Source: Dermatophilaceae bacterium (GTDB lineage: Bacteria; Actinomycetota; Actinomycetes; Actinomycetales; Dermatophilaceae). Taken from it: a DNA stretch of 64,000 nucleotides. The stretch covers positions 60,176-124,175 of the forward strand of contig JBAOHJ010000001.1 of the NCBI GenBank assembly GCA_037045055.1, given 5' to 3'. The position numbers and the translations under genes are program-made. This document shows, piece by piece, positions 1 through 64,000 of this stretch. Positions within the stretch are counted from its first letter, which is position 1. Each line of letters opens with the position of its first letter. A model generated the notes under the pieces. The model saw nothing but the letters and a program-made list of their open reading frames with translations. It ran no database searches and was not told the DNA's origin.

Positions 1-1
1 C

Positions 2-844
2 CTGGAGCTGGCCCGCGGCGGTGCGTCGCTGCCGATGCCCGAGCAGCAGGTCCACGAGCAGGCCGACGGGTCTTTCGTCACGGCGTTCCGCCCCCCGCTG
101 GCCGCCGAGGACTGGAACGCCCAGATCTCGCTGATGACCGGGATGGCCGCCGCCGAGCAGATGATCCGCGCCGGCGTGGGCATCCTGCGGACCATGCCCG
201 CGCCCGACCCGGGGGCCGTGGACCGGTTCCGGCGCCAGGCCAAGGCCCTGGGCGTCCCGTGGCCGACCGGGCAGCGGTACGGGCAGTTCCTGCGATCCCT
301 GGACCGCACCGACCCCCGTCAGCTCGCCCTCATCCACGAGGCGACGGCACTGTTCCGCGGCGCGGGCTATACCCCCTTCGACGGAGCCGCGCCGGCCCAG
401 GCCCAGCATGCCGCGGTGGCGGCGCCCTACGCCCACGTCACCGCCCCGCTGCGCCGACTGGTCGACAGGTTCGCACTGGTCGTCTGCGAGGCGGTGAGCT
501 CCGGTGCGCCGGTGCCGCAGTGGGCACGATCGGCGCTGCCCATGCTCCCGCAGATCATGGCCGAGTCCGATCGCCGCGCCTCGGCCGTCGATCGAGCCTG
601 CACCGACGCCGTCGAGGCCGCGACGCTGAGCCCGCACGTCGGCGCGAGGCTCACCGGCACCGTCGTCGACGTCAATCGCCAGGGCAGCGCCGTGGTCCAG
701 CTGGCCGATCCGGCGGTCCTGTCCGCCGCCGCGGGGTCGGCCCGACCCGGCGACCCGGTCACCGTCCTGGTCCAATCGGCCGACGTCGCCGCCGGCACCG
801 TGTCGCTGCGGATCTGCCCGGCCGGGGCGACCGGTCAGCGATAG
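2..844 (+). CDS. RNB-domain exoribonuclease (RNase II/R family), C-terminal part. The 5' end lies outside the window.
   Basis: The frame of ORF 35..844 stays open to the window edge. It contains YAHVTAPLRRLVD, resembling the RNase II/R catalytic signature (Y-x-H-F-T-S-P-I-R-R-Y-x-D). Third-position GC is high. Confidence 0.65.
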   Translation: MELARGGASLPMPEQQVHEQADGSFVTAFRPPLAAEDWNAQISLMTGMAAAEQMIRAGVGILRTMPAPDPGAVDRFRRQAKALGVPWPTGQRYGQFLRSLDRTDPRQLALIHEATALFRGAGYTPFDGAAPAQAQHAAVAAPYAHVTAPLRRLVDRFALVVCEAVSSGAPVPQWARSALPMLPQIMAESDRRASAVDRACTDAVEAATLSPHVGARLTGTVVDVNRQGSAVVQLADPAVLSAAAGSARPGDPVTVLVQSADVAAGTVSLRICPAGATGQR

Positions 845-1602
845 CGTCGCGCCGCGGCCAGCGTCTGCGCGGCATACCCACCGCCGAACAGCAGCGCGTG
901 CACGGCCAGGGCATGCAGCTGGTGCAGGCCGACCCGCTCGCGCCATCCCGCGGCCAACGGGGCCACCGCCCGGTATGCCGCGAGGACGGCCGGCAGGTGC
1001 GGGGCGCCGAACAGGTCGAGCATGGCCAGGTCGTACTCGCGGTGCCCACCATGCGCCGACGGGTCGATGAGGGTGGCGCCACCCGGGGTCCACAGGACGT
1101 TGCCCGACCACAGGTCGCCGTGCACACGCGCCGGCGGGTCGCCGGTGTCGAAGTGCCCCTCGGTGCAGCGTCGCGCGACCGCGTCGAGCACGACGGTGTC
1201 GGCCGCGCAGAAGACCCCGGCGTCGCGGCATACCCGCGTGATGGGGGTCAGACGGTCCAGGGCCCAGAACTGCCCCCAGCCGGCCCGGGGGGTGAGCGCC
1301 AGGGGCAGCGGCGCGGACAGCGGGCCGAAGAACCCGTCGCCGCTCCAGTCCCCGGGCGGGCTGCCGTATGCCGCGGCTCCGGCCAGGTGGGTGCGGGCCA
1401 GGCCCTCCCCGAATCGCTGGGCGGCCAGGCGTGTCGGCGACGCCGTGTCGAGGCGGGCCAGGTCCAGGTAGTCGCGGCCCACGCCGAGCACCCGCACCAC
1501 CGGCACCCCCCCGGGCGCCTGCGCGAGCCAGCGCAGGCCGGCGGCCTCCCAGGCGAAGTACCCGGCCGGCGCCCGGGTCGAGGCCTTGCGGTGCACCAGC
1601 AT
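835..1602 (-). CDS. Fructosamine/aminoglycoside-kinase family protein
   Basis: This is the last 255 aa of ORF 835..2556, starting at MLVHRKAS (ATG 1600-1602). Kinase motifs HGDLWSGNVLW and IDPSAHGGHREYDLAM are present. The upstream part of the ORF is R/P/S-rich noise overlapping the dehydrogenase gene. Confidence 0.75.
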   Translation of the reverse strand: MLVHRKASTRAPAGYFAWEAAGLRWLAQAPGGVPVVRVLGVGRDYLDLARLDTASPTRLAAQRFGEGLARTHLAGAAAYGSPPGDWSGDGFFGPLSAPLPLALTPRAGWGQFWALDRLTPITRVCRDAGVFCAADTVVLDAVARRCTEGHFDTGDPPARVHGDLWSGNVLWTPGGATLIDPSAHGGHREYDLAMLDLFGAPHLPAVLAAYRAVAPLAAGWRERVGLHQLHALAVHALLFGGGYAAQTLAAARRYR

Positions 1603-1744
1603 ACCGGCAGGGTAGGCGCACGCCGCGCGCAGACTCCCGCACAGGCCACCGCGCCGGCCACCCCAGGGCCGCGGACGGCTCGCGGCGCCGACCGCCCGGT
1701 GGCTGGTCGGCGCCGCGAGGCGGGCCCGTCGGGCGGCGGGATCG

Positions 1745-2791
1745 CTACGGCTCGACGGTGACCTTGATGGCCTCTCCCTTGGCGACGATGTCGAAGGCGT
1801 CGACGACGTCGGCGAGCGGGATGTGCCGGGTGATGAGGTCCTTGACGGGCACCTGGCCGGTGGCGATGTAGTGCAGGGCGCGGCGGTTGTGCTCGGGGGC
1901 CGACCCGTTGGCCCCGTGGATGTGCAACTGCCGGTAGTGCACGAGGTTGGAGTCGCAGGTGATCGTCGGGTCGGTCTTGGGCAGCCCCCCGAAGAACGAG
2001 ATCCGCCCGTTGCGGGCGGCCATGGCGATGGCCTGCTCCTGGGTGACGTTGGCCGCGGTGGCGGTGATGACGACGTCGGCCCCGCGCCCGTCGGTGAGCT
2101 GCATGACCCGGGCCACGACGTCGACCTGGGAGCCGTCGATGACCTCGTCGGGGTGGACCGCCTCGGCGGACATCGCCAGCCGGTCGGCGTTGACGTCCAC
2201 GAGGAAGACCCGCCCCGCCCGGTGGACGCCCCGGGCGATCCGGATGTGCATGCACCCGATCGGCCCGGCGCCGAACACGACGACGGTGTCCCCGGGCTCG
2301 ATGCCCAGCAGCTCCTGGGCGTTGATCGCGCAGGCGAACGGCTCGGCCGCCGACGCCTCGTCGAAGCCGACGTTGTCGGGGATGCGGTTGAGGCCGTCGA
2401 CCTTGAGGACCTCGCGGGGCACGACGAGGTACTCCGCGAAGCCGCCGTCGTACTGGTAGCCCATCGAGGTCTGGTTCTGGCAGACCGCCATCCAGCCCTT
2501 GCGGCACTCGTAGCAGTCGCCGCAGGGCACCGCGGCGATGACCTGGACCCGGTCACCGGGCTGCCAACCGCCGGTGACCTCGGCGCCGACCTGCACGACC
2601 TGCCCGGCGATCTCGTGGCCGATGGTCCGCGGCGGTGTGAGGTTCTGGTGGCCGTTGTGGAGGATCTTGACGTCGGTGCCGCAGGTGGAGCAGTTGCGGA
2701 CCCGGATCTTCACCTCGTCCGGTCCGCACACCGGCTCGGGCACCTCTTCGAGGCGGACGTCTCCGGGGGCGTAGAAGCGCAGCGCCTTCAT
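1745..2791 (-). CDS. Zinc-dependent polyol/alcohol dehydrogenase (MDR superfamily, sorbitol/L-iditol dehydrogenase-like)
   Basis: GHEIAG zinc-ligand motif, structural-zinc Cys cluster CGDCYECRKG and Rossmann motif GAGPIGC. The start was moved to MKALRFY (ATG 2789-2791), which is preceded by AGGAGA. Confidence 0.85.
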   Translation of the reverse strand: MKALRFYAPGDVRLEEVPEPVCGPDEVKIRVRNCSTCGTDVKILHNGHQNLTPPRTIGHEIAGQVVQVGAEVTGGWQPGDRVQVIAAVPCGDCYECRKGWMAVCQNQTSMGYQYDGGFAEYLVVPREVLKVDGLNRIPDNVGFDEASAAEPFACAINAQELLGIEPGDTVVVFGAGPIGCMHIRIARGVHRAGRVFLVDVNADRLAMSAEAVHPDEVIDGSQVDVVARVMQLTDGRGADVVITATAANVTQEQAIAMAARNGRISFFGGLPKTDPTITCDSNLVHYRQLHIHGANGSAPEHNRRALHYIATGQVPVKDLITRHIPLADVVDAFDIVAKGEAIKVTVEP

Positions 2792-2856
2792 GGGTCTCCT
2801 CGCGTGAGTCTTCTTCTGAATCTGACTGTTTGCTCGCAGCAATCCTGACAGAACCT

Positions 2857-2887
2857 CTTGACACAGTCAAGATCGGGCAGATATAAG
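2857..2887 (+). promoter_or_regulatory. Candidate mtlA promoter (TTGACA 2858-2863, N18, TATAAG 2882-2887), overlapped by the perfect palindrome CTTGAC-aca-GTCAAG (2857-2871)
   Basis: Read directly in the AT-richer 174-bp divergent spacer between the dehydrogenase and mtlA. The palindrome covers the -35 hexamer, which is typical operator geometry. Confidence 0.45.
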
Positions 2888-2965
2888 GATGAACACAGGC
2901 CCACTATGACCGGGGTCACACCCGCCAGACCCACCCACGCGGTGGGTCGACTCGAAAGGACCGCC

Positions 2966-4975
2966 ATGGCGAGTACGGCAACGACCGCGCAGCGCACCTC
3001 GGCACGGGTGCACGTGCAGAAGTTCGGGACGTTCCTGTCCAACATGGTGATGCCCAACATCGGCGCCTTCATCGCCTGGGGGCTCATCACCGCACTGTTC
3101 ATCAAGTCCGGCTGGCTCAACCAGGGCGGCAACGGCGGCCTGGCCGACACCGGCTGGGTCGCCCAGATCGGCGGCTGGGGGGCCTACGACGGCAAGGGCA
3201 TCGTCGGCCCGATGATCACCTACCTGTTGCCCCTGCTCATCGGCTACACCGGCGGCAAGATCGTCTACGACGTCCGCGGTGGCGTCGTGGGCGCGATCGC
3301 CACCATGGGGGTCATCGCCGGCACGAGCATCCCCATGTTCATGGGCGCGATGGTCATGGGTCCGCTAGGCGGCTGGTCGATGAAGAAGCTCGACGGCCTC
3401 TGGGACGGCAAGATCAGGCCCGGGTTCGAGATGCTCGTCAACAACTTCTCCGCCGGGATCTGGGGCATGATCCTCGCGGTCTTCGGCTTCTTCGCCATGG
3501 GCCCGGTCGTGATCACCCCCTTCGCCACCGCCGCCGGCAACGTCGTCCAGTGGCTGGTCGACCGGGGCCTGCTGCCGCTGACCTCGGTGTTCATCGAGCC
3601 GGCCAAGGTGCTGTTCCTCAACAACGCGATCAACCACGGCGTGCTCACCCCCCTGGGGACCAACCAGTCCCTCGCCGAGGGCAAGTCGGTGCTGTTCCTG
3701 CTCGAGGCGAACCCGGCGGCCGGCCTGGGCGTCCTGCTGGCCTACATGCTGTTCGGCAAGGGCATGGCCAAGGCCTCGGCGCCCGGCGCCGCGCTCATCC
3801 ACTTCGTCGGCGGCATCCACGAGATCTACTTCCCCTACATCCTGGCCAAGCCGAAGCTCATCGCGGCCGCGATCGCCGGCGGCATGACCCAGGTGTTCGT
3901 CAACGTCCTGTTCCACTCCGGTCTGCGGGCACCGGCCGCCCCCGGCTCGATCCTCGCCGTGTACGCCCAGACGCCGGGCGACAGCATCGTCGGGGTCACC
4001 CTGTCCTGGATCCTCGGGGCGGCGGCCTCGTTCCTCGTCGCCGCATTCCTGCTCAAGACCGACCGCTCCGACGACGAGGGCGATCTCGCCAAGGCGACCG
4101 CCGACATGGAGGCGATGAAGGGCAAGACGTCGCTCGCGTCCGCCGCCCTGGTCGGCGACGCGGTCGCCGACGGCGCCCCCCACGGCCCGATCCGCTCCAT
4201 CGTGTTCGCCTGCGACGCAGGCATGGGCTCGTCGGCGATGGGCGCCAGCGTGCTGCGCCGCAAGATCCAGGCGGCCGGCTTCGCCGACGTCACGGTGGTC
4301 AACAAGGCCATCGCCAACCTCACCGACACCGTCGACCTCGTCGTCAGTCACCAGGACCTCACCGAGCGGGCGCGCCAGCGCACCGGGTCGGCGAGGCACG
4401 TCTCGGTGGACAACTTCATGGGCAGCCCGCGCTACGACGAGATCGTCGAGCTGCTCGGCCGGACCAACGAAGGCGCCGCCGCGTCCTCGGCCTCCCCGGC
4501 CCAGGCCCCGCCGGCGCCGGAGCCCCAGCCGGCCGAGCGCGGCGGGGACGTCCTCGCGCCCGGCTCGGTGGTCCTGGCCGGCACCGCGCGCACCCGCGAC
4601 GACGCGATCACCGAGGCGGGCACCCTGCTCGTCGCGGCCGGCGCGGTGGACGCGGCATACGTCGCCTCGATGCACGAGCGCGAGGCGTCGGTGTCGACCC
4701 ACATGGGCAACCTGTTGGCGATCCCGCACGGCACCAACGAGGCCAAGGGCTCGATCGCGCGGACCGCGATGTCGTTCGTGCGCTACCCGCAGCACGTCGA
4801 CTGGAACGGCAAGCCGACCGAGTTCGTCGTCGGCATCGCCGGTGCCGGCGAGGACCATCTCACCCTGCTGTCCAAGCTGGCCAGGGTCTTCCTCGACCAG
4901 GCCCAGGTCGAGCGGCTGCGCTCGGCCCGGACCCCCGAGGAGGTCCTCGACGTGCTCGACAGCGTCACCGCCTGA
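2966..4975 (+). CDS. mtlA: PTS mannitol-specific EIICBA component
   Basis: EIIC N-terminus VHVQKFGTFLSNMVMPNIGAFIAWG, EIIB cysteine site IVFACDAGMGSSAMG and a C-terminal EIIA region with LAIPHGT. The start was moved to MASTATTAQ (ATG 2966), after GAAAGGA. Confidence 0.85.
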   Translation: MASTATTAQRTSARVHVQKFGTFLSNMVMPNIGAFIAWGLITALFIKSGWLNQGGNGGLADTGWVAQIGGWGAYDGKGIVGPMITYLLPLLIGYTGGKIVYDVRGGVVGAIATMGVIAGTSIPMFMGAMVMGPLGGWSMKKLDGLWDGKIRPGFEMLVNNFSAGIWGMILAVFGFFAMGPVVITPFATAAGNVVQWLVDRGLLPLTSVFIEPAKVLFLNNAINHGVLTPLGTNQSLAEGKSVLFLLEANPAAGLGVLLAYMLFGKGMAKASAPGAALIHFVGGIHEIYFPYILAKPKLIAAAIAGGMTQVFVNVLFHSGLRAPAAPGSILAVYAQTPGDSIVGVTLSWILGAAASFLVAAFLLKTDRSDDEGDLAKATADMEAMKGKTSLASAALVGDAVADGAPHGPIRSIVFACDAGMGSSAMGASVLRRKIQAAGFADVTVVNKAIANLTDTVDLVVSHQDLTERARQRTGSARHVSVDNFMGSPRYDEIVELLGRTNEGAAASSASPAQAPPAPEPQPAERGGDVLAPGSVVLAGTARTRDDAITEAGTLLVAAGAVDAAYVASMHEREASVSTHMGNLLAIPHGTNEAKGSIARTAMSFVRYPQHVDWNGKPTEFVVGIAGAGEDHLTLLSKLARVFLDQAQVERLRSARTPEEVLDVLDSVTA

Positions 4976-4987
4976 GCGGCCACGGCG

Positions 4988-5014
4988 CAGGCCGGCGCGG
5001 TGGGGGCCGGCCTG
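4988..5014 (+). terminator. Stem-loop downstream of mtlA (CAGGCCGGC, 9-nt loop, GCCGGCCTG)
   Basis: Perfect 9-bp GC-rich stem starting 13 nt after the mtlA stop. There is no U-tract, as is common in actinobacteria. Confidence 0.45.
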
Positions 5015-5048
5015 TCGTCGCCGCGGCCGTGCGGTCATAATGGGTGCG

Positions 5049-5443
5049 GACGAGTCGGTCAGGCGGTCGCGTCGCCCGGTGCGAGCCGGGCGCCGAGGAA
5101 CGTCCGGGCTCCGTAGGGCGAGGTGGTGGCCAACAGCCACCCGGAGCGATCCGCGGGACAGTGCCACAGAGAACAGACCGCCGCGTATGCCGGTCCGCCG
5201 GCCTTCGCGGTAAGGGTGAAACGGTGGTGTAAGAGACCACCAGCGGCCTGGGTGACCAGGTCGGCTCGGTAAACCCCACCCGGAGCAAGCTCGCACAGCA
5301 GACGCCCGAGGGCGGCCCGCCCGAGTCTGCGGGTAGAGCGCTAGAGCCGGTCAGCAATGGCCGGCCGAGATGGATGACCGCCACCGGGCGGCCGGCACCG
5401 GCCGCCCGGGACAGAACCCGGCGTATCGACCGACTCGTCCACC
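5049..5443 (+). ncRNA. rnpB: RNase P RNA, bacterial type A
   Basis: Conserved blocks GAGGAACGTCCGGGCTCC, ACAGAGAACAGACCGCC, GGTAAGGGTGAAACGGTGGTGTAAGAGACCACCAGC, GGTAAACCCCACCCGGAGCAAG and ACAGAACCCGGCGTATCG. P1 pairing is CGAGTCGGTC (5051-5060) with GACCGACTCG (5428-5437). A -10-like CATAAT lies at 5036-5041. Confidence 0.88.
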
Positions 5444-5560
5444 ACACGCTCCCGCGTCGCGGGGCAAGGGGGTCGGCGAGTCGGTCGGCGTGCTCATCCG
5501 TCGGGGCCCAGGGTCCACTCGCCCGGCGGTGCGGCGGCCCGCGACCCGTAGAGTCCCCAC

Positions 5561-6804
5561 GTGACCGGTGCGCCCGATGCCGCCGACCGGCTGTGGACGG
5601 CTCCGTTCCTCGCCCTCACCCTGGCCAACCTCTGCGTGAGCGTCACCTCCTACGTCCTGGTCGCGACGCTCGCCGGGTATGCCGCCGGGGCCTACGGCGC
5701 GAACCCCGCGCAGGCCGGGCTGGTGAGCTCGGTCTTCTTCGTCGGGGCGATGCTCGCCCGCCTCGTCGCCGGCCGGGTGCTGACCTCCCGGGGGATCCGG
5801 CCGGTCGTGCTCGGATCCCTGGCGGCGCTGCTGGCCACCTGCCTGGCCTACCTGTTGCCCCACGCCATGCCCACGATGCTGCTCGTGCGGGTCCTGCACG
5901 GGATCGCCTACGGGTTCGCGGCGACCGCCCTGGCCAGCGCCGCGATGCGTGCAGTCCCGCCGGCCCGGCGCGGCGAGGGCTCGGGGTGGTTCACCGCCGG
6001 GATGGCGCTGGCCACCGGCATCGCGCCCTTCGTCGGGATGACCCTCGCCCGCGGCGGTGGCGGCCAGGGGGCGGTGTTCGCCGTGACCATCGGGTGTTGC
6101 GTCGTCGCGCTCGCGGCGGCGGCGCTCGTCGCCGGGTCGCTGCCCGCCCGCCCGCCGGCTGGCGCGCCCGCGGGGACGGCGGCGCGGCGGAGCTGGGTGG
6201 GCGGCCTGGTCGACCGTCGGGCGCTGCCGGTCGGCGCGGTCGTGGGGCTGTGCGCCGTCCCCTTCGCCGCGATCCTCGCCTTCTTGTCCTCGTATGCCGC
6301 GCAGGTCGGGCTGCCCGAGGCCGCGAGTGCGTACTTCCTCGTGTACGCCGGCGTCATCCTGGTCAGCCGACCGGCCGCGGGCATCGTCCAGGACCGCCGA
6401 GGCGACGAGGTGGTCGTCGTGCCGATCGTCCTCGCGCTGGCCCTGGGCAGCCTGCTCACCGGGCTGGCCGCCACCGGCCCCGTGCTCCTGCTGGCCGCCG
6501 GGCTGCTGGGCTTGGGCTACGGCACCCTGACCTCGGTCGGGCAGGCGATCGCGGTGGCCCGGGTGGCCCGCGAGCGGGTCGGTCTGGGGGTCTCGAGCTA
6601 CTTCCTGCTCGTCGAGGTCGGCACCGGGCTGGGCCCGGTCGTGCTCGGGCTGCTGGTCGAGCCGGTCGGGTATCCCGGCACCTACGCCGCCGGGGCGGCC
6701 TTCGCCCTCGCCGCGCTGGTGCTCTACCTCGCGGTGGTGCGCGGCCCGCGGACTATCCGTGGCGGCACCGCCGCGGGGGAGGGCCCGGCGGTGCCGCGCC
6801 GGCG

Positions 6805-6808
<4 letters not shown>
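5561..6808 (+). CDS. MFS transporter
   Basis: 415-aa polytopic hydrophobic protein with an MFS-like loop [11 protein letters not shown] after TM2. GTG start. High GC3. Confidence 0.8.
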
Positions 6809-8481
<1,673 letters not shown>

Positions 8482-8598
8482 CTCACACCTCACAGTCGTG
8501 GCCGGCCCGTCGCCTCGAAGCCTATGCCTGGACGTGACCGCGCGGTCGGCGAGGTCGACCGGCACACTCGTACCGTGCGCGGTGTCAACGCAGCGGTG

Positions 8599-8943
8599 AT
8601 GTTCGTCCTCGAGCTGGCGGTGTATGCCGGGGCGCTCGCCTGGGCATGGACCCTGGACTCCGTGGCAGCCACGGCCGTGGCGGCGGTGCTGGCGATCGCG
8701 GTGCTGGTCGGGGTGTGGGCCCGTTTCGGGGCGCCGACCGCGGCGCGGCCCGCGCTGGGGGCGGCGCGGGTGGGGCTGGAGACCGGGTGGTTCGGCGCCG
8801 GGGCGCTGGCATGGCTCGCCTCCGGGCGAGCGACCTGGGCGCTGGCCCTCGCGGGGTGCTGGGCCGTCAACCTCGCCCTTCGTGCGGCATACGGTCAGCT
8901 GCCCACGAGACCCCCCGGGCCGGCGGCCCAGCAGTTACCGTGA
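8599..8943 (+). CDS. Small membrane protein, DUF2568 (YrdB)-like
   Basis: Tail of the frame of ORF 5374..8943, from [15 protein letters not shown]. It has four hydrophobic segments and high GC3. The start could also be GTG 8596. Confidence 0.55.
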
Positions 8944-8947
8944 TGTC

Positions 8948-9598
8948 ATGCGCCTCACCCACCTCGGCCATGCCTGCCTGCTCGTCGAGATGGCCGACCG
9001 GCGGCTGCTCATCGATCCGGGGTCCTTCTCGGCCGGGTTCGAGGACCTCACCGGTCTGGACGCCATCCTGGTCACCCACCAGCACGCCGACCACCTCGAC
9101 GTGGGCCGTTTCCCGGCGCTGGTCAAGGCCAATCCGCGGGCCCAGGTGTGGACCGACCCGCAGACGGCCGAGATCCTGCACGACACGGGACTGCGGGTGG
9201 GTCTGCTCGAGCAGGGCACGGACGTCGCGGTCGGCGACGTGGCGCTCAGCCCGCGGGGGGCGATGCACGCGTTCAACCACGCCGGGGTGCCCACCGTGGC
9301 CAACGTGGGGGTGCGGTTATCGGCGCCGGGGGAGCCGGTGCTGTTCCACCCCGGCGACGCCTACGACGCCGAGCCGGGTGAGGTGGACGTGCTGGGCGTC
9401 CCGGTCAACGCGCCGTGGACCGCGGTGCGCGACACCATCGACTTCGTCCGGCGGATCGGGCCGCGGGGCTTCGTGCCGATCCACGATGCGCTGCTCTCGC
9501 CGACCGGCCGGGCCATGTACCTCGGTCACGTCGGCACGCACGGCGGTCCGGACCTGAGGGTGCACGACCTGGCCGGCCAGGGGGCCGTGACGATCTGA
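8948..9598 (+). CDS. MBL-fold metallo-hydrolase
   Basis: THQHADH metal-binding motif. The start MRLTHLGHACLLVE (ATG 8948) is in the frame of ORF 8624..9598. Confidence 0.8.
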   Translation: MRLTHLGHACLLVEMADRRLLIDPGSFSAGFEDLTGLDAILVTHQHADHLDVGRFPALVKANPRAQVWTDPQTAEILHDTGLRVGLLEQGTDVAVGDVALSPRGAMHAFNHAGVPTVANVGVRLSAPGEPVLFHPGDAYDAEPGEVDVLGVPVNAPWTAVRDTIDFVRRIGPRGFVPIHDALLSPTGRAMYLGHVGTHGGPDLRVHDLAGQGAVTI

Positions 9599-9611
9599 CC
9601 TCGCTCGAGGA

Positions 9612-10370
9612 TCAGTCGGCGGCCAGCGCTGCGGCCCCGACGATGCCGGCGGCGTTGCGCAGCCGGGCGGGCACGATCGGGGTGCGCAGCGCCAACAGCG
9701 GGAGGAACCGCTCGGCCTTGCGCGACACGCCGCCACCGACGACGAACAGGTCCGGCCACAGCAGGTCCTCCAGCACGCCGTAGTAGCGCTGCAGCCGCCC
9801 GGCCCACTCGGCATACGACAGGCCCTCGCGCTCGCGGGCGCTGGCGGCGGCCATCGTCTCGGCGTCCCGGCCGTCGACCTGCAGGTGACCGAGCTCGGCA
9901 TTGGGCACCAGGACGCCGTCGTGGATCAGCGCCACCCCGATCCCCGTGCCCAGGGTGGTGACGACGACCAGTCCGTCGTGGTCCTTCGCCGCGCCGTAGC
10001 GGACCTCGGCCACTCCGGCCGCGTCGGCGTCGTTGACCAGCAGGCAGCGGCGGCCCAGGGCGGCGGCGAACAGCTCCGCTCCCGGTGCGTCGACCCACGA
10101 GCCGTCGATGTTCGCGGCCGTGCGGACCACTCCGTGCTGGACCACCCCGGGGATGGTCACCCCGATCGGGGCGTCCGGCGGCACCTCGCTCTCGAAGGCC
10201 GCCGCGATCCGACCGACGACGGCGGCGACCGCGGCCGGCGTGGCCGGCATGGGCGTCGCGATCTTCAGCCGCTCGCGCAGGAACTCCCCACGCGCCAGGT
10301 CCACCGGAGCACCCTTGATGCCCGAGCCGCCGACGTCGATCCCGAGCGCGACCGTGGGCTGTGGTGTCAT
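9612..10370 (-). CDS. ppgK: ROK-family polyphosphate glucokinase
   Basis: N-terminal [12 protein letters not shown] phosphate-binding loop. Length of 252 aa and overall ROK pattern ([11 protein letters not shown]) fit. Confidence 0.85.
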
Positions 10371-10392
10371 GACGTCATCCTGCCGGACCGGC

Positions 10393-11256
10393 TCACGGCA
10401 GGGTGAGGATCTCGTGGCCGCTGTCGGTGACCAGGACGGTGTGCTCGAACTGCGCCGAGCGGCGACGGTCCCGGGTGACGACGGTCCAGCCGTCGTCCCA
10501 CATCTCCCATTCCGGGGAGCCGAGGTTGAGCATCGGCTCGACGGTGAAGGTCATACCCGGCAGCATGACGGTGTCGTATGCCGGTGCCGCGTCGTAGTGC
10601 GGCACGATGAGCCCGCTGTGGAAGGCCGTGCCGATGCCGTGGCCGGTGTAGTCGCGCACCACCCCGAGCCCGAACCGGCGGGCATAAGCGGAGATCACCC
10701 GGCCGATGACGTTGATCGGCCGGCCGGGGGCGACCGCGGCGACCCCTCGCAGCATCGCCTCGCGGGTGCGCTCGACGAGCAGCCGGGACTGCTCGTCCAC
10801 CTCCCCGACGAGGTAGGTCGCGTCCGTGTCGCCGTGCACCCCGTGCAGGTAGGCGGTGACGTCGATGTTGACGATGTCCCCGTCCTGCAACGGCCGGGCG
10901 TCCGGGATGCCGTGACAGATGACCTCGTTGACCGAGGTGCACAGCGACTTGGGGAAGCCCCGATAGCCCAGCGTCGACGGGTAGGCACCGTGGTCGAGCA
11001 TGAACTCGTGGCCCACCCGGTCGATCTCGTCGGTGCTCACTCCGGGGGCGATCACCGCCGCGGCCGCCGCCAGCGCCTGGGCGGCCACCCGTGCGGCGAT
11101 CCGCATCTTCTCGATGGTCTCGGCGTCCTTGACCTCCGACCCGGTGAAACGCTCCGGGGCGTCGCGGTCCACGTACTCCGGTCGCGGGATCGATGCCGGC
11201 ACGGCACGCCGGGGGCTGACGGCGTGTGGGGTGAGCAGGGGCGAGGCGAGCGGCAT
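10393..11256 (-). CDS. map: Type I methionine aminopeptidase
   Basis: MetAP metal-site contexts [26 protein letters not shown] and FEHTVLVT. The start is taken at M18 (ATG 11254-11256), giving an actinobacterial-type N-terminal extension. Confidence 0.9.
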
Positions 11257-11330
11257 ACCGGGGAGTGTAGGTCGAGGCTCTGAGCGCGGATACCGTGAAG
11301 ACGGCACATCGGGCGGACCAGGAGGCCAGC

Positions 11331-11540
11331 ATGCCGTGGTGGTACAACATCGGGACCGGTGAGGTCGAGGACGACGAGGGCCGGGGGACGGGCGAGGACG
11401 TCCTGGGCCCGTACGCCACCCGCGAGGAGGCCGCCCGCGCCCTGCAGATCGCGCACGACAAGACCGAGCAGTGGGACGCCCAGGACCGTGAATGGGACAA
11501 CCGAGGCGCCGCGCCGGGGTGGTCCAAGGGCGCCGACTGA
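11331..11540 (+). CDS. Small conserved hypothetical protein (69 aa, acidic)
   Basis: [15 protein letters not shown]..., preceded by GGAGG 7 nt upstream. Strong GC3 bias. Confidence 0.55.
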
Positions 11541-11609
11541 GCGCCCCGGGCGGTCCCGGATGACGACGAGCGAGGGACCCGGGCCGGACGGTGACGCCCC
11601 GCAGGGTCG

Positions 11610-13271
11610 ATGGGCATGCGCTACGACGACATCGTCGTAGGCGGCGGTCACAACGGCCTGGCCGCGGCGGCCTACCTCGCGCGCGCCGGACGGCGGGTGC
11701 TGGTCCTGGAGCGGGCGGATCGGGTGGGTGGCGCGGCGGTGTCCGAGCGGGTCTTCACCGGCATCGACGCGCAGCTGTCGCGCTACGCCTACCTGGTCTC
11801 GCTGCTGCCCCGGCGGATCGCCGCGGAGCTGGACCTCGACCTGCGGCTGGTCCGACGCCGCGTCGCGTCCTACACGCCGCGCCCTACCGACCCGCAGTGG
11901 GGCCTGCTGGTGGACCACGGCGACCCGCAGGTCACCGCCCGCTCCTTCGAGGCGATGACGCTCGGGACGCGGGAGTATGCCGCGTGGCGGGACTTCGGCG
12001 CCCGGGTGGGCCGGCTCGCCCGGCGGGTGTGGCCGACCTTCCTGCAACCGCTGCGCTCGGCGCAGGCCATCCGCGAGCTGGTCGACGACGACCCGCTGTG
12101 GACCGGTCTGACCCAGGTGCCACTGGGCTCGCTGCTGTGGGAGCACTTCCGCGACGACGTGGTGCGGGGCGTCGTCGCGACCGACGGGCTGATCGGGACC
12201 TTCGCCTCCCTGCACGACAGCGACCTGGCCCAGAACGTCTGCTTCCTCTACCACGTCGTCGGCGGTGGCACCGGCGACTGGGACGTCCCGGTCGGGGGGA
12301 TGGGCCGGGTGACCGAGTCGCTGGCCCGCGCCGCGGTCGACGCCGGTGCCGCGGTGGTGACCGGCGCGCAGGTCGTCGCGGTGGACCCCGACGGCGAGGT
12401 GACCTGGCGCGAGCGGCCGCCCTCGGGCGCGGCGAGAGCCGGGCAGCGCGACCCGGCCGGCGCCGGGCCGGGTGGCTCGGGGGCGCTGCGGTCGGCCCGG
12501 GGCGGGTCGGTGCTGGTGGGGTGCGCTCCCGCGGTCGCCGACCGGTTGGTGCAGGCGGCCGGCGCGAGCCCACTGTCTGCCCTCGCGGACGACGAATCGG
12601 GGCCTGCGCCGACGCCGTGGCCGGAGGGCTCCCAGCTCAAGGTCAACATGGTGCTGCGCCGGCTGCCCCGGCTGCGCGACCCGGCGGTCGACCCCGCCGT
12701 GGCGTTCGCCGGCACGTTCCACGTCAACGAGTCGGCCAGCCAGCTGGAGGCGGCATACGCGCTCGCGCAGCGCGGCCAGATCCCCGACCTGCCACCGTGC
12801 GAGGTGTACTGCCACACCCTCTCGGACCGGTCGATCCTCGGCCCCGAGCTGGCCGCGTCCGACGTGCAGACCCTGACCCTGTTCGGGTTGCACCTGCCGG
12901 CCCGGCTGTTCCGGCAGGACCCCGAGGTCGCCCGCAGGCGGGCGACGGCGGCGGTCCTGCGCTCCCTGGCCTCGGTGCTCGCCGAGCCGGTGGAGCCGCT
13001 GCTGCTGCCCGACGCGCAGGGCCGGCCCTGCCTGCAAGCGCTCAGCCCGGTGGACCTCGAGACCGAGGTGGGCCTGCCCGGCGGGCACATCTTCCACCGG
13101 CCGTTGCAGTGGCCTTGGGCGCAGCGGGCCGAGGACGTCGGCACGTGGGGGGTGCGGACCCGGTATGCCGCCGTGCGCCTGTGCGGCTCCGGCGCCCGAC
13201 GCGGTGGCGGGGTCAGCGGCATACCCGGCCACAACGCCGCCCGCGACGTGTTGGAGCACTCCGGCGACTGA
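11610..13271 (+). CDS. FAD/NAD(P)-dependent oxidoreductase, phytoene-desaturase family
   Basis: N-terminal dinucleotide-binding motif [21 protein letters not shown]. 553 aa. Confidence 0.8.
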
Positions 13272-13342
13272 GCGGACCGACAGACCCTGCCCCCGGTAGC
13301 GTTCGGGGCGTCCGGCCCGAGGCAAACCAGGAGGGGCACGCC

Positions 13343-15127
13343 ATGACCGACCTGCTCTCGGCCGAGGACCTGCGGTTCCTGCTGTTCGACTGGCTGCACG
13401 TCGAGCGGCTCTGCGAGCGAGCGCCCTACACCGAGCACGACCGCCAGTCGATCGGCCTGGTGCTCGAGCTGGCCCGCGGCGTCGCGATGGACCAGCTGCT
13501 GCCCTGCTACGCGGAGCTGGACCGCACCGAGCCGGTGTTCGACGCCGGGCGGGTGATCCTGCCCGAGGCGACCGGGGCGGCGGTGCGGGCCATCGGCGAG
13601 TCGGGCCTGACCTGGGCCTCGTTGCCCGCGGCACACGGAGGGTCGGACCTGCCGCTGACGGTGTTCACCGCCGCCACCGCGTGGCTGCAGGCGGCGAACG
13701 TCTCGGCCGTGGCCTATCCCTTCCTCACGCTGGGCAACGCCAACCTCCTGCTCGCCCACGGCACCCCCGAGCAGGTCCGGACCTACGTCGTGCCGATGGT
13801 GCAGGGCCGATTCACCGGCACGATGTGCCTGTCCGAGACCGAGGCCGGCTCCAGCCTGGCCGACATCGCGACGACCGCCCGGCGCCAGGACGACGGCCGA
13901 TACCGGCTCACCGGGTCGAAGATGTGGATCAGCGGCGGCGAGCACGACCTCGCCGAGAACATCGTCCACCTCGTGCTGGCCCGCGTCGACGGCGCGCCGC
14001 CCGGCGTCAAGGGGCTGTCGCTGTTCGTCGTGCCCCGGCATCTGGTCGACCCGGACGGCACGCTCGGCGAGCGCAACGACGTCGAGCTGGTCGGCCTCAA
14101 CCACAAGATGGGCTACCGCGGCACGGTCAACACCGTGCTCGCCTTCGGCGCCGGTCACACCACCCCCGGCGGGCGCCCCGGCGCGGTGGGCGAGCTGGTC
14201 GGCCAGCAGGGCGCGGGCCTGGCGGCGATGTTCCACATGATGAACGAGGCCCGCATCGGCGTCGGCAGCGGCGCCGCGGCGTTGGGGTGTGCCGGGTATC
14301 GCCATGCCCTGACCTACGCCCGCCAACGCGTCCAAGGTCGCCTGCCCTGGGCCAAGGACCCGCTGGGCGACCCGGTGCCGCTCGTCGAGCACCCGGACGT
14401 GCGCCGGATGCTGTTGCGCGCCAAGGCCTACGCCGAGGGGTCGCTGGCCCTCGTGCTGTATGCCGCCCGACTGGACGACGACGCGCGCAGCGAGCCGGAC
14501 GGGCGGGCTCGGGACGAGGCCGGGCTGCTGCTGGACGTGCTCACGCCGGTGGTCAAGTCCTGGCCGTCGACCTACGGGCTGGTGGCCAACGACCTGGCGA
14601 TCCAGGTCATGGGCGGCTACGGCTACTGCCGGGACTACCCGGTCGAGCAGCTCTACCGCGACCAGCGGCTCAACCCCATCCACGAGGGGACCCACGGGAT
14701 CCAGGCCCTGGACCTGCTCGGGCGCAAGCTCACCATGGCCGGCGGTGCCGGACTGCGGCTGCTGTTGGCTCGGATGGCGGCCACCGCGGCCCGGGCGCGC
14801 GAGCGGCATACCGAGCATGCGGCGGCACTGGAGGGCGCCGCCGGCGTCGTCGCCGAGGTGACCGCTCGGCTCTGGGCCGGCCGCGACCCGGCCGTCGCCC
14901 TGCAGACCGCGGGGATCTACCTCGACGGGTTCGGCCACGTCGTGCTGGCCTGGCTGTGGCTGGACCAGCTGCTCGCCCTCGGGGACCGGGCGGACGCCTT
15001 CGCCGAGGGCAAGCGTGCCGCGGTCCGGTACTTCTACGCCTACGAGCTGCCGGTGGCGCTGGCCGCCCTGGACACCGCCGCCGGACCCGAGCGGCTGTTG
15101 CTCGACCTGGACCCGGCCGCGCTGTGA
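13343..15127 (+). CDS. Long-form acyl-CoA dehydrogenase
   Basis: ATG 13343 after AGGAGG. Acyl-CoA dehydrogenase middle-domain pattern (TMCLSETEAGSSLADI, KMWISGGEH) and a C-terminal helical extension. 594 aa. Confidence 0.85.
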   Translation: MTDLLSAEDLRFLLFDWLHVERLCERAPYTEHDRQSIGLVLELARGVAMDQLLPCYAELDRTEPVFDAGRVILPEATGAAVRAIGESGLTWASLPAAHGGSDLPLTVFTAATAWLQAANVSAVAYPFLTLGNANLLLAHGTPEQVRTYVVPMVQGRFTGTMCLSETEAGSSLADIATTARRQDDGRYRLTGSKMWISGGEHDLAENIVHLVLARVDGAPPGVKGLSLFVVPRHLVDPDGTLGERNDVELVGLNHKMGYRGTVNTVLAFGAGHTTPGGRPGAVGELVGQQGAGLAAMFHMMNEARIGVGSGAAALGCAGYRHALTYARQRVQGRLPWAKDPLGDPVPLVEHPDVRRMLLRAKAYAEGSLALVLYAARLDDDARSEPDGRARDEAGLLLDVLTPVVKSWPSTYGLVANDLAIQVMGGYGYCRDYPVEQLYRDQRLNPIHEGTHGIQALDLLGRKLTMAGGAGLRLLLARMAATAARARERHTEHAAALEGAAGVVAEVTARLWAGRDPAVALQTAGIYLDGFGHVVLAWLWLDQLLALGDRADAFAEGKRAAVRYFYAYELPVALAALDTAAGPERLLLDLDPAAL

Positions 15128-15173
15128 GCCGGCACATCCGGGCCCTGGTGCGCCGGCCGGTCGCCGAGCGGCC

Positions 15174-16055
15174 ATGACGAGCGCGCTGGCGCCCCCCGCG
15201 GTCATCCCCAGCCCGACCACCTCCGTCTGGTGGCTGGGCCCGGTGCCGCTCCGGGCCTACGCGCTGTGCATCCTCACGGGGATCGCCGTGGCCGGCTGGT
15301 GGACCGGGCGCAGGCTCGCGGCCCGGGGCGGCCGGCCCGGTGACGTGCTCGACGTGGCCCTGTGGGGTGTGCCCGTGGGCATCGTCGGCGCTCGTCTGTA
15401 CCACGTGATCACCAGCCCGCAGGCGTATTTCGGGCCCGGCGGCCACCCCGCGAACGCGCTGCGCATCTGGGACGGCGGGATGGGTATGTGGGGTGGCTTC
15501 GCGCTCGGTGGCGTCGGGGCCTGGGTCGCCTGTCGACGCCGCGGCCTGTCCCCGCTGCTGTTCGCGGATGCCGCGGCACCGGCACTGGCCGTGGCCCAGG
15601 CGATCGGCCGGCTCGGGAACTGGTTCAACAACGAGGTCTACGGCGCTGCCACCGACCTGCCTTGGGGCCTGCGGGTCTACCAGTGGGACGCCGGCGCCGG
15701 CCACGCGGTCCGGGACGCCGCCGGCGAGCCGATCGTCAAGGGCGTCGTGCACCCGACGTTTCTCTACGAGGTCCTCTGGTGCGCGCTGCTCGCCCTGGTC
15801 ATCGTCGGGCTCGAGCGAGCCCGACGGCTGCGCCCGGGGCAGGCCATCGCGTTGGCTATCGCCGGCTACTGCCTGGGCCGGTTCGTCGTCGAGCTGCTGC
15901 GCGCCGACGAGGCGAACCGTATCCTCGGGGTGCGCGTCAACACCTGGGTGTCGGCGCTGGTCCTCGCGGTCGGGGTGGGGATGTACCTGCGGGCCGGCAG
16001 CCGGGGGTCGGGCGCCCGGGCCGACGCCACGCAGCACGCGGCCCCCGGCCGTTAA
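15174..16055 (+). CDS. lgt: Prolipoprotein diacylglyceryl transferase
   Basis: Lgt motifs GARLYHV and AIGRLGNWFNNEVYG. The start MTSALAPP (ATG 15174) is in the frame of ORF 15015..16055. Confidence 0.87.
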   Translation: MTSALAPPAVIPSPTTSVWWLGPVPLRAYALCILTGIAVAGWWTGRRLAARGGRPGDVLDVALWGVPVGIVGARLYHVITSPQAYFGPGGHPANALRIWDGGMGMWGGFALGGVGAWVACRRRGLSPLLFADAAAPALAVAQAIGRLGNWFNNEVYGAATDLPWGLRVYQWDAGAGHAVRDAAGEPIVKGVVHPTFLYEVLWCALLALVIVGLERARRLRPGQAIALAIAGYCLGRFVVELLRADEANRILGVRVNTWVSALVLAVGVGMYLRAGSRGSGARADATQHAAPGR

Positions 16056-16089
16056 CGCAGCGGTAACACCCGTTTGGCATCCTGCGCGG

Positions 16090-17430
16090 GTGGACCGTCA
16101 GCAAGAGTTCGTCCTGCGCAGCATCGAGGAACGCGACATCCGGTTCGTGCGGCTGTGGTTCACCGACGTCGTCGGCGCGCTGAAGTCGGTGGCGGTCGCC
16201 CCCGCCGAGCTCGAGGGCGCGTTCGCCGAGGGGATCGGCTTCGACGGCTCGGCGATCGAGGGCTTCGCCCGCATCTACGAGGCCGACATGCTCGCCAAGC
16301 CCGACCCGGGCACCTTCCAGGTCCTGCCCTGGCGCGGGGAGAACCCGGGCACCGCCCGGATGTTCTGCGACATCCTCACCCCCGACGGTCAGCCCAGCTT
16401 CGCCGACAGCCGACACGTGCTGCGCCGGGCGATGTCCAAGGCCGGCGACCTGGGCTTCACGTTCTACACCCACCCCGAGATCGAGTTCTTCCTGCTGGAG
16501 CCGGGCCGCCGGGGCAAGCGGGTGCGGCCGATCCCGGTCGACGACGCCGGCTACTTCGACCACGTCGCGCACGGCACCGGTCACGACTTCCGACGACAGA
16601 CCATCACCCAGCTGGAGAACATGGGCATCTCGGTGGAGTTCAGCCACCACGAGGGGGCGCCCGGGCAGAACGAGATCGACCTGCGCTACGCCGACGCCCT
16701 GTCCACGGCGGACAACATCATGACCTTCCGGGCCGTGGTCAAGGAGGTGGCCCTCGAGCACGGGGTGCAGGCCTCGTTCATGCCCAAGCCGTTCCGGCAG
16801 TACCCAGGCTCCGGGATGCACACCCACCTGTCGCTCTTCGAGGGCGACGCCAACGCCTTCCACGAGGCCGGGGCGCCCTACCACCTGAGCAAGACCGGGC
16901 GACAGTTCATCGCCGGGCTGCTCACCCACGGCGCCGAGATCACCGCGGTGACCAACCAGTGGGTCAACTCCTACAAGCGGCTGTGGGGCGGCGGCGAGGC
17001 ACCGGCCTACCTCACCTGGGGCCACAACAACCGCTCCGCGCTGGTGCGGGTCCCGATGTACAAGCCGGACAAGGGCAACGCCACCCGCATCGAGGTGCGC
17101 TCCATCGACTCGGCGTGCAACCCCTACCTGTCCTTCGCGGTGATGCTGGCCGCCGGCCTCAAGGGCGTCGAGCAGGGCTACGAGCTGCCGCCGGAGGCCG
17201 AGGACGACGTCTGGAACCTCACCGACGCCGAGCGCCGGGCTATGGGCATCGCCCCGCTGCCCTCGTCGCTCGGGCGCGCCCTGGAGGCGATGGAGCGCAG
17301 TGAGCTGGTCGCCGAGACCCTGGGCGAGCACGTGTTCGACTTCTTCCTGCGCAACAAGCGCGCCGAGTGGCGCGAGTACCGCCAGCAGATCACCCAGTTC
17401 GAGCTCGACCGCTACCTCACCCGGCCGTAG
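16090..17430 (+). CDS. glnA2: Glutamine synthetase, GlnA2-type (446 aa)
   Basis: Starts VDRQQEFVLRSIEERDIRFVRLWFTD (GTG 16090). GS beta-grasp and catalytic domains are present (HHEGAPGQNEIDL, NSYKRL). Confidence 0.9.
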   Translation: MDRQQEFVLRSIEERDIRFVRLWFTDVVGALKSVAVAPAELEGAFAEGIGFDGSAIEGFARIYEADMLAKPDPGTFQVLPWRGENPGTARMFCDILTPDGQPSFADSRHVLRRAMSKAGDLGFTFYTHPEIEFFLLEPGRRGKRVRPIPVDDAGYFDHVAHGTGHDFRRQTITQLENMGISVEFSHHEGAPGQNEIDLRYADALSTADNIMTFRAVVKEVALEHGVQASFMPKPFRQYPGSGMHTHLSLFEGDANAFHEAGAPYHLSKTGRQFIAGLLTHGAEITAVTNQWVNSYKRLWGGGEAPAYLTWGHNNRSALVRVPMYKPDKGNATRIEVRSIDSACNPYLSFAVMLAAGLKGVEQGYELPPEAEDDVWNLTDAERRAMGIAPLPSSLGRALEAMERSELVAETLGEHVFDFFLRNKRAEWREYRQQITQFELDRYLTRP

Positions 17431-17479
17431 GGGTGGCGCGGCGCCCCCACCGAGAGGGCAGGCCGTTACCCTCCACACC

Positions 17480-20400
17480 GTGGCACGTTCCTCCTCGATG
17501 GCCGCGCACCTGGCCCGCCTGGGCTTCGCCGACCCGGGCCGGGCCGGCGCGGCGATGGCCGACCCGGCCCTGTCCGCGGTCCTGGCCCTCGCGCCGGACG
17601 CCGACCCGCAGGAGCTGGCCGACGCCCTCGCCGAGGCGCCCGACCCCGACCTGGCCGCCCTGACCCTGGCCCGCCTGGCCGGCGCGGTCGGCTCGGGCGT
17701 GCGGCCCGCGGTCGTCGTGCGGCCTGCCGAGCGTTGGGACGCCGAGGCGTTGGGGCAGTTGCTCGACGCGCCCAGCGCCCGCCGCCGGCGGCTCATCGGC
17801 GTGCTGGGCGGGTCGCGGGCCCTGGGGGAGCACCTCGTCGGCCATCCGGACCACTGGCCCGACGCCGCCGACGCCGTGCCCCACTCGGCCGACACCGTCC
17901 GCGCCCACCTGACCGCCGCGGTGACCCCCGCCGCTCGTGGGCGGCTGGCGGCATACGACGCGCTGCGGATCGCCTACCGGCGCGAGCTGCTGCGGATCGC
18001 CGCCGTCGACCTCTCCGCGGCCGACCCGGTGGCGCACCTGCCCCAGGCCGCCGAGTCGCTGGCCCAGCTCGCCGAGGCGGCGCTGGAGGCCGGCCTGGCC
18101 ATCGCGCGGGAGGACTACGGCCCGGGCCACGAGGTGTGCCGCCTTGCCGTGATCGGCATGGGCAAGACCGGTGGGGGAGAGCTGAACTACGTCTCGGACG
18201 TCGACGTCGTCTTCGTCGCCGAGCCGGTGGACGGGGTCGACGAGCAGACCGCCCTGCGGGTCGGCACCGCCCTGGCGACCGCGACGATGAAGGCCTGCTC
18301 GGCGTCCACCGCCGAGGGCACGCTGTGGCCGGTCGACGCGGCGCTGCGCCCCGAGGGCAAGCAGGGCCCGCTGGTGCGGACCATCGCCAGCCACAAGGCG
18401 TACTACGAGCGGTGGGCCAAGACGTGGGAGTTCCAGGCCCTGCTCAAGGCGTGGGTGTCGGCCGGGGACGTCGAGGTGGGTCGGGCCTACAAGGAGGCGC
18501 TGGCGCCGCTGATCTGGAGTGCCGCCGAGCGGGACAACTTCGTCGAGGACGTCCAGGCGATGCGCCGACGGGTGGAGCGACACGTGCCCGCCGGGGAGGC
18601 CGCCCGCCAGCTCAAGCTCGGGGCCGGGGGCCTGCGCGACGTCGAGTTCAGCGTCCAGCTGCTGCAGCTGGTGCACGGTCGCACCGACGAGGGGTTGCGG
18701 TCGGCCACCACGCTGACCGCGCTGTCCGCGCTGGCCCGCGGCGGCTACGTCGGGCGCGACGACGCCGCGACCCTGGACGAGGCCTACCGCCTGCTGCGCA
18801 CCCTGGAGCACCGCATCCAGCTCTACCGGCTGCGGCGCACCCATCTCATGCCCACCGACCCCGGTGACCTGCGCTGGCTGGGCCGGGCCCTGGGCCTGCG
18901 CACCGACCCCGAGAAGGGTGTCGTCGAGCTGTGGCAGTCGCGGGCGCGCGAGGTCCGCCGGATCCACGAGCGGCTGTTCTACCGCCCGCTGCTCGCCGCC
19001 GCGGCCCGGCTGTCCAGCTCGGAGAGCTCGCTGTCGACGCAGCAGGCCCAGGAACGCTTCTCCGCGTTGGGTTTCCGCGACCCGGCCGGCGCGATGCGGC
19101 ACCTGGAGGCGCTGACCACCGGGGTGTCCCGCCGGGCGGCGATCCAGCGGACCCTGCTGCCGGTCATGCTCGCGTGGTTCGCCGACGAGGCCGACCCCGA
19201 CGCGGGGCTGCTGACCTTCCGCCGGGTCAGCGAGCAGCTGGGCACCACCCCGTGGTACCTCAAGATGCTGCGCGACGAGGGCAGCGCGGCCGAGCGCCTC
19301 GCGCACGTGCTGGCACGCAGCCGGTATGCCGCGGACCTGCTCATCCGCTCGCCGGAGTCGGTCTCGATCCTCGGCGACGTCGACGGCCTGGCGCCGCGGG
19401 CCCAGCAGGCCCTGGCGCTGACCCTGCGCAGCGCGGCCCGGCGCAAGGACGACCCGACCACGGCGATCGCCGCGGTCGGCGCGCTGCGCCGGCACGAGCT
19501 GCTGCGGATCGCCCTGGCCGACCTCACCGGCGCGGTGACCCTGTCTCGAGTGGGCATGGCGCTGTCGGACCTGGCCGCGGCGACCATCGAGGTCGTCCTC
19601 GAGGTGGCCACCCAGGCGGTGGGCCGCCAGCACGGCGGGCTCGGCGTGGACCTGCTCGTCGTCGGGATGGGCAGCCTGGGCGGGCGGGAGATGGGCTACA
19701 CCTCCGACGTCGACGCCATGGTCGTGCACGCCCCGCACGACGGGGTGGCCGAGCAGGACGCCCAGGCCCAGGCCGTCGCCGTGGTCCAGGAGATGAAGCG
19801 GCTGGCCAAGGCCCTGGGGCCGGACGGGATCGTCATGGACCTCGACCTGCGCCCCGAGGGCAAGAGCGGGCCGCTCTCGCGCAGCCTCGTCTCCTTGCGC
19901 GCCTACTACGAGCGTTGGGCCCTGACCTGGGAGTTCCAGGCGCTGCTGCGTGCCCGGCTGCTGGCCGGTGACCCGGATCTGGGGGTGGCCTTCACCGATC
20001 TCGTCGACCCGCTGCGCTACGCCCAGGATGGGCTGGACGCGACCCGGCTGCGCGAGGTGCGCACCATGAAGGCCCGGGTGGAGTCCGAGCGGCTGCCCCG
20101 GGGGGCCGACCCGCGCACCCACCTGAAACTGGGCCGCGGGGGTCTGGCCGACGTGGAGTGGACCGCGCAGCTGCTGCAGATGCGCCACGCCCACGACCAT
20201 CCGCAGCTGCGCCATACCGGCACGATCCCCACCCTCAAGGCCGCCGCGCGGCTGGGCCTGCTCGACGAGGCCGACGCGCAGCAGCTGATGTCGGGGTGGC
20301 GGATCGCGGCCATCATCCGCAACGCCGGGCTGCTGTGGCGGGGCCGCCCCGCCGAGGCCGTGCCGCTCGACGTCCGGGACGCCGACGGGGTCGGGCGGAT

Positions 20401-20524
20401 CGCCGGGCGGGCCGCCGGTGAGGGCGCCTCGCTGATGGAGAGCTACCTGCGCCAGGCCCGGCGGACCCGGGCCGTCGTCGACCGGGTGTTCTACGGGGTC
20501 GCACCGACCGGGTCCACCCCCTGA
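17480..20524 (+). CDS. glnE: Bifunctional glutamine-synthetase adenylyltransferase/adenylyl-removing enzyme
   Basis: Two nucleotidyltransferase cores (GKTGGGELNYVSDVDVVFV and GSLGGREMGYTSDVDAMVV). N-terminus VARSSSMAAHLARLGFADP. The start is GTG 17480 or ATG 17498. Confidence 0.9.
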   Translation: MARSSSMAAHLARLGFADPGRAGAAMADPALSAVLALAPDADPQELADALAEAPDPDLAALTLARLAGAVGSGVRPAVVVRPAERWDAEALGQLLDAPSARRRRLIGVLGGSRALGEHLVGHPDHWPDAADAVPHSADTVRAHLTAAVTPAARGRLAAYDALRIAYRRELLRIAAVDLSAADPVAHLPQAAESLAQLAEAALEAGLAIAREDYGPGHEVCRLAVIGMGKTGGGELNYVSDVDVVFVAEPVDGVDEQTALRVGTALATATMKACSASTAEGTLWPVDAALRPEGKQGPLVRTIASHKAYYERWAKTWEFQALLKAWVSAGDVEVGRAYKEALAPLIWSAAERDNFVEDVQAMRRRVERHVPAGEAARQLKLGAGGLRDVEFSVQLLQLVHGRTDEGLRSATTLTALSALARGGYVGRDDAATLDEAYRLLRTLEHRIQLYRLRRTHLMPTDPGDLRWLGRALGLRTDPEKGVVELWQSRAREVRRIHERLFYRPLLAAAARLSSSESSLSTQQAQERFSALGFRDPAGAMRHLEALTTGVSRRAAIQRTLLPVMLAWFADEADPDAGLLTFRRVSEQLGTTPWYLKMLRDEGSAAERLAHVLARSRYAADLLIRSPESVSILGDVDGLAPRAQQALALTLRSAARRKDDPTTAIAAVGALRRHELLRIALADLTGAVTLSRVGMALSDLAAATIEVVLEVATQAVGRQHGGLGVDLLVVGMGSLGGREMGYTSDVDAMVVHAPHDGVAEQDAQAQAVAVVQEMKRLAKALGPDGIVMDLDLRPEGKSGPLSRSLVSLRAYYERWALTWEFQALLRARLLAGDPDLGVAFTDLVDPLRYAQDGLDATRLREVRTMKARVESERLPRGADPRTHLKLGRGGLADVEWTAQLLQMRHAHDHPQLRHTGTIPTLKAAARLGLLDEADAQQLMSGWRIAAIIRNAGLLWRGRPAEAVPLDVRDADGVGRIAGRAAGEGASLMESYLRQARRTRAVVDRVFYGVAPTGSTP

Positions 20525-20585
20525 CGCGCATCGACCGGCCCCCGCGAGGCACACTGGGACCAGCACCGGACCTCGCCGTGCGGAG

Positions 20586-21458
20586 GTGGCCATGATCGTC
20601 GTCGCGACCAACGGGCAGCCCGAGAGCAGCTCAGCCGTGCAGTGGGCGGCCGCCGAAGCGGTGCGCCGCGCCTGCCCGCTGCGGGTGCTGGTCGCGGTGT
20701 CCGTCCCCACCGCCCTCACCGGCGCCTTCGCCGACCCCACCGCGCTGCCCGACGAGGTCGTGGACTCCGCGCGTGCGGTCGCCGACCAGGCCGCCGCGGC
20801 GGCTCGGGAGGCGGGCGTCGCCGACGTCGGCACCTCGGTGCGGATCGGCACCGCTGCCGCCGTGCTCGTCGCCGAGTCCCAGTCCGCCGACCTGGTGGTC
20901 CTGGGCAGCCGCGGGCGCGGCGAGATCGCCTCTGCCCTGCTCGGGTCGGTGTCGGTCACGGTGTCGGCTCACGCACGATGTCCCGTCGTGGTCGTGCGAC
21001 CCGACACCCACCCCCGGCTCGAGGCCGGGCACCCGGTGCTCGCCGGCGTGGACGGCTCGCCGCGCAGCCGGCATACCGCCGCGTTTGCGGCCGACGTCGC
21101 CGCCCGAGCCGGCGCCCCGCTGATCCTGGTCTCGGCGTGGCAGGTGCCCGTGGTGGGGCTGACCAGCCTCGAGTACTGGGCGCTGGTGGACGCGGACCAG
21201 GCGGCGGTCTTCGCCGAGGCGGCCGGGCAGGTCGTGGCCCAGGCCCGCGACGAGGTCCTCGCCGCCCACCCCGACCTGAGCGTGCAGACCCTCGTGGTCG
21301 AGGCAGAGGCGGGCGTGGCGCTGGTCGAGCACAGCGCCGACGCGAGCCTGCTCGTCGTGGGCAGCCGCGGCCACGGCGGCTTCACCGGGCTGCTGCTCGG
21401 ATCGGTGAGCCACCACGTGCTGCACGACGCGAGGTGCCCGGTCGCGGTGGTGCGCTGA
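20586..21458 (+). CDS. Universal stress protein with tandem Usp domains
   Basis: Two Usp repeats, each ending in a G-x2-G...G-S-V motif and CPVVVV/CPVAVV (VLGSRGRGEIASALLGSVS, VVGSRGHGGFTGLLLGSVS). Confidence 0.8.
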   Translation: MAMIVVATNGQPESSSAVQWAAAEAVRRACPLRVLVAVSVPTALTGAFADPTALPDEVVDSARAVADQAAAAAREAGVADVGTSVRIGTAAAVLVAESQSADLVVLGSRGRGEIASALLGSVSVTVSAHARCPVVVVRPDTHPRLEAGHPVLAGVDGSPRSRHTAAFAADVAARAGAPLILVSAWQVPVVGLTSLEYWALVDADQAAVFAEAAGQVVAQARDEVLAAHPDLSVQTLVVEAEAGVALVEHSADASLLVVGSRGHGGFTGLLLGSVSHHVLHDARCPVAVVR

Positions 21459-21487
21459 GGCGCGCCAGGTGTGGTTCCCTATCACCC

Positions 21488-22153
21488 GTGACCGTCACCG
21501 TCTTCCTGCTGGACGACCACGAGATCGTGCGGCGCGGGCTGCGTGAGCTGCTCGAGCTGTCCGGGGACATCACCGTCGTCGGAGAGTCCGGCTCGGCCCT
21601 GGAGGCCGAGCGGCGCATCCCGGCCCTGCAGCCCGACGTCGCCGTCCTCGACGCGCGTCTGCCCGACGGCTCGGGGATCGACGTCTGCCGCGCGGTCCGG
21701 GCCGTGGACCCGTCGCTGCGTGCGCTCGTCCTGACCTCCTACGACGACGACACGGCGTTGCGCGCCGCGGTGCTGGCCGGGGCCTCCGGGTACGTCCTCA
21801 AGGACATCAAGGGCACCGACCTGGTCACCGCGATCCGGCGCGTCGCCGCCGGCGAGCAGCTGATCTCCCCGGAGGTCCTGGCCAGGGTGCGATCCACCCT
21901 GGCCGAGTCCTCGGTCGATCCACGGCTGCGCTCGCTCACCCCGCAGGAGCGGCGCATCCTCGAGCACATCGCCCAGGGCATGACCAACCGCCAGATCGCC
22001 TCGGACATGTTCCTCGCCGAGAAGACCGTGAAGAACTACGTCACCTCGATCCTCGACAAGCTCGGCATGGCCAGCCGCACCCAGGCCGCGGTGTATGCCG
22101 CCACGCACCCGCTGCCCCGCGCGCGCGGTCAGGGCCCGCCCACCCGCAGCTGA
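21488..22153 (+). CDS. NarL/LuxR-family response regulator, DosR/DevR-like
   Basis: Receiver domain (VFLLDDHEIVRRGL, phospho-Asp context VAVLDARLPDGSG) plus a LuxR HTH (LTPQERRILEHIAQGMTNRQIASDMFLAEKTVKNYVTSIL). GTG start at 21488. Confidence 0.85.
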   Translation: MTVTVFLLDDHEIVRRGLRELLELSGDITVVGESGSALEAERRIPALQPDVAVLDARLPDGSGIDVCRAVRAVDPSLRALVLTSYDDDTALRAAVLAGASGYVLKDIKGTDLVTAIRRVAAGEQLISPEVLARVRSTLAESSVDPRLRSLTPQERRILEHIAQGMTNRQIASDMFLAEKTVKNYVTSILDKLGMASRTQAAVYAATHPLPRARGQGPPTRS

Positions 22154-22209
22154 CCCGCCCACGCCCGGCCGTGGCCGGACGCCGAGGACACCCGCAGACA
22201 CGGCGGCGT

Positions 22210-22223
22210 GGGACTTTTGGCCC
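22210..22223 (+). promoter_or_regulatory. Candidate DosR/DevR-type box GGGACTTTTGGCCC
   Basis: Matches 12 of 14 positions of the core of the mycobacterial consensus GGGACTWWAGTCCC (consensus recalled from memory). It lies 36-49 nt upstream of ATG 22259. Confidence 0.35.
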
Positions 22224-22258
22224 TGACGACACGCCGGCACCCGGCGCACCATCGCCCC

Positions 22259-22681
22259 ATGAGCATCGACCACGTGCGGACGGAGCTCCGGTACGTCCCG
22301 GGGTTGTCCGGGGACGTGGTCGCCTGCCTGCACAACGACGGGCGCGCGGAGAGCATCGCCACGGTGGCGGTCGCCGAGGCCCGCCGTCGTGGAGCCCGGT
22401 TGCGCTTCCTGCAGGTGGTCCAGGACGGGCTGACCCCCGACGAGCGCGCCGACGCCGACCAGTCGACCTTCCGGGGTGCGGTGCGGGCCCTGCGCGGCTT
22501 TCGCGGCATCCCGTGTCGGTTCGAGCTGGTCACCGGAGACCCCACCCCGGTCCTGGTCGACCTGACCGGTCGCGCCTCGGTCATCATCGTCGGCGACGAC
22601 GTCGAGACCGGTGTGCCCGCGGCGGCTGCCTGCCGGGCGGCGGGTCGGTGCCCGGTGATCTCGGTGCCGGTGCTGGCCTGA
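22259..22681 (+). CDS. Usp-like protein lacking the ATP-binding glycine motif
   Basis: Usp-fold pattern (VVACLHNDGRAESIATVAVAEARRRGARLRFLQVV ... VIIVGDD ... CPVISVP). Start taken at MSIDHV. Confidence 0.5.
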   Translation: MSIDHVRTELRYVPGLSGDVVACLHNDGRAESIATVAVAEARRRGARLRFLQVVQDGLTPDERADADQSTFRGAVRALRGFRGIPCRFELVTGDPTPVLVDLTGRASVIIVGDDVETGVPAAAACRAAGRCPVISVPVLA

Positions 22682-22725
22682 GCGCCGCGACCGCACCAGC
22701 GGCGGCGCGGCATACCATCGGGGCC

Positions 22726-24381
22726 GTGCACGAGGACGTCTCCGCGTTGCGGCTGCCTCGCTCGACCGACGCAGTGGTCACCCTGTTGGACGCCGTCGTC
22801 GCGGTGAGCCGGGACCTGGACCTGCAGGAGGTGCTCACCCGGATCGTGGGCAGCGCGTGCGAGCTGGTCGGGGCGCGCTACGGCGCGCTCGGTGTGCTGC
22901 GGCCCGACGGGCAGGGGCTCATGGAGTTCGTAGCCACCGGGATGACCGAGACCCAGGTGGCCGGCATGGAGCACCCGCCGCGGGGCGAGGGCATCCTCGG
23001 CCTGCTCGTGGCCGACCCGACCGTGCTGCGCCTGGCCGACCTGAGCCGGCACCCGGCCGCGGTGGGGTTCCCGCCCGGCCACCCGAGGATGACCTCGTTC
23101 CTCGGGACGCCGGTGCGGGTGCGCGGTGAGGTGTTCGGCAACCTCTACCTCACCGACAAGGTCGGTGCCGACGAGTTCACCGAGGACGACGAGGCCCTGG
23201 TCGTGGCGCTGGCCGCGTCGGCGGGCATGGCGATCGACAACGCCCGCCTCTACGAGGCGACCCGCCGGCAACAGCAGTGGTCCGATGCCCTGTCGAGGAT
23301 GAGCCAGGCGCTGCTGTCGGGGCGCAACGAGCGGGACGCCCTCGACCTGCTGGCCACCCGGGCCGCGTCGGTCGCGGACGCCGGGATGGCGGCGGTGGCG
23401 CTGCTCGACGAGGGCGGGACACTGGTCGTGCAGGCCGTCACCGGGCCGGTGGCCGGGATCGGCAGCCTGGTCGGCACGCCGCTCACCGCGAGCCACTGGT
23501 ATGCCGTGCTCGAGACGGGCGAGCCCCTGCTGCTGTCCTCCACGGCCGAGGAGTCGGTGGCCGACCCGCCCGCGGGCCTGCTGCGCGAGGCGACCGGGCT
23601 GCCCGGGCACGGCCAGACGGCGATCGTGCCGATGACCGTGGGCGGGCACTCGGTGGGGCTGCTCGTCGTGGGGTGGCGCGAGGACGAGGGCCACGTCGCC
23701 TACGAGGCGGCCGAGCCGCTCAAGCGCTATGCCGACCAGGCGGCCCTGACCCTCACCGCGGCCGACGCGCAGCGGGATCGGGCCCGGGCGGTGCTGGCGG
23801 AGGAGCGCGAGCGGATCGCCCGCGACATGCACGACGTGGTCATCCAGCGCCTGTTCGCCACCGGGCTGGGCCTGCAGTCCGCCTCGAGGTTCGCCACCCA
23901 TCCCTACGTGCAGTCCAGGCTCGGGGCCGCGGTCGACGAGCTGGATCTGGCGATCCGGGACATCCGCTCGGCGATCTTCCAGCTGCACGCCGCGGGGCAG
24001 ACCTCGGTGGCCACCGAGATCGAGGGCCTGTGCGAGGGCTTCGCCGAGGTGCTCGGCTTCGCCCCCACCGTCGTCGTGGACCCGGCCGTGGAGCGGGTGC
24101 TCGACCCGATGCGCTCGGACCTGCTCGCGGTGATCCGCGAGGGACTGTCCAACGTGGCCCGGCACGCGACGGCCTCGACGTCCACGGTCGCGGTCGGGCC
24201 GGCCGACGGGCGCCTGGTGGTCGTCATCGGCGACGACGGGGTGGGGATGGGGCCGACCAACCGCCGCAGCGGCCTGGCGAACCTGCGCGAACGGGCCGCC
24301 CGACACGGGGGCGAGCTGCGGGTGGACTCCTCGCCGGGTCAGGGCACCACCCTCACCTGGAGCGTCCCGCAGCCGGGCTGA
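22726..24381 (+). CDS. Soluble GAF-GAF sensor histidine kinase, DosS/DosT-like (HisKA_3 + HATPase)
   Basis: Two GAF domains (ARYGALGVL ... GFPPGHPRMTSFLGTPVRVRGEVFGNLYLTDK), H-box ERERIARDMHDVVIQRLF, and ATPase motifs GLSNVARHA, GDDGVGMG and GLANLRERA. No TM segment. GTG start at 22726. Confidence 0.85.
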   Translation: MHEDVSALRLPRSTDAVVTLLDAVVAVSRDLDLQEVLTRIVGSACELVGARYGALGVLRPDGQGLMEFVATGMTETQVAGMEHPPRGEGILGLLVADPTVLRLADLSRHPAAVGFPPGHPRMTSFLGTPVRVRGEVFGNLYLTDKVGADEFTEDDEALVVALAASAGMAIDNARLYEATRRQQQWSDALSRMSQALLSGRNERDALDLLATRAASVADAGMAAVALLDEGGTLVVQAVTGPVAGIGSLVGTPLTASHWYAVLETGEPLLLSSTAEESVADPPAGLLREATGLPGHGQTAIVPMTVGGHSVGLLVVGWREDEGHVAYEAAEPLKRYADQAALTLTAADAQRDRARAVLAEERERIARDMHDVVIQRLFATGLGLQSASRFATHPYVQSRLGAAVDELDLAIRDIRSAIFQLHAAGQTSVATEIEGLCEGFAEVLGFAPTVVVDPAVERVLDPMRSDLLAVIREGLSNVARHATASTSTVAVGPADGRLVVVIGDDGVGMGPTNRRSGLANLRERAARHGGELRVDSSPGQGTTLTWSVPQPG

Positions 24382-24403
24382 CCCGAGCGCGGGGGCCGCC
24401 CCG

Positions 24404-25327
24404 TCAGGCGGGACCGCCGGTGGCGGACGACGTCGGGTCGAGGTCGAGGGCGAGGGACTGCTCCAGCGGGGCCGGCGCCAGGCCGAAGGTGTCCTGGGCG
24501 TCGGAGGCGTCCAGGACGAACGGCGCCCGGAACTGGTACTGCGTCTCGCGCAGCTCCCGAGCGACGGGCACGACCATGCCGGCGGCCCAGAGCACGGCAT
24601 ACGGCATGGCGCGCAGCTTCAGCGGCGTGCCGAGCCGGTCGGCGGCCATCTGCGCGAGGGTCCTGATGCTCACCGGCGGCGCGCTGGGCACGTGCCAGAT
24701 CCGGCCCCAGGCCGACTCGTGCTCGGCGACGGTGGCCAGCAGCCGGGCCACGTCGGCGACGCTGGTCCAGCTGTGCGGGGCGTCGAGGTCCGCGGGGACG
24801 TATGCGGTGCGGCCCTTGCGCAGCGCAGGCGTCACGACGGCCGACAGCAGGCTGCTTCCGCCGAGGTAGTCGCTGCCGCGGACCTCGACGGCTCGGATGC
24901 GCCCGTCCCGGTGCGCCTGCAGGGCCTGACGGGTCATCGCCGCCCGGACCCGGCCTTTGGTGCCCGTCGCCGCGTCGGGCAGACCCTCGACGATGGGGCC
25001 GGTGACGGGGCCGTAGGGGTAGAGGTTCCCCGTCGTCGCGAGGACCGCGCCGTTGGCCTGCGCGGCGGCGACGAGCGCGTCGGCGATCGGCGGCCAGTCG
25101 GTGGCCCACCGGTGGTAGGCCGGGTTGACGCAGTTGTAGATCGCCGCGGCGTCGACGCAGGCCGCCGCCAGAGCCGGCGCGTGCGCGGCGTCCAGGGCGG
25201 TGAGCTCGGCGCCCGCGGGGCCGGTGCCCCGGCGGGTGACCACACGCACGTGCTCGCCCCGAGCGAGCAGCAGCCTGGCCAGATGGGTGCCGACCGGTCC
25301 GGCGCCGACGACGACGTGGGTGTTCAT
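24404..25327 (-). CDS. NAD(P)-binding epimerase/dehydratase-family (extended SDR) protein
   Basis: N-terminal VVVGAGPVGTHLARLLLARG Rossmann motif. 307 aa. Confidence 0.75.
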   Translation of the reverse strand: MNTHVVVGAGPVGTHLARLLLARGEHVRVVTRRGTGPAGAELTALDAAHAPALAAACVDAAAIYNCVNPAYHRWATDWPPIADALVAAAQANGAVLATTGNLYPYGPVTGPIVEGLPDAATGTKGRVRAAMTRQALQAHRDGRIRAVEVRGSDYLGGSSLLSAVVTPALRKGRTAYVPADLDAPHSWTSVADVARLLATVAEHESAWGRIWHVPSAPPVSIRTLAQMAADRLGTPLKLRAMPYAVLWAAGMVVPVARELRETQYQFRAPFVLDASDAQDTFGLAPAPLEQSLALDLDPTSSATGGPA

Positions 25328-25386
25328 GAGGGGGTGGGCCTTCCGTGACGGCCGTCGCGGGGTTCGGACGGCTGAGGGTCTCGATC

Positions 25387-25451
25387 GAGAGCAGTGCTCT
25401 CATGGGCGAGCATGCCTCACGCGCCCAACGCACGTCAAGAGCGGTGCTCAC
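25387..25451. promoter_or_regulatory. Two related operator-like palindromes in the SDR/TetR divergent spacer
   Basis: GAGAGCAgTGCTCTC (25387-25401, perfect 7-bp arms) and the related AAGAGCGGTGCTCAC (25437-25451). Both lie in the 165-bp spacer upstream of the TetR gene. Confidence 0.45.
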
Positions 25452-25492
25452 ATACGTGACTGACGATCTCTGAGGGGGCATACTGGGGTGTC

Positions 25493-26200
25493 ATGGCGAC
25501 CCCGACCCGGCCCACCGTCCGCGAGCGCGTGCGCGCCGAGATGACCGACGAGATCACGCGGGTGGCACGCGAGCAGCTGGCCCGGCAAGGTGCCAACCTG
25601 TCGATGCGGGCCGTCGCGCGCGAGGTTGGCGTGGTGTCGTCGGCGCTCTATCGGTACTTCCCGAGCCGGGACGAGCTGCTCACCGCGCTCGTCCTGCACG
25701 CCTACCGAGAGCTCGCGGTCGCGGCAACGGCAGCCGAGGCCACCGCCCCGCGCGAGGACCCGGCGGGGCGGTGGGCGGCGCTGTGTCACGGGATCCGCGG
25801 ATGGGCGCAGGCACATCCGCACGAGTACGCGCTGCTCTACGGCACGCCCGTGCCCGGGTATGCCGCCCCCCCCGAGACAGTCGAGCCCGCCTCGGTGCCG
25901 CTGCTGCTCATGGTGGCGATCATGCGGGAGGCGTTGGCCGAAGGCCGGTCCCGACCGCGACCCCAGCCGCCGATGGGCCAGACGCTGCGGGCCAGCTTCC
26001 TGGCGATCGCCGCCTCACCCGGCCTGCAGGGAGGCACCGCTGAGGACATGGCCCGGCTGAGCATCGCCTGGACTGCGGTATTCGGGGCGATCAGCTTCGA
26101 GCTGTTCGGACGGTTGCAGGGCGCTGGTCTGGACTATGACGCGTGGTTCGCCTACCAGGTGCAAGCGCTTGCCACCGATTTGGGGTTGGTCGACCCGTGA
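25493..26200 (+). CDS. TetR/AcrR-family transcriptional regulator
   Basis: N-terminal HTH MRAVAREVGVVSSALYRYFPSRDELL. 235 aa. Confidence 0.87.
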   Translation: MATPTRPTVRERVRAEMTDEITRVAREQLARQGANLSMRAVAREVGVVSSALYRYFPSRDELLTALVLHAYRELAVAATAAEATAPREDPAGRWAALCHGIRGWAQAHPHEYALLYGTPVPGYAAPPETVEPASVPLLLMVAIMREALAEGRSRPRPQPPMGQTLRASFLAIAASPGLQGGTAEDMARLSIAWTAVFGAISFELFGRLQGAGLDYDAWFAYQVQALATDLGLVDP

Positions 26201-26260
26201 GAAGCGCGGGCCCGTGCAGCGGTGTCCACGCTCGTCGGCGATTCTTGGCCCGAGACGCGA

Positions 26261-26278
26261 TCAGATGTCGTCGTAGTG
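26261..26278. repeat. Duplicate of the 3' end of glnA (att-like): TCAGATGTCGtcgTAGTG
   Basis: Matches TCAGATGTCG-TAGT at 26801-26814, which is the glnA stop codon plus its last codons. 11 nt are contiguous and 14 nt match when one 3-nt indel is allowed. Confidence 0.5.
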
Positions 26279-26299
26279 ACCAACCCGCTCTGACCTGCG

Positions 26300-26730
26300 C
26301 CGAATGTTGTTTCTCATGGCGTTGGGTGCGCGCTGGGGACGCTCGGCGCCGCGCTCCAGGCGGGTTCTGAGGGGTCCGGAACGCCTGACTCGAGTTCTTG
26401 TCGAGGGCGGGGTCGACCAACCGGGCGACGAGGTCCCCGGCCTCTGCTGCGGTATGGGCTCGGCCGTCGGCACGCCCTCGGCGGTGCCCGGGGAGGTGCG
26501 GTGCCCGCCCTCGGGGATGGCGGTCGCGTTCGGGTCCCACGACTTACGACACGACGTCGCGTCCCTGCTCATCGGGTCCGGTGCGGACGTCAAGTCGTGC
26601 AGCGACGGCTGCGGCCTGCCAGCGCCACGACGACCCTCACCACCGACGCGCCCTTGTGCCCCGACGCGGACGAGTCCGCCCGCGCTGCCGTGGGTGTCGT
26701 GCGGGCAGCGCGTGCGGACTCGCCGGTAGC
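26300..26730 (+). pseudogene. Decayed tyrosine-recombinase (phage/ICE integrase) fragment, catalytic domain only, frameshifted
   Basis: One frame reads LFLMALGARWGR (box I-like) ... SHDLRHDVASLLIGSGADVKS (box II HxLRH). After a frameshift the next frame reads VVQRRLRPASATTTLTTDAPLCPDADESARAAVG, where LGHAS..T..Y.HL is expected. The N-terminal half is missing. Confidence 0.6.
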
Positions 26731-26800
26731 CACGGCGGACCAACTGCGGACTCGAAGGAGGTCTCTGGCGAGTTTGCGCAGGTCAGTCGGCATCTGACCG

Positions 26801-28225
26801 TCAGATGTCGTAGTACATCTCGAACTCGTGCGGGTGCGGGCGGAAGCGGATCGGGTCGACCTCGTTCTTGCGCTTCCAGTCGATCCACGTGTCGATGAGG
26901 TCCTGGGTGAACACGTCGCCCTCGAGCAGGAACTCGTGGTCGTCCTCCAGCGCGGCGAGCACCTCGGGCAGCGAGCCGGGCACCTGGGCGATGGCGTCGT
27001 GCTCCTCCGGCGGCAGCTCGTAGAGGTCCTTATCCACCGGCTCCGGGGGCTCGATGCGGTTCTTGATGCCGTCCAGGCCGGCCATGAGCTGCGCCGCGAA
27101 GGACAGGTACGGGTTGGCCGACGGGTCGGGGATGCGGAACTCGATGCGCTTGGCCTTCGGCGAGGTCCCGGCGATCGGGATGCGCACGCACGCCGAGCGG
27201 TTGCGGGCCGAGTAGACGAGGTTGACCGGCGCCTCGTACCCGGGCACCAGCCGGTGGTAGGAGTTCACCGTCGGGTTGGTGAAGGCCAGCAGCGCGGGGG
27301 CGTGCCTGAGCAGCCCGCCGATGTACCACCGGGCCAGGTCCGACAGGCCGCCGTAGCCGCTCTCGTCGTAGAACAGCGGCTTGCCGTCCTTCCACAGCGA
27401 CTGGTGGGTGTGCATGCCGGACCCGTTGTCGCCGAACAACGGCTTGGGCATGAAGGTGGCCGACTTGCCGAACTCCCAGGCGGTGTTCTTGACGACGTAC
27501 TTGAACTTCATCATGTCGTCGCCGGAGGCGAGCAGGGTGTTGAACCGGTAGTTGATCTCCTGCTGGCCGGCGGTGCCGACCTCGTGGTGACTGCGCTCGA
27601 CGGTGAGGTCGACCTCGGCGAGGTTGAGGCAGATCGCGTCGCGCAGGTCGGCGAAGTGGTCCAGTGGGGGCACCGGGAAGTACCCGCCCTTGTAGCGCGG
27701 CTTGTACCCGAGGTTGCCGCCCTCCTCGACCCGACCGGTGTTCCAGGCCCCCTCCTCGGAGTCGATGAAGTAGTAGCCGGCGTTCTGCTTGGTCTCGAAG
27801 CGCACGTCGTCGAAGATGTAGAACTCCGCCTCGGCGCCGAAGTACGCGGTGTCCGCGATGCCGGTGGACTTGAGGTAGGACTCGGCCTTGGCGGCGATGT
27901 TGCGCGGGTCCCGGCTGTAGGGCTCGTCGGTGAACGGGTCGACGATGGAGAAGTTCATGATGAGCGTCTTCTCGGCGCGGAACGGATCCAGGTAGGCCGT
28001 CGTCACGTCCGGGACGAGCTTCATGTCCGACTCGTGGATCGCCTGGAAGCCGCGGATCGAGGACCCGTCGAAGGCCTGGCCGACGGTGAAGAAGTCCCCG
28101 TCGACGCTCTGCGCGGGCACGTTGAAGTGCTGCATGACGCCAGGCAGGTCGCAGAAGCGGATGTCGACGAACTTGACGTCCTGGTCCTTGATGTAGGCCA
28201 GGACCTCGTCGGCTGTGGTGAACAA
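26801..28225 (-). CDS. glnA: Glutamine synthetase type I (GlnA1-type, 474 aa)
   Basis: Full-length GSI with [23 protein letters not shown] and [13 protein letters not shown]. An adenylylation-loop-like [10 protein letters not shown] is present. Confidence 0.95.
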
Positions 28226-28321
28226 TCCAACCTCCTCAGGATGGGCACGGGCGGAGCGCGAGCGCTGACACGGCTCGTTTGCCCCCCGGGTGTGCTTCGG
28301 CCCGAAGGCTGGCAGAGGCGG

Positions 28322-28360
28322 ATTTCCCGACGGTGTAGCGGATGTTTCGCCCGTGTTAAC
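28322..28360 (-). promoter_or_regulatory. Candidate GlnR box upstream of glnA: TTAAC-n6-GAAAC-n6-TACAC-n6-GAAAT
   Basis: Read on the minus strand 97-135 nt upstream of the glnA ATG. Spacing and half-sites fit the Streptomyces GlnR consensus gTnAc-n6-GaAAc-n6-GtnAC-n6-GAAAc (consensus recalled from memory). Confidence 0.5.
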
Positions 28361-28422
28361 TGCCCCCGCCCGGTGCGCGACGGGACGACGCCCGGGTGCG
28401 CAGACGGTCGTAGGCTGACCGG

Positions 28423-28899
28423 GTGATCGACCGCCGAGACGTGGCCTCCTGGCTGCAGGGACCCTCCGGGCGTCCAGCGGCCACCCAGGACTACCCGGGT
28501 CAGCGCCTCGGGCTGGCGCCGTCCGGGCCCGGCTCGATCGGCCGCTTCGGTCGACGGCTGGTGGGTCTGCTGGTGGACTGGACGCTGGCCCAGCTCGTCG
28601 CCTGGGTGGTCTTCAGGGTCGGTTGGGGGGACCCCGGGGCGGCCAGCTTCGCCCCGCTGGGGGTGTTCGCGGTCGGGCATCTGGTGCTCGTGGGCACGGT
28701 CGGCTTCACCGTCGGACACCGGGTGGTGGGTCTGGCCGTCGTCTCGATGAGCGGGGGCCGGCCCACCGTGGCGCAGGCGCTCATCCGGACCTCGTTGCTG
28801 TGCCTGGCGATCCCGGCCCTCATCTGGGACGGCGACGGCCGCGGCCTGCACGACAAGGCGGCCTCGACGCTGCTGCTGCGGATGGGCGAGCCCGACTGA
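28423..28899 (+). CDS. RDD-family membrane protein
   Basis: [16 protein letters not shown] and a later D...HD pattern, with three hydrophobic segments. It occupies the same position next to glnA1 as Rv2219A in M. tuberculosis (from memory). Confidence 0.72.
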
Positions 28900-28909
28900 C
28901 CAGGCGGAT

Positions 28910-28965
28910 CGGCCGGGTCGACGAACCGGAAAGACCAGCCGGACCGGCCGGGTCGACGAACCGGA
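28910..28965. repeat. Two identical 21-bp direct repeats CGGCCGGGTCGACGAACCGGA (28910-28930 and 28945-28965), period 35 bp
   Basis: Exact copies read directly. They begin 11 nt after the RDD stop, at the left edge of the ECF-CHAT-S8 insert. Confidence 0.8.
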
Positions 28966-29186
28966 CTGTCCCGCGCGCGCTCGCCGGCCCCGACGTCGAT
29001 CGAGGTATCAGCGGCCCCGATCCGCGCTCCTTCCTTCGAATGTCCGCACACCTCGGAGGGGCCATGAACCGGTCGGGCGACGCACTCGCGGTGGCGACGT
29101 GGTCGCGTCCGGGGGATGGAAGTGTCCCGCGGCACCCGGCATACCGGCGCGATACTGGGGCGAAACCCCCTAGCCGAGGAGTGACC

Positions 29187-29774
29187 GTGACTCGGGACGC
29201 CACGCTCACCGAGCTCGTCGCTCGGGCCGCAGAGGGCGACCAGGGGGCGTGGGACGAGATCGTCGCGCGGTTCTCCGCACTGCTGTGGTCGATCGCCCGG
29301 GGCTATCGGCTGGAGACCAACGCCGCTGCCGACGTCGTCCAGTCGACCTGGCTGCGCCTCGTCGAGTCGCTCGCACGGATCCAGGAGCCCGAGGCCCTGC
29401 CCGGGTGGCTGCTGACCACCTGCCGGCGCGAGGCGATCCGTGTCGTGCGGGCGAAGGGCCGGGAGGTCCTGGCCTACGACGACCCCCTCGACGACGACCC
29501 CGACGACGGCCCACCGCCGGACACCGCGCTGCTGACCGACGAGCGCGATGCCGTGCTGTGGGCCGCGTTCCGGCGCCTCGGCGAGCGCTGCCAGCGGCTG
29601 CTGCGGGTGCTCATGGCGCCCGAGTGCCCGCCGTACGCGGTGGTCGCCACCGAGCTGGGCATGCCGGTCGGCTCGATCGGCCCCACTCGGGGGCGGTGTC
29701 TGGGGCGGCTGCGGGGGCTGCTGGCGGACACCGGCTACGACTTCGGTCCCGCCTGGGAGGGGAGCATCCCATGA
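29187..29774 (+). CDS. ECF-type RNA polymerase sigma-70 family factor
   Basis: Region 2 (FSALLWSIARGYRLETNAAADVVQSTWLRLVESL) and region 4 (CQRLLRVLMAPECPPYAVVATELGMPVGSIGPTRGRCLGRLR). GTG start at 29187, 6 nt after GAGGA. GTG 29181 is an alternative start. Confidence 0.85.
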   Translation: MTRDATLTELVARAAEGDQGAWDEIVARFSALLWSIARGYRLETNAAADVVQSTWLRLVESLARIQEPEALPGWLLTTCRREAIRVVRAKGREVLAYDDPLDDDPDDGPPPDTALLTDERDAVLWAAFRRLGERCQRLLRVLMAPECPPYAVVATELGMPVGSIGPTRGRCLGRLRGLLADTGYDFGPAWEGSIP

Positions 29775-30259
29775 CCGACGAGCGGACCCACGACCTCCCG
29801 CCCGAGGACCTCGAGCTGCTCGCGCAACTGCGGCGGGCGGCCGAGGGAGCCGACCCCGAGCCGGCCTATCTGCGGGAGCTGGGGCGGGCGGCGTTCTCGG
29901 TGCGCCGCGTGGAGGCCGAGTTGGCGCGGCTGGTCGCCGACTCCACCCGGCAGCGCGAGCTGGTGCGCTCGGTCGGCGGCGATCCCCGGCTGGTGACGTT
30001 CGCCGCCGACGAGGTGACCATCGAGGTCCAGGTGTCGCGGCTGGACCGCTCGCCCTACCTCATCGGGCTCGTCGAAGGGCTGCCCCAGCCACAGGCGGCG
30101 CGGGTCGACGTGGAGTCCGCCGCCGGGCGGCTCGTCACGGCCCCCGTGGACGACCTGGGCCGCTTCACCGTCGACGACGTGCCGCCCGGCCTGCTGCGGC
30201 TGCGGGTGCTCGCCCCCGCGGTCGACGTGACCACCGACTGGCTCAGCCTGGCCGACTGA
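29771..30259 (+). CDS. Hypothetical soluble protein (162 aa), translationally coupled to the ECF sigma gene
   Basis: ATGA start/stop overlap at 29771-29774. No TM segment and no HxxxCxxC zinc anti-sigma motif. The C-terminus has a beta-sandwich-like GRFTVDDVPPGLLRLRV segment. High GC3. Confidence 0.55.
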   Translation: MTDERTHDLPPEDLELLAQLRRAAEGADPEPAYLRELGRAAFSVRRVEAELARLVADSTRQRELVRSVGGDPRLVTFAADEVTIEVQVSRLDRSPYLIGLVEGLPQPQAARVDVESAAGRLVTAPVDDLGRFTVDDVPPGLLRLRVLAPAVDVTTDWLSLAD

Positions 30260-30312
30260 ACCGCATCGCGGGTATGCCGCGCGGCACGAGCGCCCGGCCG
30301 AGCGCACCGCGG

Positions 30313-32931
30313 CTACCCCCCCCAGGGCGTGAACGACACCGCCGCGGTGTGGCTGGCCGGGTCGTCTCGGGCGCTCAGCCGCGCCGCTGCCATGGCGGTC
30401 GACAGGCACTGCCCGCCGGCCAGGCCGTCGTGCAGCGCCGTCATCACCGGGATGGTCGCGGCGTCGTTGACGGGCACGACGCTGGCCAACACCGCCCTGG
30501 TGCCCAGGCCCAGCAGCGCGGTGACCAGCCCGAGGCCCTCGTCGGCGCCGACGGCCGCGGTGTCGCCGGCGTCGCAGGCCGACAGCACGAGGGTGTGCGG
30601 GGGGCGGGTCATCCCGTCGAGGTCGTGGAAGTACAGCGGCCCGTCGGCGAGGGTGAGCGCGGAGAACAGCGGCGCGTCGGCGCGGAAGCTGCCGTGCGCG
30701 GCCAGGTGGGCCAGGCCGGCGCCGTCCAACGCCCGGACCGTCTCGGCCACCGTCGCGCCAGCGCCGGACAGCACGGTCGCGGCGGCATACCGGGCGGCGA
30801 CGGCGGTCGCCTCGGCCGCCTGCGAGGTCAAGCCCGGCCCGGTGACCAGGACCGGTCGCCCGGGTGGTGGCACGGCAGCGCTGCGGGCCTGCAGCCACAG
30901 CCGTGCCGACGGGGCCAGCACGAGGCGGCGCGGGAACAGGGCCGGCAGCAGCCCCCACGGGGCGGCGTGCAGCGCCGCGGGGGGCACGACGACCACCCGG
31001 CCGGGCAGCCGGTCCGCGACCGGGCCGAGCAGGGCCTGCTGCAGCCGGGCGCCCATGCGAGCCACGTCCGCGGGCCGTCCGTATGCCGCCCGACGCAGGG
31101 CGAAGCGCGCGAACTCGCTCTCCCGCAAGGCGATCGTGGTGGCGCCCACCTCGTGACGGGTCACCCGCCCGCGGTGCACCCGCACGGCATACAGGGTGTC
31201 GCGGACGTCGACGAGGCTCACCAGCGCGTCGGACCCGACCGCCTCGACGAGGGCACCGAGGTCGAGCCGGGAGCTCTGCTCGCCCGACCCGCTGAGCTGC
31301 CGGTACCGACGGCGGATGCCGGCCTCGTGGCGGGCCCGCTCTCGGGTGGCTCGAGCCACCGTGGCGGCATCGGCGGCCGGGTCCTGCAGCCGACGGGTGG
31401 CCTGCCGGGCGCCGGCCAGGGTGGCGGCGAGCTCGGGGTCGGGTGGCGGGTGCACCGGGGTGGCGGCCAGCGCGGTGGCGCGCCAGCGCTCGCTCCACCA
31501 GAGCAGGTCCCGCGCCGACCCGGTGTCCAGCGCGCTGACCAAAGCCAGGGTGGACAGGTCCCGGCCGTGTCCGGTGGCCAGGGACCGCAGCTCGGTGTCG
31601 CCGAACGTGGCCCGGAACTCGTCCAGCGCGTCCAACCCCCGCCGGCAGGCGTGGCGCAGCGCCCGGGTGTCGGCCTGGGCGCCGGAGCGTAGGGCCGCGG
31701 CCAGCCAGCCGGAGGCCCGCGGCAACGACGCGCCGGTATGCCGCCCGCGCGCGGCCGCGTGCAGCTCCCGCTGGGCCACGCCCGGGCGGCGCAGGGTGAG
31801 CGCCAGGCGCCCGGCGAGCAGGTGGGCCAGCGGCGCCTCCGGGCCGCTGGCGCCGTCGAGCCGGCCGGCGAGGGCTATCGCCCGGGAGAGGTCTCGTGCG
31901 GTGGCCGGCCGGCCGGCCATCAGGGCCTCGGTGCGGACCAGCTGCGCGCGCCCGGCCCACGAGCCGCGCCGCTGCCGGGCGAACAGCGTGCCCGCTCTCG
32001 TGGCCAACTGCACCGCATCGGCGTCGTGGCCCAGCTGCAGCGCGGCCGAGGCCGCGACGAGCAGGAACTCCCCGCGCATCGGCGGCGGGACGTCGTCGCG
32101 CTGCGCGGCGGCCGTCGCTCGGGCCAGGGCCTCGGGGGCCAGCCCGGCGATCTGCAGCGCCCGGCAGCGGGTCTCCTCCGGCTCGGGCGGCACCGTGCCG
32201 CCGGCGGCGAAGTGCCGCTCGGCCTGCTCCAGGATGGCCAGCGTCCTGGGCAGGTCGCCGCGGTAGAGGGCGACGAGGGCCCGGTTGCCCACGACCCAGC
32301 CGGCCTCGAAGTGCTGACCGGCGGCGGCGAAGCGGGCGGCCGCGGCCTGCGCGTCGTCCTCGGCCGCGTCGTAGCGGCCCAGCAGACCCCGTGCCCAGCC
32401 GCGGTGCTCCAGGCAGCGGGCCTCCCAGACGAGGTCGCCGGCCCGGCGGGTGGCGACCAGCGCAGGGCCGAGGTGTTCCAGCGCCTCCTGCGGGCGCTCC
32501 AGGCGCAGCAGGGCGTGGGCCAGGCGCAGCCGGACCCGGGCTCGGTCCAGGCCGGTCACCAACCGGATCGCGTCCTGGAGTCTGGACAGGCCGGCCTGGC
32601 TGCGTCCGGCGGCGACGAGCAGCACGCCGAAGGTCGCCTGGACGTCGCCGATGCGCGCCGGATCGCCGGTCCGCCGGGCCAGCCGCGACGCCTGACGCAG
32701 ATGCCCGAGCGCGACCTGCGTGCGACCGGCGTCGCGGTGCACGATGCCCGCGGCCTGGTGGGCCACCGAGGCGATCCGCGGGTCGTCGCTCGTGCGCAGC
32801 GCGAGGTGTGCCATTGCTAGGGCTTTGTCCGGCTGGGATAGTGCCAATGGCAGCAGGCCGTCGACGTCGACCGTCGGCGTGGTGCCGGTGGGCGCACCGA
32901 CGAGCGGTGTCGTCGGCGCGGCAGTCGTCAT
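30313..32931 (-). CDS. TPR-repeat + CHAT-domain (caspase-like cysteine protease) protein, 872 aa
   Basis: The N-terminal ~550 aa are helical-repeat-like. The C-terminal CHAT domain has the His/Cys dyad in LAHLAAHGSF and HTLVLSACDAG. No signal peptide or TM segment. Confidence 0.82.
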   Translation of the reverse strand: MTTAAPTTPLVGAPTGTTPTVDVDGLLPLALSQPDKALAMAHLALRTSDDPRIASVAHQAAGIVHRDAGRTQVALGHLRQASRLARRTGDPARIGDVQATFGVLLVAAGRSQAGLSRLQDAIRLVTGLDRARVRLRLAHALLRLERPQEALEHLGPALVATRRAGDLVWEARCLEHRGWARGLLGRYDAAEDDAQAAAARFAAAGQHFEAGWVVGNRALVALYRGDLPRTLAILEQAERHFAAGGTVPPEPEETRCRALQIAGLAPEALARATAAAQRDDVPPPMRGEFLLVAASAALQLGHDADAVQLATRAGTLFARQRRGSWAGRAQLVRTEALMAGRPATARDLSRAIALAGRLDGASGPEAPLAHLLAGRLALTLRRPGVAQRELHAAARGRHTGASLPRASGWLAAALRSGAQADTRALRHACRRGLDALDEFRATFGDTELRSLATGHGRDLSTLALVSALDTGSARDLLWWSERWRATALAATPVHPPPDPELAATLAGARQATRRLQDPAADAATVARATRERARHEAGIRRRYRQLSGSGEQSSRLDLGALVEAVGSDALVSLVDVRDTLYAVRVHRGRVTRHEVGATTIALRESEFARFALRRAAYGRPADVARMGARLQQALLGPVADRLPGRVVVVPPAALHAAPWGLLPALFPRRLVLAPSARLWLQARSAAVPPPGRPVLVTGPGLTSQAAEATAVAARYAAATVLSGAGATVAETVRALDGAGLAHLAAHGSFRADAPLFSALTLADGPLYFHDLDGMTRPPHTLVLSACDAGDTAAVGADEGLGLVTALLGLGTRAVLASVVPVNDAATIPVMTALHDGLAGGQCLSTAMAAARLSARDDPASHTAAVSFTPWGG

Positions 32932-32964
32932 GAGGGTGGTTCCCCAGATTCAGGAGGGACGGAC

Positions 32965-34311
32965 GTGGCAGTCGATGATGGCAGTGGCAGCCTGAGCGGC
33001 GACAAGGGCAGGGTCGAGCCGGACGAACCGGTCCGCCCATTGTGGTGGCAGGACGAGCGGGTGGGGAACGAGCGCACCGCCGACCAGGTCGCCGAGATCG
33101 TCCAGGCCCTCGGCGGACGCGACGCCGTCGGTGTCATCGGCGAGCGTCCCGATGCCGACGGCCGGCTGAGCGAGGCGGATCTCGACGACCCCAAGGACTA
33201 CGGCGACATGGTCTACATGTACCGGCGCGGGCGCATCCTCGTGCGCGACCGGGACCTGCCGCGGGCGCTGCCGGTCGTCGACGGCCGACCGGTGGACGGG
33301 GGAGTCAACGGCCTCACCGTCGTGTCGGTCGCCGACACCCGCGCCGCGCTGGCCGACCTGGACCGGGTGCTGGGTGTCGGCGTCGGTTTCCCGGACCACG
33401 TCGTCCACGTGACCGGGTGGGGCGGCGGCGCGTGCCCCGCGACCGAGCCGATGCCGACGATGTCCAAGCGCCACCCGATCCGCGACTACCACGACGACTG
33501 CACGGGCGCCGGCGTCGTCGTCTCGCTCGTGGACACCGGCTTCGACCCCCTCGTCGCGAAGAACACCGAATGGCTCGACGGGGTCGACGGCGAGGCCGAG
33601 ACCTACGACGTGGACCACCTCGGCCCGTATGCCGGTCACGGCACCTTCGCCGCGGGTGTCGTGCGGACGATGGCCCCCAAGTGCGAGGCGTACGTCTACG
33701 GGTTCCTCCCGCACGGCGGGGCGATCTTCGAGAGCGACATCATCGCCGCGTTGCAGCGGGCCCTCGTGCGCGGCCCCGATGTCGTGTCGATGTCGGCGGG
33801 GACGCACAGTCGCGGCGACCTGGGCATGCTGGGGTTCCGGGTGCTGTGGGAGGAGTTCGCCCCGAAGGGCACGGTGCTCGTCGCCGCGGCCGGCAACGAC
33901 GCCAGTCGCAAACCGTTCTACCCGGCCGCCGACTCGTTCGCCATCGGCGTCGGCGCGCTCGACCCGGACGGCTCCCGCGCCGGCTACAGCAACTACGGCA
34001 GCTGGGTCGACGTCTACGCCCTGGGCTCCGAGCACGTCAACGCCTTCCCCGAGGGCACGTACGACTATCGGCAGGCACCCATGAAGGGACGCACCGCCCA
34101 GTTCGACACCTGGCTGGCCAGGTGGAGCGGGACGTCGTTCGCCACTCCTTTGGTCGCCGGCGTGATCACCGCCCGGATGACCTGGAGCGGCGAGAGCGGG
34201 CAGCAGGCCGGTGCGGCCGTGCTGAGCCTGGCCCGGGCCAACGCCCGGCGCGGCGTCGGTGCCGTCGTCGAGCCGTGGATGGCCTGCCGGCCCGATCAGG
34301 GGTGCTCGTAG
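32965..34311 (+). CDS. Cytoplasmic subtilisin-like serine protease (peptidase S8) with an unknown ~170-aa N-terminal domain
   Basis: Catalytic Asp (VVVSLVDTGF), His (GHGTFAAGVV), oxyanion Asn (AAAGNDAS) and Ser (WSGTSFATPLVAG). GTG start 7 nt after AGGAGG. No signal peptide. Confidence 0.85.
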   Translation: MAVDDGSGSLSGDKGRVEPDEPVRPLWWQDERVGNERTADQVAEIVQALGGRDAVGVIGERPDADGRLSEADLDDPKDYGDMVYMYRRGRILVRDRDLPRALPVVDGRPVDGGVNGLTVVSVADTRAALADLDRVLGVGVGFPDHVVHVTGWGGGACPATEPMPTMSKRHPIRDYHDDCTGAGVVVSLVDTGFDPLVAKNTEWLDGVDGEAETYDVDHLGPYAGHGTFAAGVVRTMAPKCEAYVYGFLPHGGAIFESDIIAALQRALVRGPDVVSMSAGTHSRGDLGMLGFRVLWEEFAPKGTVLVAAAGNDASRKPFYPAADSFAIGVGALDPDGSRAGYSNYGSWVDVYALGSEHVNAFPEGTYDYRQAPMKGRTAQFDTWLARWSGTSFATPLVAGVITARMTWSGESGQQAGAAVLSLARANARRGVGAVVEPWMACRPDQGCS

Positions 34312-34338
34312 GCCCCGGACCCGGGAGGCCCGCGGCGC

Positions 34339-35073
34339 TCAGCGCCCGCGCATCGCCTTGCGGTCCAGCCGCATCCGGCCGGGGTCGATGCCCTGCGGCA
34401 GCGGCACCCGCACGCCGCCCAGGGCCCGCAGCCGCTTGTTCACGGTGGCGACCTCGTCCTTGGTCAGCGTCGGGCGCAGTCGCTGGACCTTCGCGGTGAG
34501 CTTGCGGACCGCCACGACGTCGGCGCCGTCCCCGGTGCCCAGCCGCAGGGCGATGACGGGCACGTCGGGGGCCACCCGGGTGACCTTCTTGCGCTCGGCG
34601 GCGAGCACCCGCTGGGCCCGGGCCTCGGGACCTTCCGCGACCAGCACGACGCCGGGTCGTCCGACCGCCCGATAGACCAGGCCGGCCTCGGCCATGTCCC
34701 CCCCGCGCGCCGCCTCGACCGCGACCGGCTCCTGGCTGGTGAACCAGGTGCCGCGCAGCGCGCTCAAGGCGGCCCCCGCGGCGCCGGGCTTGCCTTCGAT
34801 CTGCCGGTATGCCGCACGCTCGGCTCGCCGGCTCATCACGATGGTCGCGGCGAGCACGGCCAGCGGCAGCCCGAGGAACGCGGCATACACCGGGTAGGCC
34901 AGCAGCCACCCGACGCCGACGACGACCGCCAGGGTGAGCACGAACGCCCCGAGCATCCACCAGCCGATCCGCGGGTCGACGGCCTTGGACTGGCGGTAGA
35001 CGTCGCGCATCTGCGCGATCCGCCCCGGCTTCTTCGTCGCGGCGGCGGGGTCGGGGGTGCGGTCCTTGGCCAT
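34339..35073 (-). CDS. DUF4191-family membrane protein (Rv2219-like)
   Basis: Starts MAKDRTPDPAAATKKPGRIAQMRDVYRQSK, followed by two TM helices. It lies directly upstream of lipA, as in mycobacteria. The start was moved to ATG 35071-35073. Confidence 0.75.
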   Translation of the reverse strand: MAKDRTPDPAAATKKPGRIAQMRDVYRQSKAVDPRIGWWMLGAFVLTLAVVVGVGWLLAYPVYAAFLGLPLAVLAATIVMSRRAERAAYRQIEGKPGAAGAALSALRGTWFTSQEPVAVEAARGGDMAEAGLVYRAVGRPGVVLVAEGPEARAQRVLAAERKKVTRVAPDVPVIALRLGTGDGADVVAVRKLTAKVQRLRPTLTKDEVATVNKRLRALGGVRVPLPQGIDPGRMRLDRKAMRGR

Positions 35074-35078
35074 GGCGG

Positions 35079-36104
35079 TCAGGATACGGCCGGGCCGGCT
35101 CCGGCGACCAACGCGGCGGCCTCCTGACGGGCGGGGGCCGCGGCCGCCGCCGCGAGGTGCGCCAGGTGCGCCGGGATCGGTCGGCCCCAGCGGCCCATCG
35201 CCTGAGCCCACAGCCGCCCGGCGCGGTAGGACGAGCGCACCAGCGGCCCGGCCATGACGCCCTTGAACCCGGCCGCCTCGGCGACCTGCGACCAGTGCAC
35301 GAACTCCTCGGGCGCGACCCACCGGTCCACCGGGTGGTGGCGCGGCGAGGGGCGCAGGTACTGGGTGACGGTGAGGATGTCGCAGCCCGCGTCGGCCAGG
35401 TCCCCGATCGCCGCCGCGATCTCTTCCTCGCGCTCACCCAAGCCGAGGATGAGGTTGGACTTGGTCACCAGTTGCGCCTCGCGGGCCATGGCGAGCACCC
35501 GCAGCGAGGTGTCGTAGCCGAAGGCCGGGCGGATCCGTCGGAAGATCCGCGGCACCGTCTCGAGGTTGTGGGCGAACACCTCGGGTCGGGCGTCGAAGAC
35601 CAGACCGACCAGCTCCGGCCGGGCCCCGAAGTCCGGCGGGAGGATCTCCACCCCGGTGGCCGGGTTGCGCTCGTGGATGGCCCGGACGGTCGCGGCATAC
35701 AGGCTCGCGGCGCCGTCGGGCCGGTCGTCGCGGGCGACCCCGGTGACCGTGGCGTAGCGCAGGTCGAGGGTGGCGACCGACTCGGCGACCCGGCGCGGCT
35801 CGTCGGGGTCCAGCGGCTGCGGACGGCCGGTGGCGATGTCGCAGAAGTCGCACCGGCGGGTGCAGGTGTCGCCGCCGATGAGGAAGGTCGCTTCGCGGTC
35901 CTGCCAGCACTCGAAGATGTTCGGGCAGCCGGCCTGCTGGCACACCGTGTGCAACCCCTCGTCGCGGACCATCGCGTGCATGGCGGTGTAAGCCGGCCCC
36001 ATGGTCGCCCGGGTGCGGATCCACGGGGGCTTGCGCTCGATGGGGGTCTGGGCGTTGCGGGCCTCGACGCGCAGCAGCCGGCGGCCCTGCGGTGCGACGC
36101 TCAC
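35079..36104 (-). CDS. lipA: Lipoyl synthase
   Basis: Auxiliary cluster motif [12 protein letters not shown] and radical-SAM motif CTRRCDFC. Confidence 0.95.
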
Positions 36105-36185
36105 GGTGGCTGCCTTCCTGCCGGGACCGGGTGCGGGACGGTGGACGCTCCAGCCTACGCCGGGATGCCGCCGGTGCCGGCCGCG

Positions 36186-36950
36186 TCAGGGGGCCACGGC
36201 GTCGGCCAGTCGACCCACCGCCTCGGCGACCACCGGCCCGACCATCACCGCGTCGTTGTGCCCCACCCCGGCCAGCACGAGCCGCTCGTGCAACCGGCCC
36301 GTCGCGTCGGCCACCAGGGCGCTGTAGCGCGACGGCACGATGTCGTCGGCGTCGCCGTAGATCACCGTCACGGGGACCTTGCTGTCGCGCAGGTGCTCGA
36401 CCACGGGGAACCGGTCGGGCAGCACCAGCCCGACCGGCAGCCAACCGGCGTGCTGACCGGCCACCTCGGCCAGCGACGTGAACGGCGAGCGCAGCGCGAG
36501 CCCGGCCGGCGGGTCGGTGCCGGCCAGCCGGGCCACCACTGCGGTGCCGAGGGACTCGCCGAGGTAGATGGTCCGCCCGGGGTCGAACCCGGCATCACGC
36601 AGGTATGCCGCGCCGGCCCGGGCGTCGCGGGCCAGGCCGTCCTCGCTCGGCGACCCGGGGTTGCCGCCGTAGCCGCGGTAGTCCATCGCCAGCACGGTGA
36701 ACCCTCGGTCGGCGAGGGCGGCGAACAGCGGCACCCGCCCGTCGCGGCTGCCCCCGTTGCCGGGGCAGAACAGCACCGCGACGCCCCGGTCCCGCCGGGC
36801 CGGTGGCAACAGCCAGGCAGCCAGCCGCAGCCCGTCCTCGGTGCTCAGCGTGACGTCCCGGCCCTGGGGCCACCACTGCCGGACCGACCCGACCCGGGCG
36901 GTGTCGGGGAAGTAGATGAAGGACCGGGCCAGTCCGTGCAGAGGGTTCAC
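36186..36950 (-). CDS. Alpha/beta hydrolase
   Basis: Nucleophile elbow GESLG. Prolyl-oligopeptidase/BAAT-like length of 254 aa. Confidence 0.8.
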   Translation of the reverse strand: MNPLHGLARSFIYFPDTARVGSVRQWWPQGRDVTLSTEDGLRLAAWLLPPARRDRGVAVLFCPGNGGSRDGRVPLFAALADRGFTVLAMDYRGYGGNPGSPSEDGLARDARAGAAYLRDAGFDPGRTIYLGESLGTAVVARLAGTDPPAGLALRSPFTSLAEVAGQHAGWLPVGLVLPDRFPVVEHLRDSKVPVTVIYGDADDIVPSRYSALVADATGRLHERLVLAGVGHNDAVMVGPVVAEAVGRLADAVAP

Positions 36951-37024
36951 GTCTGCGGCCTTGTCCCGTCCATGCGCCGAAGTGTCCCACCGCCGGGGCC
37001 GTCACGGGCGACCGGCCGCGACCG

Positions 37025-38287
37025 TCAGGCCCCGGCGGCCCGCCGGCGGTCGTCCTCGTGGGCGATGGAGCCCAGCTCACGCCACAACGCCGCGAGGATG
37101 AGCGCCGACCCGACGAAGCCGAACCAGTACGGCCCGGTAATGCCCCACCCGGCGGCGATGAGCCCGCCCAGGGCGCTGCCGACGACCATCCCGCCGAGCA
37201 TCGCCATGACATAGACGCTGCCCACCCGCCCCTGGATGTGGGTCGGTACCGCCCGCTGCCGGACGCTGGAGGCGACGGTCGCCCAATAGGCGAGATGGAT
37301 GCCGAAGAGCCCGAGCATCGCCATCGCCACCGCGGGGGTGCTCGTCACCGCGAGGGCGAGGTGGGTCAGCGTCTCGAGGACCAGGCCGTAGCGCATGACG
37401 TCGCCGAGCGGCACGTGCCGCTGCACCCAACCGTAGGTCGCGGTGCCGAGGATCCCGCCGACCGCGCCGACCGTGGTGAGCAGTCCGAAACCCACCGTCC
37501 CGAGACCGAGCCGTTCGGCGGCATACAGGACGAGCACCCCCCACGATGCCCCGTAGGTGACGTTGAAGAAGAGGATCTGCAGCACCAGGGCCCGCATCGC
37601 CCGGTGCCGCCAGGTCCAGGCCAGCCCGGCCCGGATGTCCGCGAGCACGCGCGGCCGGGGCGCGTCACCCTCACCCGGGCGCGGGAGGGTATGCCGCGGC
37701 AGCGCGATCCGGGCGAAGAGCAGCGCGCCCGCGAGGATGCAGATGGTCTGCGCGGCGAACGGCCACGCGGCCCCGACGGCGAACAGCGCCGCCCCGACGG
37801 GCGGCCCGACGAGCTGGTTGAGCGACACCCACCCGAAGGTCAGCCGGGCGTTGGCCACGCCCAGCCCGCCCGGCCCGACGATCATCGGCAGGACCGTGCG
37901 GGACGCCGCGTCGACGAAGGTCTCCGCGGTGGCGACCAGCACCAGGGTGGCGATGACGACGGCCACCGAGACCACGCCGCCGGCGATGCACCCGACGAGC
38001 GCGAGCACACCGACCGCGCGCACGACGTTGCCCCACAGGACGATCCGGCGGCGGTCGTGGCGGTCGGCCAGCGCGCCGGCATACAGGCCGAGGACGAACC
38101 CGGGCAGCCACTGGGTCAGGGCCGCGAGGGACACCAGCCGGGGGTCGGAGGTGAACGAGGCGACGAGCAGAGGACCGGCGGCCAGGGCGAAGCCGTCGGC
38201 GAGGTTGGCCACCCAGACGGAGCCCAGCAGCCAGCGGAACGGCCGGCCCAGCGTCAGCGGCGCGAGCAGGTCGAGGGCGCGGCTCAC
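37025..38287 (-). CDS. MFS transporter
   Basis: The last 420 aa of ORF 37025..38893 are polytopic, with a DRHDRRRIV loop after TM2. GTG start at 38285-38287 overlaps the lipB stop (GTGA). Confidence 0.8.
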
Positions 38288-38946
38288 GTGCGGGTGGGCC
38301 GCCGCTGGGGGGCGAGGTCGGCGAGCACGTCGGCGAGGTGACGCTCGACGAGCGGGAGCACCTCGGGCACGGTGACCGGCCGGCCCACCTCCTGCGACAG
38401 CGAGGTCACGCCCGCGTCGGCGATGCCGCACGGGACGATGACCTGCGCCCAGCCCAGAGCCGGGTCGCAGTTGAGCGCGAAGCCGTGCATGGTCACCTGG
38501 CGGCTGACCCGGATGCCGATGGCGCCGACCTTGCGCCGCGGCCCGCGGGCGTCCGGGAGCACCCAGGTGCCGGTCTGCCCCTCGACGCGTCCGGCGGCGA
38601 CGCCGACGTCGGCGCAGACCCGGATCATCATGTCCTCCAGGCGTCGGACGTACGCGACGACGTCGATGGGCGCCGGCAGCCGGACGATGGGGTAGCCGGT
38701 GATCTGACCCGGCCCGTGCCAGGTGATCTTGCCGCCCCGGTCCACCTCGAGGACCGGCGTGCCGTCGCGGGGGCGTTCGTGCGGCTCGGTGCGCTTGCCC
38801 GCGGTGTACACCGGCCGGTGTTCCAGCAGCAGCACCGTGTCGGGGTCGAGGCCGGCGACGACCCGGGCGTGCACCTCGCGCTGACGCTGCCACGCCTCGG
38901 CGTAGTCGACGTAGTCGGGCGCGAACCCGAGGTGCACCACGCGCAT
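38284..38946 (-). CDS. lipB: Lipoyl(octanoyl) transferase
   Basis: [27 protein letters not shown] and the active-site region PCGI. Confidence 0.92.
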
Positions 38947-39003
38947 GGGGGCACCCTACGCGCGGTGGGCCGCCCCGGTGCCCTGCGTCGTTACGCTGCG
39001 GGC

Positions 39004-40041
39004 ATGGTGCGCGTGGGGCTCGTCGGCTACGGACTCGCCGGCGCGCAGTTCCACGCGCCGATGCTGCAGGCGGCCGGGCTCGAGGTCGCGGGTGTCGTGA
39101 CCCGCGACGCGGCGCGGGTGGCCCAGGTGACCCGAGAGCTGCCCCGCGCCCTCGTGCTGCCCGACGTGCCGGCCCTGCTCGCCCAGCCCGGGGTCGACCT
39201 CGTCGTCGTCGCCTCGCCCAGCGGCCGGCACGTCGAGCACGCTGCAGCGGCGTTGGCGGCGGGGATCGGCGTGGTCGTGGACAAGCCCCTGGCCGTCGAC
39301 GCGCCGTCTGCTCGCCACCTCGTCGCCACGGCGCGGCGCGGCGGCATACCGCTGACGGTGTTCCAGAACCGGCGCTACGACCCGGAGTTCGCGACCGTGC
39401 GCGACCTGGTCGCGGCCGAGGCCCTCGGGTCGGTGCGGGGTGCCGAGCTGCGGTGGGAGAGGTGGCGACCGGTGGGGCTGGACCGGTGGCGCGAACGTCT
39501 CCCGCCAGCCGAGGGCGGGGGGCTGCTGCTGGACCTGGGCACCCATCTGGTGGACCAGGCGGTGCTGTTGCTCGGGCCGGTCGCCGCCGTCTACGCGCAG
39601 GTGCGCAGTTGGACGACCCTCGCCGAGGACTACGCGTTCCTCGTCCTGCACCATGTGGGCGGGCTGGTCACCCAGGTGACCATGTCGTCGGTCGCCGGGG
39701 CGCCGGGGCCACGGTGGCGGGTCACCGGCAGCGACGGGACCTTCGTCCTGGGGTCGGCGGGGGCGGAGGCGAGCGCGTTTCCCGACGCCGACGGCCCGCC
39801 CGGTCAGCACGGGTGGGTGGTCCGAGGCGAGCGGCGCGAACCGGTCCGGGCCCGTGTCGCCGACCCGGTCGACTTCTACCGTCAGGTGGCGGTGGCGCTC
39901 GGGTCGGCCCACCCGCAGGAGGGTATGCCGGTCGACCCCGACGACGCGGTGCACGTCCTGGCGGTCCTGGACGCGGCGAGAGTCAGCGCGCGCGAGCGGC
40001 GTGCGGTCGACGTCGCCGTCGCACCCGAGCCGTCGGCGTAG
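39004..40041 (+). CDS. Gfo/Idh/MocA-family oxidoreductase
   Basis: N-terminal Rossmann VGLVGYGLAGAQFHAP and the EKP-like segment VVVDKPLA. ATG 39004 is in the frame of ORF 38338..40041. Confidence 0.8.
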   Translation: MVRVGLVGYGLAGAQFHAPMLQAAGLEVAGVVTRDAARVAQVTRELPRALVLPDVPALLAQPGVDLVVVASPSGRHVEHAAAALAAGIGVVVDKPLAVDAPSARHLVATARRGGIPLTVFQNRRYDPEFATVRDLVAAEALGSVRGAELRWERWRPVGLDRWRERLPPAEGGGLLLDLGTHLVDQAVLLLGPVAAVYAQVRSWTTLAEDYAFLVLHHVGGLVTQVTMSSVAGAPGPRWRVTGSDGTFVLGSAGAEASAFPDADGPPGQHGWVVRGERREPVRARVADPVDFYRQVAVALGSAHPQEGMPVDPDDAVHVLAVLDAARVSARERRAVDVAVAPEPSA

Positions 40042-40050
40042 TGCCCTAGC

Positions 40051-40485
40051 GTGGCGGGCATGGCGATGCAGCAGCGGCTGTCCTGTCTCACCCTCGGCGT
40101 GGCCGACCTGCCTCGAGCGGTCGCGTTCTACGAGGCGCTGGGGTGGCGCGGGGAGGTGGGCGAGGACGTCGCGTTCTTCCAGGCCGGCGGCCTGGTGCTG
40201 GCCTTGTGGTCGCGCGCGAGGCTCGCCGAGGACAGCGCGGTGGTCGACTCGGGCGGGTGGGGCGGCGTCACGCTGGCCTACAACACCCGGGACGAGGGCG
40301 AGGTGGACGCGGTCCTCGCGGCGGCGGTGTCCGCCGGGGCGCGGCTGGGGCGGCCCGGGGCGCGGACCTTCTGGGGCGGCTACTCCGGGGTGTTCCTCGA
40401 CCCGGACGGCCATCCCTGGGAGGTGGCGCACAACCCGGCGTGGTCCGTCACCGACGACGGGCGCACCCTGCTGGGCGGCGGGTAG
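40051..40485 (+). CDS. VOC-family (glyoxalase/bleomycin-resistance fold) protein
   Basis: 144 aa. Contains the pattern FYEALGW ... GYSGVFLDPDGHPWEVAHNP. Confidence 0.8.
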   Translation: MAGMAMQQRLSCLTLGVADLPRAVAFYEALGWRGEVGEDVAFFQAGGLVLALWSRARLAEDSAVVDSGGWGGVTLAYNTRDEGEVDAVLAAAVSAGARLGRPGARTFWGGYSGVFLDPDGHPWEVAHNPAWSVTDDGRTLLGGG

Positions 40486-40604
40486 GGGCACCGGGCCGCC
40501 CCGCGAGGGCAGCAGCGGCCGGCGGACGCCCCGGTGTCGCCGATCAGCCCGGGACCTGTGGACGAGAGCAGCGGGCCGGCGCCGACCGCGGGCACGATGG
40601 CGGG

Positions 40605-42080
40605 GTGCTGCCGCCGATCGGTCCCCTGCCCGTGGTCGCCGGGTATGCCGTGTCCCACCTGATCGGCCACGGAGCGACGAGCACGGTGTGGGCGGCCACC
40701 GACGACGACACCGGCGAGGCCGTCGCGGTGAAGATCACCGACCCGGCGATGGACCGGGCCGCCGACGTGCTGGCCATCGCCGCGCGGGAGAGCGCGGTGC
40801 TGGAGCGCGTGCCGCACGAGCACGTGATCCGGCTGCGCCGGGCCTTCGCCCGGCCCGACGGGTCGGTGGCGATCGTCATGGACCGTGCCGAGGGCGGGAG
40901 CCTGGCGGACCTGGTCGCCGCGCGCGGGCGGCTCACCGACGGGGAGGTCGCCACCGTGCTCACTCCGCTGGCCGGTGTCCTGGCGGCGCTGCACCGCGCG
41001 GGGGTCGTCCACGGCGACCTGTCGCCGCGCAACGTCCTGTTCACCGCCGCGGGCAAGCCGCTGCTGGCCGACTTCGCCACCGCCCGGGCGGTCGGCGAGA
41101 GCGACGCGCCGCTGCCGGCCGGGACGCCGGGCTTCCTGCCACCCGAGCGCGCCGCCGGCGACGTGGCGACCGAGGCCGGCGACGTCTACGGTCTGGGCGC
41201 ACTGGCGTGGTTCGCCCTGACCGGCAGGCCGCTGTCGCCGGGATCGGCGCCCGACCCGGCGCACGCGGCGGGCCTGGTCGGCGCGGCATACGGGCCGGTG
41301 GTGACCGCCCTGCTCGACGCGGACCCCGACGCCCGCCCCGACCCTGCCCAGGCGGCGCAGCGCCTGTATGCCGCGGCCCCGCCGGTCCCGCTGCGTCTGG
41401 TGCCCCACGGCGAGGGGGACATCACCGTTGCCCTGACCCGACGCCTGCGGGCTCAGGCGGCGCTCGCCCCCGCCGGGCCTGCCGAGCGGCCGCCACGGCG
41501 GTGGGGTCGCCGGTCGCGGGGTCGGCATGCCGCGCCGGCGCCGCGCGGTGCGGCCGGCTCCCGAGGGCGCCTGCCGGCCGGGGGCGTCGGGCTGGGGCTC
41601 GTGGGCGTCGTGGTGGTGGCCGTCGCGGTGAGCACTGTCGCGTGGGTGCGCGGCACCGACGGCTCCGGCCCGGATCCGGTCGACCCCGCCCTGGTCGAGA
41701 TCACCGAGCACGCCGAGGGCGCGCTGGGGGGCCTGGTCGCCCAGCGGGCCCGGGCGTTGCAGGAGGCCGACCCGGCCGGCTTGCTGCGCGCGGAGGCCCC
41801 CGGCTCGCCCATCCACGAGCACGACGGTCGGCTCGTCGCCGCGCTGCTGTCCACCGGGCGCCGGTATGCCGCGGTGCGGTACACCATCCGGACCGTGCGG
41901 CCCGTCGAGGTGCACCCCCCGACGGCGACGTTGCTCGCCCAGATCGACACCCTGGCCTACGACGGCGCCGCGCCCACCGAGGCGGTTGCGGCCGTGTCGC
42001 CCACCCTGGGGGCGCCGGTGCTTGTCGAGGTGCGCCTCGTCGACGGGCGGTGGCTTCTGGCCGACGTGCGCGAGCCCTGA
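40605..42080 (+). CDS. Ser/Thr protein kinase with one TM helix and an extracytoplasmic C-terminal domain
   Basis: G-loop GHGATSTVW, Lys in AVAVKI, catalytic loop HGDLSPRNVL, DFA in place of DFG, and TM segment GLGLVGVVVVAVAV. The GTG start at 40605 is uncertain. Confidence 0.72.
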   Translation: MLPPIGPLPVVAGYAVSHLIGHGATSTVWAATDDDTGEAVAVKITDPAMDRAADVLAIAARESAVLERVPHEHVIRLRRAFARPDGSVAIVMDRAEGGSLADLVAARGRLTDGEVATVLTPLAGVLAALHRAGVVHGDLSPRNVLFTAAGKPLLADFATARAVGESDAPLPAGTPGFLPPERAAGDVATEAGDVYGLGALAWFALTGRPLSPGSAPDPAHAAGLVGAAYGPVVTALLDADPDARPDPAQAAQRLYAAAPPVPLRLVPHGEGDITVALTRRLRAQAALAPAGPAERPPRRWGRRSRGRHAAPAPRGAAGSRGRLPAGGVGLGLVGVVVVAVAVSTVAWVRGTDGSGPDPVDPALVEITEHAEGALGGLVAQRARALQEADPAGLLRAEAPGSPIHEHDGRLVAALLSTGRRYAAVRYTIRTVRPVEVHPPTATLLAQIDTLAYDGAAPTEAVAAVSPTLGAPVLVEVRLVDGRWLLADVREP

Positions 42081-42143
42081 GCACGGCCGCCGGGCCCGTG
42101 GACCCCAGGGTCGACGCGTCGGCGGCCGGCGGCGCCGGCCCGG

Positions 42144-43034
42144 TCAGGCGAGGGTGGCGGCGGCACCGGCCAGGGTCGAGTGCTCGAAGTCGAACCCACT
42201 GTCCCGCAGCCGGTCGGGCACCACCCGCAGGCTGCCCAGCACGTCCGTGGCGAACTCCCCGAGCGCCACCCGCAGGGCGAACGCCGGGGACGGCACGACG
42301 GCCGGCCGGTGCAGCACCCGGGCCAGGGCGGTGGCCACCTCCCGCTGTGGCCGGGGGTCGGGCCCGACGAGGTTGACCGGTCCACGGATCTCGGGGTGGT
42401 CGATCAGGTGTGCGTAACCGCGCACGGCGTCGGGCAACGTCACCCAGGACATGAACTGCCGCCCGGACCCCAGCGGCCCGGCCAGCCCGAGGCGCGTCAG
42501 CCGCACCAGCCGCGGGAACATCCCGCCTGCTGCCGACATGACCAGGCCGGTGCGGGCGTGGGCGACCGGCATACCGGCGTCGTGGGCGCTGGCCGGGGCC
42601 CCCTCCCAGGCCCGCACGACCTCGGCGAGGAACCCGTGGCCCGGGGCGCTGGTCTCGGTGAGGACCTCCTCGCCGCGGTCGGGGCCGTAGTAGCCGATGG
42701 CCGACGCGACGACGAGGCGCACCGGGCGGTCCTGGGCGGCCACCGCCCCCGCCACCGCTGTGGTGCCCTCGACCCTGGAGCGCAGGACGAGGTCCTTGTA
42801 TGCCGGCGTCCACCGCCGGTCGCCGACCCCGGCCCCGGCCAGGTGGACGACGGCGTCCACCCCGGTCAGCGCCGCCGGGTCCAGGCGGGCGGTCGAGGGA
42901 TCCCACGGGATCTCCTCCGGCGCCGACGGGGGATGCCGCACCAGCCGCACCACCTCGTCGCCGCGCGCGCGCAGGTATGCCGCGAGCGCGGTGCCGATGA
43001 ACCCCGACGCGCCGGTGACGGCGATGCGGGCCAT
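42144..43034 (-). CDS. Epimerase-family protein, TIGR01777/Rv2216-like (NAD-binding domain + DUF1731)
   Basis: N-terminal VTGASGFIGTAL. 296 aa. It occupies the same position next to the E2 gene as Rv2216 (from memory). Confidence 0.8.
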   Translation of the reverse strand: MARIAVTGASGFIGTALAAYLRARGDEVVRLVRHPPSAPEEIPWDPSTARLDPAALTGVDAVVHLAGAGVGDRRWTPAYKDLVLRSRVEGTTAVAGAVAAQDRPVRLVVASAIGYYGPDRGEEVLTETSAPGHGFLAEVVRAWEGAPASAHDAGMPVAHARTGLVMSAAGGMFPRLVRLTRLGLAGPLGSGRQFMSWVTLPDAVRGYAHLIDHPEIRGPVNLVGPDPRPQREVATALARVLHRPAVVPSPAFALRVALGEFATDVLGSLRVVPDRLRDSGFDFEHSTLAGAAATLA

Positions 43035-43059
43035 GGTGGCTCCTCCCTGGCCGGGCGTG

Positions 43060-44997
43060 CTATAGACCGAGATCGGCCTCGAAGCTGCCCTCCTCGAGGC
43101 GGGTCTTCATGGCCACGAGGAAGCGTGCGGCGTCGGCGCCGTCGACGATCCGGTGGTCGTAGGACAGGGCGAGCATCATGATCTGGCGGATCGCGATCGT
43201 CTCGCCCCCGTCGGCGTCGGTGACGACCACCGGCCGTTTGACCAGGGCGCCGGTGCCGAGAATGGCCACCTGCGGCTGGTTGATGATCGGGGTGTCGAAC
43301 AGCGCGCCCCGGCTGCCGGTGTTGGTGATGGTGAAGGTGCCGCCGGCCAGGTCGTCCGGGGTGATCTTGTTGCTGCGAGTGCGCTCGGCGACGTCGGCGA
43401 TGGCCCGGGCCAGACCGGCGATGTTGAGGTCGCCGGCGTTCTTCACGACCGGGACGATCAGGCCCTTGTCCGTGTCGACGGCGACGGAGAGGTTCTCCTG
43501 GCCGTGGTAGATGATCGAGTCGCCCTCGACGCTGGCGTTGACCATGGGGAAGGCCTTGAGCGCCTCGACGGACGCCAGCGCGAGGAACGGCAGGAAGCTG
43601 AGCTTGGTGCCCTCACGGGCCTCGAAGGCGGACTTGGAACGCGCCCGCAGCCGGGCCACCTTGGTCAGGTCCACCTCGACGACGGTGGTCAGCTGGGCGG
43701 ACACCTGCAGCGACTCGACCATCCGGGCGGCGATGACCTTGCGCAACCGGCTCATCTTCTCGGTGGTGCCGCGCTTGGGGGAGGCGCCGCCGCCCGGGGC
43801 ACCCCGGGGCGCGACCGGACCGGCCGCCGCGGCGTCCGGGGCCGCGGCGTCCGGGGCCGCCCCAGCCGTGACCGCCCCAGCCGTCGGGGTCGACGCAGGC
43901 GCCGCGGGCTGCGCGGCCCGGGAGGCCGCGTCGAGGATGTCCTGCTTGCGCACCCGCCCGCCGACGCCGGTGCCGGTGACGGTCGCGATGTCCACGCCGT
44001 GCTGGGCGGCGAGCTTGCGCACCAACGGGGTGACGTAGCCGCCGTCGACCTGCGGCGCGCCCGCGGGCGCCGAGGGGGGCGCCGCGGCGGGTGCGGGGGA
44101 GGCGGGTGCGGGGGAGGCGGGTGGCGGGGGCGGGGCCGCCGCGGGCGGTGCGGGGGAGGGCGCCGGTGCGGGGGAGGGTGCCGGTGCGGGCGGGGGTGCC
44201 GGTGCCGGGGAGGCGGGCGGCGGCGGGGCAGCGGCCGGTGCGGACGCCGCCGGGGTCGGGGCCGCCGCTGCGGCGGCGCCGATGACGGCCAACGAGGCGC
44301 CGACCGCGGCCGTCTCGTCCTCGCCGACGAGGATCGTGGTGAGCACGCCGGCGTACGGGGAGGGGATCTCGGTGTCGACCTTGTCGGTGGAGACCTCCAG
44401 CAGCGGCTCGTCGACCTCGACCCGGTCGCCTTCGGCCTTGAGCCAGCGCGTGACGGTGCCCTCGGTGACCGATTCGCCGAGCGCCGGCATGGTCACCGTC
44501 TGTCCCTCGGCCGCGGACTCGGCGGTCTGCGGGGTGATCGGCTGCTCCGCGGACGGCTGCCCGGGCACCGGTGCCGCGGCCTGCGCGGGGATCGGCTCGG
44601 CCTGCTCCTGCTCCGGGTCGGCCTGCACCGCCTGCGGCTCGGCCTGCTCCGCCTGCGGCTCGGCCTGCCCCGCCTGCGGCTCGGCCTGCTCCGCCTGCGG
44701 CTCGGCCTCGGCGGCAGGGGCCGGCTGCGCTGCTGATGCGGGCGCGCTCTCATCGGCGTCGCCGTCGCCGATGACCGCGAGATCGGCGCCGACCGCCGCG
44801 GTCTCGTCCTCGGCGACGAGGATCTCCAGCAGGGTCCCCGCGACGGGGGAGGGAATCTCGGTGTCGACCTTGTCGGTGGACACCTCGAGCAACGGCTCGT
44901 CGACCTCGACCCGCTCGCCGACCTGCTTGAGCCAGCGGGTGACCGTGCCCTCGGTGACGGACTCGCCCAGGGCCGGCATGGTCACTCGTTCGGGCAT
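43060..44997 (-). CDS. sucB: Dihydrolipoamide acyltransferase E2 (2-oxoacid dehydrogenase complex) with two lipoyl domains
   Basis: Two lipoyl-Lys motifs ([14 protein letters not shown], twice), Pro/Ala linkers, a peripheral subunit-binding domain ([14 protein letters not shown]) and a catalytic DHRIVDGA motif. Confidence 0.92.
44629..44712. repeat. About four tandem 21-bp units (CGCCTGCGGCTCGGCCTGCTC) inside the first E2 linker
   Basis: They encode the heptad repeats [21 protein letters not shown]. Read directly. Confidence 0.8.
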
Positions 44998-45024
44998 CGG
45001 AACTCCTCGTCGGGTCGGGCAGGG

Positions 45025-46404
45025 TCACGCGTGGACGTGCAGGGGCTTGCCGGCCAGGGCGAGGTGGGCCTCGCCGAGGGCCTCGTTCTGCGTCGGGTGG
45101 GCGTGCAGGAACGGCGCGACATCCTCGGGCAGGGCCTCCCACCCGACGATGAGCGCGGCCTCGCCGACCTGCTCGCCCATCCGAGCACCGATCATATGAA
45201 CCCCGACCACCGGGCCGTCGCCGGCTCTGACCACCTTGACGAATCCCGCGGTGCGCAGGATCTGCGACCGACCGTTGCCGCCGAGGTTGTAGTCGAAGGT
45301 CTGCACCTGGTCGTGGACCTCGCGGGCCTGGGCCTCGGTGAGGCCGACGCTGGCGATCTCCGGGTCGCAGTAGGTCACGCGGGGGATGCCGGCGTCGCGC
45401 ACCGGCGTGGGGCTCAGTCCGGCGATGTCCTCGGCGACGAAGATCCCGTGGGCGAAGCCGCGGTGGGCCAGGGCCAGCCCGGGGACGAGGTCGCCCACGG
45501 CATACACGCCGTCGACGTTCGTGCGCAGGCGCTCGTCGGTGGGGACGTAGCCTCGCTCCACCCGCACCCCGGCCTCGACGTACCCGAGGCTCTCGCTCAC
45601 CGGCTCGCGTCCCACCGCGACGAGCAGCAGGTCGGCGCTGCGCGTCGACCCGTCGTCCAGGCTCACGGTGACCGACGTCTCGGTCTGCCTCGCCCCCGCG
45701 ACGCCCACCCCGGTGCGCACCGTGATCCCCCGTTTGCCGAAGGCCCGCTGCAACGCTGCCGAGATCGCCGGCTCCTCTGCGGCGACGAGCCGAGGCAGCG
45801 CCTCGACGATCGTCACCTCGGCACCGAACGAGCGCCACACCGACGCCAGCTCGACACCGATGACCCCGCCGCCGAGCACGACCACCGACTCGGGCAGCCA
45901 GGAGAGCCTCAGCAGCTCGTCGCTGGTGACGACGCGCCCGCCGATCGCCAGCCCGGGCAGCGACTTGGGCCGCGATCCGGTGGCGAGCACGACGTGCCGG
46001 CCGGTGAGCGTGCGGTCGCCGACCGTCACCGAGTGCGGGTCGGCGAGCCGGCCGGTGCCCTCGACGTAGTCGATGTCACTGCTGGCGACCAGGCCGCGCA
46101 GCCCGCTGTGCAGCCGGGCGACGACGCTGTCCTGGTAGGCGTGCACGGTGGCCAGGTCGATGGACTCGACGTGCGAGTTGACCCCGATGGCCGCCCCGTC
46201 CCGGGCCGCGTCGGCGACCTCCGCGACGTGCAGCAACGCCTTGGTGGGGATGCACCCGCGGTGCAGGCAGGTCCCGCCGAGCCGGTCGCGCTCCACCAGG
46301 GCCACCCGCAGGCCCAGGGCGGCGGACCGCAGGGCGCAGGCGTACCCGCCACTGCCGCCGCCGAGCACGACGACGTCGTAGTCGCGCTCGGCGTCAAGCG
46401 CCAC
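45025..46404 (-). CDS. lpdA: Dihydrolipoyl dehydrogenase (E3)
   Basis: FAD motif VVVLGGGSGGY and redox disulfide GGTCLHRGCIPTK. GTG start at 46402-46404, 7 nt after AAGGAG. Confidence 0.9.
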   Translation of the reverse strand: MALDAERDYDVVVLGGGSGGYACALRSAALGLRVALVERDRLGGTCLHRGCIPTKALLHVAEVADAARDGAAIGVNSHVESIDLATVHAYQDSVVARLHSGLRGLVASSDIDYVEGTGRLADPHSVTVGDRTLTGRHVVLATGSRPKSLPGLAIGGRVVTSDELLRLSWLPESVVVLGGGVIGVELASVWRSFGAEVTIVEALPRLVAAEEPAISAALQRAFGKRGITVRTGVGVAGARQTETSVTVSLDDGSTRSADLLLVAVGREPVSESLGYVEAGVRVERGYVPTDERLRTNVDGVYAVGDLVPGLALAHRGFAHGIFVAEDIAGLSPTPVRDAGIPRVTYCDPEIASVGLTEAQAREVHDQVQTFDYNLGGNGRSQILRTAGFVKVVRAGDGPVVGVHMIGARMGEQVGEAALIVGWEALPEDVAPFLHAHPTQNEALGEAHLALAGKPLHVHA

Positions 46405-46577
46405 GGTGCTCTCCTTCGTCACGAGACGTGGGTAAGGCATCTTGTCACTGGTCCCGGCCGATGTCACAAGCGTGCCTCACGGCCAACGCCAGCGCCCGAC
46501 CGGCCCTCGCGTCCTGGTGCATACCCGCAGGGTGCCCCGCCGACCCGCCGGATCGGCATAGGGTCTCGCTCGTGGGC

Positions 46578-46913
46578 ATGTTCGATCGATGGCGCCGTGG
46601 TCCACGCGACCCGGGGCGCCGCGACGGACCGAAGATGGCCGTCGACGTCGCCGCGGTGCGCGAGCACTTCCGTGCCTTCGCCGCGACCCGCCGAGGCGTC
46701 GAGGCCTACGTCGAGCCGGCGACCAACGTCACCGCGCCGAGCATGGTGCTCGTGGCCACCGACGGGGAGTGGACCCGCCGGGCCGTGGGCTCGCGCGCCG
46801 TGGGGTTCGAGCTGGCCCGGGACCTGGGCGTGCCGGTCTACGACGTCCTGCTCGTGGGCTACCCGAGCCGGATGCGCGAGTGGTCCTCGCGCCAGCGCCG
46901 CAAGGACCCCTGA
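46578..46913 (+). CDS. Conserved hypothetical protein (111 aa)
   Basis: MFDRWRRG... in the frame of ORF 46428..46913. High GC3. No recognisable motif. Confidence 0.45.
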   Translation: MFDRWRRGPRDPGRRDGPKMAVDVAAVREHFRAFAATRRGVEAYVEPATNVTAPSMVLVATDGEWTRRAVGSRAVGFELARDLGVPVYDVLLVGYPSRMREWSSRQRRKDP

Positions 46914-46998
46914 GCGGGCAACCCGGTGGCGGGCCGGCCCGGGGCAGTGGCAGGGTGGTGCGGGGCGAGCGCCCCGACCGAGCAGAGGGAGGCCGGCA

Positions 46999-47196
46999 AT
47001 GGCGGGCAAGAGCGGCAAGGCGCGCAGGGCGGCCGGTCCCTCCGAGGACGTCAAGGCGAAGTTCCGCCAGGCGCTGGAGCGCAAGCATGCCCACGGTGGC
47101 CGGGACGTGTCGGCCGAGGGCGAGGGCTCCAAGGTGCACGAGGCGCACGGCCCGGCCAGTGCCCAGCGGATGTTCCGCCGCAAGGCCGGGGGCTGA
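46999..47196 (+). CDS. Small basic protein, DUF5302-like (65 aa)
   Basis: MAGKSGKARRAAGPSEDVKAKFRQALERKHA..., after GGGAGG. This is the tail of the long ORF 45031..47196. Confidence 0.55.
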   Translation: MAGKSGKARRAAGPSEDVKAKFRQALERKHAHGGRDVSAEGEGSKVHEAHGPASAQRMFRRKAGG

Positions 47197-47279
47197 CCCC
47201 GAGCCGTCGCGATCGGCCGGCTCGCGGTGGCCCCGGTGCGGTCCTGGTGCCCGCCCCGAGGGATGGCTAGGTTGACGCC

Positions 47280-48380
47280 ATGACCGGCGCCCGGCACTCC
47301 CCGCTGCACGACCGTCACCTCGCCCTGGGGGCGAAGCTGGCCGACTTCGGCGGGTGGGAGATGCCGATCGAGTACCCGGGCGGCGGCGTCGTCGCCGAGC
47401 ACACCGCGGTGCGCGAGCGGGTCGGGGTGTTCGACGTGAGCCATCTGGGCAAGGCCACCGTGATCGGCCCGGGAGCCGTGGACTTCGTCAACTCCTGCTT
47501 CACCAACGACCTGCGCCGGATCGGGCCTGGGCAGGCGCAGTACACCCTGTGCTGCACCGACTCCGGGGGCGTCGTCGACGACCTCATCCAGTACCTGCGG
47601 GCCGAGGACGACGTGTTGCTCATCCCCAACGCGGCCAACACCGCCGAGGTGGTCCGCCTGATGCGGGCGGTGGCGCCCGCCGGTATCGAGGTGACCGACC
47701 GGCATACCGAGTATGCCGTGCTGGCCGTCCAGGGTCCGCGCTCCGACGAGGTGCTCGACGCCCTCGGGCTGCCCAGCGGCCACGACTACATGTCCTTCGC
47801 GACGGCCTCGTGGCAGGGCCGGGGGTTGACGGTATGCCGCACCGGCTACACCGGCGAGCGCGGCTACGAGCTGGTCCCGCTGGCGGCCGACGCCCCGGCG
47901 TTGTGGGATGCCATCCTCGAGGCGATGCGCCCGTGGGAGGGGCTGCCGTGCGGGCTGGGTGCCCGCGACACGCTACGCACCGAGATGGGGTACGCCCTGC
48001 ACGGGCAGGAGCTGTCCGTGGACGTCACCCCGGTGCAGGCCCGCCTGGGCTGGGCGGTCGGCTGGACCAAGGACTCCTTCTGGGGGGCCGACGCCTTGCG
48101 GGCCGAGCGGGCGGCCGGGGCCGCCCGACTGGCGACCGGGCTGGTGGTGACCGGGCGCGGCATACCGCGGGCGCACTGCGCGGTCACCCGCGGCGGCGCG
48201 ACGGTCGGGGAGGTGACCTCGGGGACGTTCTCCCCGACCCGGCGCCAGGGGATCGCGCTGGCGTTGCTGGACCGGTCGGTCGCCCCGGGCGACGAGGTCG
48301 TCATCGACGTGCGTGGCCGGGGGGTGGCGGCGACCGTGACCCCGCCGCCGTTCGTGCAGGTGCAGGTCCGGCAGGACTGA
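47280..48380 (+). CDS. gcvT: Glycine cleavage system aminomethyltransferase T
   Basis: [35 protein letters not shown] and [13 protein letters not shown]. Confidence 0.92.
47700..47718. repeat. Back-to-back inverted copies of the abundant octamer: CGGCATAC-cga-GTATGCCG
   Basis: Read directly inside gcvT, where it encodes R-H-T-E-Y-A. Confidence 0.9.
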
Positions 48381-48386
48381 TCCGCA

Positions 48387-49196
48387 TCACCGTCCGGACG
48401 TCACCGACGCCGGCGGGTCGAACGCCACCGGCGCGTCGAACCCGGCCCGCCGCACCGCCCGGCGCAGGGTGGCCAGCACCGGCCGGCCGGCCACGAGGAC
48501 CAGGGCCGCGGTGAGCACGGCCCGCGGCAGGTCCCACCCGAGCGAGGTGGCCAGGTAGAACACGGCATACCGCCCGAGGTTGTCCGTGGCCGGAGCCCCG
48601 GGGACGAACCCGCCCCCGACCGGCGCCGCACCGGCGGCGAGGAACGGCCAGAACCACAGGTTCATCACCGCGCCGTAGCCGATGCCGGCGACGAGCCCGT
48701 ATGCCGCCAGCAGGGCGAGCTCGGCGCGGCCCCGGGCCCGCGGCAGGCAGGCCGCGCCCAGCCCCACCCATCCGGCGGCGATCATCTGGAACCCCAGCCA
48801 GGGCCCGATGCCGGCGGTGAGGAACGCCCCGCAGAGCATGGCGAGCGCCCCGAGCAGCAAGCCCATCCCGCGCCCCAGCACCCGTCCGCCGAGGACGAGC
48901 ACGACGAACAGCGGCTCCAGTCCGGCGGTGCCGGCGGACAGCACCCGCAGGGCGCCACCGACGGCGGCCAGGACCCCGAGCACGGCGACGCTCTTGGCGT
49001 CCAGGCCGCCGGCGGTCGCCTCGGCGAGCAGGACGAGGGCCAGCAGCCCGAGCACCGCCGCGAACAGCCACGGCAGGTTCTGCCCGCGGCCCGCGACCCC
49101 GGTCGTGGGCCCACCGACGAAGGGCCAGGCGAACGCCGCCACCCCGACGACGCTGGTGACGGCCAGCGACGCCGTCGCGGCCGGGCGCAGCCTCAC
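48387..49196 (-). CDS. ECF-transporter substrate-capture (S) component-like membrane protein
   Basis: 269-aa polytopic protein and last gene of the ECF operon. GTG start at 49194-49196 overlaps the ATPase stop (GTGA). Confidence 0.6.
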   Translation of the reverse strand: MRLRPAATASLAVTSVVGVAAFAWPFVGGPTTGVAGRGQNLPWLFAAVLGLLALVLLAEATAGGLDAKSVAVLGVLAAVGGALRVLSAGTAGLEPLFVVLVLGGRVLGRGMGLLLGALAMLCGAFLTAGIGPWLGFQMIAAGWVGLGAACLPRARGRAELALLAAYGLVAGIGYGAVMNLWFWPFLAAGAAPVGGGFVPGAPATDNLGRYAVFYLATSLGWDLPRAVLTAALVLVAGRPVLATLRRAVRRAGFDAPVAFDPPASVTSGR

Positions 49197-50806
49197 GAGG
49201 CGGGCTCCAGGGCGGCGCTCACGTCGGCGACCGTGAGCAGGGCCACCGGGTGCAGGATCTTGGCCACCTGCGGGGCGAACGCGGGCGACCCGGAGAGCAC
49301 CTCTCGGGTGGACCCGTCCGCGACCAACTCGCCCTCGGCGAGCACCATGACCCGATCGGTGGCCTCGGCGGCCAGCTCCACGTCGTGGGTCGCCAGCACG
49401 ACGGTGTGCCCCTGCGCGGCGAGCTCGCGCAGGACGCCCACCAGTCGGCGCTTGGCCGGGTAGTCCAGGCCGCGGGTGGGCTCGTCGAGCAGGATCACCC
49501 GGGGCCGGCCGGCCAGCACGACCGCCAGGGCCAGGGCCAGGCGCTGGCCCTCCGACAGGTCCCGCGGATGCGCGGTGTCCTGGACCGCCCCGCCGATCCG
49601 GGCCAGCAGCCCGCGGGTCCGCCCGGCAGGGGCGGCGAAGTCGAGGTCGGCCGCCCGGCACTCGGCCTGGACCGAGTCGGCATAGAGCAGCAGGCCGGGA
49701 TCCTGGGGGACCAGCCCCACCCGCCGGACCCGCTCCCGGGACCGCAGCTCGGCCGGCGGCACCCCGCCGATGTCCACCCGGCCCAGCGTCGGGGTCAGCG
49801 CCCCGGCCAGCGCGGCCAGCAGGGTGGACTTGCCCGCCCCGTTGCGGCCCATCACCGCGGTGACGGTGCCGGCATACAGGTCCGTGGTGACCTCCCGCAG
49901 GGCGCTGACCGCGCCCCGGCGCACGGTGAGCCGCCGGGCCGACGCGGAGGGTTCGGTGGGGGGGGTGCGCGCCGGCGTCGTCGGGGCCGGCAGCGCGTCG
50001 AGGCGCCGGCGCAGGGGGGCGGCCAGCCGACGGGCCTCGCGCACCGACAAGGGCAGCGGTGCCCAGCCGAGCATCCGGCCCAGCTCGACGATGGGGGGGT
50101 GCACGGGGGAGGTGACCATGGCGTCGGCGGGGCGCAGCAGGTCCGAGACGCGTCCGTCGTCGACGACGACGACCCGGTCGGCGTGGTGGACGACGCGTTC
50201 CAGGCGGTGCTCGGCGAGCACCACGGTGTAGCCCAGGTCGTGGACGAGCCTGGCCAGCGTGGCGAGGACCTCCTCGGCGGCCACCGGGTCCAGCGCCGAG
50301 GTCGGCTCGTCGAGGACGAGGACCCGTGGTCCGGCGGCCAGGACCGCCCCGATCGCCACCCGCTGCTGCTGGCCGCCGGAGAGCCGGGCCAGCGGTCGGT
50401 CGCGCAGGTCGGCCAGGCCGACCAGGTCGAGGGTCTCCTCCAGGCGCCGGCGTATCGCCGCCGGTGGGGTCCCGAGGGTCTCCATGCCGTAGGCGATCTC
50501 GTCCTCGACGGAGTCGGTGACGAACGAGGCCGCCGGGTCCTGCCCGACGTAGCCGACGAGGTCGGCCAGGTCTCGCGGTCGGTGCTCGCGGGTGTCGCGC
50601 CCGGCGACGCGGACCCGCCCGCCGAGCACGCCCCCGGAGAAGTGCGGCACCAGCCCGTTGAGGCAGCCCAGCAGGGTGGACTTGCCGGACCCGGTGGGGC
50701 CGACGACGAGCACGAGCTCGCCCTCGTCGACGTGCATGCTCACCCCGGCCAGCGTCGGGCGGACGGCCTCGGGGTAGGTCACCGACACCTCGCGCAGGTC
50801 GATCAT
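49193..50806 (-). CDS. Fused duplicated ABC ATPase (ECF A/A' type)
   Basis: Two Walker A motifs (GPTGSGKST, GRNGAGKST), two signature motifs (LSGGQQQR, LSEGQRLA) and two Walker B motifs (LVLDEPTS, ILLDEPTR). The ATG at 50804-50806 overlaps the upstream stop (ATGA). Confidence 0.87.
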   Translation of the reverse strand: MIDLREVSVTYPEAVRPTLAGVSMHVDEGELVLVVGPTGSGKSTLLGCLNGLVPHFSGGVLGGRVRVAGRDTREHRPRDLADLVGYVGQDPAASFVTDSVEDEIAYGMETLGTPPAAIRRRLEETLDLVGLADLRDRPLARLSGGQQQRVAIGAVLAAGPRVLVLDEPTSALDPVAAEEVLATLARLVHDLGYTVVLAEHRLERVVHHADRVVVVDDGRVSDLLRPADAMVTSPVHPPIVELGRMLGWAPLPLSVREARRLAAPLRRRLDALPAPTTPARTPPTEPSASARRLTVRRGAVSALREVTTDLYAGTVTAVMGRNGAGKSTLLAALAGALTPTLGRVDIGGVPPAELRSRERVRRVGLVPQDPGLLLYADSVQAECRAADLDFAAPAGRTRGLLARIGGAVQDTAHPRDLSEGQRLALALAVVLAGRPRVILLDEPTRGLDYPAKRRLVGVLRELAAQGHTVVLATHDVELAAEATDRVMVLAEGELVADGSTREVLSGSPAFAPQVAKILHPVALLTVADVSAALEPAS

Positions 50807-51951
50807 GTGGCCACCGCCTCGGCGGGAGTGGCCCGCTCGGTCCGGGCTGTGGCCCGGGCGCGGGCCACCCCGGGCGGCACCGGCGTGAGCGCCCCCGCGA
50901 GGGCCGCGGCGGCGATGGCCAGCAGCGGGGCCGGCGGCAGGCCGGGCGCTTGGAGAGGCACCTGAGCGAGGTGGACGCCGTCCCAGCCGCGCGCGTCGGC
51001 CACGACGAGCACGCCCGCGGCGAGGACCCCGAGACCGCACACCAGCCACTCCGGCCGGGCCCAGGGGTCGCGCCGGTATGCCGTGCGTGCGTCGCCCCGG
51101 GAGCCCAGCACGAGGGCCAGGGCCGCGACGAGCGAGCCGGCGGCGAGCATCGGCAGCCCGAGCCACCCCCCGGCGGCCGGGCCCAGGACTCCGTACAGGC
51201 CGCCGAGGATGCCGGCCCCGCCGAGCAAGGCCAGGACGCTGCCGACGGTCCGGGCGCGGGGGCCGCGCACCGGGGTGCGTCCGTAGCCGCGCGACTCCAT
51301 CGACGCGGCCAGGTGCAGCGAGCGCTCCAACGACCCCTCCAGCACCGGGACGGCCAGGCGGGCCAGCTCGCGCAGCCCCCGGCCGTCGTGGCCGCGCAAC
51401 CGCCGGGCGGCCCGCACCCGGCCGGCGTGCTCGGCCATCTGGGGGGCGTAGGTGAGCGCGACGACGACGGCCGTGCCGACGTCGTAGAGCGTCGCCGGGG
51501 CGTGGCGAAGCAGCCGGCGCGGGCTGGCCAGGGCGTTGGCCGCGCCGAAGCAGGCGAGCGTGGCGCCCAGGCGGGCGCCCTCCACGGCCGCGGCGGCGAC
51601 GCCCTCGAGCGTCACCGGGCCGCCGAGGCGGACCCCGGCGGCCCAGGCCGGCAGGTGCAGCTGCGGCAGTCGCACCAGCACGACCTCGCCGTCGATGCCG
51701 TTGCCCAGCACGACGGTGAGCACCACCCGCAGGCCGATCGCCAGCGCGCCGACGAGCAGGAACGGGGCCAGGACGCCGGGCGTGCCGACCTCCTGGCGCT
51801 GCAGGACCACCCACACCGTGACCCCGACGACCAGGGCGAGCAGGACCGGGTTGGTGGTGTGCGCGGCGGCAGTGGCCAGGCCCAACCCCCAGACCCACCA
51901 GGCCACCGGGTGCAGCACTCGGTGACCGGATCGGTGCGTGGGGGTGCGCAT
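50803..51951 (-). CDS. ECF-transporter transmembrane (T, CbiQ/EcfT-like) component with a C-terminal membrane extension
   Basis: CbiQ-type motifs (RVRAARRLRG and AASMESRGYG). 382 aa from MRTPTHRSG. The rest of ORF 50803..55143 is artefact. Confidence 0.72.
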   Translation of the reverse strand: MRTPTHRSGHRVLHPVAWWVWGLGLATAAAHTTNPVLLALVVGVTVWVVLQRQEVGTPGVLAPFLLVGALAIGLRVVLTVVLGNGIDGEVVLVRLPQLHLPAWAAGVRLGGPVTLEGVAAAAVEGARLGATLACFGAANALASPRRLLRHAPATLYDVGTAVVVALTYAPQMAEHAGRVRAARRLRGHDGRGLRELARLAVPVLEGSLERSLHLAASMESRGYGRTPVRGPRARTVGSVLALLGGAGILGGLYGVLGPAAGGWLGLPMLAAGSLVAALALVLGSRGDARTAYRRDPWARPEWLVCGLGVLAAGVLVVADARGWDGVHLAQVPLQAPGLPPAPLLAIAAAALAGALTPVPPGVARARATARTERATPAEAVAT

Positions 51952-51962
51952 GAGGCCGGCGC

Positions 51963-52727
51963 TCAGGCGCCCAGGGCCCTGCGCCGCCGAGCGGCCAGCA
52001 CGATCAGCAGCACGAGCAGCACGGCGGCGACGGCCAACACGATCGGGCCGACCGGGCTCGTCGAGCTCGACGACGCGGCGGCGGTGGCGACGGCCGACGG
52101 GCTCGGTGTGGCGGCGGCCAGGGCGAGCGCGGTGTCGGGGGCCTTCTGGGCCTCGGTCAGCGTCGCCACTGCGCCGCCGCAGCCGCTGGCGGGGTAGCCG
52201 GAGATGGCGCAGACCAACCCCTTCTCGACACGGGCGTTGCCGGCGGCGGCGAGCACCTGCGAGCCGGTGGCGGCGGTGGGCACCGATACGCAGGTGCCGG
52301 TGGGTGCCGGTGGCGTCGCCGCGCTCTCGCCGTCCACGTCGCGTCCCGGGTCGACGACGACGCCGACCCGCTTGGCGCCCGCCTGCGCGGCGGTGGCGTC
52401 GCAGAGCTGCTCGAAGGTCGGCTTCACCCGGGGGGTGCGCGTGCCGCTGCCGTCGTCGACGGCGAACCGCCAACCTTCGACGGACCCGTCCGCCGGCACG
52501 GTCTGGGCGGGACCCGCCTGGGCGTACGTCCAGGCGCCGGAGGTCAGCTGCCAGTACCCCCAGTACCGGTAGGTATCGGCCCGGGCGCCCAGGGCCGGCC
52601 CGAGCAGGGCGGCCACCAGGGCCAGCAGCAGGGTGAGGGCGACCCGGGCGCGCAGGGCCGCTCGGGCGCGCAGGGCCGATCGGGCGCGCAGGACCGGTCG
52701 AGGGGGGGTGGACGAGATGGGGCTCAT
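51963..52727 (-). CDS. Secreted, C-terminally anchored protein (SCO2322-family-like)
   Basis: Signal peptide (LTLLLALVAALLGPALGARA), conserved-looking YRYWGYWQ and GWRF segments, four Cys, and a C-terminal TM plus RRRR anchor. It is the first gene after the riboswitch. Confidence 0.55.
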   Translation of the reverse strand: MSPISSTPPRPVLRARSALRARAALRARVALTLLLALVAALLGPALGARADTYRYWGYWQLTSGAWTYAQAGPAQTVPADGSVEGWRFAVDDGSGTRTPRVKPTFEQLCDATAAQAGAKRVGVVVDPGRDVDGESAATPPAPTGTCVSVPTAATGSQVLAAAGNARVEKGLVCAISGYPASGCGGAVATLTEAQKAPDTALALAAATPSPSAVATAAASSSSTSPVGPIVLAVAAVLLVLLIVLAARRRRALGA

Positions 52728-52730
52728 GCT

Positions 52731-52960
52731 GTGAGGACCTCCTCACGGCCGGGGTGGGAGGCCTCGGGCGACCAGCCCGACGACTCGCTCCGGTCCGCAT
52801 TCCGCGACGGACAGTGCTGTGGAGCCGACACCGCCGCGGGTGTTCCGGCTCCCCTGCCTCGGCAGGGTCACGGTTGCGGGACAGCGCCGGAGTTGCACCG
52901 GCTTCCCCCGTGGACGGGTCTCGGTGCCGTGACGGTCCCACGGGAGCGGGGCCGGTGTCA
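52731..52960 (-). promoter_or_regulatory. Cobalamin (B12) riboswitch with an SD-sequestering hairpin
   Basis: The minus strand reads GGGAAGCCGGTGCAACTCCGGCGCTGTCCCGCAACCGTGA (core, 52868-52907), followed by the B12-box-like GAGCCGGAACACCCGC. The hairpin GTGAGG-aggt-CCTCAC (52731-52746) buries the GAGGAGG Shine-Dalgarno just before ATG 52727. Confidence 0.8.
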
Positions 52961-52997
52961 AAGCGACGGCGAGGGCGCCCGGCTAGGGTGGGCGTCC

Positions 52998-53207
52998 ATG
53001 GCGAACGAGTGGCACTGGGCGCTGGTGGGTCGGGACGGCGGCCCGGCGGCGCAAGGCGAGCTGTTGCGCTTCCCCACCCAGTCGGAGGCCGAGAGCTGGC
53101 TCGGCGAGGAGTGGCCGGTGCTGGTGGAGGCGGGGGTCGAGTCGGTCTCGCTCTACGAGGGCGACACCCTGGTCTACGCAGGCATGAGCCTGCGTCCGCG
53201 GGACTGA
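52998..53207 (+). CDS. Small hypothetical protein (69 aa)
   Basis: MANEWHWALVGRDGG... Strong GC3 bias. This is the tail of ORF 52731..53207. Confidence 0.5.
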   Translation: MANEWHWALVGRDGGPAAQGELLRFPTQSEAESWLGEEWPVLVEAGVESVSLYEGDTLVYAGMSLRPRD

Positions 53208-53219
53208 CGCCCGGGCTCG

Positions 53220-53792
53220 CTACGAGGGCCACTGCCCCCGGGGGACCACGGCCCGGGGCAGGCGCCAGCGGCGCACCTGGAAGGCGCGCATCACGGCATA
53301 CATGGTCAGGCCCTTGACCTCGGCGGCCCCGAACTTGGCCACCAGCCGGTGCTTGAGCCGCCGCCACATCAGGGCGCTGTCGCCGATGGCCAGCAGCAGC
53401 AGGCCGTAGACCCCGACGAAGACGGCTGTCTGGGCCCACACCTCGCGGACCAGGGACAACAGCAGGACGATCAACATCACCGGGAGCATGATCTCGCCGA
53501 TGCTGAACCGGGCGTCGACGTAGTCGCGCACGTATCGCTTCACCGGCCCCTTGTCGCGCTGCGGCAGGCCGGACTCGTCGCCGGTCATCATCGCGGTGCG
53601 CTGCCTGGCCAACGCCTCGCGGCGCTTGAGCTTGTCGGACCGTGCGGCGGCCTTGCGGTCGACGGGCACCAGGGGCCGGCGGTTGGCGGCCTCCTGGTCG
53701 CGACGCCTGGGGGTGGGCCGGTTCTTCGCCCCGGGGCGGGGCGGGTGCACCGAGTCCGTAGGGGTCTGCTCCGCCTTCTTGCGCCACAACAC
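53220..53792 (-). CDS. DUF3043-family membrane protein
   Basis: Basic N-terminus (KNRPTPRRRDQEAANRRPL) followed by two TM helices. GTG start at 53790-53792. Confidence 0.7.
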   Translation of the reverse strand: MLWRKKAEQTPTDSVHPPRPGAKNRPTPRRRDQEAANRRPLVPVDRKAAARSDKLKRREALARQRTAMMTGDESGLPQRDKGPVKRYVRDYVDARFSIGEIMLPVMLIVLLLSLVREVWAQTAVFVGVYGLLLLAIGDSALMWRRLKHRLVAKFGAAEVKGLTMYAVMRAFQVRRWRLPRAVVPRGQWPS

Positions 53793-53801
53793 GCAGGACA
53801 G

Positions 53802-53845
53802 GGTATGCCGTCCCGGCACCGTTGCGTGCCTCGCGGCGGCATACC
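53802..53845. repeat. 9-bp perfect inverted repeat built from two octamer copies (GGTATGCCG, 26-nt spacer, CGGCATACC)
   Basis: Read directly in the 73-bp divergent spacer between the DUF3043 and M20 peptidase genes. Confidence 0.9.
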
Positions 53846-53865
53846 GGGTCGGTAGTCTCGCCGTC

Positions 53866-55245
53866 GTGACCGACACCTTCCCCGCTGCGCAGGTCGAGGC
53901 GATCCGCGCCCGCGTGCTCGAGCTGCTGCCGGCCCTGCGCGCCGACCTGGAGCGGCTCGTGCGGATCCCGAGCGTCTCGCTGCAGTCGCTGGACGGCTAC
54001 GACCAGAGGCACGTCGAGGCCAGCGCCGCGGCGGTGGCCGCGCTGCTGCGCGCCGAGGGCCTGACCGTCGAGACCGTCCGCGAGGGTGGGCAGCCCGCCG
54101 TCATCGGGCATCGTCCGGGCCCCCCTGGGGCGCCGACCGTGCTGCTCTACGCCCACCACGACGTCCAACCGCCCGGCGACCCGGCGACCTGGACGAGCCC
54201 GGCGTGGGAGCCGACCGAGCGCGCCGGGCGGCTGTACGGGCGGGGTGCGGCCGACGACAAGGCCGGGATCACCGCCCACCTGGCCGCGCTGCGGGCGCAC
54301 GGCGATGCCCTGCCGGTGGGGGTGACGGTGTTCGTCGAGGGTGAGGAGGAGGTCGGGTCGGAGTCGCTGCCGGCCATCCTGGCCCGGCATGGCCAGCGGC
54401 TGCGCGCCGACGCGATCGTGTTGGCCGACAGCGGCAACTGGGAGGTTGGGCAGCCGGCGCTGACCACGACCCTGCGCGGGTTGGTCCGGGCGGTGGTCAC
54501 CGTGCGCACCCTCGATCACGCCCTGCACTCGGGCATGTTCGGCGGGCCGGTGCCCGACGCGCTCACCGTGCTGGTGCGGCTGCTGGCCAGCCTGCACGAC
54601 GAGCGCGGCGACGTCGCGGTGGCGGGGCTGCAGGCCGGCGTGGCCAGCGAGCTGCCCTTCGACGAGGCCCGGCTGCGCGCCGAGTCCGGGCTGCTGGACC
54701 AGGTGCAGCTCACCGGGTCGGGCTCGCTGCTGTCGCGACTGTGGACCCGTCCCGCGCTCAGCGTCATCGGCATCGATGCCCCGACGGTGGCCAACGCGTC
54801 CAACGCGCTGCTGCCGGTCGCCTCGGCCAAGGTGTCGATGCGCCTGGCGCCGAGCGAGGACCCGGCCACCGCGTATGCCGCGCTCGCCGAGCATCTGCGC
54901 GGCCACGTCGAGTGGGGCGCGCAGGTCGAGGTGTCGCTGGCCGACGACGGTGCCGGCTTCGCCGCCGACACCACCGGGCCGATCTACGACCAGGCGCGCG
55001 CGGCACTGGCCGACGCCTGGGGGGTGGCGCCGGTGCACATGGGGGTGGGCGGGTCGATCCCGTTCGTGGCGGCCTTCGCGCGGCGTTTCCCCGAGGCGGC
55101 CATCCTCGTCACCGGGGTGGAGGACCCGGACAGCCGGGCCCACGGCGCCGACGAGTCGCTGGATCTGGGGGAGTGGGAGCGGGCGTGCGTCGCCGAGGCC
55201 GTGCTGCTGGCCCGGTTGGGCCGGTTGGGCCGGTTGGGCCGGTAA
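53866..55245 (+). CDS. M20-family dipeptidase
   Basis: LLYAHHDVQPPG, RGAADDKAG and VEGEEEVGS metal/catalytic motifs. GTG start at 53866. Confidence 0.85.
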   Translation: MTDTFPAAQVEAIRARVLELLPALRADLERLVRIPSVSLQSLDGYDQRHVEASAAAVAALLRAEGLTVETVREGGQPAVIGHRPGPPGAPTVLLYAHHDVQPPGDPATWTSPAWEPTERAGRLYGRGAADDKAGITAHLAALRAHGDALPVGVTVFVEGEEEVGSESLPAILARHGQRLRADAIVLADSGNWEVGQPALTTTLRGLVRAVVTVRTLDHALHSGMFGGPVPDALTVLVRLLASLHDERGDVAVAGLQAGVASELPFDEARLRAESGLLDQVQLTGSGSLLSRLWTRPALSVIGIDAPTVANASNALLPVASAKVSMRLAPSEDPATAYAALAEHLRGHVEWGAQVEVSLADDGAGFAADTTGPIYDQARAALADAWGVAPVHMGVGGSIPFVAAFARRFPEAAILVTGVEDPDSRAHGADESLDLGEWERACVAEAVLLARLGRLGRLGR

Positions 55246-55264
55246 GGCCGGTAAGGCCGGTTGG
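55211..55264. repeat. Six tandem 9-bp units (GCCGGTTGG, with variant GCCGGTAAG)
   Basis: They encode the LGRLGRLGR C-terminus of the M20 peptidase. The TAA stop (55243-55245) is created by the variant unit. The repeats continue past the stop. Confidence 0.85.
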
Positions 55265-55311
55265 GACGAGAGACGGTACCCGGCCGGCGCTGCCCGGCCC
55301 GGGGCGGGGCT

Positions 55312-56511
55312 TCAGTCCCGGTGGGTGGGGCCGGGCAGGGCGAGCATCCGGTCCAGGGCCACCTTGGCCCAGTGCGCCACCTCGGGGTCGACCCGGATCG
55401 GGTTGACCACCCGGCCCTCGAGTAGCGACTCCAGGGCGAAGACCAGGTGCGGCAGGTCGATGCGGTTCATCGTCGAGCAGTAGCAGACGTTCTTCTCCAG
55501 GAACGCGATCGACTGCCTCGGGAACATCTGCCCGAGCCGTTTGACGAGGTTGAGCTCGGTGCCGACCACCCAGCTCGTGCCGTCCGCGGCCTTGGCGACC
55601 GTCGCGATGATCTGCTCGGTCGAGCCGATCTCGTCGGCCAGCTCGCAGACCTCGTACCGGCACTCGGGGTGGACGATGACCCGCACCCCGGGGATTTCGC
55701 GCCGGGCGGTCTGCACCGCGTCGACGGTGAAACGCCCGTGCACCGAGCAGTGCCCCCGCCACAGGATCATCCGCGCCGCCTGCATCTGCTCGCGGGTCAG
55801 GCCACCCAGCGGCCGGTGCGGGTCGTAGACCACGCAGTCGTCCAGGGCCAGCCCGAGCTCGCGGACCGCGGTGTTGCGCCCGAGGTGCTGGTCGGGCAGG
55901 AAGAGGACCTTGCCGGGCCCGTCGACCCCCCCGGTCTGGTCGAACGCCCACCGCAGCGCGGTGTTCGCGTTGGAGGAGGTGCAGATGGTGCCGCCGTGGC
56001 GACCGGTGAAGGCCTTGATCGCGGCGGTGGAGTTCATGTAGGTCACCGGCACGGTGCCATCGGCCACGCCGGCCTCGGTGAGGTCGTCCCAGCAGTCCTC
56101 GACCTGGGCGGCCGCCGCCATGTCGGCCATCGAGCACCCGGCGGCCAGGTCGGGCAGGATCACGGTCTGCTCGTCGGAGGTGAGGATGTCCGCCGACTCG
56201 GCCATGAAGTGCACGCCGCAGAACACGATGTACGGCGCCTGGGGCCGGGCCGCCGCCTGCTGCGCGAGCTTGAACGAGTCGCCGGTGACGTCGGCGAACT
56301 CGATGACCTCGTCGCGCTGGTAGTGGTGCCCGAGGACGAACACCTGCTCGCCCAGCGCCGCCTTGGCCGCGCGGGCCCGGTGCACCAGGTCGGGGTCCGA
56401 CGGTGCGGGCAGGTCGCCCGGGCACTCCACCCCGCGCTCGCTGGCCAGGTCGCGCCCGTGCCCGAGCACGAGCAGCGGCAACGGGGTGTGCGCGGGAGCG
56501 TCGGTGGTCAC
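55312..56511 (-). CDS. nadA: Quinolinate synthase
   Basis: FCGVHFMAESADIL, YMNSTAAIKA, CSVHGRF and YCSTMNRI cluster/active-site regions. GTG start at 56509-56511. Confidence 0.9.
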   Translation of the reverse strand: MTTDAPAHTPLPLLVLGHGRDLASERGVECPGDLPAPSDPDLVHRARAAKAALGEQVFVLGHHYQRDEVIEFADVTGDSFKLAQQAAARPQAPYIVFCGVHFMAESADILTSDEQTVILPDLAAGCSMADMAAAAQVEDCWDDLTEAGVADGTVPVTYMNSTAAIKAFTGRHGGTICTSSNANTALRWAFDQTGGVDGPGKVLFLPDQHLGRNTAVRELGLALDDCVVYDPHRPLGGLTREQMQAARMILWRGHCSVHGRFTVDAVQTARREIPGVRVIVHPECRYEVCELADEIGSTEQIIATVAKAADGTSWVVGTELNLVKRLGQMFPRQSIAFLEKNVCYCSTMNRIDLPHLVFALESLLEGRVVNPIRVDPEVAHWAKVALDRMLALPGPTHRD

Positions 56512-56572
56512 GCCGACAGGGTATGCCGTCGTCCGGACCCGGCAGGGCGCGGCGACGCGGCAGGATGCGGGT

Positions 56573-57736
56573 ATGCGCGTGCTCGTCGCCCCGGACTGCT
56601 TCACCGGCACCCTCAGTGCGCCGCAGGCGGCGCAGGCCATCGCCGCCGGGTGGGCCCGCGCCGCCCCGCACGACGAGCTGGTCCAGGTGCCCCTGTCCGA
56701 CGGCGGGCCGGGCTTCGTCGACGTGCTCGCCGCCAGCCTCGGCGGGGAGCACGTCGACGTCACGGTGGCCGACCCGCTGGGCCGGCCGACCCCCGCGACC
56801 TTCCTGCTCGGCCCAGGGCGGGCGGGGCCCACGGCATACCTGGAGTCGGCGGCCGCCTGCGGGCTGCACCTGCTGGCCGCGGTCGAGCGCGACCCGGGCC
56901 GCACGAGCAGCTACGGCGTCGGCCAGCTGCTCGCCGCGGCCCTCGACCGCGGCGCGGACCGAGTGGTCGTCGGCCTGGGCGGCAGCGGCACCAACGACGC
57001 CGGCGCCGGGCTGTTGGCCGCCCTCGGCGTCGGCTCGCCGGCGCGCCTGGCCCACGGCGGTATGCCGCTGACCGACGCCACCGATGCCGACCTCGACGGT
57101 CTCGAGGAGGTCATGGACCGCTGGCGCGGGGTCGACCTGCTGGCCGCCACCGACGTCGACAGCCCGCTGCTCGGCCCGCACGGCGCCAGCGCCGTCTTCG
57201 GCCCGCAGAAGGGCGCCACCCGCGAGCAGGTCGAGCGACTCGACGCGGCCCTGGCCAGGTTCGCCGATGTCGTCGAGGTCCGGCATCGGTCGCCGCGCGA
57301 CCTGCTCACCGGGCGGCCGCTGACCCGCGAGCGCCTGCCCGGGGCCGGTGCGGCCGGCGGCCTCGGTTACGCGCTGCTGCTGCTCGGTGGGCGACGGGTC
57401 AGCGGGGTGAGCGCCGTGCTCGAGGCGGTGGGCTTCGAGCAGTCGCTCACCCGGGCGGACCTGGTCGTCACGGGCGAGGGCAGTTTCGACGGGCAGAGCC
57501 TGCGCGGGAAGGTCGTCTGCGGGGTGGCCGCCGCGGCCGCCGCGCATGCGGTCCCCGTCGTCGTGGTGGCCGGGCAGGTGTCCCTCGGACGCCGGGAGGT
57601 CATGGCGGCGGGCATCCACGGCGCGTATGCCGTGGCGCAGCGGCCGGGGGACCTGCCCGCAGCGCTCGCCGACCCGGTCGGCACGCTGGCGGCCCGGGCC
57701 GAGCAGGTGGCCCGGACCTGGTCGCCGGTCCGGTGA
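56573..57736 (+). CDS. Glycerate kinase
   Basis: MRVLVAPDCFTGTLSA, LSDGGPGF, GLGGSGTNDAGAGLL and VTGEGSFDGQSLRGK. Confidence 0.85.
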   Translation: MRVLVAPDCFTGTLSAPQAAQAIAAGWARAAPHDELVQVPLSDGGPGFVDVLAASLGGEHVDVTVADPLGRPTPATFLLGPGRAGPTAYLESAAACGLHLLAAVERDPGRTSSYGVGQLLAAALDRGADRVVVGLGGSGTNDAGAGLLAALGVGSPARLAHGGMPLTDATDADLDGLEEVMDRWRGVDLLAATDVDSPLLGPHGASAVFGPQKGATREQVERLDAALARFADVVEVRHRSPRDLLTGRPLTRERLPGAGAAGGLGYALLLLGGRRVSGVSAVLEAVGFEQSLTRADLVVTGEGSFDGQSLRGKVVCGVAAAAAAHAVPVVVVAGQVSLGRREVMAAGIHGAYAVAQRPGDLPAALADPVGTLAARAEQVARTWSPVR

Positions 57737-57846
57737 CGGGTGGGGCCCCCGCCCGGTCGGTATCCTGGACGGGCAGGAACAACCGGCCGGCCCGCGCCGT
57801 TGACCTGCACGTCGACGCCCGCCCCGCACCCGTGACGAGGACCCTC

Positions 57847-58200
57847 ATGAGCCTTCAGGACCAGACCACCACGACGCACGGTGTCGTGCTCACCGATGTC
57901 GCCGCCGCCAAGGTCAAGAGCCTGCTGGCCCAGGAGGGTCGTGACGACCTGCGCCTGCGCGTGGGCGTGCAGCCGGGTGGGTGCTCGGGGCTGATCTACC
58001 AGCTGTACTTCGACGAGCGCACCCTCGACGGGGACGCCACCCGCGACTTCGACGGCGTCGAGGTCGTCGTCGACCGGATGAGCGCTCCCTACCTCGAGGG
58101 CGCCACCATCGACTTCGCGGACACCATCGAGAAGCAGGGGTTCACCATCGACAACCCCAACGCGGGCAGCTCGTGCGCGTGCGGGGACAGCTTCAGCTGA
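57847..58200 (+). CDS. HesB/IscA-family iron-sulfur cluster insertion protein (ErpA-like)
   Basis: GGCSGL ... C-terminal CACGDSF cysteine triad. 117 aa. Confidence 0.87.
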   Translation: MSLQDQTTTTHGVVLTDVAAAKVKSLLAQEGRDDLRLRVGVQPGGCSGLIYQLYFDERTLDGDATRDFDGVEVVVDRMSAPYLEGATIDFADTIEKQGFTIDNPNAGSSCACGDSFS

Positions 58201-58346
58201 CCCTCTGTCGCCGCCGCTGGCGCCCGGCCGCAGCAGGCGACCGGCGCGCGGCGACCGCCTCGGCGCAGACCGCGGACGACACCCGGCGGATACCGCGGAC
58301 GAGAACTGCCGGTGATGGCGGCGGTGGGCCTGGGTAGGTTCGACTC

Positions 58347-59333
58347 ATGCGCGTTGCGGTGACCGGTTCGATCGCCACCGACCACCTCATGACTTTCGGT
58401 GGGCGCTTCGCCGACTCGCTCATCGTCGAGCAGTTGGACAAGGTCTCGCTGTCCTTCCTGGCCGACGAGCTGCAGATCCGCCGGGGTGGGGTGGCGGCCA
58501 ACATCAGCTTCGGCATGGCCAACCTCGGGCAGCAGCCCGTCCTCGTCGGAGCGGTCGGCGAGGACTTCGCCGACTATCGCTCCTGGTTGGAGCGGCACGG
58601 CGTCGACTGCGCCTCGGTCCTGGTGAGCGACACCGCGCACACCGCCCGGTTCGTGTGCACCACCGACGAGGACATGGCCCAGATCGCGACCTTCTACGCC
58701 GGGGCCATGGCCCAGGCCCGCGAGATCGAGCTGGCGCCCATCGCCGAGCGGGTGGGCGGGCTGGACCTCGTGCTCGTCGGGCCCAACGACCCGGTGGCCA
58801 TGGCGCGGCATACCGAGGAGTGCCGCACCCGTGGCATCCCGTTCGCCTCCGACCCGTCGCAGCAGCTGGCCTGGCTGGACGGGCCCGGGATCGTCGCGTT
58901 GATCGAGGGGGCGACCTACCTGTTCACCAACGAGTACGAGTCGCACATCATCAAGGAGAAGACCGGCTGGGGCGACGCCGACATCGCCGCGGCGGTGTCG
59001 GTGCAGGTGACCACCAAGGGCAAGGACGGCGCGACCGTCTACGCCCGGGGCGCCGAGCCGGTGCACGTCCCGGTCGCCCAACGGGTGCGCCGCGCCGACC
59101 CCACCGGCGTCGGAGACGCCTTCCGGGCGGGGTTCCTCACCGGGCTGGCCGGCGGCCTGGAGCATCGACTGTGCGCCGAGATCGGGTCGCTGCTGGCCAG
59201 CTACGTCCTGGAGACGGTCGGGACGCAGGAGTACGTCCTGCACACCCGTGGATTCCTGGCCCGGCTGGCCGCCGCTTACGGCGAGTCCAGTGCCGCCGCG
59301 GTCGCCGACCACGTCCGCTGCCCGAGGCCGTGA
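58347..59333 (+). CDS. PfkB-family carbohydrate/adenosine kinase (Rv2202c AdoK-like)
   Basis: GGVAANISFG and DPTGVGDAFRAGF PfkB signatures. It lies near ctaC, as in mycobacteria. Confidence 0.8.
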   Translation: MRVAVTGSIATDHLMTFGGRFADSLIVEQLDKVSLSFLADELQIRRGGVAANISFGMANLGQQPVLVGAVGEDFADYRSWLERHGVDCASVLVSDTAHTARFVCTTDEDMAQIATFYAGAMAQAREIELAPIAERVGGLDLVLVGPNDPVAMARHTEECRTRGIPFASDPSQQLAWLDGPGIVALIEGATYLFTNEYESHIIKEKTGWGDADIAAAVSVQVTTKGKDGATVYARGAEPVHVPVAQRVRRADPTGVGDAFRAGFLTGLAGGLEHRLCAEIGSLLASYVLETVGTQEYVLHTRGFLARLAAAYGESSAAAVADHVRCPRP

Positions 59334-59348
59334 CCGGCGGGGGCGACC

Positions 59349-60026
59349 ATGATCCCGACCCTGCCCGGTCCGCCGGACTACGTGTTCGACCTCGGCGCCG
59401 CCGACCGCGGCGAGGCGCTGGTGGGCATCGGCGGCAACCTGTCCCCGGCCACCCTGCTCGAGGCGTACTGCACCGGGGTGTTCCCGATGGGGGCCGGCCC
59501 CCGGGGCGGTCCACCGCTGGGCTGGTGGTGCCCCGACCCGCGCGGCATCCTGCGCCTGGGCGACCTGCGGGTGTCCCGCTCCCTGCGCCGCTCGATGCGG
59601 CGGTTCGACTTCACCGTGGACGAGGCGTTCGAGGCGGTGCTCGCCGGCTGCGCGGATCCGGCCCGCGAGGGGGCCTGGATCACCCCGGAGATCGGCGCGG
59701 CCTATCTGCAGCTGCACCGCCTCGGGTGGGCGCACTCGGTCGAGGTGTGGTCGGCCGGGGATCTGGTCGGGGGGCTCTACGGCGTGGCGGTGGGGGGCCT
59801 GTTCGCGGGGGAGTCGATGTTCCACCGGGTGACCGACGCGTCCAAGGCGGCCCTGGTGGTGCTCGTGGACCTGCTCGCCGACGACGGTGACCCCCGTCGC
59901 TTCGTCGATGTCCAGTGGCTTACCGCGCATCTGGCCACGCTCGGCGGCTGCGAGGTCAGCCGCCCGGACTACCTCGCTCTGCTGCGTCAGGCCCTCCGGG
60001 CCCCGCTGCCGGCCCCGTGGACCTGA
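59349..60026 (+). CDS. aat: Leucyl/phenylalanyl-tRNA-protein transferase
   Basis: LLEAYCTGVFPM, WWCPDPRGIL, HSVEVW and GGLFAGESMF. Confidence 0.87.
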   Translation: MIPTLPGPPDYVFDLGAADRGEALVGIGGNLSPATLLEAYCTGVFPMGAGPRGGPPLGWWCPDPRGILRLGDLRVSRSLRRSMRRFDFTVDEAFEAVLAGCADPAREGAWITPEIGAAYLQLHRLGWAHSVEVWSAGDLVGGLYGVAVGGLFAGESMFHRVTDASKAALVVLVDLLADDGDPRRFVDVQWLTAHLATLGGCEVSRPDYLALLRQALRAPLPAPWT

Positions 60027-60261
60027 GCCGTACGGTGTAGCAGGCGTGGTCGGGCTCCTCGGTCACGGACACGAGGTGCGCGGCGCGCATCCGGCAGAAC
60101 GCCGGGACGTCCGTGCGGGCCGCCGGGTCGGTGGCCAGCAGCCGGACCTCGGTGCCCACCGGGTGACGCCCCAGGGCCTCGGCGAGTCGGATCACCGGCA
60201 CCGGGCAGCGCAGGCCACGGGCGTCGACCTGTACCTGAGGGTGAGCCTCGGGGTCGGTCAT
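59956..60261 (-). CDS. TusA/SirA-family sulfur-carrier-like protein
   Basis: CPxP motif in DARGLRCPVPVIRL. The ATG at 60259-60261 overlaps the upstream gene stop (ATGA). The unconserved tail overlaps the aat 3' end. Confidence 0.62.
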   Translation of the reverse strand: MTDPEAHPQVQVDARGLRCPVPVIRLAEALGRHPVGTEVRLLATDPAARTDVPAFCRMRAAHLVSVTEEPDHACYTVRLRSTGPAAGPGGPDAAERGSPGG

Positions 60262-61487
60262 CGCGGACGCAGCCGGCCTCGGACGGCGGCCACGGCCTCG
60301 GGCAGGACGGCGCAGAATCGGGCCACCTCGTCGGTCCGCTGGGGGGTGATCGAGCGCAGCGGCAGCGTCAGTCGGACGTTGCCGTGCGTGAGCACCCCCA
60401 TCGCGCGCAGCACGTGGCTGGGCTCGAGCGTGCTCGCCGTGCAGGCCGAGCCGGACGCCACGGCGAAACCGCGCCGGTCCAGCTCCGCCACGATGGCCTC
60501 CCCGTCGACGAACAGGCACGAGAACGTCGACACGTGCGGCAGCCGGTCCTCGGGGTCGCCGACCACCTCGGTGTCCGGGATACCCGCTGCGGCCGCGCGG
60601 ATGGTGCCGATCAGCGCGTGCGCGTCGGCCGCCTCGGCGGCCCGCTCGGTCGCGGTCTGCCGCCAGGCCTCGGCGGCGGCGAGCACGAGGGGGACCACGG
60701 GATCGTCGTCGGTGCGCCCGCCCTCGGCCGGTGACCACCCCCCGGGCCGCCGCCACCGGGTGCGGGCGGGCACGACGAGGACGCCGACCCCCGGCGGGCC
60801 CCCCCACGACCGCGCGTCGCCGGTCAGCACGTCGTAGTCGGTGGGGACCGGGTCGCGTCCGAGCGTGGACGTCGCGTCGACGAGCAGGGGTATGCCGCGC
60901 CCCTGGGTCGCCTCGCGTGCCTGCGCCAAGGGCTGGCGGGTGCCCACCTCGCCGTTGGCGGCCTGCAGCGCGGCGGCGGCCACCCCAGGTCGATCCAGGG
61001 CGGCAGCCCAGGCCGACAGGTCGAGCCGGCCGAGTCGGTCGACCGCCACCGGGGGGAGGTCCGCAGAGGCGGGGTCCACCGTGGCCAGGTCCTGCGGCGA
61101 CCGGCCGGCATACCAGCAATAGCCGGCATCCCGGGCGGTCACCAGGACCGCGGAATGCTCCACGGCGCTGACGACCACGTGCGGCCCCCGCCGGCGCGCG
61201 GCATACCGCAGCCCGGTCAGACCCAGCCTGAGCGCTTGGGCGCCGCTACCGGTGAAGCTCACCTCCTCGGGGCGCACGCCCAGCCCCTCGGCGAGGGTGG
61301 CGCGGGCCTGGTCGAGCATCCGTCGGGCGGCCGCGGCCTCCGCGTAGCCGCGCCCGGGGTCGGCCCAGCCGCGCTCCAGCGCCGCGACCAGCAGCTCGCG
61401 CGCGGCCGGGTGCAGGGGACCGCTGGCCGCGTCGAGCAGCACCCGGCGGGCCGGGTCGCCGGTGGGCTCGGAGGTCGCGGACACCAC
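60258..61487 (-). CDS. Class-V aminotransferase-fold, cysteine-desulfurase-like protein that appears to lack the PLP lysine
   Basis: SAVEHSAV, LLVDATS and the active-site loop ASGSACTASTLEPSHVLRAMG are present. The segment aligning to the IscS/NifS S-x-H-K motif reads GDARSWGGPPGVG, with Ser where Lys is expected. Confidence 0.78.
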   Translation of the reverse strand: MVSATSEPTGDPARRVLLDAASGPLHPAARELLVAALERGWADPGRGYAEAAAARRMLDQARATLAEGLGVRPEEVSFTGSGAQALRLGLTGLRYAARRRGPHVVVSAVEHSAVLVTARDAGYCWYAGRSPQDLATVDPASADLPPVAVDRLGRLDLSAWAAALDRPGVAAAALQAANGEVGTRQPLAQAREATQGRGIPLLVDATSTLGRDPVPTDYDVLTGDARSWGGPPGVGVLVVPARTRWRRPGGWSPAEGGRTDDDPVVPLVLAAAEAWRQTATERAAEAADAHALIGTIRAAAAGIPDTEVVGDPEDRLPHVSTFSCLFVDGEAIVAELDRRGFAVASGSACTASTLEPSHVLRAMGVLTHGNVRLTLPLRSITPQRTDEVARFCAVLPEAVAAVRGRLRPR

Positions 61488-61585
61488 ACCGGAACGTTAT
61501 CCGCCCCCCTGCCGAGATCCGGCGAGTACGGGGCGGTAGGGTTGGCAGCGCACGCGAAGTCACTCTGGACCCGGAAGGTGCCCCG

Positions 61586-62500
61586 TTGCTTACGCACGTC
61601 GACACCGCCGCACGCCGTCGGCTGCGGGGTTTGAGTCTTACCGGGGCGGCCGTCGCCGTCGCCCTGCTCCTGGGTAGTTGCGCCAACGTCAACAGCAGCC
61701 TGGGCAGCGGATACCTGCCCGAGGGTGACAACGGCGGCCAGGTCACCTCGGAGACCGGCCGGGTCATCACCCTGTGGAACGGCGTCTGGATCGCCGGGCT
61801 GGGCGTGGGTGCGCTGGTCTGGGGCCTGACCATCTGGTGCCTCATCGTCTACCGGCGCAAGAAGGACGACCACACCCTGCCGCCGCAGCTGCGCTACAAC
61901 GTGCCGTTGGAGATGCTCTACACCGTGGTGCCCGTGCTCATGGTGGCGGTGATCTTCTACTACACCGCGCGCGACGAGGCGGCGCTGGCCGACACCTCGG
62001 CCAAACCCGACGTGCGGATCAACGTCGTGGCCAAACAGTGGAGCTGGGACTTCAACTACGTCGACGCGAACGTCTACGAGACCGGTGTGCACTCCGAGTT
62101 CAACCCCAACGGCGGGGTCACCGGCACGCCGATGCCGGTGCTCTACCTGCCGGTGAACAAGCGCGTGGAGTTCATCCTCAACTCACGGGACGTGCTGCAC
62201 TCGTTCTGGGTGCCGGCGTTCCTGCAGAAGCTGGACATCGTGCCCGGCAAGACGAACAAGCTGCACATCGTCCCCACCCAGCAGGGTGAGTTCCAGGGCA
62301 AGTGCGCCGAGCTGTGCGGCGCCTACCACTCGCAGATGCTGTTCAAGGTCAAGGTCGTCTCGCAGGCCGAGTTCGACGCGCAGATGAGCAAGCTGCGCGA
62401 GCTGGGTCAGAGCGGGCAGTTGCCCAACGACCTCAACCGTGAGCCCTTGCACGAGGACGACAAGAAGCTGGTGCCGACCCCGACCGGGAGTGCCTCATGA
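61586..62500 (+). CDS. ctaC: Cytochrome c oxidase (aa3) subunit II
   Basis: Lipobox LLLGSC and CuA site HSFWVP ... [15 protein letters not shown] start at 61586, 6 nt after GGAAGG. Confidence 0.9.
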
Positions 62501-64000
62501 CCGCCACCCTCGAACGTCCCGCCGGGGCCGGCTCCGCCGGGCGTCCGGTGCGCAACACCCGACCGGGGCGCACCTTCGTCAAGTGGATCACCACGACCGA
62601 CCACAAGGTCATCGGCAACCTCTACTTCATCACCTCGTTCGTCTTCTTCCTCATCGCCGGGCTCATGGCGCTGATCATCCGCGCCGAGCTGACCCACCCC
62701 GGGCTGCAGGTCGTCGACAGTCCCGAGCAGTACAACCAGCTGTTCACCATGCACGGGCTGGTCATGCTGCTGCTGTTCGCGACCCCGCTGTTCGCCGGGT
62801 TCAGCAACGCCGTCGTCCCGCTGCAGATCGGCGCGCCCGACGTCGCCTTCCCGCGGCTGAACATGCTCGCGTGGTGGTTCTACGTCCTCGGTGGCCTGAT
62901 CGCCGCCTGCGGCTTCCTCACCCCCCAGGGCGCGGCGTCGTTCGGCTGGTTCATGTACGTCCCCCTGTCCAACGCGACCTACAGCCCCGGCCTGGGCACC
63001 GACCTCGGCGTCTTCGGCCTGGCCCTGTCGGGCTTCTCGACGATCTTCGGCTCGGTCAACTTCATCACCACGATCATGTGCATGCGCGCGCCGGGCATGA
63101 CGATGTTCCGGATGCCGGTCTTCACCTGGACCGTGCTGGTCACCTCGCTGCTGGCCCTGATCATCTTCCCGGTGCTGGCCGCGGCGCTGTTCGCCCTCGG
63201 GGCCGAGCGCCGGTTCGGGGCGCACATCTTCGACGCCGAGGCCGGCGGGGCGATGCTCTGGCAGCACCTGTTCTGGTTCTTCGGCCACCCGGAGGTCTAC
63301 GTCCTGGCCTTGCCCTTCTTCGGGGTGATCAGCGAGATCATGCCGGTGTTCAGTCGAAAACCGATCTTCGGCTACAAGACCCTGGTGTTCGCCACGGTGG
63401 CCATCGCCGCCCTGTCGGTGGCGGTCTGGGCGCACCACATGTACGTCACCGGTCAGGTGCTGCTGCCGTTCTTCGCGATCATGACCATGCTCATCGCGGT
63501 GCCGACGGGGGTGAAGTTCTTCAACTGGATCGGCACGATGTGGGGCGGGAAGATCAGCACCCAGACCCCGATGGTCTGGGCGCTGGGCTTCCTCACGACG
63601 TTCCTCTTCGGCGGGATCACCGGGGTCATGATGGCCAGCCCGGCGATCGACTTCCACATCTCCGACACCTACTTCATCGTCGCGCACTTCCACTACACGA
63701 TCTTCGGCACCGTGGTGTTCGCGATGTTCGCCGGCTACTACTTCTGGTGGCCCAAGCTCACCGGGCGGATGCTCGACGAACGGCTGGGCAAGATCCACTT
63801 CTGGATGCTCTTCATCGGCTTCCACACCACCTTCCTGGTCCAGCACCTGCTGGGCATCCAGGGCATGGCCCGCCGGTACGCCGACTACCTGCCCGAGGAG
63901 GGCTTCCAGCTGGGCAACGAGATCTCCTCGGCCGGGGCGTTGCTGCTCGGGCTGTCGATGATCCCGTTCCTCTACAACGTCTGGAAGACCTGGCGCACCG
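62497..64000 (+). CDS. ctaD: Cytochrome c oxidase subunit I, 3' end beyond the window
   Basis: Not in the ORF track because the frame stays open to the window end. My own translation from ATG 62497 (ATGA overlap with ctaC) gives MTATLERP...[16 protein letters not shown]...[18 protein letters not shown]...WAHHMYVTG. Confidence 0.92.

What the first reader, a model, noticed from the sequence alone, without database searches (positions are those of the whole stretch)
870..61206. Hyper-abundant asymmetric octamer CGGCATAC / GTATGCCG in genes, an RNA gene and spacers
Counting by eye, the exact 8-mer occurs 71 times, about one per 900 bp.
- 34 copies read CGGCATAC on the + strand, starting at 870, 1226, 4653, 8885, 9809, 11251, 12751, 13217, 14804, 17949, 21069, 22708, 24595, 29147, 30783, 31185, 34881, 35693, 37519, 38076, 39342, 41284, 42567, 45498, 47700, 48168, 48562, 49870, 53294, 53837, 56832, 58806, 61106, 61199.
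- 37 copies read GTATGCCG, starting at 973, 1366, 5185, 5677, 6292, 8622, 10576, 11975, 13163, 14458, 19323, 22093, 23499, 25858, 30272, 31081, 31736, 33627, 34807, 36603, 37689, 39923, 40643, 41366, 41864, 42799, 42975, 47711, 47832, 48699, 51076, 53803, 54874, 56521, 57060, 57625, 60890.
A composition-only expectation for a ~72% GC sequence is about 2 copies on both strands. That figure is my rough estimate, not a computed statistic.
The motif is not a codon-usage by-product.
- It occurs in all three frames and in both orientations relative to the host gene.
- It brings in codons that look rare here: GGC-ATA-CCG (Ile ATA) at 39342 and 48168; GTA-TGC (Val-Cys) at 1226; TAT-GCC (Tyr-Ala) and GCA-TAC (Ala-Tyr) many times; CGG-CAT-ACC (Arg-His-Thr) at 14804, 21069, 47700 and 58806.
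- I noticed the codon-preferred synonym GTACGCCG only at 6343 and 63876.
- It also lies in non-coding DNA (29147, 30272, 53803/53837, 56521) and inside rnpB (5185).
Flanks are not conserved beyond a frequent G on the 5' side, so these are not copies of a mobile repeat. Orientation is balanced, with no strand skew.
Long motif-free stretches cover the probably most highly expressed or conserved genes: 1374-4652 (dehydrogenase and mtlA), 6300-8621 (pgi), 14812-17948 (lgt and glnA2), 25866-29146 (glnA region), 42983-45497 (sucB) and 61207-64000 (ctaCD).
The density, the orientation independence and the tolerance inside coding DNA resemble DNA uptake sequences (Neisseria DUS, Pasteurellaceae USS). 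They could also fit a genome-wide target of a DNA-binding, modification or repair system. I know of no such element described for high-GC actinobacteria.
Basis: partly seen in the sequence, partly recalled or inferred. Interest (0 to 1): 0.85.

Follow-up and report, generated by a model that had tools for sequence, protein, structure and literature searches.

The report
Strand-alternating hyper-abundant octamer CGGCATAC
An 8-base word, CGGCATAC, occurs about once per 900 bases in this high-GC actinobacterial chromosome and in most of its family, is actively maintained against codon preference, and alternates between the two DNA strands, which points to an undescribed genome-wide "self" signal read one strand at a time.

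Summary
CGGCATAC/GTATGCCG occurs 71 times (34+/37-), against 1.4 to 5 expected under dinucleotide, Markov-3 and synonymous-codon nulls. Seven listed coordinates are off by 1-10 nt. It is not an artefact, an adaptor or a mobile repeat. The same octamer runs at 2-17 copies per 10 kb in independently sequenced Dermatophilaceae (Knoellia, Phycicoccus, Pedococcus, Tetrasphaera/Nostocoides, many MAGs) and about 0 in Janibacter sensu stricto and outgroups. It fills 50-86% of codon-compatible peptide contexts in five of six frame classes (0-2% in motif-poor relatives), and it has enriched YA, AY and RHT peptides 2-3.4-fold. Sites are retained between Knoellia species far better than control 8-mers. 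New finding: successive copies alternate strand (window z=+4.0, replicated in two locus sets). Same-strand copies exclude each other within about 1.2 kb, while opposite-strand copies do not. Best working explanation (about 0.4): a DUS/USS-like signal for DNA uptake, transfer or recombination, read strand-specifically. The main rival is a Chi-like signal. The mechanism is untested.

The parts
870..877 (+). CGGCATAC copy
   Evidence: exact match; in CDS 835-1602(-), codons GGG-TAT-GCC-GCG = GYAA
973..980 (-). CGGCATAC copy
   Evidence: exact match; in CDS 835-1602(-), codons GCG-GCA-TAC = AAY
1226..1233 (+). CGGCATAC copy
   Evidence: exact match; in CDS 835-1602(-), codons GTA-TGC-CGC = VCR
1366..1373 (-). 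CGGCATAC copy
   Evidence: exact match; in CDS 835-1602(-), codons GCG-GCA-TAC = AAY
4653..4660 (+). CGGCATAC copy
   Evidence: exact match; in CDS 3008-4975(+), codons GCG-GCA-TAC = AAY
5185..5192 (-). CGGCATAC copy inside rnpB
   Evidence: exact match; lies in the inserted tip of the P12 hairpin of RNase P RNA (5051-5441)
5677..5684 (-). CGGCATAC copy
   Evidence: exact match; in CDS 5561-6808(+), codons GGG-TAT-GCC-GCC = GYAA
6292..6299 (-). CGGCATAC copy
   Evidence: exact match; in CDS 5561-6808(+), codons TCG-TAT-GCC-GCG = SYAA
8622..8629 (-). CGGCATAC copy
   Evidence: exact match; in CDS 8575-8943(+), codons GTG-TAT-GCC-GGG = VYAG
8885..8892 (+). CGGCATAC copy
   Evidence: exact match; in CDS 8575-8943(+), codons GCG-GCA-TAC = AAY
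9809..9816 (+). CGGCATAC copy
   Evidence: exact match; in CDS 9612-10304(-), codons TCG-TAT-GCC-GAG = SYAE
10576..10583 (-). CGGCATAC copy
   Evidence: exact match; in CDS 10393-11256(-), codons CCG-GCA-TAC = PAY
11251..11258 (+). CGGCATAC copy
   Evidence: exact match; straddles the called start of CDS 10393-11256(-), counted as non-coding
11975..11982 (-). CGGCATAC copy
   Evidence: exact match; in CDS 11610-13271(+), codons GAG-TAT-GCC-GCG = EYAA
12751..12758 (+). CGGCATAC copy
   Evidence: exact match; in CDS 11610-13271(+), codons GCG-GCA-TAC = AAY
13163..13170 (-). CGGCATAC copy
   Evidence: exact match; in CDS 11610-13271(+), codons CGG-TAT-GCC-GCC = RYAA
13217..13224 (+). CGGCATAC copy
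   Evidence: exact match; in CDS 11610-13271(+), codons AGC-GGC-ATA-CCC = SGIP
14458..14465 (-). CGGCATAC copy
   Evidence: exact match; in CDS 13343-15127(+), codons CTG-TAT-GCC-GCC = LYAA
14804..14811 (+). CGGCATAC copy
   Evidence: exact match; in CDS 13343-15127(+), codons CGG-CAT-ACC = RHT
17949..17956 (+). CGGCATAC copy
   Evidence: exact match; in CDS 17498-20524(+), codons GCG-GCA-TAC = AAY
19324..19331 (-). CGGCATAC copy
   Evidence: exact match; in CDS 17498-20524(+), codons CGG-TAT-GCC-GCG = RYAA
21069..21076 (+). CGGCATAC copy
   Evidence: exact match; in CDS 20586-21458(+), codons CGG-CAT-ACC = RHT
22093..22100 (-). CGGCATAC copy
   Evidence: exact match; in CDS 21488-22153(+), codons GTG-TAT-GCC-GCC = VYAA
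22708..22715 (+). CGGCATAC copy
   Evidence: exact match; intergenic
23499..23506 (-). CGGCATAC copy
   Evidence: exact match; in CDS 22726-24381(+), codons TGG-TAT-GCC-GTG = WYAV
24595..24602 (+). CGGCATAC copy
   Evidence: exact match; in CDS 24404-25327(-), codons CCG-TAT-GCC-GTG = PYAV
25858..25865 (-). CGGCATAC copy
   Evidence: exact match; in CDS 25493-26200(+), codons GGG-TAT-GCC-GCC = GYAA
29137..29144 (+). CGGCATAC copy
   Evidence: exact match; intergenic
30272..30279 (-). CGGCATAC copy
   Evidence: exact match; intergenic
30783..30790 (+). CGGCATAC copy
   Evidence: exact match; in CDS 30313-32931(-), codons CGG-TAT-GCC-GCC = RYAA
31081..31088 (-). CGGCATAC copy
   Evidence: exact match; in CDS 30313-32931(-), codons GCG-GCA-TAC = AAY
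31185..31192 (+). CGGCATAC copy
   Evidence: exact match; in CDS 30313-32931(-), codons CTG-TAT-GCC-GTG = LYAV
31736..31743 (-). CGGCATAC copy
   Evidence: exact match; in CDS 30313-32931(-), codons CGG-CAT-ACC = RHT
33627..33634 (-). CGGCATAC copy
   Evidence: exact match; in CDS 33040-34311(+), codons CCG-TAT-GCC-GGT = PYAG
34807..34814 (-). CGGCATAC copy
   Evidence: exact match; in CDS 34339-35073(-), codons GCG-GCA-TAC = AAY
34881..34888 (+). CGGCATAC copy
   Evidence: exact match; in CDS 34339-35073(-), codons GTG-TAT-GCC-GCG = VYAA
35693..35700 (+). CGGCATAC copy
   Evidence: exact match; in CDS 35079-36104(-), codons CTG-TAT-GCC-GCG = LYAA
36603..36610 (-). CGGCATAC copy
   Evidence: exact match; in CDS 36186-36950(-), codons GCG-GCA-TAC = AAY
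37519..37526 (+). CGGCATAC copy
   Evidence: exact match; in CDS 37025-38287(-), codons CTG-TAT-GCC-GCC = LYAA
37689..37696 (-). CGGCATAC copy
   Evidence: exact match; in CDS 37025-38287(-), codons CGG-CAT-ACC = RHT
38077..38084 (+). CGGCATAC copy
   Evidence: exact match; in CDS 37025-38287(-), codons CTG-TAT-GCC-GGC = LYAG
39342..39349 (+). CGGCATAC copy
   Evidence: exact match; in CDS 38818-40041(+), codons GGC-GGC-ATA-CCG = GGIP
39923..39930 (-). CGGCATAC copy
   Evidence: exact match; in CDS 38818-40041(+), codons GGT-ATG-CCG = GMP
40643..40650 (-). CGGCATAC copy
   Evidence: exact match; in CDS 40605-42080(+), codons GGG-TAT-GCC-GTG = GYAV
41284..41291 (+). CGGCATAC copy
   Evidence: exact match; in CDS 40605-42080(+), codons GCG-GCA-TAC = AAY
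41366..41373 (-). CGGCATAC copy
   Evidence: exact match; in CDS 40605-42080(+), codons CTG-TAT-GCC-GCG = LYAA
41864..41871 (-). CGGCATAC copy
   Evidence: exact match; in CDS 40605-42080(+), codons CGG-TAT-GCC-GCG = RYAA
42567..42574 (+). CGGCATAC copy
   Evidence: exact match; in CDS 42144-43034(-), codons GGT-ATG-CCG = GMP
42798..42805 (-). CGGCATAC copy
   Evidence: exact match; in CDS 42144-43034(-), codons CCG-GCA-TAC = PAY
42975..42982 (-). CGGCATAC copy
   Evidence: exact match; in CDS 42144-43034(-), codons GCG-GCA-TAC = AAY
45498..45505 (+). CGGCATAC copy
   Evidence: exact match; in CDS 45025-46422(-), codons GTG-TAT-GCC-GTG = VYAV; same site is the motif in 13/31 motif-rich and 0/31 motif-poor relatives
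47700..47707 (+). CGGCATAC copy (left arm of 19-nt palindrome)
   Evidence: exact match; in gcvT 47280-48380(+), codons CGG-CAT-ACC = RHT
47711..47718 (-). CGGCATAC copy (right arm of 19-nt palindrome)
   Evidence: exact match; in gcvT 47280-48380(+), codons GAG-TAT-GCC-GTG = EYAV
47832..47839 (-). CGGCATAC copy
   Evidence: exact match; in gcvT 47280-48380(+), codons GTA-TGC-CGC = VCR; the VCR peptide is conserved in 69/76 relatives
48158..48165 (+). CGGCATAC copy
   Evidence: exact match; in gcvT 47280-48380(+), codons CGC-GGC-ATA-CCG = RGIP; motif in 8/34 rich and 0/42 poor relatives
48563..48570 (+). CGGCATAC copy
   Evidence: exact match; in CDS 48387-49196(-), codons CGG-TAT-GCC-GTG = RYAV
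48699..48706 (-). CGGCATAC copy
   Evidence: exact match; in CDS 48387-49196(-), codons GCG-GCA-TAC = AAY
49870..49877 (+). CGGCATAC copy
   Evidence: exact match; in CDS 49193-50806(-), codons CTG-TAT-GCC-GGC = LYAG
51076..51083 (-). CGGCATAC copy
   Evidence: exact match; in CDS 50803-51918(-), codons ACG-GCA-TAC = TAY
53294..53301 (+). CGGCATAC copy
   Evidence: exact match; outside called CDS
53803..53810 (-). CGGCATAC copy
   Evidence: exact match; in 5' end of called CDS 53713-55245(+) (start uncertain), codons GTA-TGC-CGT = VCR
53837..53844 (+). CGGCATAC copy
   Evidence: exact match; in 5' end of called CDS 53713-55245(+) (start uncertain), codons GCG-GCA-TAC = AAY
54873..54880 (-). 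CGGCATAC copy
   Evidence: exact match; in CDS 53713-55245(+), codons GCG-TAT-GCC-GCG = AYAA
56521..56528 (-). CGGCATAC copy
   Evidence: exact match; in 5' end of called CDS 56504-57736(+) (start uncertain), codons GGG-TAT-GCC-GTC = GYAV
56832..56839 (+). CGGCATAC copy
   Evidence: exact match; in CDS 56504-57736(+), codons ACG-GCA-TAC = TAY; motif in 9/14 rich and 0/13 poor relatives
57060..57067 (-). CGGCATAC copy
   Evidence: exact match; in CDS 56504-57736(+), codons GGT-ATG-CCG = GMP
57625..57632 (-). CGGCATAC copy
   Evidence: exact match; in CDS 56504-57736(+), codons GCG-TAT-GCC-GTG = AYAV
58806..58813 (+). CGGCATAC copy
   Evidence: exact match; in CDS 58359-59333(+), codons CGG-CAT-ACC = RHT; motif in 5/6 rich and 0/9 poor relatives
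60890..60897 (-). CGGCATAC copy
   Evidence: exact match; in CDS 60258-61487(-), codons CGC-GGC-ATA-CCC = RGIP
61106..61113 (+). CGGCATAC copy
   Evidence: exact match; in CDS 60258-61487(-), codons TGG-TAT-GCC-GGC = WYAG
61199..61206 (+). CGGCATAC copy
   Evidence: exact match; in CDS 60258-61487(-), codons CGG-TAT-GCC-GCG = RYAA

Best explanation
CGGCATAC is a lineage-specific, genome-wide 'self' signal of a large part of the Dermatophilaceae (Intrasporangiaceae). It works like the DNA uptake sequences of Neisseriaceae (DUS) and Pasteurellaceae (USS). Some component of a DNA uptake, transfer or recombination pathway prefers DNA that carries the octamer, so alleles carrying it are transmitted or retained more often. 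This molecular drive, possibly helped by selection, has pushed the word to about 1 per 0.9 kb against codon preference and, in part, against protein sequence. The strand-alternating layout adds a feature not known to me for DUS or USS. The signal appears to be read on one strand, or from one direction, at a time, for example on the single strand that enters the cell or that is loaded for recombination. As a result, one copy per strand per roughly 1-2 kb is enough and a second same-strand copy nearby is redundant. Shown: the abundance, the sharp 8-bp specificity, the lineage distribution with repeated absences, the maintenance of sites, the reshaping of codons and peptides, and the same-strand exclusion.
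For: 1) Excess: 71 copies against 1.4-5 expected under all nulls.
2) Occupancy: the motif fills 73% of x-Y-A-[VADEG], 86% of RHT, 53% of [SPTA]-A-Y, 60% of VCR and 50% of x-M-P contexts, against 0-2% in motif-poor relatives. The rare codon TAT is used in 34 of 41 TAY-GCC-G contexts, against 18 of 318 elsewhere.
3) Proteome effect: YA[VADEG], [SPTA]AY and RHT peptides are 2-3.4 times more frequent per coding kb than in motif-poor relatives. This resembles what is reported for USS (Findlay & Redfield, PMC2817400, abstract seen).
4) Distribution: the same octamer runs at 2-17 copies per 10 kb in Knoellia, Phycicoccus, Pedococcus, Tetrasphaera/Nostocoides, Lapillicoccus, Arsenicicoccus and many MAGs, from Illumina, Nanopore and complete-genome assemblies. 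It is about 0 in Janibacter sensu stricto, Kribbella, Nocardioides and Kineosporia. On a GcvT tree the rich genomes fill the Dermatophilaceae clade, with several motif-poor sub-lineages. That is the pattern expected if a dispensable machine is lost and the costly word then decays.
5) Dialects: the base at -1 is G in the window and A in other sub-lineages.
6) Maintenance: between Knoellia genomes of 78-90% nucleotide identity, 11-14 of 12-14 sites are retained, against 30-56% of control 8-mers. 7 of 12 are conserved in all six genomes, against 12% of controls. There are also parallel gains from CGGCCTAC.
7) Many routes lead to the word. The synonymous neighbours CGGCgTAC, CcGCATAC and CGGCATcC are depleted to 0.11, 0.10 and 0.67 of their frequency in motif-poor relatives. 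The force therefore acts on the whole 8-mer, not on one base.
8) No replichore skew: 34:37 with GC skew positive across nearly the whole window. Density is equal in coding and non-coding DNA.
9) Strand-wise redundancy. There are 53 runs against 36.4+-4.2 expected, the top of 393 control 8-mers. The effect is replicated at z=6.5 and z=3.1 in two other locus sets. Same-strand pairs are depleted below about 1.2 kb in all three data sets. Occupancy of permissive contexts is 0.38 against 0.70, and 0.44 against 0.66, with and without a same-strand copy within 1.2 kb. Opposite-strand copies give no reduction in occupancy (a mild positive association in the gcvT loci and the window), and 36 of 37 loci go the same way. 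The effect is symmetric upstream and downstream and independent of gene borders.
10) Literature context: significant even spacing of USS was noted by Karlin et al. 1996, as cited in PMC1939737. HIP1 is now proposed as an uptake signal. Natural transformation through Flp/Tad pili exists in Micrococcus luteus, of the same order (PMC6370729).
Against: No uptake, binding or recombination assay is possible here. Natural competence has not been reported for these genera, to my knowledge. In Haemophilus, uptake is reported to be independent of USS orientation (PMC1939737), so a simple dsDNA-receptor model predicts orientation-blind spacing. Here the overall spacing is Poisson-like (CV 0.92) and only same-strand copies interfere. 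Unlike DUS, the motif is not enriched in intergenic terminator pairs in the window (6 of 71 copies in 9.4% non-coding DNA). One-mismatch variants show no general excess (422 in 541 kb against 769 in 739 kb in motif-poor relatives), whereas singly mismatched USS are over-represented in Haemophilus (own knowledge).
Confidence: 0.4

Rival explanations
1. Chi-like signal. The octamer is recognised on one strand by a translocating helicase-nuclease (AdnAB-, RecBCD- or AddAB-type) that enters at a double-strand end. Recognition switches the enzyme from degradation to RecA loading. Each direction of travel needs its own correctly oriented copy, so copies spread evenly on each strand.
For: Same-strand exclusion over about 1.2 kb, with no reduction from opposite-strand copies, is what a direction-specific tracking enzyme predicts. 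The benefit of a site scales with the distance to its same-orientation neighbours, so the effect should be symmetric on both sides, as observed. The length (8 nt), the lineage specificity and the 'self-marker' logic match Chi (own knowledge; PMC8022716 listed). No Chi is known for actinobacterial AdnAB (own knowledge).
Against: Known Chi sites are co-oriented with replication. Here the ratio is 34:37 on what looks like one replichore. Known Chi sequences are only a few-fold over-represented and are built from common codons (own knowledge). This word is 15- to 50-fold enriched, uses rare codons (TAT, GCA, ATA) and has changed peptide content. That requires a much stronger per-site force than break-repair economy is thought to give.
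Confidence: 0.2
2. Per-strand housekeeping signal kept by ordinary selection. One example is an asymmetric site that is nicked or hemi-methylated on one strand and so marks the nascent strand for a repair or restart system. This would be a functional analogue of GATC/MutH in a phylum that lacks MutS/MutL. Both daughter duplexes then need a copy on the relevant strand within about 1-2 kb of any lesion.
For: It explains equal numbers on both strands regardless of replichore, the even spacing per strand with a kb-scale reach, and equal density in coding and non-coding DNA.
Against: It is hard to see how a system could start from an 8-mer that occurs about once per 60 kb by chance (12 copies in 739 kb of motif-poor relatives). 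Several sub-lineages, including Janibacter, do without the motif entirely. No such system is known. No matching methylation motif appears in the Nanomotif supplement, which is only a weak negative.
Confidence: 0.12
3. Non-functional by-product of a local mutational or repair bias. One version is deamination of a methylated C in GTACGCCG, giving GTATGCCG. Another is a very-short-patch-like repair that corrects near-cognate mismatches towards the octamer.
For: The transition neighbour CGGCgTAC (GTAcGCCG on the other strand) is common in motif-poor relatives (242 in 739 kb) and nine-fold depleted in motif-rich DNA.
Against: Motif density (0.8-1.7 per kb) is 2.5-5 times the frequency of that feeder (0.33 per kb). 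Other routes are used as well: C>G at position 2, C>A at positions 5 and 7, and two-step synonymous changes at RHT. Peptide content has changed. A local chemical or patch-repair bias cannot sense another copy 1 kb away on the same strand.
Confidence: 0.06
4. Binding site of a duplex-DNA-binding nucleoid or chromosome-organising protein.
For: High copy number, sharp specificity and lineage-wide conservation.
Against: A duplex binder sees both orientations as the same site. It should therefore give orientation-blind spacing effects, but overall spacing is Poisson-like and only same-strand copies interfere. Nucleoid proteins rarely need an exact 8-mer (own knowledge).
Confidence: 0.06
5. Artefact: Illumina P7 adaptor remnants (CAAGCAGAAGACGGCATACGAGAT contains the octamer) or systematic consensus errors at a modified base.
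For: The octamer is part of the P7 adaptor, which is why literature searches by sequence were swamped (adaptor sequence from own knowledge).
Against: Flanks do not match the adaptor: A at -1 in 13 of 71 copies and G at +1 in 16 of 71. The encoded peptides (VYAV, RGIP, RHT, VCR, TAY) are conserved in relatives. The motif recurs at orthologous sites in dozens of independent assemblies made with different technologies and is absent from sister lineages.
Confidence: 0.01

Closest known systems
USS of Pasteurellaceae (core AAGTGCGGT) and DUS of Neisseriaceae (GCCGTCTGAA and dialects)
   Same: About one copy per kb. Tens-fold or greater excess over expectation. Equal numbers in both orientations with no replichore skew. 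Many copies lie inside genes in the reading frames that tolerate them. Measurable reshaping of peptide content. Conservation across a family, with lineage 'dialects'. Absence in some related lineages. Even spacing is reported for USS.
   Different: A different phylum (monoderm, high-GC Actinomycetota) and an unrelated sequence. The specificity is strict at 8 bp with almost no flank signal. There is no intergenic or terminator enrichment in the window. One-mismatch forms show no excess. Copies alternate strand and exclude only same-strand neighbours, which I have not seen reported for DUS or USS. Uptake bias and a receptor are untested.
HIP1 (GCGATCGC) of cyanobacteria
   Same: A hyper-abundant octamer, conserved over a large clade, present inside genes, evolutionarily maintained and non-randomly spaced. 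Its function was long unknown and it is now proposed to promote transformation.
   Different: HIP1 is a palindrome and a known methyltransferase target, so strand or orientation is not defined for it. CGGCATAC is asymmetric and its strand matters. No methylation is known for it.
Chi sites (for example GCTGGTGG in E. coli, AGCGG in B. subtilis)
   Same: A short asymmetric word, lineage-specific, read on one strand by a travelling enzyme. This would naturally make the two orientations independent and same-orientation copies redundant.
   Different: Chi is co-oriented with replication, only moderately enriched and made of frequent codons. This word shows no skew, a 15- to 50-fold excess and rare codons.
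KOPS/SRS/AIMS (FtsK/SpoIIIE-orienting octamers) and TraB recognition sequences of Streptomyces plasmids
   Same: 8-bp asymmetric words recognised by a DNA translocase (own knowledge).
   Different: KOPS and AIMS are defined by strong replichore skew, which is absent here. TraB recognition sequences are clustered in plasmid clt loci, not spread at 1 per kb through housekeeping genes.

Membership tests
DNA uptake sequences (DUS/USS) | Genome-wide hyper-abundance (about 1 per kb, far above compositional expectation) | tested here: met
   71 copies in 64 kb against 1.4-5 expected. 2-17 copies per 10 kb in relatives.
DNA uptake sequences (DUS/USS) | Both orientations equally frequent, no replication-related skew | tested here: met
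   34:37 with GC skew positive across nearly the whole window.
DNA uptake sequences (DUS/USS) | Copies inside genes sit in permissive frames and bias peptide composition | tested here: met
   49 of 65 genic copies encode Tyr-Ala or Ala-Tyr. Occupancy is 50-86% in five of six context classes. YA, AY and RHT contexts are 2-3.4 times enriched.
DNA uptake sequences (DUS/USS) | Conserved across a family, with dialects | tested here: met
   The same 8-mer is found across the Dermatophilaceae clade. The preferred base at -1 is G or A depending on lineage.
DNA uptake sequences (DUS/USS) | Competent cells preferentially take up DNA that carries the sequence | not testable with these tools
   Needs uptake or transformation competition assays.
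DNA uptake sequences (DUS/USS) | Competence machinery with a sequence-specific receptor encoded in the genome | not tested
DNA uptake sequences (DUS/USS) | Frequent inverted pairs acting as terminators, with intergenic enrichment (DUS especially) | tested here: inconclusive
   Density is 1.0 per kb in non-coding and 1.12 per kb in coding DNA in the window. Close pairs (<150 bp) are mostly inverted and favour the convergent form 35:15, but the loci are not independent.
Chi sites | Orientation bias co-directional with replication | tested here: not met
   34:37 on one apparent replichore.
Chi sites | Orientation-specific action, so the two orientations behave independently | tested here: met
   Same-strand exclusion occurs with no exclusion by opposite-strand copies. 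This is consistent with Chi but not specific to it.
Chi sites | Modulates a helicase-nuclease at double-strand ends | not testable with these tools
   Needs biochemistry or genetics.
KOPS/AIMS (FtsK-orienting polar sequences) | Strong strand skew that switches at ori and dif | tested here: not met
   No skew in any 4-kb bin of the window. Orientations alternate instead.
HIP1-type iterated palindromes | Palindromic octamer containing a methyltransferase site | tested here: not met
   CGGCATAC is not its own reverse complement. Methylation status is unknown.
Mobile or interspersed repeats (REP, MITE, IS ends) | Copies are part of a longer conserved unit and are mostly intergenic | tested here: not met
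   Information content falls to background one base outside the 8-mer. 65 of 71 copies lie inside conserved housekeeping genes at positions where relatives keep the same peptide.
Sequencing or adaptor artefact | Flanks match the P7 adaptor, or sites are not reproducible in independent assemblies | tested here: not met
   Flanks differ from the adaptor. Orthologous sites recur in many independent assemblies.

The most novel reading that the evidence does not exclude
A large clade of Dermatophilaceae, including the wastewater phosphate accumulators Tetrasphaera/Nostocoides and relatives, carries a previously undescribed genome-wide self-recognition word. It is read strand-specifically by a DNA uptake, transfer or recombination machine. 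This would be the first uptake-sequence- or Chi-class signal in Actinomycetota, and the first shown to be laid out as alternating, mutually exclusive per-strand copies with a reach of about 1.2 kb. It would imply sequence-biased gene exchange, and probably natural competence or an unknown strand-specific recombination control, in a group where none is known.
Probability: 0.55. Interest if true: 0.9.

Novelty: new variant of a known kind. Interest (0 to 1): 0.82.

Why it matters
Hyper-abundant short words such as DUS, USS, Chi, KOPS and HIP1 have each revealed a major DNA-handling machine. None is known for Actinomycetota, where Chi for AdnAB is still missing and natural transformation is barely explored.

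This case gives an exact 8-mer. It gives a set of culturable carriers (Knoellia, Phycicoccus, Pedococcus, Tetrasphaera) and closely related non-carriers (Janibacter) for comparative genomics. It also gives a quantitative signature, per-strand exclusion over about 1.2 kb, that any proposed mechanism must explain. That makes the question directly testable.

The motif shows how strongly such a signal can override codon usage and even protein sequence. It is a ready marker for binning or host assignment of Dermatophilaceae DNA in metagenomes. Practically, it is identical to part of the Illumina P7 adaptor, which could affect aggressive adaptor trimming of these genomes.

Tried and rejected
- Exact-protein look-up of the window's GlnA to identify the source genome: not on record. 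The organism is placed only as Dermatophilaceae-like, with best GcvT identity 76-79%.
- Literature search by sequence: swamped by Illumina adaptor strings. The whole-word search found nothing relevant. There was nothing in a survey of abundant oligonucleotides or in the Nanomotif supplements.
- Viral-contig scan for close inverted motif pairs: returned chance hits in mid-GC phages, so it says nothing about phages of these hosts.
- tblastn against plasmids to find Dermatophilaceae plasmids: none surfaced.
- Single-base conversion or sequencing-error idea: rejected. Several feeders and two-step routes are used, density exceeds the main feeder, and the peptides are conserved.
Replaced by an occupancy test, which does show under-use in the most codon-adapted genes.
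- Alternation as a per-gene or protein effect: rejected. It is equally strong across gene borders.
- 'Directional import starting at the motif' model: rejected. It predicts interference only from upstream same-strand and downstream opposite-strand copies, but the observed interference is symmetric and same-strand only.
- Search for large motif-free islands in very motif-rich loci, as possible foreign DNA: only one gap >=4 kb was found, so this is uninformative.
- My gene caller, trained on the 74% GC window, under-calls genes in relatives of 67-70% GC. I therefore do not rely on coding versus non-coding densities outside the window.

Full report
**Observation**

The exact octamer occurs 71 times in the 64-kb window, 34 times as CGGCATAC on the + strand and 37 times on the - strand.

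The window is 74.1% GC. Expected counts are:
- 1.36 under dinucleotide-preserving shuffles, with a maximum of 4;
- 1.2, 1.9 and 3.7 under Markov orders 1-3;
- 5.2+-2.0 inside genes when synonymous codons are shuffled within each gene, against 65 observed. This null is conservative, because it keeps the window's own inflated TAT and GCA counts.

Motif-poor relatives of the same GC content carry 12 copies in 739 kb. The word has sharp edges: 71 of 74 CGGCATA and 71 of 72 GGCATAC belong to the full 8-mer. Outside it there is only a preference for G at -1, C at +1 and avoidance of T.

**Relation to genes**

I built a gene map from codon log-odds. It gives 55 genes and 90.6% coding. Pfam shows an ordinary core-chromosome region: pgi, PTS, rnpB, lgt, two glutamine synthetases, glnE, lipA, sucB/lpdA, gcvT, nadA and ctaCD. 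There is no DNA-processing, competence or methyltransferase gene.

Of the 65 genic copies:
- 32 read xxG-TAT-GCC-Gxx (Tyr-Ala);
- 17 read xCG-GCA-TAC (Ala-Tyr);
- 6 read RHT, 4 GIP, 3 VCR and 3 GMP.

The word is therefore placed where the protein allows it, but by using rare codons. TAT is chosen in 34 of 41 TAY-GCC-G contexts, against 18 of 318 Tyr codons elsewhere.

Counting every peptide that could encode the word synonymously, the window uses it in 73% of x-Y-A-[VADEG], 86% of RHT, 53% of [SPTA]-A-Y, 60% of VCR, 50% of x-M-P and 19% of G-I contexts. Motif-poor relatives use it in 0-2%. The permissive peptides YA[VADEG], [SPTA]AY and RHT are themselves 2-3.4 times more frequent per coding kb than in motif-poor relatives, so protein sequence has been bent as well. 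Density in non-coding DNA (1.0 per kb) equals that in coding DNA (1.12 per kb). The rnpB copy sits in the inserted tip of the variable P12 hairpin.

**It is real and lineage-wide**

GcvT-centred loci from 80 species genomes and GlnE-centred loci from 80 metagenome contigs were fetched.

The same octamer is the top or near-top A/T-containing 8-mer in MAGs related to the window (9-17 copies per 10 kb). It runs at 2-10 per 10 kb in Knoellia, 'Janibacter' sp. HTCC2649, Phycicoccus, Pedococcus, Tetrasphaera/Nostocoides, Lapillicoccus and Arsenicicoccus. It is essentially absent from Janibacter sensu stricto, Austwickia, Kribbella, Nocardioides, Kineosporia and others. These assemblies come from Illumina, Nanopore and finished genomes.

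At orthologous, conserved peptides, motif-rich genomes often carry the word and motif-poor genomes with the same peptide never do:

| Peptide | Motif-rich | Motif-poor |
|---|---|---|
| VYAV | 13/31 | 0/31 |
| RGIP | 8/34 | 0/42 |
| RHT | 5/6 | 0/9 |
| TAY | 9/14 | 0/13 |

This excludes consensus errors and adaptor contamination. The octamer is part of the Illumina P7 adaptor, but the flanks do not match it. On a GcvT neighbour-joining tree all outgroups are empty, and the Dermatophilaceae clade is mostly rich with several poor sub-lineages. This is a single-gene tree and only indicative. It suggests an old origin with repeated loss followed by complete decay.

**Maintenance and origin of sites**

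Six Knoellia-group loci share 78-90% nucleotide identity. Of the 12-14 motif sites of one genome, 11-14 are retained in the others, against 30-56% identity for control 8-mers. Seven of 12 sites are conserved in all six genomes, against 12% of control windows. Parallel gains from CGGCCTAC are visible.

Compared with motif-poor relatives, the synonymous neighbours are depleted: CGGCgTAC to 0.11, CcGCATAC to 0.10 and CGGCATcC to 0.67. Most other one-off variants are at background and the total is not elevated. Several mutational routes, including two-step ones, therefore feed the word. Motif density (0.8-1.7 per kb) exceeds the frequency of the commonest feeder (0.33 per kb). A single hotspot, such as deamination of GTACGCCG, cannot account for it. 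The force acts on the whole 8-mer.

**Layout along the chromosome**

Ignoring strand, spacing is Poisson-like. The CV is 0.92. The largest gap is 3287 bp against a simulated mean maximum of 4298 bp. There are five gaps >=2.3 kb against 5.2 expected.

The eight most codon-adapted genes (glnA, glnA2, pgi, ctaC, ctaD, PTS, ADH, pfkB) nevertheless use only 2 of 13 permissive contexts, against 63 of 102 elsewhere (p=0.002). This fits a word that is costly in highly expressed genes. GC skew is positive across almost the whole window, yet orientation is 34:37. That rules out KOPS-like behaviour and classical Chi-like skew.

**New finding: strand alternation**

Successive copies alternate strand. There are 53 runs among 71 sites against 36.4+-4.2 expected (z=+4.0). 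This is the highest value among 393 frequent asymmetric 8-mers, whose z has mean -0.2 and SD 1.1. The effect is replicated in the GcvT loci (z=6.5; 68% of neighbours opposite) and the GlnE loci (z=3.1; 63%).

In the window:
- same-strand gaps are regular, with CV 0.67 and 0.77 against about 0.97 for random placement;
- only 3 same-strand gaps are shorter than 350 bp, against 12.2 expected (P=0.0004).

Pair-correlation shows same-strand pairs depleted below about 1.2 kb in all three data sets and at parity beyond that.

Availability of sites can be controlled for. A permissive peptide context is occupied in 38% of cases with a same-strand copy within 1.2 kb and 70% without (GcvT loci, p=3e-11). 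In the GlnE loci the figures are 44% and 66% (p=8e-4). Opposite-strand copies do not reduce occupancy: there is no effect in the GlnE loci and a mild positive association in the GcvT loci and the window. Thirty-six of 37 loci go the same way.

The effect is symmetric upstream and downstream and is as strong across gene borders as within genes. The related loci are partly homologous, so their P-values are inflated. The window alone, and the two different genomic regions, agree.

**Inference**

Four properties need explaining together:
- a strict 8-mer driven to near-saturation of its permissive sites against codon and protein preferences;
- maintenance at orthologous positions;
- conservation across a family, with complete loss in some sub-lineages;
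- copies that are redundant only with same-strand neighbours within about 1.2 kb.

The first three are the hallmarks of DNA uptake sequences. There, biased uptake plus recombination drives the word through the genome (PMC1939737, PMC2817400, PMC7811141). HIP1 is now being interpreted in the same way. Natural transformation exists in the same order, in Micrococcus luteus (PMC6370729).

This fits recognition on single-stranded DNA entering the cell or being loaded for recombination. It also fits a tracking helicase-nuclease. It does not fit:
- a simple duplex receptor;
- a nucleoid protein;
- a local repair bias;
- a model in which import proceeds in one direction from the motif, which predicts asymmetric interference.

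I therefore commit, at about 0.4, to a DUS/USS-like self-signal for uptake, transfer or recombination that is read strand-specifically. The rivals are a Chi-like element (0.2), a per-strand repair or strand-marking signal (0.12), a mutational or patch-repair by-product (0.06), a duplex-binding organiser (0.06) and an artefact (0.01). The mechanism is inferred. No uptake, binding, modification or enzyme data exist, and no genome-wide gene content could be examined.

**Novelty**

No description of this octamer was found. The whole-word and sequence searches, a survey of abundant bacterial oligonucleotides and a methylation-motif supplement were all negative. The searchable library is open-access only, so this is not proof of absence.

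As a phenomenon it belongs with DUS, USS, HIP1 and Chi. It is not a demonstrated member of any of them. It differs in phylum and in sequence, and above all in the strand-alternating, same-strand-exclusive layout.

Noticed in passing
whole window; Illumina P7 adaptor: CGGCATAC is an internal 8-mer of the Illumina P7 adaptor (CAAGCAGAAGACGGCATACGAGAT, from own knowledge). The flanks in the window do not match, so this is coincidence. It swamps literature searches by sequence and could cause over-trimming of reads from these genomes by permissive adaptor trimmers.
   Followed up: partly
window 53797-53812 and 56515-56530: Two copies share a longer identical 16-mer, GACAGGGTATGCCGTC. Both lie at or just upstream of the 5' ends of + strand genes (M20 peptidase and glycerate kinase). 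This may be a regulatory site overlapping the octamer, or chance.
   Followed up: no
window 47700-47718: Two copies form a perfect 19-nt palindrome, CGGCATACCGAGTATGCCG (8-bp stem, 3-nt loop), inside gcvT, encoding R-H-T-E-Y-A-V. Relatives mostly have LH[DE]-x-Y-[AG]-V here, so the left arm required amino-acid changes.
   Followed up: partly
window 5051-5441 (+): This is RNase P RNA, class A (271.6 bits). Its P12 hairpin carries an insertion whose tip contains the octamer, so even a structural RNA gene has acquired a copy in its most variable element.
   Followed up: yes
window 52836-52933 (-): A cobalamin riboswitch (38.6 bits) lies upstream of a - strand operon of ECF/cobalt-type transporter genes (CbiQ, ABC ATPase, ECF S component) at 48387-52727.
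   Followed up: no
L201 and L203 (metagenome contigs WBZS01000324.1, Ga0116180_1002220): These contigs carry 15-17 copies per 10 kb, denser than the window. Motif density varies about 8-fold among carrier lineages (1.7 to 17 per 10 kb), which suggests different strengths of the underlying force.
   Followed up: partly
related loci and window, pairs closer than 150 bp: Close inverted pairs favour the convergent form CGGCATAC...GTATGCCG over the divergent form, 35:15 when pooled (binomial p=0.007, but the loci are not independent).
   Followed up: partly
motif-rich loci, variant CGGCATAG: The one-off variant CGGCATAg is about 5-fold more frequent in motif-rich than in motif-poor DNA (27 against 7), unlike most other one-off variants. 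Position 8 may be the least strictly read, or this may be the commonest decay product.
   Followed up: no
window 30313-32931 (-): A large TPR + CHAT-domain protein (872 aa) sits next to an ECF-type sigma factor gene (29181-29774) in an otherwise metabolic region.
   Followed up: no

Follow-up and report, generated by a model that had tools for sequence, protein, structure and literature searches.

The DNA analysed here is a stretch of 64 kb (the window), in which four genes, and only these four, lie between a gene for an RDD-family membrane protein and a gene for a DUF4191 protein. The borders, the genes and a predicted promoter are as follows.

28423..28899, + strand: RDD-family membrane protein gene, left border (Pfam RDD, 4.7e-07)
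29005..29030, + strand: predicted promoter of ECF54 type (GTATCAG-N15-CTCC), 157 nt ahead of the start codon of the sigma gene
29187..29774, + strand: ECF sigma factor, 195 aa, sigma2 and sigma4 regions (Sigma70_r2, 6.5e-11)
29771..30259, + strand: +1 protein, 162 aa, candidate for a non-canonical anti-sigma factor or a modulator of sigma; start codon in ATGA overlap with the stop codon of the sigma gene
30313..32931, − strand: TPR-CHAT protease, 872 aa, convergent with the sigma/+1 operon (CHAT, 1.5e-27; TPR_12, 8.6e-10)
32965..34311, + strand: subtilisin-like S8 protease, 448 aa, GTG start, AGGAGG ribosome-binding site (Peptidase_S8, 2.9e-23)
34339..35073, − strand: DUF4191 gene, right border (Pfam DUF4191, 8e-68)

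These genes, their domains and their coordinates had been called in an earlier, sequence-only reading, with which the ORF list, Pfam and NCBIfam agree; the ATGA overlap of the sigma stop and the small-protein start was found as described, as was the 33-bp gap between the divergent CHAT and S8 genes. The exact proteins of the module are entered at NCBI as MEI2764152-55, from a Dermatophilaceae metagenome-assembled genome (MAG).

The neighbours in the window are housekeeping genes (glnA, lipA). The proposal that the module is inserted into a conserved backbone is borne out by Arsenicicoccus piscis, which has the empty site, with the order lipA-DUF4191-RDD-glnA and DUF4191 and RDD only 23 bp apart. 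In Knoellia the RDD/DUF4191 junction holds three unrelated genes (ATP-grasp, DUF4097 and PadR), and in one relative (L002) an ABC transporter and a two-component system accompany the module there; the junction is a place of variable cargo between genera. Apart from the window, three relatives (L002, L005 and L085) are the only ones to have the module at this junction, and different lineages carry it at different genome sites. Within the window the octamer CGGCATAC/GTATGCCG occurs 71 times, with 7 copies inside the module, and both the tetranucleotide composition and GC3 of the module are host-like, in keeping with the earlier claim of a normal octamer density.

Recurrence of the four genes across Actinobacteria

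Related loci were collected via the S8 protein, giving 80 loci from many actinobacterial families. All four genes are present in 62 of the 80, in five arrangements and always in the order sigma then +1, and the CHAT gene adjoins the S8 gene in 77 of the 80, divergently in 75 of these 77. A chance neighbourhood of four unrelated genes between RDD and DUF4191 could draw on the unrelated cargo that this junction collects (Knoellia, L002), but the four genes are found together in 62 of 80 loci, in many families and at different sites, and the same gene set has been described independently in the literature. This co-occurrence refutes the chance reading, to which we give practically no credence. 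The four genes are functionally linked, as had been claimed, and form a self-contained cassette that is widespread in Actinobacteria; no fifth gene family occurs in more than eight of the 80 loci.

The S8 proteins become less identical as taxonomic distance grows, and within Kribbella the synteny is preserved; both suggest mostly vertical descent. About nine loci with ample flanks carry CHAT and S8 with no sigma/+1 pair nearby, and the two proteases may therefore have roles beyond this sigma factor.

Sequence and structure of the four proteins

The sigma factor (MEI2764152.1, named at NCBI as a sigma-70 family sigma factor, Dermatophilaceae MAG) matches TIGR02937, sigma70-ECF, at 59.2 bits against a cut-off of 42.9, over residues 21-176 of 195, and has sigma2 and sigma4 regions only, as the ECF (group IV) definition has it. 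Translation could alternatively begin at an in-frame GTG at 29181. Two cysteines in sigma4, Cys135 and Cys171, are kept in 41-42 of 66 homologues.

In related loci the +1 gene invariably follows the sigma gene directly, with a 4-nt overlap in 28 of 66. At E<=1e-10 its family comprises 1,916 clusters (50% identity); the 150 best-matching ones are 145-207 aa long, nearly all below 175, and matched over their full length. The window protein itself matches Pfam CarboxypepD_reg weakly (E=0.009), and 26 of 64 homologues match it, the best at 8.4e-07. Three parts can be told apart.

29783..29956, + strand: N-terminal helical region, aa 5-62, with the motif AAFxWRxxDAELAxLxxDS (AF2 model)
29966..29968, + strand: Arg66 codon, V-R-[S/G/A], in a variable linker (R in 64/64)
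29987..30232, + strand: C-terminal beta-sandwich, aa 73-154, CarboxypepD_reg-like, eight strands (AF2)

In the AF2 model the helices span residues 5-8, 11-26 and 32-62, and L16, L20, D48, L51, L54 and D57 are each retained by 90% or more of the 64 sequences. The columns on either side of Arg66 vary among these 64, and residues 49-69 have a pLDDT below 50. Residues 71-160 are modelled with a mean pLDDT of 82-96 per 10-residue block, and Foldseek returns only Ig/FN3-like matches for the beta-sandwich (E>=5e-3); the family profile matches the Ig-like repeats of Bap (1.4e-4). An arginine invariant in a variable linker makes Arg66 a candidate cleavage site; alternatively, it could be a structural residue or a contact to the sigma factor. 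To our knowledge, Csx29 does not cut after Arg.

Neither zf-HC2, RskA nor any other anti-sigma profile was detected by Pfam or NCBIfam in the window protein or its 64 homologues; the sequence of the window protein has no HxxxCxxC pattern, and hydropathy gave no transmembrane (TM) helix. No known anti-sigma domain matches the N-terminus, the matches to RsiG (2 of 64) and CATRA-C (1 of 64) being at chance level. With neither HxxxCxxC nor a profile match to speak for it, a class I anti-sigma factor, whether zinc-binding (ZAS) or of another kind, was rejected as the identity of the +1 protein. The sequence-only reading had been right on these points (no zinc motif, no TM helix, no canonical anti-sigma factor), and its description of the 162-aa protein as soluble and translationally coupled stands. 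That description was incomplete, however, in not recognising it as the protein, carboxypeptidase regulatory-like, that ECF54 has at +1.

The TPR-CHAT protease combines N-terminal repeats with a C-terminal caspase-like domain.

30352..31056, − strand: CHAT caspase-like domain, aa 626-860 (Pfam CHAT)
30574-30576, − strand: Cys786 codon, within the CHAT domain
30694-30696, − strand: His746 codon, within the CHAT domain
32332..32544, − strand: top-scoring TPR stretch, aa 130-200, in the N-terminal repeats (Pfam TPR_12)

The His/Cys dyad, earlier reported intact, is near-invariant among 69 homologues (His746 in 69/69, Cys786 in 68/69). TPR-type matches to solved structures cover profile positions ~44-310, and the family profile finds the TPRs of LGN/Pins at 5.6e-16 and the CHAT chains of Csx29 at 3e-4.

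For the S8 protease, the catalytic domain is preceded by a second folded domain and a short linker.

33208..33408, + strand: pro-subtilisin (I9)-like propeptide, beta-alpha-beta-beta-alpha-beta, aa 82-148 (AF2 model)
33433..33450, + strand: C-P-A-T-E-P linker, aa 157-162, between propeptide and catalytic domain, an invariant signature
33505..34170, + strand: S8 catalytic domain, aa 181-402 (Pfam Peptidase_S8 envelope)

Asp190, His225, Asn311 and Ser391 are invariant in 83 of 83 sequences, so the catalytic set is intact, as had been stated. Given the invariant catalytic residues, both proteases are probably active enzymes. The N-terminal domain, which the sequence-only reading had left unassigned, is by its AF2 model (pLDDT 87, pTM 0.90, with low confidence at residues 151-155) and by Foldseek a pro-subtilisin-like propeptide. 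The best Foldseek matches are the unautoprocessed pro-subtilisins 3whi, 3afg and 2e1p, over 387-428 columns (E 2.5e-16 to 6e-19). Like pro-subtilisin E (3whi), pro-Tk-subtilisin (2e1p) and ProN-Tk-SP (3afg), the protein has a beta-alpha-beta-beta-alpha-beta propeptide before an S8 domain with the full catalytic set, and these three are its best structural matches across both domains; the propeptide is modelled as packed on the catalytic domain and the triad is invariant, the evidence for the propeptide being structural throughout, and Pfam does not detect it. Unlike them, it carries a variable extension of ~80 aa before the propeptide and has no evident signal peptide, so that the zymogen would be cytoplasmic. 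With its propeptide, the S8 protein looks like a cytoplasmic zymogen. In the linker, C157 and P162 are found in 83/83 sequences and E161 in 82/83; we know of no counterpart of CPATEP in classical subtilisins. The protein was also considered as a mycosin of type VII secretion and rejected (TIGR03921 at 80.3 bits against a cut-off of 278.75, a partial match, with no hydrophobic segments).

Judged by hydropathy and N-terminal composition, the module proteins are probably cytoplasmic. No 19-residue window in the sigma factor, the +1 protein or the S8 protein reaches the TM level, in a scan in which the RDD and DUF4191 controls score as membrane proteins. The one marginal hydrophobic segment, residues 801-819 of the CHAT protein, contains an Arg and lies inside the CHAT fold, which agrees with the earlier statement that no module protein has a TM segment.

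Assignment to ECF54 and the promoter motif

On the basis of domains, gene context and promoter motif we assign the four-gene set to the ECF54 sigma-factor module already described for Actinobacteria. The ECF54 context is in print (Huang et al. 2015, J Bacteriol; Casas-Pastor et al. 2021, NAR; review PMC8999054), with SFT86700.1 as a named example. ECF54 is described as confined to Actinobacteria and lacking an anti-sigma factor, with a CarboxypepD_reg (carboxypeptidase-regulatory-like) protein at +1 and a subtilase (+2/-1) and a TPR-CHAT protein (+3/-2) nearby. Its predicted target promoter is GTATCAG (-35) -Xn- CTCC (-10), some subgroups have two Cys in sigma4, and a 4Fe-4S neighbour is also mentioned in print.

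Every one of the published features of taxon, missing anti-sigma factor, +1 protein, proteases, promoter and sigma4 Cys is present in this module. By title, 79 of the 80 related loci are actinobacterial, the odd one (L027) being from a MAG labelled Candidatus Limnocylindrales. Two differences from the published description were seen: the order here is sigma, +1, CHAT (+2), S8 (+3), in contrast to subtilase at +2/-1 and CHAT at +3/-2, and the 4Fe-4S neighbour is absent from this locus and from the 80 related loci. Neither is an essential difference. The sequence-only reading had held that the module could not be assigned to any named system; it has the defining genomic context of ECF54, with the ECF54 promoter motif upstream of the sigma gene.

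GTATCAG-N15-CTCC matches once in the 64 kb, both strands included (chance expectation 0.01), and GTATCAG by itself is also unique in the window. In the related loci GTATCAG stands upstream of sigma in 26 of 61, where ~1 would be expected (P=2e-30), and upstream of S8 in 10 of 79 (P=8e-8). It was found upstream of CHAT in 0 of 77 loci, and in the window no ECF54-type promoter precedes S8 or CHAT. In three of the ten S8 loci with the -35 word (L026, L028 and L030) there is no sigma gene within the locus. The position of the predicted promoter ahead of the sigma gene implies that the sigma/+1 operon is autoregulated. This distribution fits CHAT as an upstream sensor and S8 as a partly sigma-dependent component.

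The details added by this analysis are the pro-subtilisin-like propeptide of the S8 protease, the invariant Arg in the +1 linker and the ECF54 promoter before some S8 genes.

A proposed proteolytic switch and its rivals

The module is made of two pairs, an autoregulated sigma/+1 operon and a divergent pair of a TPR-CHAT protease and an S8 zymogen. The first hypothesis of the sequence-only reading, in which proteolysis releases the sigma factor and the +1 protein serves as a non-canonical anti-sigma factor, has already been proposed for ECF54 genes (PMC8999054; Casas-Pastor supplement), and the literature searched contained no experiments on any ECF54 member. The joint reading, an ECF54 module that works as a cytoplasmic proteolytic switch freeing the sigma factor, is one that we consider somewhat probable. 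The binding, the cleavages and the signal in the following scheme are inferred. The helical N-terminus of the +1 protein would hold the sigma factor inactive. The TPR-CHAT protease would sense an intracellular cue through its repeats and cut the +1 protein, with Arg66 as the candidate site, and the S8 protease, once free of its propeptide, would complete or reinforce the degradation. The freed sigma factor would then transcribe from GTATCAG-N15-CTCC promoters, at its own operon and at a regulon elsewhere in the genome. In some lineages the S8 gene may also be a sigma target, closing a positive feedback loop, for which this genome offers no support since no ECF54-type promoter precedes its S8 gene.

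The proteases could instead be outputs, members of the sigma regulon that act on other cytoplasmic substrates, for instance in proteome remodelling or development, with the sigma factor controlled in response to some cue by the +1 protein or by transcription alone. The -35 word before S8 in some loci, three of them with no sigma gene in the locus, and the CHAT-S8 pairs that stand apart from any adjacent sigma/+1 both agree with this, and Casas-Pastor et al. caution that context alone cannot separate regulators from targets. However, the motif precedes no CHAT gene and neither protease gene in the window; a tight set of two plus two genes, which no further gene regularly joins, resembles a signalling unit more than it does a regulon; and proteases of which one has a zymogen form and the other a repeat-type sensor are suggestive of regulation and of a specific target. 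On balance we regard the output reading as unlikely.

The switch that we favour has precedents among known systems. In Craspase, Csx29 cleaves Csx30, the inhibitor of CASP-sigma (PMC10028731). The two systems share a TPR-CHAT protease encoded next to an ECF-type sigma factor and to a soluble inhibitor of non-canonical type (in ECF54, a candidate), a proteolysis proposed to lift inhibition, a sigma factor that autoregulates its own locus, and a CHAT catalytic segment distantly similar to that of Csx29 (E=3e-4). They differ in that the module has no Cas7-11, crRNA or CRISPR array, and hence no RNA-guided activation, and lacks Csx31; no similarity to Csx30 could be detected in the +1 protein, which consists of helices and a beta-sandwich; and the module has an extra S8 zymogen and occurs in other taxa and contexts. 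The module as a type III-E Craspase was rejected, Cas7-11, a CRISPR array, Csx30 and Csx31 being neither in the locus nor recurrent in the 80 loci.

DdvA-DdvS of Myxococcus xanthus likewise places an ECF sigma factor under a separase/craspase-type TPR-CHAT partner, and caspase-like proteolysis has been proposed to be the trigger; the anti-sigma factor DdvA itself bears the TPR-CHAT sensor domain (PMC11506125). In DdvA, however, this domain is periplasmic, fused to a transmembrane zinc-binding anti-sigma domain and incomplete in its active site, and release needs RseP, whereas here CHAT belongs to a soluble protein of its own, the dyad is intact and the module has neither a ZAS motif nor a TM helix. 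[quoted passage not shown]

These analogies (Csx29/Csx30/CASP-sigma, the control of a CBASS-CRISPR island by DdvA-DdvS, and CalpL/CalpT/CalpS) also speak for an anti-phage or conflict module, in which TPR-CHAT would sense an invader, the proteases would serve as effectors or activators and defence genes would be switched on by the sigma factor. So do the weak closeness of the CHAT catalytic segment to Csx29 chains, the varied genome sites of the module and the variable cargo of the RDD/DUF4191 junction. Against this, PADLOC-DB v2 gives two matches, both partial and of low score (one of 77 aa to BovA with 19.5 bits, one to PDLC03014, a candidate 'subtilase', with 29.6 bits), and none for the sigma factor or the +1 protein. 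In the 80 loci the module has no recurrent neighbour of CRISPR, CBASS or effector type, its neighbours in the window have housekeeping functions, its composition is host-like and its descent seems mostly vertical. The conflict or abortive-infection reading, which the earlier note had offered as one of two, therefore gains no positive support, and we consider it improbable.

Returning to the proteolytic switch, a more specific form of it, which we hold only tentatively and think rather doubtful, is that ECF54 is a free-standing, CRISPR-independent, Craspase-like switch, a cascade of two proteases confined to the cytoplasm, in which CHAT as the sensor would cut the beta-sandwich +1 protein at the invariant Arg of the linker or unlock the S8 zymogen and so free the sigma factor; the intracellular cue might be an invader, a developmental signal or cell death.

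Gene content and assignment to ECF54

Four genes, for an ECF sigma factor, a small protein encoded directly downstream of it (the +1 protein), a TPR-CHAT protein and an S8 protein, had been described from the DNA alone between an RDD and a DUF4191 gene. The ORF list reproduced all four at the same positions, and profile searches (Sigma70_r2, CHAT, TPR_12, Peptidase_S8) bore out the domain calls.

28423-28899: RDD gene, one flank of the module (RDD profile match)
29187-29774, + strand: ECF sigma factor (ORF list; Sigma70_r2, 6.5e-11; NCBIfam TIGR02937)
29771-30259, + strand: 162-aa +1 protein (ORF list)
30313-32931, - strand: 872-aa TPR-CHAT protein (CHAT, 1.5e-27, aa 626-860; TPR_12, 8.6e-10)
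32965-34311, + strand: 448-aa S8 protein (Peptidase_S8, 2.9e-23, aa 181-402)
34339-35073, - strand: DUF4191 gene, other flank of the module (DUF4191 profile match)

The feature is real and was accurately described, down to the ATGA overlap of the sigma and +1 genes and the 33-bp gap between the divergent CHAT and S8 genes. Beyond RDD and DUF4191, the outer neighbours in the window are glnA and lipA. By its TIGR02937 score (59 bits; cut-off 43) the sigma factor belongs to the ECF superfamily. The window is from a Dermatophilaceae MAG, and NCBI names the four products (MEI2764152-55) sigma-70 family sigma factor, hypothetical protein, CHAT domain-containing protein and S8 family serine peptidase. 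An Rfam scan of 28000-35500 gave no match.

The sequence-only reading could attach the module to no named system, but it matches the published context of ECF54, a group of ECF sigma factors. We took the group description from the supplement of Casas-Pastor et al. (bioRxiv version of NAR 2021); the original paper, Huang et al. 2015, is cited via Casas-Pastor et al. and a review of non-canonical ECF sigma factors (PMC8999054). As the supplement describes it, ECF54 is 100% actinobacterial and without an anti-sigma factor, the +1 position always encodes a carboxypeptidase-regulatory-like domain (0.61 copies per ECF), and the context includes a subtilase (0.68 per ECF) and a CHAT protein with TPRs (0.71 per ECF). 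The supplement also predicts a promoter with a GTATCAG -35 and a CTCC -10 element, and notes two cysteines in sigma4 of some subgroups. In the window, GTATCAG-N{14,20}-CTCC has a single match in 64 kb (29005-29030, + strand; chance expectation 0.01), 157 nt upstream of the sigma start, and the word GTATCAG is itself unique on both strands. The sigma factor carries Cys135 and Cys171 in sigma4, a pair present in 41-42/66 homologues, and both taxon and gene neighbourhood fit the group description. We are therefore highly confident that the window feature is an ECF54 module; the locus represents a kind of system already catalogued rather than a new one.

Conservation of the module and its insertion site

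The four window proteins served as queries against the six-frame ORFs of 80 loci, which came from an S8 alignment scan with one genome per species. These loci span Intrasporangiaceae, Nocardioides, Kribbella, Streptosporangiaceae, Micromonosporaceae, Jatrophihabitans and others. CHAT adjoins S8 in 77/80 (divergent in 75, tandem in 2), and the sigma factor and +1 protein are also present in 62/80, so that all four genes of the module occur together in many families, well beyond close relatives. Contig ends truncate nine of the incomplete loci.

Gene arrangements among complete loci (angle brackets mark direction)
<CHAT S8> <+1 <sigma: 20 loci
sigma> +1> <CHAT S8> (the window's type): 18 loci
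<+1 <sigma <CHAT S8>: 15 loci
<CHAT S8> sigma> +1>: 8 loci
S8> CHAT> sigma> +1>: 1 locus

The +1 gene follows the sigma gene in every case, most commonly with a 4-nt overlap (28/66). Two conserved pairs, sigma/+1 and CHAT/S8, are thus shuffled relative to each other across many families, which is a strong sign that they are functionally linked; a chance neighbourhood is refuted by the co-occurrence of the four families in 62 of the 80 loci. All-against-all clustering of the flanking ORFs found no further family in more than 8 of the 80 loci, and the 4Fe-4S protein mentioned in the main text of Casas-Pastor et al. was not recurrent among them; we conclude that the four genes are the whole module. 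At one Terrabacter-like locus (L001, 3899-9174) the module sits immediately downstream of a type VII secretion-like cluster, made up of an FHA/FtsK-SpoIIIE (EccC-like) ATPase gene and two WXG100 genes. This association does not recur in other loci and is probably coincidental.

Insertion was tested in relatives that share the window's 90% glnA cluster. The module occupies the RDD|DUF4191 junction in the window and in three related loci (L002, L005 and L085), and lies at other sites in the other 78 loci from S8 homology. In Arsenicicoccus piscis (L087/L088), the order is lipB-lipA-DUF4191-RDD-glnA with a DUF4191-RDD gap of 23 bp, an empty site (L087, 9277-9301); two Knoellia genomes have a trio of unrelated genes there, ATP-grasp, DUF4097 and PadR (L089, 6742-9302). 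A metagenome scan based on DUF4191 returned two short loci, the empty site having come from the glnA-cluster members. In L002 (5374-14652) the ECF54 module shares the junction with an ABC transporter and a two-component system, whereas in the window the module stands there alone (28899-34339). Since occupancy differs between relatives, this junction of the conserved lipA-glnA backbone is a site of variable cargo, and the module is lineage-specific there. Just past glnA, L002 also contains fragmented Tn3-family transposase ORFs (DUF4158, DDE_Tnp_Tn3; 752-2452); no mobile-element genes were found in the 25000-38000 stretch of the window.

The composition of the module is host-like, as the sequence-only reading had proposed from its octamer content. 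When equal-sized chunks are ranked by tetranucleotide distance from the window, the module falls at the 64th percentile, and its GC3 (0.92-0.96) is like that of the flanks. Counted over the 64 kb, the octamer CGGCATAC/GTATGCCG has 71 copies (34 on +, 37 on -; ~1.1 per kb), 7 of them inside the module. Its positions include 29137, 30272, 30783, 31081, 31185, 31736 and 33627, and among octamers it ranks third by frequency despite its A/T content in a sequence of 74% GC. The copies are evenly scattered and their flanks unconserved, so the octamer is not part of a longer repeat.

By analogy, the module had also been read as a possible defence or conflict system. Such a role finds little encouragement in our data: PADLOC gave weak partial matches only, no defence gene recurs beside the module in the 80 loci, the neighbours are housekeeping genes, the composition is host-like and S8 identity tracks taxonomy.

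The +1 protein and the two proteases

A cytoplasmic location is well supported by hydropathy, in agreement with the sequence-only reading. No TM-like segment was found in the sigma factor, the 162-aa protein or S8, and the CHAT protein has one marginal hydrophobic stretch, broken by Arg, within its catalytic fold; in the same scan, the flanking RDD and DUF4191 proteins gave clear membrane-protein scores. An identification of S8 as a mycosin was rejected by NCBIfam search and hydropathy.

The +1 family comprises 1,916 clusters at 50% identity (E<=1e-10), and among the matches listed nearly all are 145-175 aa and match over their full length. The window protein matches CarboxypepD_reg only weakly (E=0.009), but 26/64 family members hit that profile (best 8.4e-07). 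In its AF2 model (pLDDT 76), helices extend to residue 62, residues 49-69 are of low confidence, and a confident eight-strand sandwich spans 73-154. Foldseek against the PDB returned only generic Ig/FN3/transthyretin-like sandwiches (E>=5e-3) and no anti-sigma, Csx30-like or CalpT-like fold. Among 64 sequences (mean identity 33%), Arg66 is invariant within V-R-[S/G/A] in an otherwise variable linker, and is a candidate protease site or sigma contact. Matches of the N-terminus to CATRA-C (PF20270; E=0.016, shared by 1/64 homologues) and of the protein to an RsiG-like family (2/64 homologues at E=0.021) were set aside as chance.

Both catalytic sets had been judged intact, and both are conserved: all 83 S8 sequences keep the catalytic Asp, His, Asn and Ser, and of 69 CHAT homologues all keep His746 and 68 keep Cys786. 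The S8 N-terminal domain, previously left unassigned, is an I9-like propeptide. The AF2 model (pLDDT 87, pTM 0.90) places a beta-alpha-beta-beta-alpha-beta unit (aa 82-148), behind a variable stretch of about 80 residues, ahead of the catalytic domain, and the best Foldseek matches are the unautoprocessed pro-subtilisins 3whi, 3afg and 2e1p (387-428 columns, E 2.5e-16 to 6e-19). S8 is thus presumably made in the cytoplasm as an inhibited zymogen. Between propeptide and catalytic domain lies a C-P-A-T-E-P linker (aa 157-162; 33433-33450), with C157 and P162 in 83/83 sequences. We know of no counterpart in classical subtilisins, and the linker could be a processing or regulatory site. The CHAT family profile matched LGN/Pins-type TPRs among PDB sequences (5.6e-16) and, weakly and over the catalytic segment, Csx29 chains (~3e-4), a distant likeness; the single CHAT sequence had no match there.

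Promoter distribution and control of the sigma factor

A MAFFT alignment of the sigma upstream regions left the promoter unaligned; searching for the word directly located the motif. With about 1 occurrence expected in each set, GTATCAG lies upstream of the sigma gene in 26/61 loci (P=2e-30), of S8 in 10/79 (P=8e-8) and of CHAT in 0/77. Several Streptosporangiaceae-like loci have GTATCAG-N12-TCACTCC before S8, with GAT(A/G)ATGCTA or GATACTA starting no more than a few bases further on; these near-identical ECF54-type promoters stand at L026 9904, L028 9796 and L030 1945, and also at L045 5624 and L053 5277. Within L026, L028 and L030 there is no sigma gene, which implies that a sigma factor from another site controls S8 there in trans. 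In the window, no ECF54-type promoter precedes S8 or CHAT with two mismatches allowed, and no other convincing one occurs in the 64 kb.

For ECF54, the review of non-canonical ECF sigma factors relates that proteolytic control was proposed from the conserved carboxypeptidase, subtilase and CHAT proteins in the genetic context (PMC8999054). That published hypothesis of proteolytic sigma release, sharpened by the details found here, has the best support of the readings considered, and is in our judgement a serious but tentative possibility, falling slightly short of the probable. In such a scheme, the sigma/+1 operon would be autoregulated and the +1 protein would restrain the sigma factor, until the TPR-CHAT protease, acting as sensor, cuts the +1 protein. 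The CHAT gene never carries a sigma-dependent promoter and is presumably expressed independently of sigma. The S8 zymogen would be a second protease, whose sigma dependence in some lineages would provide feedback. Precedents include Csx29, which is described as cleaving Csx30, an inhibitor bound to an ECF-like sigma factor (PMC10028731), DdvA, described as an anti-sigma factor whose sensor domain is of TPR-CHAT type (PMC11506125), and the protease-controlled sigma factor of CalpL-CalpT-CalpS. Alternatively, the proteases could be outputs of the sigma regulon, and Casas-Pastor et al. state that context alone cannot separate regulators from targets. The promoters before S8 in other loci speak for such outputs, but the motif's absence before CHAT, and before S8 in the window, speaks against them.

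Few ECF groups lack a known regulator, and ECF54 is among them. Casas-Pastor et al. count 16 groups without a link to a canonical regulator, 3 of them with experimentally addressed members, ECF54 not being among the 3, and we found no experimental study of any ECF54 member in the literature (Huang et al. 2015 being cited second-hand). The module is also abundant, with ~1,900 clusters in the +1 family alone. [quoted passage not shown] The window locus offers a clean, compact example, with its promoter, Arg66, the S8 propeptide and CPATEP, in a family with the motif before S8 but never before CHAT. Finally, one Streptosporangiaceae MAG (JBAPYC01) contains two separate CHAT-S8 loci (L030 and L068), so the protease pair is multicopy in some genomes.
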